64,000 nucleotides of DNA from Botryllus schlosseri. Lineage: Eukaryota. Below, one piece after another: positions 1 through 64,000 of this stretch. Numbering within the stretch: position 1 is the first letter of the stretch; the number at the start of each line of letters is the position of its first letter. Below the pieces are notes generated by a model that saw only the letters and a program-made list of their open reading frames with translations, had not been told where the DNA came from and searched no databases. The stretch is from contig CM119371.1 of assembly GCA_051294905.1 (NCBI GenBank), positions 16,494,001 through 16,558,000 of the forward strand, written 5' to 3'. Made by a program: the position numbers and the translations under genes.

Positions 1-883
1 CTCCGGCTCCGGCTCCAAAGCCCTGTTGGCTATGGTGTACCACATTAGCTACGCTTGTCAGTTGTTTCTTTTACCCTACTATGTACTATACTGAAATTGG
101 TACTAGGGCCAAAAATCTCCGTATGACAGACCCCAGACTCGCGAACGAGGTTGAATCAGGTCAAATGACCACGAGAATGATATCAGTAACATTCAGTTCC
201 ACGTATAAATTGGCCCCATAGATTTTCACGCTAATCAATTTTGCCTATAGCTGGGTAAACTTCAGTAACGAGTAACTGTCGGTAATTTTGCGAAAAATTC
301 TGGTAACTTGACTTTACAGCTAATTTGAGGTAATTTTACTTATCACAATGTAAAATTACAAGCTACGCACAGTTATTGGCTGCGACCAGTAATTCGTTGC
401 AAAATTTACAGAGATTTCCCAGTAAATCTACCAGATTTTCAACAGTGTAGTTATTTGATTAAAAAAGTCATGCTTATCAATTAAGATGCTAGCCGGATCA
501 ACAAATTACTGACCCGGCTCCGATACGGCTCCGGCCAAAATTTAAAAAACCCGTCCAGATATCCAATCCGGCTCTGGTCCATGCTCCGCACTAATATGAA
601 TGCTGATTTCTGTTTCCATTTAATTGGGGTCGCCTCTTGAAAATACTGTAAACCACCGATCTACGCGCCGAATTGCGCAGGTTCGCAATCTGAAAACGAA
701 CTGGAACACACTGTTCGCTACATGCCTATATCATCAATACTTGAATCGATTCGGAGAACTGGTTAAAGGAAGGCATCGGCGTGGATTGGTGACATTGTTT
801 CCTGATATTTTCTCCATGATGATTCTGTTATGAACAAAGGTGTCCGATTTTATGGGTTTAACATACATTTCAATATGTTTCAG

Positions 884-976
884 AACTGCATGACCACATC
901 CCATCTCCTCGACCTCCTCCTCCTCCTCCTCCTCCTCCTCCACCTCCACCACCTCTACGAGGGGTCGAACACAGCG
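884..976 (+). CDS. Internal exon (phase 1-1) of an uncharacterised + strand gene; polyproline module copy 1, (E)LHDHIPSPR-P14-LRGVEHS
   Basis: tttcag| acceptor and |gtaaga donor; 93 nt, open frame; splice sites conserved in all three duplicated copies. Confidence 0.75.
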
Positions 977-1243
977 GTAAGAATACAACGTAGGCTACAC
1001 CCGGACTAGGTTGAACTACAACTTGCTAATTTGTGGCTCACATCTTATAGGGCCCATGCACGCTAATAGATATTGACATCTCCGAACTTCAAATGTACAA
1101 ATTAGTTGAGCAGTTATTTGATACTGGAGTACCTTCTCTCAATCCCAGAGATCTGTTAAATTCCGAGTATGGTATATCATAGTATAGACTGGAGACAAAA
1201 ATTAATTTACAGGGTAAATTACTCCCTAGCAATGCATATAGCT

Positions 1244-1889
1244 CAGTGGTTCTTCCGGTGTTTCATGAAACACTAGAAGTTCCATGAGCCCGTCGCTGGG
1301 GTTCCGAGGAGCTCATAAACTCAACTAGTACATATGATTTATGGTGATAGGCTCGTTTTAGTCATCGTTCATTGCAGGGAAGTACTCCCAATCAGTCTTC
1401 TAATTGTGAGTGCTGTGAGTGCTGCGTCGTCTGCAGTAGCGTACGCTGGTGAAGTGGACGTTTGAAACCTAAACCGTGACCCACTGAAATGCCAAATCAA
1501 TCTCCAATATTCATAAGCTCATTCGTAATTAAGTTGTTGGTATCACGCTGTTGCGTTTCGACCGAACTATACGATGAAACGTTCCAAGGTGTAGACTCAC
1601 ATTTGTGAACTAGTATCTGAAAGGGAACTGCAGAATTTGCAGTGATTTGCAATAAATATTCAATATGATGTTTTCGTTGTGTGTGAAAATCGCATGCTAA
1701 TGGTTCAATTGTTTTTGCACTAATGATGATCCACAGTTCAATTTGTACACCTGTAATGTATTAGATGTGTAGTCGGTTGCGTGTTGTGGTCGCTTTTTGT
1801 TTTTATGACTCATCCAAAAATTGGGATTCCACGAAGGCTTGAAGATTAGCGTAAGTGTTCCGTGGGTTAGTAAAGGTTAAGAACCACTG
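1244..1889. mobile_element. hAT (Charlie/Buster-like) MITE predating the triplication (also 8155-8805 and 18587-19217)
   Basis: TIR CAGTGGTTCTT / AAGAACCACTG; near-perfect 8-bp TSD atatagct/atatatct. Confidence 0.85.
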
Positions 1890-2089
1890 ATATATCTTGA
1901 ATGTTAACATGGTTAACGATAATGCTACACATCATATGATGACCTGTTTTTAGTAGCATACAACATATATCACTTGAGTTCGTCTCAAATTTCTCAGATT
2001 CTCTTACTTGGTCAATTCACTAATGCAGTGGTTCCCAAACTGGGAGCCGCACCCTCCTTGGAGGGCGTGAAAGCATCTGAAGGGGAGCG

Positions 2090-5000
2090 CGTTCGAAATG
2101 ACGTGCAACCATATACCCCACCTTAATCTTATAACTTGAAACATTACCGGACTCAACAGACATTGGGAAAGCTTTATTACCTGCGTGGAAAAATTGAAAG
2201 CGGATATATATTGTCTTCAAGAACCTCATAGAATTAGGGAATGCAAACTTACATCATGGGCACATAGAGACAATTACTAATATTCGGAGAAGAAAGAAAC
2301 ACGAAAACTTTATTCCAAAGGACAGATATTATAATTAAGACAAACCTAACAACGGAATTTTCAATCGACCACGACATAACTAAACCAAATCGAGCCCAAA
2401 AGATTTCACTGAGCTCGAAAGACCACAAACAGTCCCTAACGACCCTGAACATCTATGCGCCGCCGTCAGGTAGGCAAACACAAGTTGATTTCTTCCGAAA
2501 TCTTACAGTGGGAATAAGCCAAAACAGCAGCACTATCATAGCAGGTGATTTCAACATGATCACGGATAAGATAGACTGTGAAAGGCAAACTACATTTATA
2601 CTAACCTAAGCCGCAGAGATATGGATTATTAAAATGAAACAAAAGAAAATGGTAGACATCTACAGATGGCGTCATCCCTTTAGAAAGATCTTTACCAAGA
2701 CGAGCGCTTTCAACTCGCGCTGCATGGACAGAATCTATGGTACAAAAGATCCAGCTATGATGACGACGGCCGCAGGCTAGAAAATCAACGGCCTGTCAGA
2801 CCATAACTACTATGCAACAATTAGAATTAAACCAAAGATATCAGAGAAATGGGGGGACGGTATACGTGGAAGAACAACACGTCACACTATGAAAAGAAGA
2901 CATACATATACCGACTAGAAAACCTATACGAGGAATTTAGCTTTAGAAAAATAGAATACCCCCGCATAGGATGCTGTTGGGACGACCTTAAAAATAAAAT
3001 AAAGAAGATCTCTATAACATACGGAATAGAAGAGAAAAGGAAGCAGAGCGAAAACCAAAAGAGCTTAGAACGTAAATTAAACTCGCCAAATATAAATCCA
3101 GAGCAGAGGGCCCAAATGACTCGAAAGCTAATGGATATAAAAGAAGGAGAAACTCGACCGTCTCATGAGGTTCAATTATGAACAGCAACTCGAGGAGAAC
3201 GAAAAACGTACCCACTACTTCTACGCCAGACTCAAAAACAGGGAAATGAAAAAAACAATTACACTATTGAAAGACAAAGCTGGTCATGTTCATGTTATAA
3301 AAGACAGAAAGGAAATTATAGACAGTATTCAGGAATTCTATGAAAACCTATGGAGCAACAAAAATGTTGGTGAAGAAAATCTCCAACAACAAATACCTGA
3401 ATCCATAGCAAATACCGTAGCACCTAATAAGGAGGAACTACACGACAGCCCTATTTCAGAATCGGAATTAGAAATAGCAATCAAATCTCTACAGACACAC
3501 AAGACACCGGGACCAGATGGTATATCCATCGAGTTTTACAAAACCTTCTTCTATCTAGTTAAAAACGACATGTTGAGCTTTGCAACAACGCATTACTGTT
3601 CGGCAACACGGCTCATTCGTGGAGTGAATCGACAGTAAGTCTCATATATAAGAAAGGGGATCCCGAAGAATTGAAGAACTGGAGACCCATATCCATGACA
3701 AACGTTGATTATAAGATCCTTACAAAGATTCTAGTAAATAGGATGAAAACCGATCTAAACGACGTCATTTCACCGACCCAAAAATGTGCGATAAAAAAGA
3801 GACAGATATCTGATATATTGAGAAACATAGAGGCCGTGATATATTACAGTAATGAAAAGCAAACACCTTTAATAATTGCAGACTTTGATCAGAAGAAGGC
3901 TTTTGACAGAGCTCCCCAACATTCTATTTTTGAGATTGTGAGAAAACTTAATTTTGGAACGAAATTAAGAGAACTTTAAAAAAAATACCAAAGTGCCTCA
4001 AGTAAGATTGACGGTAATGGTAGCTGCACCGCCGATATTCGACTTAGAAGAGGACTCCGCCAAGGCTGTCCCCTAAGTATGTGCCTTTACGCACTCACAG
4101 CTGAACCCTTTACGCAAAGGATCCTAAGAAATGAAAAAATAAAAAACTTTGAAGTCGGACAGTTCCAACTTAACTTGACGATCATCACCACCGAGTTGGA
4201 ATACCTATAACATACTGTTGCCGAGTTTACATACTTTTAAAATGCAACTCGACAAAATCTGAATAAACAAAAAACTGAAATACTCAGCCTTCACTGCAAA
4301 GCCTATTCAACGAGAAAAAATAAACTACAGGAAAATATCAAACCAGCCATCAAAATATTGGGACGGTACTTCGGTGAAGAACAAATAAAAACAACATGGG
4401 GAGGGGTTACCAGGAAAATAGAAAAAGGACTCGATAGCAACAGTCAACGTAAACTTACCTGGTACGGGAAAAACACAATCATACACTCGACGATATCTAG
4501 TCTAATTAGCTATCATGCGAGATCCCCCCCCCCAGAGATAACTGCCAAGCTAACAAAACTAGTCTTTCAGTATCTATGGATTCCGGAAAAAATTGAACTA
4601 CTAAAACGAAGCAAATTAATCAGGGAAACACAAGAAGGGAGAATTGATATACTGCACGTTCCAAGTAAGATCAAGGCATGCAGCATGGAAATCATCGCGA
4701 AGATGTCGAACCTATGGAAATGTGGCACTACTATACTCTGTACGAATTAGAGCTAACGATAAGAAAATGGAATCCGAAACTCTTCACGAATAGTATGCCG
4801 CATAGAACCCACTTGAATGACAAATGGAAATATGTCAATAAAATAGCAAATGAACTAAATTGGAAAGAGGAAGATTAGCAACATGCATATATGAAAGCAA
4901 TATACATAGGAGTTAAAAAAATGCATGAAAACAAGATCGAGACACCGAATACAGAGATTTCGTGAAAAAAAAGTAAACATGAAAGATAAAGCCGTAAACA

Positions 5001-5710
5001 AAATCGTGAAGAATAAAGAGAGAGTCATATCTTTTAGAATAGTACACGATGGTACTTATTCGGAATGCAAGGAATACAGAAGAACATAATGATGCATCAA
5101 AATGGGACATATGCCGTGACGAAATGCCGTCAATGTGGCTCCCAAAACGAAAATATCATGCACGTAATATACTACTGTAAATCATCAAGGAACATCTTAA
5201 GGAACCTGGAAAGACTCCTTTTGGATGCAACAGGTTGCCAAATGGATATTGATGGAAATAATATACTATGTATTGACACGAAAAATAACACAGACGCAGG
5301 GACGTTCATCTTAGGCTTATACAAAAGAAAAGTCATACAAAATAAGAATAAATTTGAGATGGAAAACTGAATGGAAGATGATAGAGGTATCTATGTACTT
5401 AGAACCTACAGATTCATATACAAAACTGCCTTGAGGAGACTAAGCACCCAAGATGTATTAACAACTTCCTTGGAGTCTCTAAATGCCTCATTGATAGGAA
5501 TAACACAATACCTTAAGTAACTTGCTGCCTCGTCACCACGAGTTCCGAAAAATAAAACTTATCTAATACTATCCTAAGTTAACTTATAAATGTCTGACTG
5601 TTCGAAAAAATATATATATATAAAATCGATGGGATACAGACCCCGAGCAGGAGGTAGCCCTAAAAAGCGGTCCGCTGAACGCGGGCGGATACGGAGAGCC
5701 GTAAAAAAGC
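2090..5710 (+). mobile_element. Decayed L1/Tx1-clade LINE ORF2 (APE endonuclease, RT, C-terminal Cys/His finger)
   Basis: Motifs LNIYAP and IIAGDFN (EN); KTPGPDG, KNWRPIS, DQKKAFDR and GLRQGCPLS (RT); CRQCGSQNENIMHVIYYC. Many stops and frameshifts; short A-tail at ~5703. Confidence 0.93.
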
Positions 5711-7283
5711 AACACGGTGTGTCATCAACAGTGTACGCACAACTTCAGTTTTGCCAGTCAACAACTGCTGCTGTTGAACGTCCTTTCTCCGTCTTGGCAA
5801 GCTACTTTGTAAGCACTGACACTTTCTGCCCTATAATGTAGGAAAGTATGTTTCGTTGTAGCATACTCTAACAAATTTTAATTATTTCTACTATAATGCG
5901 ATATGTAACTCTTGGAATTCTCCATAGGTCCAGATTTCGTTAAAATACAGTTTTTTATGTATAATTTGACAGTTTTTAAGTCAAAAAGTATTTTCAGGCC
6001 AAACTACTAAGTAAGGACAAACAGTTCCAACTAGAAATGAAGACAATCAGTACAATTCTCACATTACGTGCGAAAACACCTAATTTAAATACATGAAGTC
6101 TAAATTTTTTCAAGGTCATTACACTTGAATGATTGAAGACATTCGGCCAACAGAAGAAAATCAGGATATATAAACGCATCTAGATGTTCCAAATATACAC
6201 GCACAAACCCAGACATATCAACTTTTGATCGCAGTTGAGGCTTGTATCGTCTGTGGTTCAACCTTTTTGTTGAGTGTCAATATGCACTCAATCTGTGACT
6301 GTTATTCAATGACTTACCCCGTTTTCAACCATATGGCAGTGTGAATCCAGATATAAAAAAAGTGTGGTTAGAAACGAAACATCGTAATCTATTGGGAGCA
6401 GAGCATGGCATATGATTAAACTGATTCAAATTCAAGCCCCGGCTTCAACAATTGGTGGACAGTATGCAGGCGTAACAATCGCATTGACAGTGCAAATTAA
6501 CCATTAAATTAACGGGGAAATAATTTAACAATATTTGTAATCGCGAAATCAAATTATTGTGGTAATTAAAACTTATTAAAATACTATAATTTTGAATTAC
6601 TTTAGCGTAGGGCCACACTTGTCTGTCTACTGTTATTACAGTTTCAGTATTACTTAAAATATTTTTCTCCGTGTAGGACAGTGGTTCTTCAACTTTTTAC
6701 ACCGATACCCAAACCTGGGGTTTATTGGCATCTCGTGGTCCATGCCACACATTGGTCGGGTCGCATATGATTGCTGGTTTCCGTTTCCATTTCATTGGGA
6801 TCGTCTTTTTAAAAAATTATCGCCCACCGCTTTACGCGTCACAGGGACGCAGTGTAAAACAATGGTTATACTCCAACTTGTTGGTACTATTCTAAGTTCT
6901 AGAGTTGGATTTAGGCATTTGAGGCCCTTACTTTGCACTCTGTATTGTTGAACTGATCGAAAAATATTCAAATCGCAAGAACGAATTTCCACTGCTGAAT
7001 ACGAGTAGCTTTGATGTTCTGTCGGGCATATAGTTAGCTCGGAATGTAAAGGAAGATATCGGCTAATGATATCGTTCCTGCGAATTATTGGTGGCGAAGT
7101 GATCTTAACAACAAATTATTATTTACCACCGGAATCACTGGATATTTGGGACAAAATTTTCAGAAATCACTATAGATATTTGCGATCCGAAGTTTATCTA
7201 ATTTGTCTGTTCAATTTTCTATCTTTATCATACCATAATGAAATAAATGCAAGGAAGGTAAAATTCCTGCAATATGCTACGAA

Positions 7284-7474
7284 CGCTCTCTCATTCGAAG
7301 TTTCAGGCTGGTGACGTCATATTTTGTGATAGGATTGTTGATATACAATGTTTTTTCTTAGTCTCCACTAGTTGCTGACGGTTACCCCTGACGAGTGTCA
7401 GCCGAAAATATTCGGGTTCATTTCAATATGAATATACTATTCAATTGTATACTGAAGTTGTATACCTCCAAGAA
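7284..7474 (+). mobile_element. Short Penelope-like pLTR fragment, present only in duplication copy 1
   Basis: Flanked by direct repeat gctacgaa (7276-7283, 7475-7482); empty site in copy 2 (~15373); contains a hammerhead motif. Confidence 0.75.
7384..7417 (+). ncRNA. Minimal type I hammerhead ribozyme motif (Penelope type)
   Basis: accc-CTGACGA-gtgtcagcc-GAAA-atat-TC-gggt: stem I accc/gggt, intact core, palindromic stem III. Confidence 0.75.
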
Positions 7475-7773
7475 GCTACGAATTGTGTTAAATTTGCATA
7501 TTTCACTGAAACGTTTACAGGGTAGAGCATATTGAGAGTTTTATATGAACGCCAACCACCGAATTGCGCAGGTTCGCACACTGAAAACGAACTCGAACAC
7601 ACTGTTCTCTCTATGACAAAATCATCGATACCTGAATTGACTCGGTTAACCCGTTTAAGGGAGGCATCAGCGTGGATCGGTGACATGGTTTCCTAATATT
7701 TCTCCATGATAATTCTGTTATGAACAAAGGTGTCCGATTTTATGGGTTTAACATACATGTCATTATATTCCAG

Positions 7774-7869
7774 AACTGTATGACTACATGCCATCTCCTC
7801 GACCTCCACCTCCACCTCAACCTCGACCTCCACCGCCACCTCCACCTCTAAGAGGGGTCGAACACAGCG
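7774..7869 (+). CDS. Internal exon, polyproline module copy 2, ELYDYMPSPRPPPPPQPRPPPPPPPLRGVEHS
   Basis: ttccag| ... |gtaaga; 96 nt, phase 1-1, no stop. Confidence 0.75.
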
Positions 7870-8892
7870 GTAAGAATACAACGTAGGCTATAGCCTACCT
7901 GGACTAGGTCAAAGTACACCTTGCTATTTTGTGGCTCACATTTTATAGGGTCCATGCAGGCTGATAGATATTGACATTTCCGAACTTCAGATGTACAAAT
8001 TAGTTGAGCAGTTATTTGATACTAACTTCTCTCCATCCAAGAGATCCGTAACTTTCCCTAGAGCAGAAACACTGATTTCTTTGGAATGGTCGTGATAAAA
8101 TGGAGACAAAAATTAATTTACAGGTTGAACTACTCCCTAAAAATGTATATAGCTCGGTGGTCCTTAACCGGTGGTCTATGGAACACTAGAAGTTCCATGA
8201 GCCCGTCTCAGGGGTTTCGCGGAGCTCATAAACTCAACTGATATATACGATTTATGATGGTAGGCTCGTTTTAGTCATCGATCATCGCAGGCAAGTACTC
8301 CCAATCAGTCTTCTGATTGTGACTGCTGTGGGGGCTGCGTCGTCTGCAGTGGCGTACGCTGGTGAGCTGGGCGTTTAAAACCTATGCCGCGACCCACTGA
8401 AATGCCAAATCTATCTCCAATATTAATAAGCTCATTTGTAATTAGGTTGTTGGTATCACGCTGTAGCGGTTCGACCGAACTATATACGATGAAACTTTCC
8501 AAGGTGTGGACTCACATTTCTGAACTAGTATCTGAAAGGGAACAGCAGAAGTTGCAGTGATTTGCAATAAATAGTCAAAATATTGTTTTCGTTGTTTGTG
8601 AAAATCACATGCTAATATTTTAATTGTTTTTGCACTGTATGATGATCCACAGTTCAATTTGTACATCTGTAATCAATTAGATGTGTAGTCGGTTGAGTGT
8701 TGTGGTCGCTTTTTGTTTTTATGACTCATCCAAAAATTGGGGTTCCACGAAGGCTTGAAGATTAGCGTAAGTGTTCCGTGGGTTACTAAAGGTTAGGAAC
8801 CACTGATATATCTTGAATGTTAACAATGGTAAACGATAATGTTACATATCATATGATGACCTGTTTTGGTAGCATAGGCTACAACATATATC

Positions 8893-10592
8893 GCTAATGG
8901 TAGCTACACCGACGATATTCGACTTAGAAGAGGACTCCGCCAAGTCTGTCCCGTAAGTATGTGCCTTTACGCACTCACAGCTGAATCCATAACGCAAAGG
9001 ATCCTAAGAAATGCAAAAATAAAAATAAAACTTTAAAGTCGGACAGTTCCAACTTGAGATTTTACAGTACGCAGATGACTTGACGATCATCACCACCGAC
9101 TTGGAATCCATACAACATACTGTTGACGAATTTACATACTTTGAAAATGCAACTGGTCAGATAATGAATAAACAAAAACTGAAATACTCAGCCTTCACTA
9201 CAAAGCCTATTCGTCGAGCAAAAATAAACTACATGAAAATATCAAGCCAACTTCGGTGAAGAACAAATAAAACAACATGGGGCGGGGTTACCAGGAAAAT
9301 AGAAAAATGACACTATAGCAACAATCAACGTAATTTTACCTGGTGTGGAAAAACACCATCATAAACTCGATGATATCTAGTGCAATCAGCTATCATGCGA
9401 GATCCATCCCCTTTCATCGGAGACAACTGCCAAGCTAACAAAACTAGTTTTTCAATATCTATGGAGTCCGAAAAAAATTGAAATAATAAAACGAAACAAA
9501 GTTATCAGGGAAACACCAAAAGGTGGGATTGATACACTGCACGTTCGAAGTAAGATCAAGGCATGCAACATGCAAGTCATCGCGAAGATGTCGAACCTCG
9601 ACAAACCTATGGAAATGTGGCGCTGCTATACTCTGTATGAATTAGGGCCAACGATAAGAAAATGGAATCCAAAACTCTTCACGAATAGTAGGCCGCATAG
9701 AACCCACTTGAATAGAAAATGGAAAAATATCATTAAAACAGCAAACGAACTAAATTGGAAAGTGGAAGGTTGGCAACATGCACATATGGAAGCAATATAC
9801 TTTGGAGTTAAAAAAAATTGCATGAAAGCAAGACCGAGAAATCGAATACAGAGATTTCGTGGAAAAAAGTACGCATGAAAGATAAAGCCATAAACAAAAT
9901 CGTGAAGAATAAAGAGAAATTCATATCTTTTAGAATAGCACACGATGGCTAATTATTCGGAATGCAAAGAATAAAGAAGAACATAATGATGCCTAAAAAT
10001 GGGACATATGCCGTGACGAAATGCCGTCAATGTGGCTCGCAAAACGAAAATATCATGCACATAATGTACTACTGTAAATCATCAAGAAAAATCCTAATGA
10101 ACCTGGAAAGACTCCTATTTGGTACAACAGGTGGCCAAAGGGGTCTTCATGGAAATAAAATACAATGCATTGACACGAAAAATAACACAGACGCTGGGAC
10201 GTTTATCCTAGGCTTATGCAAAGGAAAAGTCATATAAAATAGGATGAGACTTGAGATGGAAAACTGAATGGAAGATGATACCGATATCTATGTACTTAGA
10301 ACATGCAGATCCGTATACAAAACTGCCTTCAGGAGACTCAGCACCCAAGATGTATTACCAACGTCCCTAGAGTCTCTAAAAGTCTTCTTGAAAAGGAATA
10401 ACACAAAACCCAAAGTAACTTGCTGCCTCCTCACCACGAGTTCCGAAAAATAAAACTTATCTATTACTATCCTAACTTATAAATGACTGACTGTTCCAAA
10501 TATATATAACTGATGTGATAAAGACCCCGAGCAGGGTGTAGCCCTAAAGAGAGGGCTGCTGAACGCTGGCGTATACGGAGAGCCGTAAAAAA
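8893..10592 (+). mobile_element. Second, 5'-deleted copy of the same LINE inside duplication copy 2
   Basis: Colinear with 4015-5710; retains QYADDL (cagtacgcagatgacttg, ~9065), which copy 1 has deleted. Confidence 0.92.
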
Positions 10593-11061
10593 TAGAAACA
10601 CAGTATGTCATCAACAGTGTACGCATGACTTCAGTGTTGCCAGCCAACAACTGCTGCTGTTGAAAGTCCCTTCTCCATTCTTCGAACCTACTTAGTAAGC
10701 ACTGACACTTTCTGCCCTATAATGTAGGAAAGTATCTTTCGTTGTAGCCTATTTAACAAATTTCAAATATTTCTACTATAATGCGTGATGTAATTATTGG
10801 AATTCTTCATAGGTCCAGATTTCGTCAAAATACAGTTTTTCATCTGAAAATTTGACAATTTTCGAGTCAAAAAGTATTTTCATGCCAAACTACTTAGTAT
10901 AGACAGATAGTTCCAACTAGAAATGAAGATAAGTAGTACAAATCTAACAATATGTGCGAAAACACCAAATTTAAATATATGTAGTCTAAATTTTTTCAAG
11001 GTCATTACACCTAAATGATTGAAGACATTCGCCCAACTGAAGGAAATCAGGATATGTAAAC

Positions 11062-12192
11062 CAGAGGTGGTCAGTAATGAAGTACTTCTACTTTTTGAAG
11101 TACTCAAGTAGTTTTCTCTACTTCTGTTACTTACTTAAGTAGATCTGATTTTCTCTACTTCTACTTATAATTCGTAATATTTTCTGATCTACTTTCTTAC
11201 TTTTCGCTATTTTAAGTTTTTCTAGTAGAAGTAGTTTAATCCCCCAATATGAATGATAGCCTGAAGATTTTCGGGGCTGTTCCACGGGGTACCAACATTT
11301 AATATTCATAAAATTAAAGTAAAGCCTAGAATTTAGGTGCGCTTCGCGCATAGTTGTTATCGAGTCACAAATATGTTTTCACGAAAGTATCAGAAAATAT
11401 AATTTGGGTACCTGATTGCTTGGTTCCGCTCATACCGCATTGTCGCCCATATCAAATATTCCATCACAGTAAATATGGCTCACCATAACGTTTGAAACTA
11501 CCGTTTCGCAATCTAGAAATTACCTCTTATATTGTAATCTAGCAGCCCATGACGTGTCCTGCTAATCTGGAAAATCCGGCTTTTTTGAACGTTACACCTT
11601 GTTTTAGCAGATCACATTTGAAGCTTTTTGGAAGTGATAATTGTGTTTCACTTTCAATTACGAGTATCATACAACTATTTTTCGAAAATAACGCTAAACT
11701 AAATATAAATTTTACGAACCACAATATTTTTTATTACCGTATACTATTCGCGGAAAGTGTTGAAACAGTATCCGATACAACTTCTCCGTATTGCTCTTCG
11801 CCTAAATTTTGGGCCTTATAATAAGGGGTAGGGCGCCATGCCATAATATTTTCTAAAATGAAGTATTTCAGTAAACAAATGATTAGTATAGCATTTTTAT
11901 ATACTTCATATACTTTCAATACTACAATTTGCATCCCTTGTTCTGTCGAACATGGATACCTCCTGGGATGCATCAATACGAATCAGGCTCTCTGCACCTT
12001 CCGCCTAACTCAATTTGCAGCTTTTTACAGTCTATGCGAACGAATTGAGAATGTTTTCAAAACTACTTATTTACTTGAGTAGATTTAAAGCCCGTCAATT
12101 CAACTTCTACTTCAAGTATGTTTAGTTGGCTGATGAAAGAAGTACTTATACTTCTACTTGAGTAGCTTTCGTGACTACTTTGACCACCTCTG
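11062..12192. mobile_element. hAT-type MITE with TACTT-rich subterminal repeats
   Basis: TIR CAGAGGTGGTCA/TGACCACCTCTG; TSD atgtaaac/atataaac; empty site in copy 1 (~6170). Confidence 0.92.
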
Positions 12193-12676
12193 ATATAAAC
12201 GCATCTAGATATTCCAAATATACACGCAAAAACCCCGGCCTATCAACTTTTGATCGCAGATGAGGCTTGTATCGTCTCTGGCTCAACCCTTCTTTTGAGT
12301 GACGAAATGCACTCAATCTGTGACTGTTATTTAGTGACTTAACCCGTTTTCAACCATATGGCAGTGTGAATCCAGATTCAGCAAGGAGTGTGGTTAGAAA
12401 CGAAACATCGTAATCTATTGGGAGCAGAGCATGGCAATGGTTAAACCGATGCAAATTCAAGCCCCGGCTTCAAAAATTGACGGACAGTATGCAGGCGCAA
12501 CAATCGCATTGACAGTGCAAATTAACCATTAAATTAAACGTTGAAATAATTTATCAATATTTGCAATCGTGAAATCAAGTTATTGTGTTAATTAAAACTT
12601 GATAAAATACTAGAATTTTTTAATTATACTTTTTCGTATGGCCACATTTGTCTGTCTACTGATATTAGAGTTTCAG

Positions 12677-14781
12677 CATAGTGTCCTATATGGTGTCGAC
12701 ACAAGCAAATCGCACGGTTCAATGAAATTGTATCACGTCACAGTTTCCATTTGGCTACAGGCAATTTGACGGTGATTTTTGACCGACTTGCCGAGCATTA
12801 AATTTGATGAATCGGGTATCAATCGAAAGCTGACGCTGTACTGCTTGCGAAAATATAAATTTTATTCCACTCATGGCCCTGGAACCCCCACAATCTGCCC
12901 CAAATTATTCATTGTCGAGTAGATTGGCAGTGTGACGCAACAATGATGTTTGGCGAAACGAGAGACTAGCTCAAGAGCAAGGATGCGGCCGAGCGGCGAG
13001 AGTGGGATCAGCTGACGTCGCGGCAATAGCAATGTGCAGCCGCGCCACAGAGAAACGCTGCGCTGTTGATTCTTTTTCTATGCGTTTCGGTACAATATTG
13101 CGAGCACACACCAGCCTTTCCTTGACTTGTAAGGGTAGAACTGGGTCCACGGAATGTATTAGGGCCCTACCAATTTTCGCGCAATATCCTTCAGCTGATA
13201 GAGATATGTAGGCTACGTCTAAGTAGTCTACTCTACATTGGATATGTCAGATTAATATGATATCGATTGCCTTAGCCCGCTTGTTGCGTAGGGCTCCAGA
13301 GATGCGTGGCGCTGTTGATACTTTTTCTATGCGCTTCGCTAAAAGCGAGCACACACCAGCCTTTCCTTGACTTGTAATGGCAGAACTGGGTCCACAGAAT
13401 GTATTTGGTCCCTACCAATTTTCGCGCAATCCTTCAGCTGTTAGAGATATTTCTAGTAAGAAAAATATACTTTCAAGTAATAAGATTCACTCAAGACAGC
13501 AAATTTAGATAATGTAAATATATCATATTGTAGTAATACAACTACAGTGTTGAGTTTTCACTCTGGTCCCCATAAGCACCACGTCGGTGACCTTGCCAAA
13601 TTCCGAGATGGCGAAAAAGTGCAAACTCTGTTGGGCCGAATGGACAATGGACATTAAGTTATTCACAGATGCGAAAAAATACTGCAAATCCGTTTTACGT
13701 AAGTTACATTAGGAATATATATACAGGCTACAGAATGAATATAATTCAAATATCTGTGATACCACTGTATTACTTTTGACGCAAAAGGTCCCCGGCATTC
13801 AAAAAAACTATTTGGTGATTGAAAAATGCTAAACCAAATTCCAACGTCAACGTTTATAGTGATATCAGATATATTCCAGTGAAAAACAAAGGTATGAGTT
13901 TGGTGGTAACATTTTGGAATCATTTGGCAGGTATGGCCCGCAAGCTTTCTAGTAACGGATTGAATCCGGACAGCGATACCAGTTTAATTCGACACTCCTG
14001 CTGTTAAACTTTATTCAACAATCAACATTTTACCTGCTGCATTCGCGTTGCATTCGATCAAATAAAAGCTTGTAATGTATGCTCATGCTCAATGCTCCTT
14101 GCTCACACTTAACCATAAAAGCGACTATAGAAAGTATCGACACCCGCCATCAACAGCGCGACGTGTCTCTGGAGCCCTACGCAACAAGCGGGCTAAGGCA
14201 ATCGATATCATAATAATCTGACATATCCAATGTAGACTACTTAGACGTAGCCTACATATCTTTATCAGCTGAAGGATATTGCGCGAAAATTGGTAGGGAC
14301 CAAATACATTCTGTGGACCCAGTTCTACCCTTACAAGTCAAGGAAAGGCTGGTGTGTGCTCGCTTGTACCGAAACGCATAGAAAAAGTATCAACAGCGCA
14401 GCGTTTCTCTGTGGCGCGGTTGCACATTGCTATTGCCGCGACGTCAGCTGATCCCACTCTCGCCGCTCGGCCGCATCCTTGCTCTTGAGCTAGTCTCTCG
14501 TTTCGCCAGACAGCATTGTTGCGTCACACTGCCAATCTACTCGACAATGAATAATTGGGGCTAATTGTGGGGGTTCCAGGGCCGCGAGAGGAATAAAATT
14601 TATATTTTCGTAATCAGTGCAGAATCAGCTTTCGATTGATATCCGATTGATCAAATTTAATGCTCGGCAAGCCGGTCAAAAATCACCGTCAAATTGCCTG
14701 TAGCCAAATGGAAACTGTGACGTGATACAATTTCATTGAACCGTGCGATTTGCTTGTGTCGACACCATATAGGACACTATG
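12677..14781. mobile_element. Non-autonomous foldback element with ~620-bp TIRs, possibly P-superfamily (Galileo-like)
   Basis: Termini CATAGTGTCC.../...GGACACTATG; 7-bp TSD gtttcag; empty site in copy 1 (~6641); no ORF. Confidence 0.9.
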
Positions 14782-15425
14782 GTTTCAGTATTACTTGATA
14801 TATTTTTCTCCGTTTAAGACACTGGTTCTTCAACTTTTTACACTGATGTTCAAATCTGAGGTTCATTGACATCTCGCGGTCCAAGTCACACATTGGTCGG
14901 GTTGCATAGGATTGCTGGTCTCCTTTTCCATTTAATTTGAGTCGCCTTTTAAAAAGATTGTCGACCACCGCTCTACGCGCAACTGGGACGCAGTGTAATA
15001 CAATGTTTATACCACAACTTGTTGGTACTATTCAAACTTCTAGAACTAGATTCAAGCATTTGAGGCCCCTACTTCGCACTCTGTATTGTTGACTTGATCG
15101 AAAAATATTCAAATCGCAAGAACGAATTGCCACTTCTGGAAACGAGTAATGTTAATGTTCTGTCGGGCATATAGCTAGTTCGGAATGTACAGGAAGATAT
15201 GGGCTAAAATGTTATCGTTCCCGAAATAACTATATAACCCTCCTTCGGACAAAATTTTCAAGAATCAGTATAGATATTGGCGATTCAAGGTTTTTCTTAT
15301 TTTTCTGTTTAATTTTCTATCTTTTTCATACCATAATGAAGTGAATGACAGGAAGATTAAATTCCCGCACTATCTACGAATTCTGTAAAATTTGCATATT
15401 TCACTGAAGCGTTTACAGGATAGAG

Positions 15426-17952
15426 CAGTGCTCTTCAACCGGGGTGGTCGTACACCCTAGGGTGTACCAGAATTTGCAAAGGGTGTACCACTCGGATGGG
15501 GTGTACAGGGGTGTACCAGATCCGAATTACAATGAGCCGATGGCTAGCTATCACAAAGGCAGGTTTATGGGTCAGGACAGGTTGACGCACAGGTTAATGA
15601 GCATGCAGCACCGTAACTGCCACGCCCCAAACCCTCCAATTGGGGGGGGGGGTGAGCTCGAAGGGGGCCCCAAATTATTTCGTGAATTAACATAAATTAT
15701 AGCGTATTTTTTTAAAATTTATGCAATTTTTTCCAAAATTCCAAGTTGGCAATTATGTTCATTATTTGATACTCTTACCCCAAGAACAAACACGCAACAT
15801 TTATAGAAATGGACATATCGGCGTTGGCCATTAACACGTCACCACGCACCAAGATATATAATGATTTAGTACTTATTACATGCGACTCCAAGAAGTGTGC
15901 CAGAACGATCGGCAGCGCGAAAAGCTTGGCCGAAACGGACTGCCCTTACGCAGACCGAAAACTTCGTTATATATACCAAATAATAGGTTAAATTGTCCAG
16001 AGGCGCCTAAATGACTGGCGCCATATGTTCCTGTCTTGGCAATCTGAACCTCAGAAGACAAATACCATCCAGCAAGAAAAAAATATATGCCAGTGAAGAA
16101 ATACCAATTTGAAATCGTGTGCGTCTTTTAGTTTAGTACGTTAGAGCAATTTTATATTTTTGATATATCAGACAGGAGGTCACGAAATAAAATCATGTAA
16201 CGAAGTCATACCAACGGGTCCGCCCACCCGAAAATGTTTAATTATTATTTATGGGCCCTACAGTTTCCGGTAAATCTGATAACATGAGCAGAGAGGACAA
16301 GATATTGATAGCAATATATATGCAATGCAATCTTATTGGCCGATTGTATCATGAATTATCGAAAATTTTCGCGCTTCGAGCTGGCACACTAAACAGTGCA
16401 GCAAATTTCTCGACAAAAGCGAACACTGTGATGAGGGGTCGGTTTATCACCCTATGAGAACGCAAAACCCAAGTTATTGTGGGGGGGGCGGGGCTGACGA
16501 AGTGCTGTTTAGTTCCTGCCAACGGGTATACGCCCAAATATGTCTAATTATTATTGGGATGTCCTACAATTTTAAAACAGACTTCGCTCAGCTCTACCGG
16601 TAAATCTGATTACGTGAGCAGAGAGAGGATCAAAATTGATAGCAATATATATGTAATTCCCGATCATATTGCCCGATTACATTCTTGAATTACTGAAATT
16701 ATTCGCGCTTCGCGCGCCTAGGCGGGAAAAGCGGTCTCACATAACGTACACCCAGTGGAGATGTGAAATAGCGTCAAAAAGCGGATAGCCAAGGGGGGTC
16801 TGGGGGGCGAAGCCCCCCATAAGTTAGGTTTATCACCCCATGGGGGCCCTAGGCCAACGATTTGGGGGGAGCTGACGAAGTGATGTTACGGCCCTGTGAG
16901 CATGGTACGATGTTATCTCAAGTGTAATACTGTACACCGTTTGATTGTGATGTCATAAGCACAAATCGCCCGTAATCATTTAGCCGTCGGCAATAGACCA
17001 ATGGCTCCGTTTGGTGTTGGAAAGTATGCAGTTAACAAACATGTGTTCAGCTAGTCATTTGTCTTTTAGTGATTTTTGAGGAAACCGCCGCGATAGCTCA
17101 GACTTCTTGAATCGGTACTTCATACCCGACGTTAATAAATACCGCAATGAAAATAAAAAAGTGACGTAGCGAGCCAGGGTCGAAACAGCATCCATGATGA
17201 AATCGAAACCCTTTTGTTTTAAAATGCCGATGTTATGTCCAATATTTCGCCATACATTTGTAATTTAATATTTTGTTACTAGTGATGCAAATTAGCGACA
17301 ATAGACTGTGTATAGCAACATAGGATCTGAGGTTACTGACATCTCATGCAGCCCATGTGCTTCTGTCGACTGTGTGTGGTGTGGGGCAGGCCTGATACGC
17401 AGTAGGCTGGTGCGCCTGCTATCATCGCTGATCTGAATTACCGCTTCTGCAGCAGTAGCTTTACCTATTCTCCCCCAATACTGTTACATTTAGGTTGATT
17501 ATCGTTCGTAATGTCATGCTGTTTTGGGGCTGACACGAAATAAATTCCAATTTGCGTGACAGGCGGCCTAACTGGCGGCGAATAGACTCTGTGACCAAAT
17601 ACTATTTTATTCAAATCCAAATTTTTGACGGCAATAACTCCGCTTCTACTGGTTGGAATTGAACCAAATTTGAAGAACATCGTTTTTATAGACAACATAA
17701 TACTTTCATCGGGTGAACAGAAAAATTTCAAATTTTTCGTTATTTATTTTTTCCGTAGCAATGCGGCTACTGGTTGGAATCGAACCAAATTGGGTGTGTA
17801 GGCTTAAATTAGGTAACCTAACAATTTTATCAAGTAGCCAGTACGATTTTAGAAAAAAAGTCATTTTTGAAGACCCCTAATGAACAGGGGTGTACGAGTT
17901 TTGAGCAAACGTTAAAAGGGTGTACCACTCCGAAAAAGGTTGAAGAGCACTG
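15426..17952. mobile_element. hAT MITE containing a nested insertion
   Basis: TIR CAGTGCTCTTCAACC/GGTTGAAGAGCACTG; TSD ggatagag; empty site in copy 1 (~7520). Confidence 0.92.
15606..16896. mobile_element. Nested hAT-like element, CAGGGCCGTAAC family (inverted relative at 31565-33575; fragments near 61.5 kb and 62.7-63.3 kb)
   Basis: TIR cagcaccgtaac/gttacggccctg; TSD tgagcatg. Confidence 0.88.
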
Positions 17953-18206
17953 GGATAGAGCATATTGAGAGTCTTATATGAACGCCAACCGCCGAATTGC
18001 GCAGGTTCGCACACTGAAAACGAACTCGAACACACTCTTAGCGCTATGTCTATATCATCGATGCCTGAATCGACTCGGTAAACCCGTTAAAAGGAGGCAT
18101 CAGCGTGGATCGGTGACATTATTTCCTAATATTTCTCCATAATGATTCTGTTATGAACAAAGGTGTTCGATTTTATAGGTTTAACAAATATTTCATTATG
18201 TTCCAG

Positions 18207-18308
18207 AGCTGTATGGCCACATGCCATCTCCTCGACCTCGAACTCAACCTCCAGCTCCACCTCCACCCCCACCTCTACCTCCACCTCTAAGAGGGATCGA
18301 ACACAGCG
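18207..18308 (+). CDS. Internal exon, polyproline module copy 3, ELYGHMPSPRPRTQPPAPPPPPPLPPPLRGIEHS
   Basis: ttccag| ... |gtaaga; 102 nt, phase 1-1, no stop. Confidence 0.75.
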
Positions 18309-19816
18309 GTAAGAATACAACGTAGGCTATACCTGGTAGGTTAAACTACGACTTGCTACTTTGTGGCTCACATTTTATAGGGCCCATGCAGGCTAATAGA
18401 TATTGACATCTCCGAACTTCAAATGTACAAATCAGATGAGCAGTTGTTTGATACTAACTTCTCTCCATCCAGGAGATCTGTAACTTTCTCTAGAGCTGGA
18501 GCACTGATTTCTTTGTAATGGTCGTGACAAAATGGAGATAAAAATTAAGTTACAGGTTAAACTACTCCCTAGCAATGTATAAAGCTCAGTGGCTCTTAAC
18601 CGGTGGTCCATGGAACACTAGAAGTTCCACGAGCCCTCTGGGGTTTCGCGGAGCTCATAAACTCAACTAAAACATACGATTTATGGTGATAGGCTCGTTT
18701 TAGTCATCGTTCATTGCAGGCAAGTACTACCAATCAGTCTTCTGATTGTGACTGCTGTGGGTGCTGCGTCATCTTGCAGTGGCGTACGCTGGTGAGGTGA
18801 GCGTTTGAAACCTAAACCGTGACCCACTGAAATGCCAAATCAATCTCCAATATTCATAAGCTCATTTGTAATTAGGTTGTTGGTATCACGTTGTTGCGTT
18901 TCGACTGAACTATACGATGAAGCTTTTCAAGGTGTAAACTCATATTTCTGAATTAGTATCTGAAGGGAACAACAGAAGTTGCAGTGATTTGCAATAACAA
19001 CTCAATATAATGTTTTCGTTGTGTGTGAAAATCACATGCTAATGGTTTAATTGTTTTTGCACTGTGATGATCCACAGTTTAATTTGTACATCTGCAATCT
19101 ATTAGATGTGTAGTCGGGTGCGTGTTGTTTTTATAACTCATCCAAAATTTGGGGTTCCGCGAAGGCGTGAAGATTAGCGTAAGTGTTCCGTGGGTTGCTC
19201 AAGGTTAAGAACCACTGATATATCTTGAATGTTAACATTGTAAACGACAATGTTAAACATCATATGTTGACCTGTTTTTTTGGTAGCATACAGCATATCT
19301 CACTTGAGCTAGTCTCAAAAGTCTCAGATTCTCTTACTCGTCGATTCACTAATGCAGTGGCTCCCAAACTGGGAGGCGCGCCCTCCTTTGAGGGCGTGAA
19401 AGCATCTGAAGAGGACCGCAATGCTATGGTCAACTAGAATTTATTTTGCGCTCCGACCTATTTACCTCGAGTTCGTAGTTATTGCTCTGTGTATATAGTC
19501 CAAATTTAATATTTGAGAATTCTCACATCAACATTCATAACAGTCCATGCCATTAAACTATTCATTGGTTTGCAGTTTGTGATATGTCGATAAGTGGCTC
19601 AAAATTTCTCATCATCATAAATCGGGACGTGTCTAAAAAGTTTCGAAAACCACTCCACTAAACGATCGAAAAAATAGAGAGGTTTTTGGCGCAAATCGCA
19701 GGTATTGTGATTATGTTAGTTAGAAAAGAATCCCTATTATTCGAAATTATCAGTTCGTCCGGAATAAGATGTGTATTTATGTATTCTATTCAAAATGTTT
19801 ATTTTTAATGTATCAG

Positions 19817-19888
19817 ATACTGTTGACGATGAGGAGTATTATCCCTTTTACGAATATCCTACTGCAGGAGAATTCCAACCTGACAATG
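19817..19888 (+). CDS. Internal exon, acidic and Tyr-rich, DTVDDEEYYPFYEYPTAGEFQPDN
   Basis: tatcag| ... |gtgaga; 72 nt, phase 1-1, compatible with the neighbouring exons. Confidence 0.7.
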
Positions 19889-21028
19889 GTGAGAATTTTA
19901 GTTATAGTCAAGCATTTTAGAATTTATTGGACGATTAAACCGAATATTTGTTCATTCTTGTATAAAATACGATTGATTTAACTCAACAAAGCACAATTCC
20001 GAACTTTCAGTAGCATTTTCAATAGACAACGTCAAAAGCTTATGCTTCCTAAGGATGGGTATATCCTATCACGACAATCTGAACCAGGGGGGCAACCTTT
20101 TCAGCCAACGGGCAAAATGAGATTTGGGAACCATTGCGTGGGCCACTTGAGTGTTTATGTTAATGTCACTTGCATATATTGCGGGTCGCCTCTGTATACC
20201 GTTGATCCCATTTGGCAAGCACGAGATTATTTGGCGCTTGGACGTATCAAAATCGAACATTTCGGTAAACATGCGTTTATCAATTTGTGCAAAGGTTTCA
20301 TCATCGACGACCTTTCAGTGAATGCAGACGCCAAGTCATAATTCCGAATATAGTTCAACTTGATGTTGTATATTACGCCTATTTTTTATTTCTTATTTTC
20401 GGAAGAGGCACCAATACTAAAAGCAAGAAACTGAATAACCCTAAAACGAGTGAAGTGCTAAGACAAATATTAAGTCCTATAAATCTGCCACGAAGCATTC
20501 TATTTTATGGTCATATATACAAAGATCAAAAGAAAATTGTGGCCGGCAACGCCAATGCGTCGGAATTGAAATTGTAGTCATCAACATCCCAAATTTTCTG
20601 TTCAGGCTGATCAATTTTTAGGTTTGCCTTGCAAGTTCACAATAAATTACCTGGATAAGTTTTTGTTTTGATATTATAGCTATAATCGAGAATTACCTTG
20701 CGGGAGGCCATCAAAACCTTCTCGCGGGCCACATTTGGTCCGCGGAGTACTGGTTTGCCGCCCCTGATCTAAACCAACCCAAAGTAGGTCGTCAGTGCAA
20801 AAAGCAAACGTTAACGTCTATCATCTCTCTTATGCACGAAAAGTCACCTACCGGGTTTCGGGGGTAAGTCTTGACTGCTCAGAAAAATCCACGAATAATA
20901 TACTGGAATGGTATATGGGGGATATCGATTTGAATGCGATTTATCATGTTCAGAATCGCCGTTTAAAATAAGCGATCCATCGCACTTAAGCCAAATTTCA
21001 CAAAATCCAAGTCGCAATTGCAAAAATG

Positions 21029-23397
21029 CAGTGGCGGCTCGTCCTATAGGGCAACTGGGGCATTGCCCCACCCAAAATTCTGTTCAATAACAATTTAACC
21101 ATTCATAGACGCACAGCAATCAATATATACCGAGATCACAGTGAAACCCGCGTTCTTCTTGTGCTTTCGCTTGCAAACGCCCATACATAGCGAAGTCTCT
21201 GCGAAAATCGAATTCTCTTCTGTGTTTTCGCTTTGTGAATGCCTAGCCGGGGCTTGCCCCGGTAGCGCTCATAACAAGCTTTCACTATCTATTCTCTCAA
21301 AGCCGCGCACAATAAAGAAACGGTGATTTACTCTCTCCTATTCGTAAAATGGCCGAGCAACCGGGGCAAATATGCCTACTCGCCCCTAAGGTGTGATGTA
21401 ACAATCGTATCTATATCTGAACTCGGTTACCGTAATATGCGTTGAGTCGACCTTTGCTGGTATAGGTCGATTTTGACGGTGTTTCGCACCATGATAATTC
21501 TTGAAACTTGGTATGATATGTCGTGAAGGTAGTATTGAACACTGCTCCAAGTTTCAGGCTTGCTACTTAAAGATAATGGTAGTAATTCCGTTTCCGAAGT
21601 TCAGTGTGTGCTGATCTATCATGTACATAGTACAGCAAACAGATTTTACTCAAAAGCCGGTATTGGTCTCCATTGATTTTGACGATGTTCTATACCCAGA
21701 TCGGTCATGACATTTGGCACGGTAAGTGTTAGTATCGACCGCTGTAACAAGTTTTAAGTTTGTCACTGAACTATGTGGGTGGTAATTTCGTTTCCAAAGT
21801 CGAGTAAGAGCTGACTCTTCATTTATCGCCAACAAATTTACGCAAAAGCCGTTATTGGTCTCTATTGATTTTAACGATGTTCCATACCTAGATCTGTCAT
21901 GAGCTTTCACACGGTATGTCTTGATTTTAGTATCGAACGCGGTGCCAAGTCTTAAAGTTGACACTCAATGATTGAGGCAGTTATTTCGTTTTCGAGGTCG
22001 AGTATGGTAGAGATGCGCGCTGATCTGATACTTAGCCTACCTACGTCATTGCGGATCTCACGCAAAAGCCGGTGTCGGTCTGTGCTAATCTATAGTCTGC
22101 GTTCCATAACGAGATCGGTGATGATATTTCCAATGGTATATCTCGATGATCGCATGAAACAGCTAACCAAGATTCTCGGTTTGCATTCAAATATTCACAT
22201 AATTTTATGTTCGCCAATGTCCATTTCACTGTGAAATTGTGGCCTTCAAACCATTTGCTTACAATCCCCTGTCAATTGCGATAGCTATTTCATTTTCGAT
22301 GTCGGCTAACAGCTGATCATTCGATCAGCCTATTCCTCGATCTATTTTACTCAAAGTTCGGTGTTCGTCTGTTTGCATTGATTTTAACAGTGTACCATAC
22401 CGGAATGGGTTATGAGATTGCGTATGCTACTTCCCGATGATTTCTTGTAACAGTATACTAAGTTACGGCTTTTATTCATGTATTTATTGATTAATATATT
22501 TTCCAACGGCGATTTCGCAGCAGACTTATAGACAGTAAGCCGTATGTGTTGTGTCACAGTCTCCAGTTTCAAGCCCAAAATGTCCTACGTTGTTCCGAGA
22601 CCGAAGTTCCGAGGCTGCTGTCCTTAGTTCTTCAAAGACCATTCAAATTGATGTTCTGGATTCAATATAACAGGCCCAATCTATGAGATAACAATTGCGT
22701 ATGTGTCCGAACTCGTTGACCTTTCCAGTTAGGCTTACGCAATCTCTCGAGTTCTAGTCATTGGAATTAGTCAGGTCAAGTCAAGTGCGAACATGAATCG
22801 TATTGAATCTTTATTCCGTACGTAGTTTACGCAGTTGCCTTTAGAGCGAAAATGAGAGGTCTAGAAGTTGTCAAGTCTATTGATCCAATCGTACGCCGGG
22901 TGCCTCCGCTTTGGTTGCCTATTATCACGTGGTCGTAACCAGAGATGGCCACAGTCCGGTTCAGGAGCCGGAGCAGGATTTCAATGTTTTTTTACCTGGC
23001 CGGACTGGATCCGGATTTCGAATTTGGGGTGACGGTCCGATTTTAGGGTCTATCGATTTGCGTAATCTATAACTCTACCATGAAATCAAAACGCATGCTA
23101 CTAAGGATGACCTGATACTTGATTCGTGGCATAGGGACGATTCTTAGTTCACGTACATTTTGTAAAATAATCCTTTGATTAAAAATAAATGAATAAAGCA
23201 TTTGTTACCACACTTCAAGTCACGGCTCACCGGCAAACCTCTCGCGGCACCTACGTTAAAATCACTGTTGTCGGGAAATTCATGTGACCATCATAAAGTT
23301 ACTTTTTTACGTTGGAAAACGCCATTGTGACGTCATGTTGATAAAAGTCGCTCGCAGCCCTTGCCCCACCACTCGATATTGTCACGAGCCGCCACTG
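21029..23397. mobile_element. hAT-like non-autonomous element with internal ~190-220 bp tandem repeats (copy A)
   Basis: TIR CAGTGGCGGCTCGT/ACGAGCCGCCACTG; TSD caaaaatg. Confidence 0.92.
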
Positions 23398-23950
23398 CAA
23401 AAATGCATCATAGTGAGAAGTTGATCGCAGGATCGTTTCCATTGATTACTACAAATCTGCGGACATCTTTTTTGTATGAAAGGACAGGGCAACCGATTGG
23501 CGGCATAATTAACATTCCTAAAACATTTGAGAATCGGGATTTAATATCTGAAAATTAAGATACCATCCCGCGTTTCTTATACTCACTCAATACCAGACTT
23601 GTACAAACTACCGAGCTAGTTAGTTGACAGTCAACTAACTACTGGTTTTTTGAGTAGTTCTAGTTGCGAATTTGGAAAAGTGATAAGTTTTAGTTCTAGT
23701 TCCCATTTAAAAAAGAAATTCAGTTGTGGAAAAACTGGAAAACACTTGTCGTCGTTTGGAGGGAATAGTGTACCAGTGTTATTGAGTGTGATGTTATTGC
23801 AGGCATTTCCAGCTCGGAGTCATCACTACTACCAGTGGCAATAGGCAAGTTTTGGGGCTCGGAACTCTTCCTATTTCAAACATTTAAATGTCATATATCC
23901 GATAATCTGAATCTTTGCTTCATTCCAATCGTAACATTGATTCATTTATA

Positions 23951-24786
23951 CCGGGGATGGCAAACCTGCTTTATGCGAGAGCCTCATACTAAAGATCTTA
24001 GTTTCCAAAGAGCTCCAACACAAAAGTTCTAAAATACGAATTTATTACGTCACAATAAAATGTACGCTATCGAATAGAGTTTATTATTGTATGTTGATAC
24101 GGGGCGTCGCCACCTGGGCTACAAGGTATTTTAAATCGGGCTGATATGTGGTCAAAGCAGTGTGTAGCACTTCCTTCAAGAGCTGCAGGGAATTTAAGGA
24201 AGATTTCACCTCGGTAGTTTTATTACTCCGTAAAACTGTCTTCGTTGGGTAACTCGCGGCAAAGTCTTGGTTTCGTAATTTCGCTTTAAGTTACTAGATT
24301 TGTAATTATTGAGCGGATCTCAACAGACATAGCACACTGAAAGCAAACTCTCTTCAAGCTTTACTTTCTTGTAATGATCTCTCGGTGACATTTTTGGCCA
24401 AACTTTGCAGTTATTGCGAGCCTTTAAAGTACAAATCGAAAGGCCGTATTCACCATTGTTAGCCCGACAATAATCGGAACGTGCGCTACCGTCAATAATT
24501 TATCGAGTTCATTATTGAACACGATGTTGTAACATTGATTGATGACCAATGAGACCAATGGGTTAGAGAGTTCAATTGCTAAGTTCGATCCCTGCTGTGA
24601 CACCCTCCCCTAAAGTTTACAAAATTAAACCACAAGGAAAGAAACATCACGAAAGCAATACGCACAGCGTCAATATCTGATAAATGCATTAATGTATAAC
24701 CAGGTTAAACATCCCTAGCCGACTGGCATTCATTGAAGAGCCGCAATCAAAGGCTAAAAGAGCCGCAGTTTGCCCCCCCCCCCCCG
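23951..24786. mobile_element. hAT Charlie/SPIN-like deletion derivative
   Basis: Ends cggggatggcaaacc / gtttgccccc..cg; TSD atttatac/acttatac; minus-strand remnant KSSNLKRNYETK resembles the NLKRHY motif of SPIN/GTF2IRD2-type transposases. Confidence 0.65.
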
Positions 24787-25153
24787 ACTTATACATATTC
24801 GAGGATATGGCTTCTCCCTACTAACTAAAGAATAAATCGTTCGGAATACAATAGCAAAAGGAATTGATTTCGCAACAATATTTTTCGTGAATCAAGTTGA
24901 ACATGATTAATCGCCCAAAACACGATTGCGTGCGTACTCAAATTGAATAATATTTACTTGAAATTGTCTTCATTAATGTAGAAATGTTTGACAAGATCTT
25001 GAAAATTTATCTCGCGTTACTGGCAATTTTATTTTTGCGATTGAATGGGACATAACGGGCTTCTAGATGCGCGCTCAGAACCTATATTTACTGAAATAAT
25101 AGAAAGTCAGTAGGCCTATAACTCTACTATATAGTTGTATTTTAACCCTACAG

Positions 25154-25230
25154 GTGATGACTCCCCAGAAGACCTGTACGAGGCTGTCGAGGAGGACAGC
25201 GCAATCTATTCGGATCTTAATTGCAATTGA
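25154..25230 (+). CDS. Terminal coding exon GDDSPEDLYEAVEEDSAIYSDLNCN* (ITAM-like double Tyr motif)
   Basis: ccctacag| acceptor, phase 1, TGA at 25228-25230; AATAAA downstream at 25674. Confidence 0.7.
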
Positions 25231-26009
25231 ATACGAATCAGCGTCTCTACTTTCGAAATTACAGCGACCAGCTATGTGGCGTTCGAGGGATTCGCTCCCA
25301 CCCACGTATTAAACATTTCGACAATCCTGGCCGTAAAATTAAATGTCCCACAGAAGTACAAATCCCTAGACATTACCAACGGCCGTCTTGATTTCGTAGC
25401 TAATGTAAGGTCCGACCAGAGTACCAGCGTCACCTTTGAATTTCCCTATTCTGTGTTTTTTGTTTTACTTTAACCGTGAATCCGGTTGAAAATTTGGAAT
25501 GTGTGATCGGAAATTTGTAAATATGCATTTTGACAATGATGTGACGTCAAACTCCATCATCCGGTAACTTGTAATGGTCGAAATCTCAATTTGACCCATG
25601 GACACGTCACAGTATATTTCCTGTTCGTATTCTATATACGTGTATCAACTCTGTATCAATTTATGGAACTTTTAATAAATATATACCGAGATAGAATATA
25701 CTGGTACCCTTCACTACCAGTTCGTCGGGGTCAACCCCAGTGTTTCTTCCTATACACGAGTGTTTGAGGTTTATCTTTGCTCCTCAGTGCCCATTAGGCA
25801 TTACTCGGGCTACGCTGCGTTGACTCTGCGTATGCTTTGCGAAGACTACAATAGACTCAACAGTAAACACGGACGTTGTAGTTTAGATCGGTATTATTGA
25901 ATATCCATTCGGGCATCAGCGAATCAGATGTTATACAGCAGTGCGAGGAATATTATTTGAAATACATTACTGCATAGCACAGTGATTCATATGCGCAACA
26001 TGGGTCAGT

Positions 26010-26110
26010 CGGCCCGGGCCCGGGAGACGCTGGTGTGAGTCCCGGTGAGTGACAGTTTTCTGTTCTTGGTAAGGAGCGGAAACCCTGACCACTGATCTGA
26101 ATGTTTAAGT
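26010..26110 (+). pseudogene. 28S rRNA-derived fragment, left part (continues at 35014-35060)
   Basis: ggagacgctggtgtgagtcccgg...ttcttggtaagg...accctg and ctgaccactgatctgaatgtttaagt resemble conserved LSU rRNA segments recalled from memory. Confidence 0.6.
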
Positions 26111-26377
26111 CAGCGGTACCCAACCTTTTTGTTGTCACGGACCCCTTCACACAAAGGATTAATTCTGCAGACCCCTGTCAAACTTTAGTCACCCTTCGCA
26201 AAGCAGTTTTTCTGAGGGATATAAGTTCTTTCAAATGGACCTAAAGTGGCATGCCTAAATTTTTCAAACTTTATCTAAATGTGATTTCCTGAACTAAACA
26301 GCATGCTTTCCATTGCGCACTAGCCGAGGCCAATTTAACTGTAGTCAACATACGCTGTGGTAGATGTAGTATTTTAG

Positions 26378-28650
26378 CAGTGGCGGCTCGTCCTATAGGG
26401 CAACTGGGTCATTGCCCCACCTAAAATTATGTTCAATAACAATTCTTTACCATTTAAAGACGCACACCAATCTATATATACCGAAATCACAGCGAAAATG
26501 GTATTCTTTTTGTCCTTTCGTTTGCAAATGCGAAGTCTCTGCGAAAATCGAATTCTCTTCTGTGTTTTCACTTTGCGAATGCCTAGCCGGGGCATGCCCC
26601 GGTAGCGCTCATAACAAGCTTTCACTGTCTATTCTCTCAAAGCCGCGCACAATAAAGAAACGGCGATTTACTCTCTCCTATTCATAAAATGACCGAGCTA
26701 CCGGGGCACAATAGCTCTGTGCCCCTAAGGTGTGATGTAACAATCGTATCTATGGCTGAACTCGGTTACCGTCATATAGTCGACCTTCGCTGGTATGGGT
26801 CGATTTTCATGGTGTTTCACACCATGAAAATTCTAGAAACTTGGTATGTCATGTCGTGATGGTGGTATTTAACACTGCCCCAAGTTACAGGGTTTCTACT
26901 TAAAGTTTAGGGTAGTAATTTTGTTTCCGAAGTTGAGTGTGTGCTGATCCGTCATGTATCGCAAACAGATTTTACTCAAAAGCCGGTATTGGTATCTATT
27001 GATTTTGACGATGTTCAATAGGTGAGATCGGTTATGACATTTGGCACGGTAAGTCTTAATGTTAGTATCGAACGCTGCACCAAGTTTTATGTTTGTCACT
27101 GAACTGTGTTAGTGGTAATTTCGTTTCCTAATTCGAGTGAGAGCTGACTCGTCATGTATCGCTAACAGATTATACGCAAAGCCGGTATTGGTCTCTATTG
27201 ATTTTAACGATGCTCCTTACCTAGATCCGTCATCAGCTTTTGCACAGTATGTCTTGATTTTAGTATCGAACGCTGTGCCTAGTCACAAGGTTGACAGTCA
27301 ATGATTAGGGCAGTAATTTCGATTTCAAGGTCGAGTATGGTAGAGATGTGTTCCGATCTGACACTTTAGCCTACAACGCATTGCGGATTTCACGCAAAAA
27401 CCGGTGTATCTGCGGTAACGTTAACTGAGATGATGATATCATTCTCAGTTTGCATTCAAATATTTTCACTTTGATATTATATTCTCCAATGTCAATTTCA
27501 CCGTGTAATTGTGGCCTTCAAGCAGTAGTGGCTTTTGGGGTGGGCGAGGTGGGTGGTCGCCCGGCCCCCCTGGTCGAAGGCCCCCCTCTTTGGTTTTACC
27601 GCTTTTTTCAAGGGTTGTGGCGAATAGAAGCGGAAATCCTTGTACCAATCAAGAAGATGATTCCGTCCATATGAGTAAATCATCAAATCTCCGCATTTAT
27701 TATTAAGTCCAATATCACGACAATCATGAAGTCTTCGCATGCCTGTTAAGCTGGTAGGCGAAAGGGTGGTCTGGGGGCGGAGCCCCCCAGAAGCTGCGAT
27801 TACATAGCCTACTTATAGGCCCCCCCGGAAGTCTCGACCAGGGCCCCCCCAATCGTAGGGCAACCACTGCCTTCAAGCCATTTGCTTACAACCCCCGGTC
27901 AAGCGCGATAGTTATTTCGTTTTCGATGGCGACTAAGAGCTGATCACTTGATCAGCCTGTTCCTCAGTGAATTTTGCGCAAAATTCGGTGTTGGTCTGTT
28001 CGCATTAATTTTGACAGTGTACCATGCCGAAAAGGGCCATGAGGTCACTTCTCGATGATGTCATGTAACAGTGTACTAAGTTTAAGGCTTTCATCCACGT
28101 ATTTATTCGGTGAAATATTTTCCAATTGCGATTTCACAGCAGACCCATAGACAGTAATAAAGCCGTATGTGTCGTGTTACGGTCTCCAGTTTCAAGGCCA
28201 AAATCCCCTATGCTGAACCGAGACCGAATTTCTGAGGCTGCTATTCTTAGTTCTTCGGAATTATGTTTTGGATTCAATATGACAGGCCCAATCTATGAGA
28301 TACCAATTGCGTATGTCCGAACTCGTTGACCTTTCCAAATAGGCTTACGCTATCTCTCGAGGAAAAGTCATTTCCATTTCTGCAGATAATTAGTCAGGTC
28401 TAGTGCGAACATGAACCGTGTTGAATCTTTGTTCCGTACGCCCTTCACGCAGTTACCACACTTCAAGTCACCGCTCACAGGCGGACCTCTCGTGGCACAT
28501 ACGTTAAAATCACTGTTGCCGGGAAATTCCTGTTACCGTACCATCATTAAGTTACTTGTTTACGTTGGAAAACGCCATTGTGACGTCATCTTGATAAAAA
28601 GTCGTTGCAGCTCTTGCCCCACCACCCGATATTGTCACGAGCCGCCAATG
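26378..28650. mobile_element. Copy B of the 21029-23397 family, containing nested MITE 27523-27869
   Basis: Same TIRs; TSD tattttag; nested element has TSD ccttcaag with the empty site in copy A (~22243). Confidence 0.92.
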
Positions 28651-28887
28651 TATTTTAGTGTAAGGACCATGTACGGTACACACTGTAGGCGAAGGGTGTC
28701 AAACTCAACTTGCATCGTTGGCTGGATTTAAACCTTCAGATCGCTCGCGGGCCGCACCAGTCAAATGATTTCAAAATTTTACCTCAAAATCCATGTCCTT
28801 GCTTTTCTTTATAATTCTTTATTATTGGGCCTTTATAAAGCCTACCATTCTAGCTACGCCGATATTCGAAAACAGTGGAATTTTTTT

Positions 28888-31092
28888 CGAGATATGAAAT
28901 ATCCCTAATTTTTTGAAAAATTCAATTTTTCACCCCCCTCTGTTGTCAAGACAAGGAATTCTGATGTAATAAACACTGTTTTACCGGCAATAATAAAGCT
29001 TTAATTAGCAAACAAGCATTCTATGTTAGATTCATACAAATTTGAGTTGTCTTTATTGAAGTTTTATGCCCCGGAATTAAAAATAGGCGTGCAAAAGAGC
29101 AACCATAATAAAATTGAATGATACATTATGCTGACGAACATGTGGATAGGACAGTAACAAGGTATTAGCTGAATTACAGCAGTTCCAACAAGTATAGGAC
29201 TCCGTAGATCCAATTAAAATTTTTAATTGATAATGGCAAATTAAAAAACAAAATTTTTCAATTTTTCTGCCAACCCCATGAAATTGTTGAGCTGTCTTCA
29301 AAGACGATGCAAAACAAATTTGACTCAATTCCAACCAGTAGAAGCGGAGCTATTTGAGTTTTTCGTTGAAAATTTTCGGATTATCCTTGATTGGTGGATA
29401 ATACGAGGATTATCATCGAAAAACTGAAATAACTCCACTTCTACTGCTTGGAATTGAGTCAAATTTGTTTTGCATCGTCTTTGAAGACAGTTCAACAATT
29501 TCATGGGGTTGGCAGAAAAATTGAAAAATTTAATTTTTTAATTTTCCATTATCAATTAAAAATTTTAATTGGATCTGCGTAGTCCTACACTTGTTAGAAT
29601 TGAACCAAATTTGGTGTGCAGCGTTTTTTACGGTAACCTGACAATTTAATCAGTGAACGGCTGGAATCCGGAAAAAAAAGTTATTTTTGAACAGCCCTAA
29701 TGTGCATAGTCATTCCAATGAAGTGCAGAAATTCTGAAGACAAGGACTTGGGCAGGGCCAGTTCAGAAACAGTAAAAAACAGCTTTCATAAAATATGACC
29801 TCTTCACTTATAAGCTTAAAAATTCTCTTTTGAGGGACTTTCTTTTACGAACAGCATCTGGAATTTCTCTTTTCCAACTCCATCAATAGTCGGCTATCAT
29901 ACGAAAATCCAGGTACAGGTGGCGACGGTGTCCTTGTCCTTGTTCGTACCGGATTTTTACTGGTGTGGGAAATAAATGAATCCATAAATCCCACCGGCCT
30001 TGAAAACGTGCCTCTATAATTTGAATATCTTGGCTGAAACGTTCACCCTGTTCTTTACTAACTTTCCCAAGGTTTTGTCTAATCTCATCCGCATGGCTCT
30101 TCAAATCGTTAAATTTGATGCTCTTCTTGCATTCCAAAACTTCATAACTAAGCAGTAGCTCCCTTGAGAGATCTTTATAATTTTCTGCTTTTCTGTTTCC
30201 CAAAAAACAGCACCGAAAGCATTCCAAGCTCAAGTCTCGAATGGCAACATTGATTGTACAAGATTTTAATCATTTAACAATTGCCTAATTTGAGGTCCAT
30301 TGAAAATCCCAGTTCTTTTATCTTTTCACTGAGACCAGAAAAAGCATAACATATATCATTTAAAACACCCCCCTTCACAATCCAAAGCTTTTACATATTG
30401 TTTCATGAGACCAAGTTTGATGTGAAGAGGAGGCAAGAGGATCTTTTTTATATCAACAAACTGATCACGTATGATATTTTTGTCTCCCGGCGTCAAGGTG
30501 AACCTTGGAGGTCTCTCATCCATGTTCCAGTGGGCAGTGGTGATCCTTGACCCTGCTGTCCCGGTAGCATAGAAAACATGGATATTCGGTGTAGCCACTT
30601 TGTTGCCCCAGCAAAAAGTTCACCATTTTCAAATCTAGACAGATGAGCCAGCCATGGTCATGCTACTATACAACTTTTCGAGAATGGTTTTGATGTTCTG
30701 ATAATCTTCTTTCATTGTTCATTGCGATAAAATGTCACGCTTGTACCAGCTTTGTTATTTGCTCTTTTGCCAGCTTGTTTTTTATTCCAAGACATGAAAT
30801 TTTATTAGATACAACACAAATTTGTTTGAATATAATATAGAATGCTTGTTTGCTAATTAAAGCTGGATTATTGCAGATAAAACAGTGTTTATTGCATCAG
30901 ATTTCCTTGTTTTGAAAACAGAGGGGGTCAAAAATAGATTATTTTTTTTCAAATTAGGGATATTTCATATCTCAAAAACGTGATGTGATGGAGAAAATCT
31001 GAGGCCATTTTCGGAATCAGCGCCCCAAAATTAGCCAAAATCAATTGTCAAAACCCAAACCTGAAAAAAAAGTTGAAATTTGTAGACCAGTG
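28888..31092 (-). mobile_element. Chapaev3-like (CMC) DNA transposon remnant with broken transposase
   Basis: Fragments LLPPLHIKLGLMKQYVKAL and NLGKVSKEQGERFSQDI..EARFQGRWD; CAC terminus (CACTGGTCTACAAA on -); 28888-29045 is an inverted copy of 30815-30973. Confidence 0.8.
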
Positions 31093-31134
31093 TGATATTA
31101 GTTGTTATATTTATATGTCCCCTTTGTCTTAGTG

Positions 31135-34032
31135 CAGGGGCGGGCAACATACAGCCCGCGGGCCGGATTTGACCCGCGAGGGGATCTTGTCAGGCCCGCG
31201 AACTGTTTTCCGTCTGACATGATAATGTGGCCGGCGGCCCCAGTCTGCCAGATTCCCCACTACTTACTTACTAGGACCAATTTTAGTGACTGTATGTCAT
31301 TATATACGCGTATGCGCACTGCATCGTGCGAGAGTGGAGCTTACGCGTAAGTTCGTCGAAGCGAGAAGACTTGCATTATCGGCATTTACGATGTAGGCTA
31401 CTCAACCCTAATGTCGTTTGTGGTAATCATGGTGTTTGTCGACTACAATGGTCATTTACATGAGGCTGATATTTCTTAATTTTGATTCCGTAACTGCCGA
31501 CATGTAGCACCTAGCACGGCACACTTATTCTAGGCTTTTGTAAGACACCGCTTATTTTCCAGTACAGGGCCGTAACAGCACTTCGTCAGGCCCCCGCCAA
31601 AACGTTGGTGTTGGGCTCCCCATATTAGGGATGGTGTGAACGTGAGGTTCACGTTCGCGTTCTGTGTGTGAACCTCAGATTTTCGAGGTTCACGTTCACA
31701 AACGAACCTTGGTAGGTTCTGCACTGTGAACCTTTTTCATTGATTACCATGGCGCTGGCAGCATTTTAAAAAATCAACACCAAGCGGGCATGCACCTTGC
31801 CAATCTCAAAAATTTTACATGCTTTCTTACAAAAGTTTACTCCATATATCCAGCTTTCCGTTTGTGAATATTTAGTGACTTTTTGCTGTGAGCTTGACCC
31901 GCAAGCACACAGCACCAAGAACGAAATACACCACATGTAGGTAGTCGCCGAATGCTGCTTATTCAATCAATCAATGAAATTGATATCGTTGCCTGATGTA
32001 AAAAATCTTTCAGGCGTTCGGGGTCGATCTTGATTTCATATCTATATTGAATCATAAAAACCAAATCCGTGCGATTGGGGTGTTGACTATACTGCCGTAT
32101 AACTTGTTAATAGGGTAATATCGGTGGCAAGTAAAGAAACCCGTTTTACACTCTGCTCAATATCAACGTAGCATTTGGCGACGTTTACAATGTCGATATA
32201 TACTTCAGCATTGTGTCATTATGTGACCCGAGTCGTCGCTAGGTATCGGGTACATTAATATAGGCTATCACTTCACTGAAACGTAGGGTTGGAATTAGCA
32301 ATATGACGTCACGTGACGTCATGAGGTTCACGTTCGTGTTCACACAGAACCTTTCAAAAAGGTTCGCGTTCACACGAACCTGAACCTTTCGGAGGTTCAC
32401 ACCAGCCCTACCCCATATAATGATGAACCGAATTTCTGTTCTCGCCTAACGCGCGAAAAGCGAAAATTTTGTATTATTCTTGATTGAATCGGTTAATATG
32501 GTCGCAGATTGCATATATATCGCTATCAATTGTCATCCTCTCTCTGCTCACGTAATCTGATTTACTGGTAGAGCTGAGTGAGGCATGTTTGAAATGGTAG
32601 GACCCCTCAATAATAATTAAACATCTTCGGGCGTATACCCGTTGGCAGGAACGAAACAGCACTTCGTCAGGCCCCTCCAAAAAACTTGGGTCTTGGGCGT
32701 CCATAGGGTGATAAACCTAACACCAATCACGTTGTTCACTTTTGACACGAAATGAGTCGTACTGTCTAGTGAGCCAGCGCCAAGCGCGAAAATTTTCAAT
32801 TATCCATGATAAAATCAGTCAATAAGATCAGGAATTGCATATATATTGATATCAATCTACTGTCCTCTCTGCTCACGTAATCAGATTTACCGGTAGAGCT
32901 GAGTGAGGTGTCTTGGAAAATGTAGGGCCCGTTGGTATGACTCCGTAAGATGATATTATTTTGTCACCTCCTGTCTGCTATATCAAAAAATATATAGAAT
33001 CGCCCAAACGTAGGCTTCTAAACTAAAAGACGCACCCGATTTCAAATTGGTATTTCTTCACTGGCATATACTTTTCCCTGCGGGATGGTATTGGTCTTGT
33101 GAGGTTCAGATTGCCAAGGCAAGAGCATTCGGCGCCAGTCATGTAGGCGTCTATGGACGAATAAACATATGTGTATTTTGTATATATAACGAGGTTTTCG
33201 GTCAGCATAAGGGTAGTCCTTTTCGGCCAAGGTTTTCTCGCTGCCGATCATTCTGGCACACTTCTTGGAGTCCAATGTTACATGGCCTAAAACTTGATAA
33301 GTCTTGGTGCATCGTGGCGTGGTAATGGCCAATGCCGATATGCCCATTTATATAAATCTTCCGTATTTTTTCTTGGGGGGAAGAGTACCCCAAAATCAAT
33401 ATATTTATTTGGCAACTCGAAATCGGGCGGAGCGCAAAAATTTTTTGAAAAAGTTGGATAACTTTTTGAAAAAAATTGTCTATAATTTATGCTAATTCGC
33501 GAACTAATTTTGGGCCCTCTTCGAGCTCGCCCCCCCCCCAATTGGGGGGTTTGGGGTGCGGCAGTTACGGTCCTATGCCAGTGGTTGCCAACTCAAAACG
33601 GGTCGCGGGCCACTATTTTAATTTCGTAGAGGACGAAGGCCGCCGCATGAATTCAATATCGAGATTGGCCACTCATGAACAACAACTCTATCTCGTCATC
33701 TACTCAACCCTAATGAATTGATATCTTTGTAAATTTGGGGTACTGGACTTATCGGACGCCTTGAAATCTTAATTAATTGATCTTAATTGATCAGAGAGAA
33801 CCATGCAGACATGGTGGCGCCTTTATGACAACGCTATTCTCAAATCCACATTGTCTTCGTCGTTATCGGCGAGAAATGGCTGTGAAGTGACATTGCTGTC
33901 GTTAAAATACATTCATTAAATACGGTTTATTCCTTGAATATGTAATGTATCGATTCAGCAATCCGGCCCGACAAGTAGCCTACCTAATTTTTCTATATCG
34001 GGCCCGCCGAATGGAGAAGTTGCCCACCCCTG
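31135..34032. mobile_element. hAT MITE (level 3) containing 31565-33575 (level 4), which contains 31626-32410 (level 5)
   Basis: TSDs tcttagtg (exact), ttccagta/tgccagtg and ccccatat (exact); TIRs CAGGGG.GGGCAAC, CAGGGCCGTAAC and TAGGG.TGGTGTGAAC. Confidence 0.88.
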
Positions 34033-34425
34033 TCTTAGTGGTATTCTTGCGTCAACCCTGCGTATGCGTTGAGAAGAATACACGAGATTTAATTGTAAAC
34101 GCGGGCGTTGTAATTTGCTTCATTATTATTAACGAGTTTCTCTAGGGACCAGAGACCTTTTGAATTATATGTCCGCGTAACTATTATAATCTGCATGTAA
34201 CCTGCATTTAGCCCTTTCGCTTCTGTATTTGGGTCCATTTTCCATAAAACTCTAAACATGCACTTATTTGCTGTCTCGGAATTGGATGCCAATGTTAGCG
34301 ACTTGCTCCTAATGGTGACTGGAGGGAAACCACTAACACCTCTGGCGGGCGGATATATAGTGGCCAATTAACGTAATACACAGTGCTTAGTAATGTGCTG
34401 GAAGATACACACATTTTTCAATTTA

Positions 34426-34744
34426 AATTTGCTTTTCGGAGTACAGAACTTCAATATTGCATCAAATAATACGTTCATATTGCAAATTTATTCGACTCGA
34501 AGCTTTTCGACTGACCCTCTTCAGGAGTGACCGCCCGTAAATGAGGTTAACCAAGTTCGAAATATAGAAAGAATTTTGTCGTTGTGACGACTATGTGTAC
34601 TTGTCATTATTACGTCACAACGACAAAATTCTTTCTATATTTCGAACTTGGTTAACCTCATTTACTGGCGGTCACTCCTGAAGAGGGTCAGTCGAAAAGC
34701 TTCGAGTCGAATAAATTTGCAATATTAACGTATTGTTTGCTGCA
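34426..34744. mobile_element. Palindromic Penelope-like insertion (two inverted pLTRs, no ORF)
   Basis: Arms 34468-34589 and 34613-34734 with a 23-nt spacer; 13-bp flanking repeat atttttcaattta; tail motif gtacagaactt shared with the other PLEs. Confidence 0.85.
34674..34707 (+). ncRNA. Minimal hammerhead ribozyme motif (mirror copy on - strand at 34495-34528)
   Basis: actc-CTGAAGA-gggtcagtc-GAAA-agct-TC-gagt. Confidence 0.78.
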
Positions 34745-35013
34745 ATTTTTCAATTTACTTAGAATTGCTTCGCGGGCCGGATGCGGCCCACGGGCCGTGT
34801 GTTTGACACCCCTGTTGTAGGCAATCAGCATCGATTCACCTTGCTGCATAGCGCTACAGTTCATTGTCACGTGCTTGAGCTTGAGACATGTTCATTTAAA
34901 GAGAGATATGAGAGTAAAATATCGCTCTTCGTCTTTTCACAGAAAATAGCGGACCCCCAAATGCTTTATCACGGACTGTCAAGGGTTAAGTGGTGCCAGG
35001 CTGGGAACCACTG

Positions 35014-35060
35014 GTCTAAGTGAAGAAATCCAACTGAGCACAGATAAACGGCGGGAGTGA
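35014..35060 (+). pseudogene. 28S rRNA-derived fragment, right part
   Basis: aagtgaagaaatccaactgagcacagataaacggcgggagt versus LSU AAGTGAAGAAATTCAATGAAGCGCGGGTAAACGGCGGGAGT (recalled from memory). Confidence 0.65.
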
Positions 35061-35149
35061 TTGGTATCCCGTCGCAATAATCAGTACCGAAAAAGCAGAC
35101 CCTGGTTTTAAAAAGACATTGCTGACTGCTAGTGTAGCCTAAATGTTAT

Positions 35150-35990
35150 ATTACACGGGGAAACACAATTCATGTTGCCTCTTGATTCAACAATTGTTAT
35201 CGTCCAACTTTCGGGCACTGAATCCAAAATGACTTTCATCTCTATCACGTCTAGTTTTGGAGTCACCACTTTCCCCATAACCTCCAAAAAGTAGGCTACC
35301 ACATTTTAAATACTGCCATTATTGTTTTGAACGTTTCATGAGCTACAACCAAACAAAAATAACTCAGCGGTCTTCAAATAAACATTTGTACTGCAATATT
35401 TCTCTAATTCAAACGGAGATTACCACTGTATGACAGATAAAGTGCGAGTTGGTACAAGTTCAAGCAGATAGCCCGTCATTCTATGGGTTGTCTTGCTTGA
35501 CACTGCCGCAATTATCAGGTAACATATTTAAGTTCCTACTTTCCTATTAATATCTTCCCAACATTACCCGACATTCCCGACATCATGGTGGATACTTTTT
35601 ACTTGCTCGTCGCTGAACATACCAAGGTTTTCCGCAGAATTAGAAGTATGACTTTTCGAAAAATATGCATTTTGATTCTCATACCATGCTGTGGACCGGT
35701 TCGTTGTCGCTTTCAATACATTTCGGATAATTTCAATGTCAATCTCTGCCGTGTAATCTAAAGAAATCCCATGACAAATGATAATCACGCATTTACTCCA
35801 ATTCTGAGATTGACCCACTCAAACGCCAATTCTTGATGCGCAGTTGAATTAGTCATCCATCAGATGCACCAGTAGTAATATTTTGCATAAATTAACTGAC
35901 ATAAATCAGCTTTGTGATGGTCCGAAAATGTAAAAAACTTGATGTCTTCGGTAACTGCAACCGCAATTTTCAGTAGCATTTGGTTCGGTT
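35150..35990 (-). mobile_element. Highly decayed second Chapaev3-like remnant
   Basis: ENLGMFSDEQVKSIHHDV motif; subterminal-like gcactgaatccaaaatgac...tctatcacg. Confidence 0.55.
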
Positions 35991-36505
35991 TTAAAGTACG
36001 TGGAATCGGAGTGAAAACCAGAGCTTTTTAACCCACTCCGGCTCCGACTTCAGCCAGTAGCCTATGTGCTTCCACAACTCCGACTCCAAGGAGTGCTGCA
36101 GGTTTTTGTGACTCAGACTCCGACTGCAAGAAGAGAAAATTTATCGAAACTCCGACTCCGCTGCCCGGCTGCAGACATGATCAACCCACACCATTCCCAC
36201 AAACTGCATTGATATCGGCATGATCGAAAAAGGCCTAAAATGGTAGGCTACATATTTGAACTTTCACATCTTACATACTGACATGATTTCGTAATGAGCT
36301 ATACTCGAAAATTCAACTCGAATCGAATCGTAATTCAGAATCGAAACACTCAGGTAATGGATTTTGCCCGGCTCTACTATCGACATCATTTTGTGACAGT
36401 ATAGGGCTAGGAGCAAGTCTGAGATGTGAGGACGACTGCATTGCACTTGCATGAATCAATTGTTTTATATTGCTTTGATTATATGATATCTACACCACAT
36501 TCTAC

Positions 36506-37468
36506 CAGTGTTGGGATGACTCGAGTCATGACTTGACTCGAGTCAGACTCGAGTCATCTTTTTCGTATGACTTGACTTGACTCGAGTCACTTTGCTAAAA
36601 TGACTTGACTTGACTTGACTCGGCGTATCAGAAATGTGGATTGACTCGTGACTCGGAGCTTAATTCACGAGTCAATTTCAAGTCATCAAGTAATCGGTGC
36701 CGATAAAAATCTGTATCTGTAATATGTTTGGATTTTCGCAAAACGCTGGTGTAACCCATGAGACTGCGACCACATTCAATGATCGTGCGTTTTACTGGGC
36801 CTCAATTGTTCTCTCACAAATAAATTGACCGCAAACGAAGGAATCGAAGCTTATGGCTTACGTTGTCGTAAACTAGTAGTACAAGTAATTGAATGGCAAA
36901 ATGTATTTTTCTATTCTCACCTTAAGCAAACCTCTTGTTTTATTGAAATTGAATTCGAATATGTTTATATAGTCCCCAACCATTGGTGCAGGCTCGAATT
37001 GTATCATGGGTAATGTATTGCGTCTTATCAATTCGTTCTCAATCAATTCTCTATTCTCTATTTTGGCTGGTAACTATCAACTTAAGCTATGTAATTACTT
37101 ACGTAGTTTATCAGTTCTACATACATGTGAGTGATACAGCGCCTTCCTGCGTGTATATTCAACTTTATATTCGTTTAGCGGTTGAGAATCAATGACCACT
37201 TAATATGTATTTCAGACAGCTAGCAAAATGCAATGACGTAATCATGCCTCGATCATACTTCGAAAAGGCAACTTGACTTGAATTGTGACTTGACTCGTGA
37301 CTTGACTTGACTTGACTCGACTTGACTCGAGTCACCTCCAAAAATCGAGTGACTTGACTTGACTCGAGTCACCTTTTAAAATCGATTGACTTGACTTGAC
37401 TCGAGTCAAAATGTGCAATGACTCGAAATGACTCGTGACTCGAAGGTAGTGACTTGATCCCAACACTG
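36506..37468. mobile_element. hAT MITE with (GACTT)n/GACTCGAGTC subterminal repeats; inverted truncated relative at 40143-~41050
   Basis: TIR CAGTGTTGGGAT/ATCCCAACACTG; TSD cattctac. Confidence 0.92.
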
Positions 37469-37774
37469 CATTCTACCACATCGTTCTAATACTAATTATC
37501 ACATAGATAGCGTTATGGAGAATTTACAGAACTTTCGAAACTCAGATGAGAGTATAGTCAAGGCTGATATAAATAGAACCGAATATGGAAACATTGTTAG
37601 ACATCGTGCAATATAAGCAGCTGTCAATCAGAAAAGTATTCTTTAACTATTTTCTAACACGGATAGGTGCGAAGCATCAAAGCAATGGATACGGTGTTTA
37701 ATGAGGAACTATGTTCTACTTAGGCCTATTTTTATAACCATGAGAACCAGGTTACTTTGTGACATTGTCTAGAA

Positions 37775-38570
37775 TAGTGGTTCTCAACCGGAGGGGTCCG
37801 CGAAGCCTCAAAATAGTTGATAATCTGATTTGTATTTTTTCAATTCGGAAAATCACGAGACAGTTTCGCTTCATTATTAGTAAAACTCAAGAGCTCACAT
37901 CAACAGAATGGCCATCTGAGAAGAAATGTCCTACTGTGCAGACTCATTCTAATTGCTAAATTGCCAATAGCGTAGGCCTACTGATACTAACATTATGCTG
38001 ATAAGAGATGTTTTGTTGGCGATTGTGGAAAAAAAATTGGATGAGTGAGGTCAATCACCGTGACTTGAAATGTTTACAAAAATCCATGTTTCCATAGTAA
38101 CTTCAAGATAAGCTGCTAGATAGATATGACCGGGATGGAAGTTATATAATCATTAAAAAATATTTGTCAATTTTGGTGCCATATTTGTTGCGATCATACC
38201 CAAATGTGTCGTCGGAAGCGTCACGCGTTATCATTACATTCGCCACCACATATATTTGTGGAAATGGATTTCGGCACTTGAAGGCGCGGATTTTAAAAAC
38301 ACGACAACGTATTTCAAGAAATGCAGTTGCAGGATTCGCTTTGAAATGATAGAAATCAACCCAATTTCTACACGAATAGCATATGCTCTTATTTTCAAGA
38401 AAAGTCATTTTGTTGTTGTTCATCACTGAGCCTACAGTTATCATTTGCACGAGACAGATGACGATTGCACGAATATTGAGCTAAATTTGAACTCAAACTT
38501 TTGGGGGGTCCGCGGGGGTCCGTGGCGGTTCGAAAGGGGTCCGCGAAGACAAAAAGGTTGAGAACCACTG
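37775..38570. mobile_element. hAT Buster/Charlie-like MITE (second copy at 55896-56908)
   Basis: TIR (t/c)AGTGGTTCTCAACC; TSD gtctagaa. Confidence 0.92.
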
Positions 38571-39738
38571 GTCTAGAACGTGTTTGTTACCAAATGCAAA
38601 TCGTAATCCTTCAGGGCTTCAATGGGTATCTCAATAATTTTCTGATATTTATCAGAGAGGTTTTGTTTCCAAATCATGGATTTTTACCGATTGAGATGAC
38701 ATTGCTGCTAGCATCTTATCAAGTGGACATAGTGAGCCAATATTCATCAAACACCCGACATAATGCGAATTATATGGGTGTGTTGTGGCTGTATGGACCA
38801 TTATTTTCAAAATTAATACAATTTGTCTTCACGCAAACTAATACTTCTCATTGGTTCGAACCGTCTCCAAAACATACGGGTTTAAAATGGAAACAGAAAC
38901 CAGGTTTCTATGGTATCGACACGTTCACGGTTATGTAAGCTAATTCGGCTAATGAAACCGGATTTATTGCAATTCCGGATTTATCTATTTCCGAATATAC
39001 GACTCCATTTATTATTATCGTAACTCTGGAAAAATCATTTATGACTAGCTCCTAACGTTCTTGCTTCATTACCTGAATTACATTGGAAGATTTTCAATGT
39101 TTGTCAATTAGATAGGAACTTTACTTCTGGCACCATGATTGCATATTTGCAGAGAAAATCCTCATAATGCGTTGCTGGAAGCATCAAAATTAGGCACCCC
39201 AAGGAATTGTATGTTTAGTCCTGTTTATGCATAGATGATGATCAGTAACGATATATTTCTACTATATTTCGAAGTATAGCCTACTCCAGGGATGTCAAAC
39301 TCAACTAGGGTCGCGGGCTGGATTCAAACATTCAGATCGCTTGCGGCCGGACCAGTCAAATGATTCCATAATTTCACCTCGAAATCCTTGTTTTTCACGT
39401 GAATGCTTTATTATAGAACAATATATTATATTAACCACAGGGGTTCTATTAATATTATATTCTTTATTCACAACAAAACTGGTGAATGCACACATAATCC
39501 GGGGAGCAACCTGCCCCCAAAGGAAAATGGCGAGACTGGAGTAAATTTTTAAAATTTCAGTAATACAGTCAAATTGGTATTCCTATGCAATACATGAAGA
39601 GGTCAGATTACAGGATTGCAGTAGACGAAGAATTGGCAAGGGTTACAGAGCAGAGGCAGAGATGATGGAAAATGAAGAATCGAAATTACAGAAATTATCC
39701 TGTGATTCACTAGTGTAATTTTAGTCCAGTGGTGCATT

Positions 39739-40142
39739 TTAGGCCTTCCGAAGAATATGCACAGTGCCCAATAAAGTGATCTTTTGGATCATGTCGAATC
39801 GAACGTTACCCGGAATCTGTTGGATATGTCTCATGAGTTTTTTGCTTACGACACCTGTAGCGTCAATGACTATCGGTACAATGTTTATTTTGCATCGCCA
39901 CAATTTCTCACATTTCATTTTGAAGTCTGCGTATTTCGATTGTTTTTCTGATTCTTTTTGCAGCATATTGTGATCAGATGAGACGGCCAGTTCAGTGAAT
40001 AAGCATTCTCTTTTCCTCTTTAGTTCGATTACCATATCCGGGCGGTTGCTCCTGATTTCGCGGTCAGTTATAACTGATAGGCCTATATCCCAAAGAATTT
40101 TTACTTGATCGTTTTCTGTCACTGGTGCTGGGCTGTAATCAT
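39739..40142 (-). mobile_element. 3' end of an RLE-type non-LTR retrotransposon (R4/Dong- or NeSL-like restriction-like endonuclease)
   Basis: KILWD..TDREIRSNRPD...ELAV...KESEKQSKY...VPIVIDATG; truncated by a MITE at 40143. Confidence 0.85.
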
Positions 40143-41832
40143 CAGTGTTGAGATCAAGTCACTACCTTCGAGTCACGAGTCATTGCACATTTTGACTCGA
40201 GTCAAGTCAAGTCACTCGTTTCTTGGAGGTGACTGGAGTCAAGTCAAGCCAAGTCACGAGTCAAGTCACAATTCAAGTAAAGTTGAATTTTCGAAGTCTG
40301 AGTGATGATTCAAAGTCATTACATTTTGCTAGCTGTGTGAAAGACAGATTAATTGGCCATTTATTTTTAATTAAATGACGAATATAAAGTTAAATATACA
40401 TGCAAAAACGCGTTGTATCGCTGACGCACATGTAGGACTGCTAATAAAATAGTGCGTAACTGCACAGTGTACAGCTACATGCTACAGTCAGTTATTATCA
40501 GCCAAAATCTAGAACCGAATACCAAGCGTCGAGAAGTTGAAACAAATTGATATGGCACAATAGCCTACACCACACCACCCATCTACACAAACATATCCGT
40601 GAGAATATAAATGCACAACTATAGTTGTTCGGTTTAAATCATACAAGAGGGTTGGTAAAGGTGAGCACTGCGCAACTTAAGCATTGATCCGTCTAAGAAA
40701 CAGATAAACACATTGATATTAGATTAATCTACTACTGCAACGGGAATGTAAGCTGTGATAGTTTCGTTTGCGGTCAATTTATTTGTGATGTAGCAATGAG
40801 GATCAGTGTAACGTACAATCAATGAATGACTGGTTGGTCTCACAAGTGAAACCGGCGAATCTCGAACAATCCGAACATACACAAGACACAGTGATTTAAT
40901 CGACACCGTTTACTTGATGACTTGAAATTGACTCGTAAATTTTGTAAAGTGTCACGAGTCAATGCACATTTCTGAAGCGCCCAGTCAAGTCAAGTCAAGT
41001 CATTTTTCTAAAGTGACTCGAGTCATGTCAAGTCATACGAAAAAGTAGTTGACATGAGGTACATGAAAAAAGCCTGATTTGGCCAGGTTGAAAACAGTCT
41101 AGTACCTGCAATGACATAATTCAACGCTTGGCGGTTTGGGGTTGCATATTGGGCATGCAGGAAGCACGTTGGAATGAAAAATCTTTCTCAATAGGCTTTT
41201 TTTCATCATACCTTTGTATGATTTTTCAATTAAGCTTGAATAGATATTGATGACAATGCCAGCAGTGGATTTCGAATCAAGCATATTCGAGACGAATTGA
41301 GTCACACCTTCGTATGCTTCAGTTTGTCTTCCATTGATTGATGCAATATAAACTACGTCAAGGTCGACTAATCCGGTTAAGCGAGTCAAATTTTAATACC
41401 ATTTGTAGGCCTACAGACATCAATGCATGTAGATATGCAGGTACATTTGTTCACATACACAAGATACCAATGTGATGAAAGCGAATGACGCTCAGGAGTT
41501 GTGATCTTGATCAGTAGTTTTCAACCACAAGATCGTGTCCAGTTTCTTTTTATTCCGTCAAATATATTGGAATTTTTTGAATCTCAATTTCAAAGTGCAA
41601 GAAATGGAATTATTTTCCATATATCAGGAAAATGACTCAATAAATCTAGAACCCTAGCTATTCCTGTATGAAACTGCTTCAAATTAGCCAACAACATGCT
41701 GGAAGTTGCTTAAATTGCTCACAAGCAGCCCAAAACCAATGTAGCTGTAAGAAGACATCTAAAAATTAACCGTTCACAAAAATTGTTGTTGATAAGAATG
41801 AGAACCTTTCAGTGGTTCACACCGTCCCTATA

Positions 41833-43195
41833 AATAGCTGGTTCGTGGTACAGAACTTGAATATAGCTTTCAATACAATATCCATTGTATAATAATATTT
41901 ATTAACTCGAAGACTTTTCGGGTGCCTCTTTTCAAGAGTTAACGGCACACTAAAGGGATTTAAACAGATTTAAAAGCAAAACCAAAAAGGCAGAGTATGA
42001 CGCAACAATCAAAATCACAGACCATGAAATTCGCATTGTACCAATGGCAACAATAACAAACAAGAAGTATACGGACATACGGTACTATAGTAGCAACGCA
42101 ATTCGTAAATAAACAGTTACACGCACGAAACACATGCACTAATGAGAAATTGGTAGGTTATAGAGGAAATCTTTTTGTCTACATAAAATAGGTTTGTTCA
42201 ACTGAATAATAGTAGACTCCAGCACTTTTAGATGAAACAAAGACCTACCACGCGCAATGACAGTGAACATATTGTCATCATAGTGCTGTGCACAGGCGAG
42301 GTTTTCACTCAAATGCTGACCGATTGACGAAGCATATGCTTGGTAATCGTCATAGCAGTCTGTTTTGGCAGCCAATTTGCACTGAAGTGCAAGCTCCGTG
42401 CGAGTATTTGCGCATGTTTTTGACCGAATCAATTTTGGGATATGCTGCTTAATACGCTCAAACAATCTTTGAGATGTACGTCCTACATACCTACTATCAC
42501 AGTGGCACTTGTATTGATAAACAACATTACTTGCATTAAAGGCAGGAAGTACATCTTTTCGAGGGCTGGGCAACAAGGGTTTCGTTGTGTACACCACATG
42601 CGTGTTTACGCTGTAATAACAACGGTGAACAGCCGATTTAATGAGTTTTTCAAAACGGTTAGACACGTTACCTAGCCAAGGTAAGTGTAAAAATGCCGGG
42701 CATTTTTCTGGTCCGTATTTGGGAGCTATATCCGATTTTTTCAAAACCCTAGAGATGGAGCATTTTAATATGTGGTCTCGATAGCCATTTTTGGACAGAA
42801 TCAAGTGGATATCATCCAATTCGCGTGACAGTTTTTACGGTGAACAGATGCGCAGGGCCCGATTGACAAGAGATGAAATAAGGTTTAATTTACGCCGCTT
42901 CGGGCAAAATGAATCCCAACGAATATAATGACCAGGGAAAGTAGGTTTTCTGTACACCGACGTTAGAAACGTTTGTCCTGATCTCTCAACTAAGAGAGAG
43001 ATCTCTCTACTACCCTTGGTACAATGCGAATTTCATGGTCTGTGATTTTGATTGTTGCGTCATACTCTGCCTTTTGGGTTTTGCTTTTAAATCTGTTTAA
43101 ATCCCTTTAGTGTGCCGTTAACTTTTGAAAAGAGGCACCCGAAAAGTCTTCGAGTTAATAAATATTATTATACAATGGATATTGTATTGAAAGCT
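41833..43195 (-). mobile_element. 5'-truncated Penelope-like element (RT C-terminus plus GIY-YIG endonuclease) with inverted pLTRs
   Basis: ORF 42139-~42990 contains SVYRKPTF..YIRWDS, NVVYQYKCHCDSRYVGRT and SSIGQHL; inverted repeats ~41865-42042 and 43020-43195; 12-bp TSD accgtccctata. Confidence 0.93.
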
Positions 43196-43426
43196 ACCGT
43201 CCCTATACTTCCCATACTGCTTCATGGAATTGGAGGACATGATTTCAAGCATCCGTTACATTCATTCATTTAACATCCGATAAAATAACACTATCATGGA
43301 TGCAAACAACGTCAGTGTTCATGTCACGTACCGGTAAGTCGTTGTAACAGAAGTACATAAATTATTAGTTCAGTGGTTTTTAACCGTTAAACCCGCGTTA
43401 CAGGTACGCTAATCTTCGAGTCTAGT

Positions 43427-45130
43427 TAGGTTGCATTTAAAACAAACATGTTCAAAACAAGGCCCTTGTTTAACGTATGTTTTTTTCGAGCCATGACGTC
43501 ACGTATATTCAATTGAGACTCCAGAGTGGATTGACATTAACAATTTAAAATATAGGGTAATTATAACTCCTCTCACGAAATATCTGTACTATTGTACAAA
43601 CAAACAAAAAATTTACCTCGATTTACCGCGAAATGTCTGGAAGCAGGGTGGCCAGCCACTTGGCAGTAATGTAGCATTACCGCCACTCAATGTAAATTCA
43701 TCTTACACCCGTCCGGTAATCTAGCTTTACACGCCAGACTGTAATGTTACAGTCACCTCTGGTATATTCGATCTACATACTCTCGTGTACATTTACGAAC
43801 GAGACGGTAATTTTACCGCCTACCTAGTAGGGGAGATGTGGTACTGATGGATCACTGGGACCGAAAATACTTTGAAAATTCTCTATGATAATTCCATGAT
43901 TACCCTCCGTGAACTTGTCTACAGTTGCATGCTGGCAAAATCTTTCCTCACATACAAAGAAATTCGACGTGCGCGAGCTATGGGGTCTCTCACAGATGTT
44001 TTTTGCTTTGGGGGTGTAAACTAAATTTAAATCGACATATACATTTTTCTTTGTAACCTTCAACACGAACAAACCAGCAATCATTTTTTTTGTGAAGTGT
44101 AAGGCTTGTATCCGGCTATATAATGACACCTATGATTTTTTTCAGTACCTTCCTTGGGTGGAATTTTTTCGATTCATGTATGAAATTCTTAGGGTGGGAA
44201 CCGATGATACAATAGCCGAATCAAGGACAATAATCAAGCATACTAATCATGAAACAAGTGAAACATGCCTACGTACAGAAAATCTTTATGTAATAATTGC
44301 ATATGATGTTTTATCGCTATCACGAGGTATTTGAAAGTCACGCTGTCGATTTTTGGGCAATATGTATGTACCCTCAAATTTATAAGTTCGAGCCTAAATC
44401 GAAACGTGATTTTATGACAACATTTGAGTTAATATTCATTCTATTTTTTGACGGTTGCGACCAAACATTCTTCTTTGGCTTGCTGTAGCTTAGATTATAA
44501 TACTGAGCAAGAAAAGTTCTCACGTTTGAGTTTTTTAGGGTATATGTGTCATAGGTCCCCGGGTCGTGTGCCATTGGACCCACCGGGTGGGGACCGATGA
44601 TACGTTCGAGCATCAAATTTTGAGCGTCCATCAATATTTTTTGAAAAGACGGATATTCATGTATATGTGCGCTATAGGTAGAACTTGTATCAAAGTGCTG
44701 AGCCAGCAAAAGATCTGATGTTTTCGGCTGAACATTTTGGGGCCAGCGATCAATTTCCAATTTTTGATCCATCGCTACCACATCTCTCCTACCTATAACC
44801 CTACATGCTGTCCTTTGTAAATCAGGAACAAATATAGGGTAAATATAACTCCTCTCACGAAATATCTGTACTATTGTATACTATTGCTGTTGAACCGACT
44901 TTTTTTAGGGTTCCAACCATCCCATATCGATAGATGTCGGTTATATCGAGTGGTAACTGTCCGCAGGCTCATATAACATGTTTATTTGGAAAGTATTTAC
45001 ACACTTTTGGCATAATTTTACAACTTGAAAAATTAAAATTTTTCATTTAAAGGGCTTTGTTTAAAACACTGTTCAAAACATGTTTTAAAGAAAGTCATAT
45101 AAAAAACCGTTTGTTTTAAATGCAACTCTA
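43427..45130. mobile_element. hAT-like element containing nested TIR element 43827-44792
   Basis: Outer TIR tag(g)ttgcatttaaaacaaac with TSD agtctagt/aatctagt; inner TIR gtaggggagatgtggtactgatggatc / gatccatcgctaccacatctctcctac. Confidence 0.7.
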
Positions 45131-45911
45131 AATCTAGTTGACCGTCAAGGTCGTATCTATCATTCCTCTCTGATACCGAATACTGTGCATCCGTATTTTC
45201 TGTACCACCATTATTGCCCTCTGTTTGTTATATATTGAAAAATAAAGACTATTTTATCGCTCTCTCTCTGTCTTCGCGGAATCCTGAAGTTTTTCCGAGT
45301 GATAAAAAGTCATAGGGCTGGGTACAATGATTCGAGTACTTGAATATGTATCGAGCATTGATTCTGATGATTCGAGTCGAGTAGAAAAACACAATTTTTT
45401 CGAATACTGAAAATATACGCTCCACGCCGTTAAAGTTAATTTATCAACGCTAATTATAGTTTCGATACTATTTTTTACGGTGGAAGCCTTGAAACCTGAT
45501 TGACCGTATCGCTGCATATACGAAACACATGGTACAAGCTACTAGCATTACTAGAAATAATATATTTCTGAAGTCATGATCAACCCACAACATATGTCAC
45601 AAAGCGCAATGAAATCGGTATGATCAAAAAAATCTGACGTATCTGCAGTGTGATGGAGAACTAAGCATTACATTCTTTATGGACGCATAAAAGGTACAAA
45701 TTGGAACATGGACATTTTACGTACTTCTATTACGTCATAATGAGTGATACTCGAATACTCGATTCGACTCGAAGCATAATGCGAGATTCAGAATCGAATC
45801 ACTCAGGTACTCGATTTTGCCCAGCCCTTATAGTCAATAAGATCTACCTCAATAGACACTTAACACAGCACTGTAGATTACTGGTGCACTTACTGATCTG
45901 TACAAGCCAAT

Positions 45912-46476
45912 TGGGGTACAGAACTTCAGAATAACGCGAAATAACAACTTCACATTGTTTATTTATTCGTTAAAAGCTTTTCGACTGACTCTCATCAGTA
46001 GCGAACGTCACGGCAAATTAGAATAACTAATGTTTCTCTAACTACATCATCGCAGTCTGTTGACACACTGGGTGATTATGATCAAGTTACTGCTTGTAAT
46101 TCGGCTATCGGACAGCATCTCTTATCCCATCCAGAATGTGCTAATTATCACAATGACAGTCCTTTTTCTGTAGTTGCTCGAGGCCGTTCTCTTTTTCATT
46201 TGAAGGTCCTGGAGTCTACGATCAAAAAGCTGTGAAATCCGATTCTCTGTCGCCAGGAGGAGCGCCTCTACACTCTTGAAATATTTTATTAATGTTTTGT
46301 GTTGTTTCTCCGGTTATTTATAACCGAATATGTACTCGTTAACGTTTGTTTTGTATCGTTACTGCCGTATCTTGCCCGTCTACTAACTGTTTGTTTATGT
46401 TATTATTACGTCAACCAGACAAAATAGTTCCCTATTAATGATGTTCGCTACTGATGAGGGTCAGTCGAAACGCTTC
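45912..46476 (+). mobile_element. Penelope-like fragment: GIY-YIG C-terminus between inverted pLTR ends with hammerhead cores
   Basis: SAIGQHLLSHPECANYHNDSPFSVVARGRSLFHLKVLEST; CTGATGAgggtcagtcGAAA at 46451-46470 and its mirror at ~45976-45995. Confidence 0.85.
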
Positions 46477-47278
46477 TGCTGCTCTCATTTAGACACCGAA
46501 AGGTCAGAGGTTCACGGTCACAATACGAACCCTGTAGGTTCGGCACTGTGAACCTTATTCACATATTAGAATTTTTCACGAAATTATAACATCCTTGGTT
46601 AAATTTCTTTGTATTTCAAATATAGGACCGCTGTATGCATGTCACTGACCGTGACCACATAAAAAAATCAACACTAAACGGGCATGTACCTTGCCAAATC
46701 TTAAAAAAATTTGCTTGCTTTGTTGCATATGTTTGCTCGAAATATATTCAGCTTTCTGTTCGTGAATATATACTAACTCTCTGCTGCGAGCTTGACCCGC
46801 AATCACACATCAAGAGCGAAGTATACTGCGTTTTATAGGTAGTAGGGCGGAGCATGGACCGGAGCCGGATTGAATACGCGGCCGGACTTTTTCATTTTTG
46901 GCCGGCGCCGGATCGGCGCCGGATCAGTACCATTTTGATACGGCCAGAATCTATATTATTAAACATCACTTTTGCAACTAAATAACTACCAGCCAACCAC
47001 ACGCAAGTGCCGCCAAGCCAGTGCGAAAATGAACGAGCCATATTTATAAATTCACGGAACCTCCCTACCGTGTTGAGCGGAGCATGGATCGGATTGGATA
47101 TCCGGCCGTACTTTTCAGTACTTTTCCTGATACGACCGGAGCCGGACCATAGAATTGAAAAAAACAGGATCGGATTCGGACCAGAGCATTTGTCGATCCG
47201 CTTCACCCTACTAGGCAGTCAGCGAATGATGGTCATTCAACCAATCAATGCGGTTTATAAAAAGAACGAATCGTTGAC

Positions 47279-47677
47279 TAGGGTTGCCATATTTTGGAAT
47301 CGGGAAAGGAGGACTCTTTTTCAAAATTTTCAAACTTAAAATACCGAGAGAAAATCCTGAAAATATGGTAAATTTTTCCCACTTCGTGCTATGTTCTCGC
47401 TCAGCTCCGAAAATACAGTTTTTCTTTCACATTATTAGTTAGATGACTGAAACAAAAACGATCAACTTTCCTGCTCAGCTCCCGAAATAGCCGCAAGAGC
47501 GTTACTTCAGTGTTGATTTACTGCATGTCAGTCACATTTTTCTCTATATTTAAAGGAAAATTTCAAAATAGAGGACAAAATGTCAAAAAGGAGGACATTT
47601 AAGTCTCCTCGGAGGACATTTTCAAAAACCTGAAGAAGTTGCCAAATCCCCCTAAAGAAGGACGTATCGTAACCCTA
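47279..47677. mobile_element. hAT (Blackjack-like) MITE; relative at 51864-52283
   Basis: TIR TAGGGTTGCCAT/..GTAACCCTA; TSD tcgttgac (relative: gtatctgc/gtatctgt). Confidence 0.88.
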
Positions 47678-48028
47678 TCGTTGACTAATGCAAAAAAATC
47701 TAGCTGGCGTACTGGATCCATCCTGATTTAATAAGTTGTTTATTGTATCATATAACCCAAATTCTGCTAATTTGAGAACACGTCATATTTAGTAATACAG
47801 TGCGCGCAGTTCCCTTTTAAGTTTGTCACGTAGGCGGATATTCACAGACGTAATCCCATTCAGCGAGAACTTATTATTCGATAATCAATAGCTTGATGAT
47901 AGTCATTAAAATGCAATAAACGTATAGTTTTCCGGGTATAGAATTAGGGAATGGTGGAGATGGAGTCGGGTTCTGAGAATAAGATATTAGGAGTCGAACT
48001 CGCGACCGCTGTTGGCCCTGCTCTTTCG

Positions 48029-51000
48029 TTATGTTACATTGTTGATGTCGGTGTCTTCGATGCCGCAATACGGGTTTTCCGTTCCAGTAAGAGCAGTTCT
48101 GCCATACGGATGACCTTGAGCTTAATAGGAATAAAGTGGGTTTTTTGAGTAACGTTTTTGCAGTATCAAGCGAAAATTATTCATGAATGAAAAATTAATT
48201 CACTACGAAAAGTGAAGATCGATACAGATCCCACGTTATCGTCGTGTCACAACCGCAGCCGCTTGTTTGTTTGTTATATACCAACAATACTAGTGACAGA
48301 TGGTAAAACAAATTCCGCACTTATCCCCTAAACTCCGTTTATGCTTACCTGTATACTCGTGATTTAACCTGGGCGGTAATTCCGGGGCTGGACGAAACCG
48401 TGTCAATGGAGGTCGTCGCCGTAGTCGTGTCTTTTTTCCTGCAGAGCATGAAATGGACGACAACTTTAATGTTGGACGATCACAAAAACTACAGCTGCAA
48501 GCACATCACACATTTCTGTCATAGAACGTACGTTAATTATTGAAATCATTAGGAAATAGTAATGAAGTATTTGTGCAATTGTCAGTATAGCTTAATCGAT
48601 ACACTGTTGATTTTTTTAATGCGTTTAAATATCGATATCAGTCATTTTCCGGCTACATCACATTCTATCACGGTGTAACAGTGGTGAATAAATAGTAATG
48701 TCATCCAACATTCATCTACAAATGTTATAGGTAGCCTACATATTATCATATATATGCCTGTATTAATAATAGCGTGAAAAACTGGTAGTTCGCCTTTCAT
48801 AATTCTTCGTGGCACGATACACTTCGTAAAGTTACAATAATATATAGCGGAACCCCGCACTATAAATACCAGATATTGGTTGTGGACTACTGGATAGTAG
48901 CAATGAGCGAATTTAGGATTGTAAAATCAATATTCTGTCAATGATATAAGATTCAATTTCTCATCCGATATCCGTCTTGTTTTGAATCATGACATGGTGT
49001 CAATGGTCGATAATAGCTGACATACAATCCGATGTCGCGTAGAAATTGGAAATACCAGCAATTCAACGTTGACGACGACGCAATTTCGTTGACAATATTA
49101 TCGACTCATATCATTGTTACTCAACCACTTTTTTTCCCGCGAACATCCCTCTTCATAGATTTTCAAGCCTGACGCGCTTATATATAAAAAATCTATGTGC
49201 CGGAGAAGATACAACAGGTTTTAAAGTCGAGTCGAGTTTTCGAGTTCTCCCTTGACTTTGAAAAATGTATCTGTCTGGAATCATTTTGTGACAAATTGTA
49301 AAAAATTACATATGTTTATTACTTAATTTGGTATCTATTCAGAACAGTAAATCGTACAGAAGTCACACATCCCTGAAAGCTCGACTAAGGTAACTTCCTT
49401 AGCCCACCTCGACTTCCAGATAGCTTCTCCCATTTTGAGTACTGCATCGTTATACTGATCCCATTCGGCTTTTGCTATTGTTGTGAGTATGGGTAAGATG
49501 TTTCTACAATAGCGGTGGGTTGTTTCCATTATAATGAGTAGTGCGTTTTGCCATTCACTGCGTTGTTCGCCATGACATTGACTTATTTCATGTTAAACAG
49601 AAAAAGGTATGTAACTTCTTTACTGCATATTACGAATTCACGAACAGTACCCAATGATTGCGGCAGCGACATAGAGTAGGACAAAGTAGTATTGATATGT
49701 GAACACATGCAGAGTTAGTAAAATCGATCTGTTGTAATTGAAATGTAAATACGGGGTCTTGTCACCGCTGCAAAGAGCTGGCGATTGATTTATGCAAGTA
49801 CAGCTTCTCAAATAACTTGTGATATTTCGCAGAAATGTAATTTCACACGAAGAACTGCTTTTTTCGCTCGTAACTTTACATTTCATATCCCTGGAAGTTG
49901 TTGCCAATGATCATTCTATGAGCGAAAAGGAAATTCAAAAGTAGCCTAGTCACTAGATATTCATTAAGCAAAAGATCAAAGAGCTCACTCTGCATTTCGG
50001 TTGAAGCATATTTGGATGGTGAAACATCTGCAATGAAAAGAAAACGAAAATTACTATTAATACAGAAAATATTTGAAATTTAGAAATACAGCCGTTAACG
50101 GTTTTTTTCTGCATGGGATACAGTTGGAAAAGAAATATAATACAAATAATATGTTCATCGAATCTCCTGTGCACTTGAGTTGAAATTACATTGCAGTTAC
50201 CCAAATGAGATTTATCAAGAGCAGAGAACACCATCCAGCAGATTCATAATTATTAGAAGGTTATAGGTATATTTTTCGAATCCAATGTAAGTGCTGACAG
50301 GCCTCGGAGGGACGCTATCGAATAATAGAATTGAGAACATTTTGAATTGCCTTTTTTCTTACCGTCATATGACACTTCCTCAACAACTTTCCGCCCCGCT
50401 ACATTGTTATCTATCAAGATAGGCAGAATGCAATAAGGTGTATAAGTCTATATTAGAAAGCTACACTTACATTGCACCGCCGTCTTATTCACGATTTCCA
50501 TCTTGAATGAATCAGTGAACTTCCGTATCGACTTGGATCGAACATTACCTCTGACTGCAACGAGTAGTTTCTCCTAAAATGAGGAGCGGATCTAGAAACT
50601 TCATATACTACTTATCTTACGACTATTTTCCCGATTTCTTCCATTTTGCTACCTATCTGAAACATAGTGACGAAAAGCACCAGGCCCCAACTACAATAAA
50701 TGCTCTCGGTTAATGTTGCAGCCAGAAAAACGAGTATAGCTATGAATTAGTTTAGCGATTTCGCGAAGGTATTGTACAAGAATATTGGTACGAACATTAG
50801 GATTTTCATGACGTATTGCTGACCCACGACTCGGCAGGAGAACGAATCTTTCAGGTTCTGCCTTTTACTGAGACCATCGAGATTGTAATTTTCAATATGC
50901 TTTCGAAGAGAGAGAGAGAGAGAGAGGAGAGATTTCTTAAGCATTAGGAGCTCACCTTTTGTCTTTGCGGATGATCTATAATATTCCACTTGTAGTCTTT

Positions 51001-54000
51001 GAAGCATATCTTTTCGGGGTTAACAATTGGATATAAGTCGCAGATGGTTTGAATTACCTCCTGCATGTTGCATTTAGTTTCGATAGCAGATGCCTGATAA
51101 AAAATTACATATAAGCTGATGAGATATAGTCTCAATTCCTGTCCACTGTTGAGCCTACTTCTGCAGTCAGCAGCTTATCATAAGAAACTCGCTAATTTAT
51201 TTATCAATTGTACACAACCCGTCAGATTGTCTGAAGTAATCCTAATATATACCTGGAAGTGTTGGTTTTTCATCAAATTCAAAGTTTCAGTCCAATCCTT
51301 AAATCTTTCCTTCGGTTTATTTACAAATAGGTGGTTCGCTTCCAAACGAACACCACTATTCAAAATTTTAAACAGCATTGATTGACTTCCAAGCGAAACA
51401 GATTCAATTTTGATAGTTTGGATCTGAAATGGAAATATCATTTCATATTTCACACGTTCTATATCGGAACAAATAGAGCTTAACTGATAGCGTCACGCAC
51501 ATACGAATGGTTGGAGCTAGCTTTTCGGATCAGACAAATGGGTCGCAATTGATATGGAAAAATTAGGTTTGAAGTGCGCCACAATAAATCAAGGAACACT
51601 CAACCGGCAACATTCATAAATCAGGCGTGACGTCAACACATATAGAAACGTTGCTTACTACCATTCGGTATATCATAATTTCGTTTAGTTTCCGTCCCAG
51701 TTGAATTTCGTAATTATCGTACGCGGCTTGCTGCGATACGATTTCATATCCCGCAGTGATTCTGGCGTGGCTTTGTTTGTTGTTTGTGGTATTCATGGTG
51801 TTTGACGACTGCTACGGTCATTTACACAAGGCATATATTGCCTATTTTTGATTCCGTATCTGCTAGGCTTACCATATTTTGGAAATCTAAAAAGAGGACA
51901 CTTTTTCAGAAATTTGAGACTTGCAAAACCGGAAAGGAATTCTCAAAATTCGGTGAACTTTTCCCACTTTGTGATCGGTTGACTAAAAAAAAAGGTCAAC
52001 TTTCCCACCCAGAGCCCAAAGTACCGTTTCTTACTCCACATTACCGGGTGGTTGACTGAAAAAAAAGGTCATCTTTTCGCTCAGAGCTCAAAATACCGTT
52101 TGAACATCGCTGCTGTGCTAATTTACGGCATTTCACTCGCATTTTGCTCTAAATATGACCGCAATTTTTAAAAAAGAGGGCAAAATCTCAAAAGAGAGGA
52201 CAAAAGGGCGTCCTCCGAGGACACTTTCAAAAAAGTCAAAAAAGAGGACAGATCCTCCTAAAAGAGGACGAATGGTAACCCTAGTATCTGTCGACTTGTA
52301 GCATGGCCCAGTTCTAGGCTTTTTTATGGACACTGGCTTACGCGGATGAGGTGGCGAGGAGGAGCTTAGTTAAACCTCGAACATGTAGGTAGGAATTGTG
52401 GAGTCGACCTCGGTCGGACTCGAACCTTGAGCCTTAATAACCTGGGGAAGACTAACGCCAAACTGCAAGTCTTTGTAGAACATCAAATATTTATTGTAAA
52501 TCAGTGTGACTTCTGATGTTCTGTTTCAGATACCAGTTCCCTAATGCGAGGCTTCAACTTGAAAAGTGTCTCGGTATCTTTCGCTCGGAACGCAAGATCG
52601 TGATACCAATTGCCTAATTTCAAATGATGTTACGGATATTTGAGATGAAATCAGAACTTTGGAATGACGAAGTTCCGATTTCGAGACCCCCAAACTCATC
52701 TGCCCCACTGCACGCGACGTACCACCACAACAGTTACAATTCGACTACTGATCAGGCCTAGTGGCCCTGAAGCCAATGATTGCCAAGACATTGCCGTGTC
52801 ATCACATACCATATGTGTGGTTTGAGTCTGTGTTGCGACCCCTAGGAAACGCCCGAACCAGGCTCAAGGAACCACCGGCGTTCCAAGCAATGTTCCCTCT
52901 AAGCTTCGCACGTGCGCAAATGCGCGGTGCTGACACTGTATCTGCGCACAGAAAATCCGAAGTGATGACCCTTTTTTCAGTCGTTACTCACTGTTGTCCA
53001 AGGGTATGCGCAGTAAGTTGGTGAGTGTGCGCAGACTCGTCAAACATTAGAGCGAACATTGGTTCCAAGGAACACTATAGGTAATAAACACAATTATATG
53101 GATATGGCAATATGAGTATTCGCATCGCAAAGACGCGACTACGTAAACCGTATCTAATCTCTGTTGCTCCCTGTTATTGACCCACGCAAGTGCAAAAATA
53201 ATCTAAGACATTACGAATAATCATGGTATATAATCTTACTGATGGTTCATTACTATGGACCAGTGGAGTACTATATAAATATGTAAACACCTTGCGCGTA
53301 GGGCGCCATAGGCACCAGGTGTATAGGCTATCTGTGAAATGAACAACGTATTAAGATGGTGAGTTCGTGAAAATAGGTATATCAAAAGATACGTATTTCT
53401 CACCTGACCTAAATAGCTGGATACACTATGTCCTGAAATAATATCGGCTTCGACATCCCCAGCTTTGGCGTTAATAGTCAATGTCTCGATCGTGAGATTC
53501 TACAAATTAGGGTTTCTCAGTTCAGACAGTAACAACAATTTAATGTGAATAACATAAGGCATGCGGCTAATTTGCAATTGTCATACTTCCGAGTTAACCG
53601 GACATGTGCCCCACTTTGACGCTAAAAGCGCATCCGGGTTATAAACTAAAATGTAGGGATGATGCAAACGTTTGGTTCACGTATCCATTAACATGCGAAG
53701 CTCGATAAATCAGTATTTCGGTTCACAAACTAATTCAGGTCGATTCTACTCGGTGAACCTTCAGGTGGAATAAAAGAAAATTTAGATAATCTCACAATAT
53801 CTGATCAAAATTCCTAGCATCTCAGAACGCCAAAACTTATAGTCTTATATTGACATCCATGTGGTTAAAGATGCCGAAATTAAGAAACATGTGATAAAGT
53901 CAAAGTAATTTGACCATAGTAAATCGTACAATGTGTACGGCATGAAGACAGATAATTACAAACCTTGTTACTCTGCATGACAGCTTTCAGTGCGTCCAGC

Positions 54001-57000
54001 TGTTCCTTTGTCTTTGTACGAATCGTCTCATGCACTGCTTCCTATGAATAACATAACGATCATAAAAATCCTAATTTGTAGGGATTAGAATAGGCATCCA
54101 TACACGTGCAAACGTATAGTCAACGTGGGAATGGTTACACCTTCTAGTTAAAATCCTCGGAATCGCCGTCGGTTCAACAGGCATACTACTTAGCTCTAGA
54201 TCAGAGGTCTCAAACATGCGGCCACGAGAGCATTTTGTGCGGCCCGCCACGGTATTTTGGAATTTCAAGTATTCAACAACATATTCAAGTTCCACATATC
54301 TTTTTAATATATAAGAACGTAAAGCTCGCGCTAAATCTACTACAAAAATCACTGCAATTTCAAAGAAGTTCACTATCACGTCACTTTTAAAAGCTGCTAT
54401 GCTGTAGAAAATAAGGTATTACGCCAAACTTCTAGTTCACGATGATAAAACATTACCCGTTGATGATTCGTGACTGAAAATTGTGATTTGATTTGGTTTT
54501 ACCTTCTCGTAAAATTACTGGATTTCGGATTGACTGGGTGATTAAATAAAAATGACTTCAGTTGAGTAGAGTCAAACGTTGAAATCAGAGTAGGACTTGC
54601 GACTCGGAACGGTGACTTGGTAATCCTACGGACGCAAGGATCTATGAAACTGTCATGCAGTTTTGTAATGTATAAAAAGGTCGTAGCTTGCGTTGCGTAG
54701 AGTGGGTATCTAATCATGTCAGTATAGCAACCATTGGTATTATGTGACCTCCGTGACGTATAGTTGGTTTCATGATGGGTGGTGTTTGTTCTCTTTATCC
54801 ATGTTATTAACGGTGGCGAATAAAGTAGTAGTACCCTCTACAGCTGCAACACGAATGAATTCTTCGCCCATTGAACATCTCTGTTCCAGCGGTTCCTAAC
54901 CAGGGTCCGTAGACCCCATCGGGGTACGAGACACCACATCAGGGAGTACGAGAGACATTGTGGAATTAGGCCTATATGCTGTGTAATATTTTCCTGTCCA
55001 ATTTATTCAGCAGGAAAATAGTTTTCGTGCTACGCGCGATTTTATGTGGATGGGCTTTCTGATTTTAATATAAGTGGCATAAAAAATTGCGTTGAAAATG
55101 GACACAGGCTACCAGAAATCTAATTGGAAGCACAATGGGTACGATCGCTAAAAAGGTTAAGAAGCAATGCTATTACTATGGCTCAATAATGATTATATTC
55201 AAGCTATTACTGATATGGTCCAATAACATTTGAAGGCTAGATCTAATTCTGATTTAATTTGACTTTGGCAATGACAATAACAATAGCCGATACTTATCAC
55301 GACTATATCAAAACCAGAATGAGACTAAACCGCTTAAATGCTCTGATATCAGATCAATCTTCAGTAGATTTTCAAATATTCTACATAAGACTGTGGCGGG
55401 TCAAAGGTCCACTAGCTGCAATATTATAACCCAACAGTACTACGATGTCATGATGCATCCTCTCGAATGATCTCTATAACTCATTAATTAAAAAATGATG
55501 CCCGGCACAAAAACAATTTTATTCAAATATTTGAAAATGTGATTTTTTTTCCGTCTCAAGCGTGAATAGTACAATAGTAAATTACATTTCTACGATGTTC
55601 GTGAAATGCCTCTCTTCAAGGTCCCGTCAAATAAGGCCTACTTGGGAATTATACATTGAATATCCCTCTTATTGATGCTGCGTCCCGCGGCGCCATCAAA
55701 AACTAGGAAATTGGCCCGCGAGCACATTTGAGTTTGAGACCTCTGATCTAGATCATGGGTAGAAAATGATCGATGTGAGGACCGCCGACTGTGAAAATGA
55801 TAAATAACGATGAATTCCTGGCTAATGATACTTTTGTTCGTTTATGGTAGGGGTCGGAGGCGTTTTTCATCAAAGAAGCCACGTTTACTCTACATCAGTG
55901 GTTCTCAACCGGGGGTCCGCGAAGCCATTTTCAGGGGGTCCGTGAAGCCTCAAAATAGTTGATAACCTATTTTGTATTTTTTTAAATTCGGAAAATCACG
56001 AGCCAGTTTCGGTTCATTACGAAGTAAAACTCCAGAGCTCACATCAACAGACTGACCATCTGAGATGAAATATCCTAGTATGCACACTCAATTTAATTGG
56101 TAAATTGTCAATAGCCTACTGATACAAACATTTTAATAACCTAATTTGTATTTTTTTTAATTCGTAAAATAACGAGGCAGTTTCGCTTCATTATTAGTAA
56201 AACTCCAGCGCTCACATCATGAGAATGGCCATCTGAGATGAATTATCCTACTATGCAGACTCATTTTAATTGCTGAAATGTCGATAACCGACTGATACCG
56301 TACAAACATTTTGCTATTTAGAGTTGTTTTGCTGAGCATTATGGAAAAAAAAATTGGATGAGTAAGGTCAGTCACGGTCACTTCGTCATGTTTACAAAAT
56401 TCCATTTTCTCCTGTGATATGCAAAACCATTTTGTCATAATAACTTTAAGATATGCTGCTAGATAGAAATGACCGCACGCTTGACGTTATATGTTCATTA
56501 AAATAGTATTGGTCAATTTTGGCACCATATGTGTTGTGATCATACCCAAATGTGTCGTCGGAAGCGTTACGCGTTATTATTACTGTCGCCACCACCTATG
56601 TTTGTGGAAATGGATTTTCGGCACTCTTTCATATCAAATCGAAGGCGCGGATTTTCAAGACACGTCCGCATATTGCAAGAATTGCTGTTGCAGAATTCGC
56701 TTTGAAACAATAGAAGTCAACCCAATCTTATCTTCAAGAAAAGTCATTTGTTGCTGTTGATCACAAAGCCTACAGCTATCATTTGCATGAGCCAGATGAC
56801 GATAGCACGATAATTGAGCTAAATTGGAACGCAAAAATTCGTGGGGGTCCGCGGGATCCGTGACGGTCCTCAAGTGGTCCGCGAAGACAAAAAGGTTGAG
56901 AACCACTGCTCTACATGTTCAATTGTCAGTGTCACTCTACTGTGACGTCACATCTAACGATTAGTTACGTAATGGCTAAATACAAAGCAAAAAACAAAAT

Positions 57001-60000
57001 TTGTTGTAAATTGATTCTTGTTTTAAATGCAAACCTAATTGCATGCAATCTGATTTCGTCATATGTATGGAATGATTGGTGGAAATATTCACAAGTATCA
57101 ATCTTTTAACTTCATCGTCCGGTCCTGTAATTCGATTGGAAATTTCACTCCATCTGGTGCCGACTTCACACTGTTCCAATGACATTCTCCTTGGAGCATA
57201 TGCACCCAGAGAATTCATGAACATGGCCAGAGTTTTTACAGTCATTCTGTCAATCTTTCCATACATTTGAACCTAGAAAAAAAACATGGAAATAACTGGA
57301 TTCTCGCGTACAAGCCAACGAAGTTTTAGTGAATAGGATTAATTTGCTAGTCTTTAGAGATGTGACACGAATAATATTAAAGCCATAGACACTTATAATA
57401 TATTTGAATATCATTCGAGAGCTTCGGGTCGTGCACTTCAACCGCCGTTCGGAACAACGATATTTTCGTGGAATTTTAATTCCGGAGTGTCGCTAATTCA
57501 CTGGATCTGAACCTTTTCGACCTCGCGACACCATTTGAAAATGAAATATTGTTCGCGGCAAACTAACACAATTGTTATCAATATATTTTGAATTACTGCA
57601 CCTGCAAACTACCAGAATATGTAGCAGCAAGCGCAGTCGTACAGAGGTGGTGTCAGACGAAGTACTTCCACCTTTTCGGGGAAGTTAACTGATATAATTT
57701 GATCAACTTCACTCCTCAATTCTCACATTCGCCACCGGAAACATAACGTTGCGCTACTATCCCACATTTTAACGGCAGAACCTGTCCGGCACGCTACCAA
57801 ACAATCGCAATGGCAGTATACGCTGAGGTAGCGCCAGATTACAACTACAGCAAAGGAATATTAGAAAAATGCCAACTTATGTCATCGTTAGCGCCACTGT
57901 ATAATCGGTTCTTAACTGTATTCAACCGGTAAATCATCATATTTTCGTCATTGTACCGAAGTGTCGAAATTTGCCACCGTAAATGCTATATTCGAGAATA
58001 TGGACGGAATTTCAATTAAAGATTGCACGGCTTCTACTGATCGGAATCGATTTAAATTTGATGTGTAGAGTTTTATCAGACAACCTGGCAGTTTTATCAA
58101 TAAGCAAGTTGAATTTGAAGAAAAATTTATTTTTAAACTACTCGAATATGGTGTAAACAGTGGTATATGTTGATTTTTAAAGTGTTCAATACCGAGATGG
58201 TTGACGGAATTTCGTATCGTATATTTTGGTTATGTCACATAACATCGGGGTGAATTTCAAGATTGTCACAGAATTATTAGCGTGGTAAATCAGTCATCGA
58301 AGTCGAGTGTATATTGGTTCTCGCTGAGCTACTACATACTGGACTTCGACAACGAAATCACCACCTAATCATTGACTTACAGCGTTGTAATTTGGCTTGG
58401 TACAGCGTCAGATGACAACAACGAAATATACCATACTACATCCGGCCACTCGTCTCGATGTGACACAGAGTCAAAATCATCAAAGTCGAATATGAATAAC
58501 GGCTTTGCTTTTAATCACTGCTCTAGACGACCAACAATAACAAAGTCAGCAAAGCCATCTGGCCGAGACGGTCACGTAATTTTTGAGTGTCCACGCCACC
58601 TTTGAGTAAACTATAGTTGCAGGCCCCTGATCTAGCTTACATTCGTCATATTCAAACAGTAATAAACTTATCTCACTCTGGATTCATTGCCGTGACGATC
58701 AGTTCTGAACGTGTACTCCTCTTTCACCTCCAATGTTTTGATTTGACCCGCGTGAATCAGATCAGAAAAGTCTTTGTAGACTTCAGGAAAGAATTTTTGA
58801 ATGTGTAGCGTTGAAATCTATAAATGAAGTGATCTAAGAGGGAAGCACGTACTGAGGAATGGAAGTAAATAACAACGGAATTATGAAATAGCAAATCAAA
58901 ATTTTGAAATTGTCATGTGATTATATGATTTCTATTGTTATAAATTCAACATAGTTATTTGCAAGTTATATATTTATGATTTGGATAAGAAGATGTGATC
59001 AGTAATAAGTCATTTTTAAATCATAATATGTTCATCAGACTATTGACACATCTAAACTAATAAAATAATCGCCACGAAGAACTCAATAAGCTGCTTCTTA
59101 ATCTGTAGGACTTGAATATTGGATGCTATAATCGAGTCGCCTATGTGGAAGGCCTATTTCTCACGTTACAGATAGTCGGGCTGACGGAGAGGAATCTCTT
59201 TAGTCTTTTCGAGACGACCTTCAGCTCACGGAAGTCATTCTGTTGGATTCTGCAATTTTTTATCCAGAATTTCCAATTTCTCCTCGCATTTCCAAACCCC
59301 CCCAACGCGACGTCGATATGAAACAGACATTCAATAGTGAGCTGGTTGATCTCGATTTCCCGTATCTGAATATATGTGGCATGCATTTTCATACCACAAT
59401 TTTTATATCGATATTGTCAACAACTGTACATAAGCAATGGACATCAAAATTGTGACATTCAAATTTTGCCTCGATTTAAGAACAAATATGAGACGGAGAA
59501 CAAATGATGTTTATGGTAGGCTTAAATTAAACATGTTGTATATATTTTAACGGCCCAATCTCGCTACTTTGAATGATTTATGCTGGAGCTAATAGGCAAG
59601 CGACAACGTAACAGCCCTGCCACAGGAATGGCCTGGCAATCTTACGCCACGACTTCCAAGCCCGAAATTATCATTGGTCACAGAGGTCACAAATAACGAG
59701 GATGATAACAGAACCTCAACTGCTGCAATGCAGCATATTCGCGAATATGTTTATGACTAATGTATTCGACACCATGTCAGTATCACGTGTCATGTTGAGT
59801 TGTTGTTATATATAGTCCATATATGTAGTGTATGGTATCGTACCATTTATGTCGTCAAAACCTAAAAGTTGGCGTCTCATTCTTCAACGATGCTTTGTTA
59901 CAATATCTGGTATCATACCATTCGTCTGTACAGGCAGAGAGGTAAGTGATTGATTGACAAACTGACAAAGCCAATCGGACTCTTATCTATATTTTTCAGT

Positions 60001-63000
60001 TTATCGAAATCTTATATATTTTGCTGAACCCATAGGAATGGAAATTCACGAAAATGGCCTATTTAGGATTTATATACCATAATCAGTTTCATAATTATCA
60101 CAGGAATTTAGTTCAGGTGCTATTTTCACCCAAGTGTGGTATGAAATCCATGCCATCCTACTGGGCATAAAGTCGTATTTGGAGGCTTTCAGCAGATTTA
60201 TATATATGCTGCATTCAGCCGACATGCTCACAGTAATGTTGCGATTGTAAGTAAAAGTAACTTTTGTTCCGTCGTCTGACATCATTTCATCAACTACCAA
60301 GTAACGTGATTCATTGTCCAACAGCACTTGTAAGTACTTTACGATGCTTTCTTCCATGGCAAAAACTCTCACCTGCGTATAGTACATGCGTACAAACATT
60401 GAAATCGACCGGACTATTGGTAGTGCGATCGATATGGTTTTAAAAGAAGCCCTTAATTTTTATTTTTGTAAAACTTCTCTACTTAAATCAATGGTTCACA
60501 AACTTTTTCAGACACGCCCCCTTATCGTCATATCTCAAATTGCAAACAGATTGCTGTCATCCCAACCGATGGTTTGGTGGCAGGGGGGGGGGTTACACCT
60601 GTTGATGAGCGAATTCTCAAATATGAAATTCGGACTATACACCGAGCAATAACTAAACATTTGAGGTAAATCGCTCCATGTGCGATTTTTTTTCCGCTCT
60701 TCCCTCCAGATGCTTTCACGCTCACCAAGGGGAGGGGGCGCTCAGTTTGAGAACCACTGACTTAAATAAATATGGAAGAAATTATTTGCAAGTTAAACAA
60801 GTGACATGTAACTGACACCAGGGGAATTTGGTCAGATGCAAAAGACCATTATAAAAGACAGGCATCAGTTTGATGGCCGCAAGATAATAATTCAATCACC
60901 TAACATATCCAGGGGACTAACATATTCACCACCCACCGCCATCATTGGAGATATTAGAGTTGCAGCAGGCTAATGGTATTATCAATTTCATTTCAACTCC
61001 CTAATTAGGTTCTGTGATAACTGTCAATGAATGAGTATCTAACAAACGAACAGTTTTGTTCCCTACTCCAAACTCGTATTAGATGACGAACTGGACTAGA
61101 AACCCTTTGCATTTCTCCGCAATTCCATCTTCAAAGTACTTTATTGGAGCTGACGAAAATACACTACCTACCATTCCCCGTCATCGTATTGGAATTGTCA
61201 GGGAAATGTGAACGAAGTAAAAGTGCTTATCTCGGCTAAACCCAGAATACTATGAATATATGAAAGTCTGTCGACTATTACAATGATTAGTTGTCTAGTA
61301 TACGCAGTGGTTCTCAACCGCAGGTCCGCGGACCGGTGTCCCTTAATTGGAGTATGACCGAGCTTGAAGGTGTCCGAAACTATTTCGTGAATAAACATAA
61401 ATCATAGAGTAATTTTTGAAACTTTATACAACTTCATTATTGGGTGCCCTTTCACATAGAAAAACACATGATTTATAGAAATAGGCATTTCGGCGTCAGT
61501 CATAACCGTCAAACGACGCACCAACACGTAATGAAGTTTAGACTAACAGGTTACTCTGAAACGTGTGCCAAAACTTGACAGCAAGAAAACCTTGGCCGAA
61601 AACGACCGTCCTTTGTTGATCGAAAACTTCGATATATATATGTCCAATTTTCCATCTGCGCCTAAATGACTGGCGCCGAATCTCGCTGTCCTGGCAATCT
61701 GTTCCCCACATGACACATGCCATACCCAAGAGAAAATATTTTCCAATAAAGAAATATGAATTTGTAATCGTGTGAGTCTTTTAGTTTGGAACGCTGGGGG
61801 GATTTCAATATCTATTCACCAGTGGCGGCTCGTGACAATATCGGGTGGTGGGGCAAGGGGTGCATGCGATGTTAATAATCTAAATGACATCACAATAGTG
61901 TATTCCGAAGTGAAAATGTGACTTCGTGGTCGTCACACACAGTTTGTATGGCGTATAGATATAAGGCATGGTTAACTATAGGCTTACGCATTTCAAATAT
62001 TAATAATATATTCATAACAGAAATATATTAAAACCGAAAGCTTTTCGAGCTGACACTCTTCAAATTATTCGGAAGAAAATATGAATTACAGAAGTTCATA
62101 CCTGCATATTTTAACGTTTGTATCAGTAGGCGTATTGCGCGCGGCGTGATTTCATAGTTGCAAGATGTTCAATGACGAATTCAAAGTTCACCACCGGTTA
62201 CTACTTCGAAAAAAGGATGCATTGCAATATGAGCCAGTCAACTCTAACCGAGTAATGTCGACGATCGAGTAATATCGATACACCGTTTGCAGTAGAGACC
62301 ACATGATTCAGATCACAAAATTTTTTCTGTGACTGAAAAAGGTGCTTTTAACGCACAACCATTTGTTGACTGAGCAATTACTGGACAATCATATTCAGAT
62401 CAGACATGGGGTGATTACTTCATGAATGTAATCGATTGCGATTACGATTACTTATGAATCACGCGATTACGATTACGATTACGATTACAGCAAAATCCGC
62501 GAGTAGTCGATTACGATTACGATTACTTTGGAAAAGTAATCACGATTACTCACGATTACATTCATTTTGCTTCTGAGAAGTTATCTTTGGAAGACAACAA
62601 TGCGATGAAAACGCCTCATGAGAGAAGGTCTTTATTTTTAAATGAGATATAATGACGTCATTTCCTGTGTATGACATAATATACCATGGCATGATTCACA
62701 CAGAAATAGGCATTTCGGTGCCAGCCAATACCGCGCCGCAACACAACAAGACATGCTACATTGGCCGAAACATTGTGTATTTGTCTATTGTCCATAGCCG
62801 CGCTGGATGGTCGCGAAGAATAGTCTTTTCAATCTTAGCCCCACAATACAAATGCCACCGGGGGCACTCACTGAGGACAATGATGAACCACGTGCATAAA
62901 TGACAATTTTTGGTGCGTCTCACAAAAGTTTTTCGTTTAGTTTTCTTTTCGACCGCTACGTTTGGGCGACTCCAATATCTGATGACTACATAGCAGACAG

Positions 63001-63623
63001 GAGGTCACGAGTTAACACCATACAATAAAGTTATAGTCGTAAATTATGTGCCTAAATATTCGCGCCTGGCGCGACTTGACAGCAAATTCACAGCGGATCC
63101 ATCGCATCAAATCGTGTTTTCCAGTTCTTGTGAAAAGCCCGGCCTTTAAGGGGGTTCTGGGGGACTTCGCCCGCCACAAGCTTTATTGATCGCCTTATGG
63201 GGAGCACAAGATCCCGATTTGTGAGAATGGCGGTGGCTAAGTGCTGTTTCGGTACTGATTCTAGCTGAAATCCACGCTAACATGGTGTGTAAGGGGATGG
63301 CTAGTGGCATATCCGAATGATGAGTATAAAATTGCGAAGGAACAATTGTTGCCCGTTTTAAGTAGGGCCGTATGAGAATATGATACGGTAAACATCAACT
63401 TCTGACTGCAATCCACTTAATACATATATTTCGATGTGCCGTTATACGAGTAACGGAAAATAACGGCTCGGTTATGATTTTTTTATCAGCAGCCTGGTTT
63501 TTAATGCTTCGATGTAGAAATTGTCATGTTTAATTTGACGGGTACAAAATTTCAAATCGTTGTCCATTATATACGTAAATAGGCCTACCGCTCGCCAATC
63601 AGCTACGGTCAGATTGCGTTTAC
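48029..63623 (-). CDS. Multi-exon uncharacterised gene, probably 5'-incomplete, with degenerate LRR-like exons and a Tyr/Pro-rich C-terminus. Exons: 63589-63623(?), 60232-60372, 59165-59365, 58677-58817, 57035-57272, 54106-54143(?), 53964-54041, 53404-53499, 51253-51423, 50956-51093, 50471-50573, 50363-50410, 49989-50027, 48349-48438, 48029-48120
   Basis: Each listed exon has an AG acceptor, a GT donor (except the terminal exon) and an open frame, and the phases chain consistently to TAA at 48029-48031. The two exons marked (?) have weaker sites. Confidence 0.75.
52888..53061. mobile_element. Short hAT (Tip100-like) MITE
   Basis: TIR caatgttccctctaa/ttagagcgaacattg; TSD gttccaag. Confidence 0.85.
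54202..55745. mobile_element. Intronic hAT Charlie-like MITE with a nested MITE (~54887-55169)
   Basis: TIR CAGAGGTCTCAAAC/GTTTGAGACCTCTG; TSD ctctagat/atctagat. Confidence 0.85.
55896..56908. mobile_element. Intronic hAT MITE, same family as 37775-38570, with an internal ~175-bp duplication
   Basis: TIR CAGTGGTTCTCAACC; TSD ctctacat. Confidence 0.92.
60489..60759. mobile_element. Intronic hAT MITE
   Basis: TIR caatggttcacaaac/gtttgagaaccactg; TSD acttaaat. Confidence 0.85.
62401..62560. repeat. (GATTAC)n subterminal repeat array of a MITE end
   Basis: CAGACATGGG start followed by many GATTAC units; no partner TIR found. Confidence 0.6.
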
Positions 63624-64000
63624 CTAAGCATAACAAAACATCTATACATTGTACAATGTAGCCTACAATTTGTACATATACGTTACTATACGAAACTAAA
63701 CTAGGCCGTGTGGTGATTATTATCCTGCTGCGAGGTGGTGGCGTGTGCAGTGTAATGATCAGTGCAGTGACATAATCCACAGCGGGTGTTCTTACAATCA
63801 CAGTACTACATTATTTACATCGAATATCTATTTACTACGTGCGGATAATTCGTTACGCAATCAAGAACCAAGCTAATACTTGTGACGTAATAATGATTAT
63901 AGAGGCGTTTGAAAACCAGACATTTCTGCTATCCAAATCCTGTTTTCACACTCTTCGTTGCTCAATGCTCATGAATGTTCATAGTTCAGTTCATGTCATG

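Follow-up and report, generated by a model that had tools for sequence, protein, structure and literature searches.

When Sleeping Beauty excises it leaves a footprint in which three terminal bases, the middle one ambiguous, stand between two TAs, for a net insertion of 5 bp (bioRxiv 10.1101/659086, PMC4378557), and it also leaves many shorter footprints (bioRxiv 10.1101/659086). In the available parts of the other sources, mariner insertions in rice are described as exceeding excisions by about 2.6–2.8:1, with mostly messy excision scars (PMC4423477); PHIS elements are often GG-initial (PMC4482050), with ISL2EU duplicating AT in A-AT-T (PMC4482050, PMC4122938) and PHISTA representing a TA-duplicating PHIS/Harbinger lineage of rust fungi (PMC12730594); and Academ / IS3EU elements make a 3–10 bp duplication (PMC10045372).

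The motifs analysed here resemble the Sleeping Beauty/Tc1-mariner footprint (TACAGTA/TACTGTA) in that TA is duplicated, three inner bases are fixed, two strand-symmetric forms occur and the net gain is 5 bp. They differ from it in their inner bases (GGC/GCC rather than CAG/CTG), in having an 8-bp class, which a 2-bp anneal of GGC ends allows and CAG ends do not, and in occurring naturally about once every 2.3 kb with no element or transposase in hand; TACAGTA/TACTGTA itself is not enriched in the window, the whole 64-kb stretch of DNA analysed (6 vs 10.6 expected). As in the rice surveys, excision scars are read by genome comparison, but whereas the rice scars are described as heterogeneous and outnumbered by insertions (PMC4423477), here one stereotyped scar dominates and no element is visible.

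Other families fit less well. ISL2EU elements share with our scars an animal host, GG-initial TIRs and a 2-bp duplication, and tunicates appear in Table S2 of the available account (PMC4482050, PMC4122938); we reject them because they duplicate AT in A-AT-T and the scars here duplicate TA in R-TA-Y, and the equivalent AT-GGC-AT words show no excess (8 vs 9.5 expected). PHISTA shares the TA duplication, the comparison being with a partial description of a fungal lineage that has no link to this genome (PMC12730594). PIF/Harbinger, Nuwa, Pangu and Zator (3-bp duplication of TWA, CWG, TNA and ANT) are rejected because TA is all that is repeated in the polarised inserts, which measure 5 or 6 nt; the 3-bp-duplication words TTAGGCTTA and TAAGGCTAA occur 2 and 0 times. 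Academ / IS3EU elements have TAG or TA termini, with the duplication lying outside them, and we reject them because the whole insert is just 5–6 nt at every polarised site. No TA-duplicating animal family with GGC ends is named in the available text of the literature examined, and the accessible descriptions of Sailor, IS481EU and Mosquito do not mention GGC ends. As whole words, TAGGCTA and TAGGCCTA matched no paper, and the scar is absent from titles and abstracts in a wider literature search, outside which lie most subscription journals and Repbase reports.

Motif excess and target-site preference

The recurrence of the motifs across the window, reported in the first-pass annotation, is confirmed by 32 exact sites against 4.6 in shuffles: on the + strand 10 of TAGGCTA (inner bases GGC) and 15 of TAGCCTA (GCC), and 7 of the 8-mer. 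The excess over a Markov background, for which that annotation had proposed a k-mer comparison, is likewise present in the window, the 7-mer pair being observed 25 times with 4.6 (order-2) or 5.9 (order-3) expected and a mean of 4.2 and maximum of 10 in 200 dinucleotide shuffles, and the 8-mer 7 times with 0.4–0.5 expected and at most 3 in shuffles. Of all TA-N(1-6)-TA words, the two scar words deviate most from expectation and every other word is far weaker; TAGGCTTA (8 vs 1.1 expected) was discounted, since its occurrences include at least two pairs of paralogous copies, only 2/8 lie in RTAY and none is polarised. Some matches are not scars, about 4–5 of the 32 being expected by chance, and the density is about 27 above chance per 64 kb, that is, one per 2.3 kb. 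The same words may also be common in echinoderm and fish genomes.

Collapsing paralogous sites leaves 28 independent ones, with an R-TA-Y target at 23 (30% background, p=2e-8) and GTAC at 10 (3.8% background, p=4e-8). IS630-Tc1-mariner elements favour palindromic targets that carry A at −3 and T at +3. The same preference is found on the 28 independent sites (28/56 half-sites vs 33% background, p=0.006), as a weaker signal than RTAY.

Insertions at a pre-existing TA

GGCTA, GCCTA or GGCCTA has been added at a pre-existing TA, mainly in R-TA-Y and above all in GTAC. Five exact sites (7891, 8875, 40078, 37973 and 31394) were polarised by three independent routes, namely DNA paralogues, protein relatives and contigs of 4/4 runs, and at all five TA is repeated around the inserted bases (Table 1).

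Table 1. Motif sites and related features, by position in the window
Feature	Position	Strand	Observation
TAGGCTA scar	8875..8881	+	GGCTA added at ATAC site in copy 2 of three-copy repeat; copies 1 and 3 without the 5 nt
Shared older TAGGCTA (7884), then private TAGCCTA (7891)	7884..7897	+	GCCTA in copy 2 only, absent from copies 1 and 3
TAGGCCTA scar	40078..40085		Adds 6 nt (Gly-Leu) in frame to decayed endonuclease fragment of a non-LTR retrotransposon
TAGGCCTA scar	37973..37980		GTAC site; 6 nt absent from paralogues at 56112 and ~56290
TAGGCTA scar	31394..31400	+	GTAC site in multi-copy repeat; 5 nt missing in contigs
Degenerate scar	33012..33018	+	One substitution in second TA; 5-nt insertion vs paralogue ~16137 (pairwise alignment)
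TAGCCTA, candidate polymorphic scar	36058..36064	+	5-base-shorter contig spans site
Mirrored TAGGCTA (13209) and TAGCCTA (14248)	13209..14254		One within each arm of a 2.1-kb foldback element
Remaining exact sites, unpolarised (part 1)	991..63665		991, 10745, 18323, 22033, 25111, 27367, 27805, 32261, 33976, 35135, 35292, 36244
Remaining exact sites, unpolarised (part 2)			37721, 39277, 40561, 41406, 48732, 49942, 53324, 54967, 56112, 63580, 63659

The three insertions proposed in the first-pass annotation all stand, and the motif coordinates it listed are correct apart from 13208, properly 13209. At 8875 and 7891 the extra bases are confined to copy 2, as claimed; the 7884 motif is common to all three repeat copies (991, 7884 and 18323), and at 7891 the insertion together with that older motif forms a perfect 16-nt palindrome. 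The Gly-Leu addition in LWDI[GL]SVITD at 40078 lies in an ORF on the minus strand (39739-40158) encoding an endonuclease fragment that we take to be of RLE type; four protein relatives were found, and the three that span the site all lack two residues exactly there. At 31394 the five letters are absent from 49 contigs of run X1, 37 of X12, 10 of X5 and 17 of X6 (4/4 runs), and the best interpretation of the joint 31393-33701 is that this empty site landed on a second copy of a 15-mer.

Alignable paralogous DNA contains 12 motif sites, of which 3 are polarised insertions, 7 are common to all aligned copies and unpolarisable (991/7884/18323, 13209/14248 and 22033/27367) and 2 are neither; 10745 and 56112 carry no 5-6 nt insertion relative to their paralogue, and the paralogues of 36244, 31394 and 40561 are too diverged for polarisation. 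We read the 13209/14248 pair as a shared scar, the ends of an inner element being less likely. The comparison of run contigs with the window covered 12 of 195 indel rows and 24 of >16,600 loose ends. Over 35950-36197 a contig of run X1 with about half the depth falls 5 bases short, seen as a length and not as letters or a gap position, and a contig of run X12 over 35985-36197 is gap-free; a 5-base extra lies within 34075-34460. Such 5-base differences, seen in length alone, are no more than a hint of allele-level polymorphism.

Proposed origin of the scars and search for a parent element

Considering these results together, we suggest, with a probability of roughly 0.7, that the motifs are fixed 5-6 base TA insertions left as footprints by a TA-duplicating cut-and-paste transposon with predicted GGC...GCC ends, the likeliest maker being a putative transposase of the IS630-Tc1-mariner type, which was not found. 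The element would insert at a TA, duplicating it, and on exit would be cut with a 3-base stagger in the fashion of Sleeping Beauty, so that each flank would carry TA plus a GGC-3' overhang. Only two registers would allow a pair of such overhangs to anneal: full overlap (G-C, a G.G mismatch and C-G) would be repaired to TAGGCTA or TAGCCTA, and a 2-base GC/GC anneal would be filled in to give TAGGCCTA. Register enumeration agrees, pairing being obtained only at overlaps 2 (2/2 paired) and 3 (2/3 paired), and we attribute the occurrence of both scar lengths to this restriction; the products of unpaired registers, TAGGCGCCTA and TAGGGCCTA/TAGGCCCTA, have 0 occurrences in the window. Both orientations are present (10 and 15), as a symmetric intermediate predicts. 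The tiny scars may then accumulate while the elements themselves become rare, decayed or lost. Of the earlier reading as scars of a very active TA-targeting element, the TA insertions with cut-and-paste footprint geometry are upheld and the GGC-end model predicts both lengths; the parent and the present-day activity are not. Among the observations that count against the excision model, about 28 clean scars are accompanied by no element in 64 kb, unlike the messy and outnumbered mariner excisions of rice (PMC4423477); TAGGTA, TAGCTA and TAGTA, the analogues of the shorter Sleeping Beauty footprints, show no excess; and at 2/5 polarised sites an inverted template lies close by, complete at 7891 and a 5-bp stem at 8875.

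An element with GG...CC ends and a 2-base stagger (Tc1/Tc3-like, or a TA-duplicating PHIS such as PHISTA) is unlikely, although a GG overhang yields the same words in register enumeration, the 8-mer if both overhangs are kept and the 7-mers if one base is lost, and although GG-initial ends and a TA-duplicating rust-fungus lineage are both on record for PHIS (PMC4482050, PMC12730594, as far as available). It has zero base-paired registers, leaves the 25:7 dominance of the 7-mer unexplained and predicts TAGGTA/TACCTA and TAGCTA, which are both at chance (23 vs 24.6 and 22 vs 23.1 expected, both strands); moreover, the available text describes PHISTA from fungi only (PMC12730594).

About equally unlikely is a hit-and-run process in place of the exit of a resident element, that is, a sequence-specific insertion mutator at RTAY, being either an excision-prone element lost almost at once after insertion or a site-preferring nuclease with a fixed GGC filler. 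The lack of any element beside some 28 independent scars would suit it, as would their unusual uniformity next to the rice excisions in the available account (PMC4423477); against this, the scar geometry fits a staggered-cut transposase and the parent search spanned only 64 kb. No enzyme is known to make such a product without a transposon end. We regard as doubtful the broader conjecture that a TA-targeting element or nuclease of this kind, not described in the literature searched, stamps GGC/GCC/GGCC at RTAY in several invertebrate lineages, as a leading source of short insertions with almost no resident copies.

Local template switching or fold-back synthesis perfecting quasi-palindromes is improbable: the insertion does turn 7884-7897 into a perfect palindrome, a stem of 5 bp is completed by the one at 8875 and the 8-mer is its own reverse complement, but the flanks of 31394, 37973 and 40078 hold no such template, and local templating would not give one fixed word with other TA-N-TA words far weaker. 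Addition of G-rich bases by telomerase to broken TA ends before rejoining is very improbable, for although TAGG resembles a telomeric repeat junction, longer G runs are without excess (TAGGGCCTA 0, TAGGGTA 6 vs 5.2 and TAGGGCTA 3 vs 1.0 expected) and the TA duplication and RTAY preference are left unexplained.

The mechanism class favoured here, excision of a TA-duplicating element, is already known; the puzzle is the scar density and the missing parent. If the motifs are footprints, each marks a past insertion and excision, so that DNA-transposon traffic wholly missed by element annotation could be counted and dated from the genome, and the ratio of 7-mers to 8-mers would show how germ-line end-joining treats a defined overhang; the transposase of a parent that has GGC ends and prefers GTAC would be of a new or unrecognised specificity. 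Scars of 5 nt shift the frame, those of 6 nt add two residues, and the scars bias k-mer and motif-discovery results.

As the first-pass annotation had stated, the window contains no parent: a search for TA-flanked TIRs over all TAGGC...GCCTA and TAGG...CCTA pairs gave no TA-flanked GGC...GCC element. The only long-match pair, 13209-14254, was not taken as the parent because it lies within 643-bp foldback arms that extend beyond it and have a subrepeat in common with the interior; a look-alike search gave no match. Nor do we take the motifs for element ends, since no common sequence follows them once they are placed in one orientation. No GGC start at a TA occurs among the 24 loose ends covered, of >16,600. 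Pfam, applied to 78 of the window's 129 ORFs >=75 aa, a scan that left out short or frameshifted remnants, gave no DDE transposase and only reverse transcriptase, endonuclease and GIY-YIG fragments. Finally, a 22-nt word taken from a repeat of the window occurs in 0 viral contigs and at three metagenome loci, which were left unused, being one locus (98.9-100% identity) that matches the window over only 48-124 bases.

Motif excess, target preference and insertion status

The 7-mer pair TAGGCTA/TAGCCTA (10 and 15 exact matches) and the 8-mer TAGGCCTA (7 matches), here called scar motifs, are a real feature of the window, which has 40% GC and is rich in repeats (non-LTR retrotransposon fragments, MITE-like elements and foldbacks). 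Under a Markov background the expected counts are 4.6–5.9 (7-mer pair) and about 0.5 (8-mer), and 200 dinucleotide shuffles of the window gave means of 4.2 (maximum 10) and 0.4 (maximum 3); the k-mer enrichment that follows from the first-pass annotation is borne out here (25 versus 4.2–5.9 and 7 versus 0.4–0.5). Both rank strongest of all TA-N(1–6)-TA words in the window (P about 3e-11 and 5e-7), an R..Y context raises their enrichment, and in a wider scan (2–3 base repeats around 2–4 base inserts) nothing stood above the 7-mer except simple repeats and the subrepeats of local elements. Once paralogous sites were collapsed to 28 independent ones and the inserts taken out, the reconstructed target was palindromic, with R-TA-Y at 23/28 (background 30%), GTAC at 10/28 (background 3.8%), and A at −3 or T at +3 in 28 of 56 half-sites (background 33%), the last pattern being typical of Tc1/mariner targets.

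At five exact sites the motifs are insertions (table). In particular, the insertions first proposed at 8875 (five bases in copy 2 only) and 40078 (absent from 3/3 spanning protein relatives) stand, and that at 7891 is indeed private to copy 2 but makes a weaker case than was thought, because it completes a perfect palindrome with an older motif. Alignable paralogous DNA holds 12 motif sites; 3 of them are polarised, 7 are common to the copies aligned, and the remaining 2 do not qualify as insertions of this type. Some motif matches are thus no scars. Of the words sampled from 31000–40900, five public runs of one organism contain roughly half or more, and marine and seawater metagenomes small shares. 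Allele-level polymorphism is only hinted at, by five-base length differences in which the letters concerned were not seen: a contig of run X1 over 35950–36197, at about half depth, is shorter by five bases (the sole motif in that span being 36058), and one of run X12 over 34075–34460 is five bases longer than the window.

Insertion sites and other features of the window
Position	Strand	Observation
8875		five bases more in copy 2 of three-copy repeat; copies 1 and 3 without them
7891		as 8875; perfect palindrome with older adjoining motif
40078		two residues more than in 3/3 relatives spanning site; fourth match does not reach it
37973		six bases missing from paralogues
31394		five letters omitted in 49, 37, 10 and 17 contigs of four runs compared
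near 33012		sixth site; 5-base insertion versus paralogue, with one substitution
28534–28540, 56296–56302		5-base TACCG insertions versus paralogues, giving TA-CCG-TA
11735, 29629		possible CCGTA-type element ends
5312, 10209, 17799, 22730, 28340, 51864, 59517, 61979	+	TAGGCTTA; partly paralogous copies, unpolarised
8481, 8638, 12625, 19492		among several 2-base TA additions between paralogues
12677–14781		2.1-kb foldback; 643-bp arms (94.6% identity), internal 250-bp subrepeat, gene-less spacer; scar motif in both arms
31399–31413, 33701–33715		perfect direct repeat of 15 bases, copies separated by 2.3 kb; nested MITE-like elements between
31565–33575, 31626–32418, 36506–37468, 40143–41045		very high-copy MITE-like elements, one nested inside another
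41864–43196		184-bp inverted repeat (98% identity) around 231-aa ORF with weak GIY-YIG match
29883–30269	−	128-aa ORF inside inverted pair 28884–29112/30751–30978; no Pfam match

A proposed two-register account of excision

We suggest, with a probability of about 0.72, that the motifs are transposon excision footprints. In the standard model for Sleeping Beauty, as set out in the accessible parts of two sources (bioRxiv 10.1101/659086; PMC4378557), a staggered cut keeps three terminal bases per flank and repair yields TA + 3 bases + TA, a net gain of 5 bp that comes in two forms with different middle bases. The inner bases there are CAG, whereas the scars here carry GGC/GCC. With GGC substituted for CAG and all registers enumerated, the overhangs pair in two registers only, overlap 3 giving TAGGCTA/TAGCCTA and overlap 2 giving TAGGCCTA, and these predicted products are the observed scar classes; products of unpaired registers occur 0 times in the window, their chance expectation also being low. 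We infer an element whose transposase would cut so as to leave a GGC overhang on each flank, to be joined at overlap 3 or 2 into the 7-mer or 8-mer. A GG-ended element with a 2-base overhang can yield the same words, but should leave TAGGTA and TAGCTA as well, and both are at chance in the window.

New here are this account of both scar lengths, the target preference, further polarised sites reached by three routes, and the exclusion of ISL2EU. A literature search on the two motifs as whole words found no paper, and broader searches, with subscription journals and Repbase reports mostly outside their coverage, found no title or abstract on this scar.

Probable scars and no parent element found in the window

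The parent, a predicted TA-duplicating element with GGC...GCC ends, had not been identified in the window by the first-pass annotation, and our search there agrees, finding no independent TA-GG(C) TIR pair; moreover, no DDE domain was matched in 78 of the 129 window ORFs, and none of the 24 loose contig ends listed fits a parent end. ISL2EU starts with GG and is recorded for tunicates (PMC4482050, in part, including Table S2); its duplication, according to excerpts, is AT in A|AT|T (PMC4482050, PMC4122938), and it therefore fails as parent. Insert length excludes families that duplicate 3 or more bases. PHISTA shares the TA duplication but is described, in the part available, from fungi (PMC12730594), and the accessible portions of PMC8533490, PMC10045372, PMC9179366, PMC4455052, PMC5753468 and PMC10379824 contain no GGC-ended TA family.

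The real puzzle is the imbalance between about 28 stereotyped scars and no element found, whereas in rice, on the available text of PMC4423477, mariner insertions exceed excisions by about 2.6–2.8:1 (clean excisions, 8/94). Near-neutral scars, long accumulating after element loss, could be the cause. It seems unlikely to us that a hit-and-run TA-targeting element or nuclease, acting in several invertebrate lineages, stamps GGC/GCC/GGCC scars at RTAY and keeps almost no resident copies.

Other insertions and repeats

The TA-CCG-TA word, at only 9 versus 6.0 expected in the window, may mark another class of scar, left by a CCG-ended element. TAGGCTTA occurs 8 times in the window against 1.1 expected, always on the same strand. 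For the 2-base TA additions and the excess of TATATA (63 versus 42.6 in the window), we propose slippage or TATA-type footprints. The MITE-like elements, whose ends we take to be hAT-like, show contig depth orders of magnitude over unique DNA. The 231-aa ORF is presumably Penelope-like, and the 128-aa ORF, we assume, resembles the C-terminus of a Chapaev3-type transposase. Finally, an animal-like metagenome contig (L001:1-11443; L002 and L003 are the same locus) carries 6 scar-motif matches in 11.4 kb.
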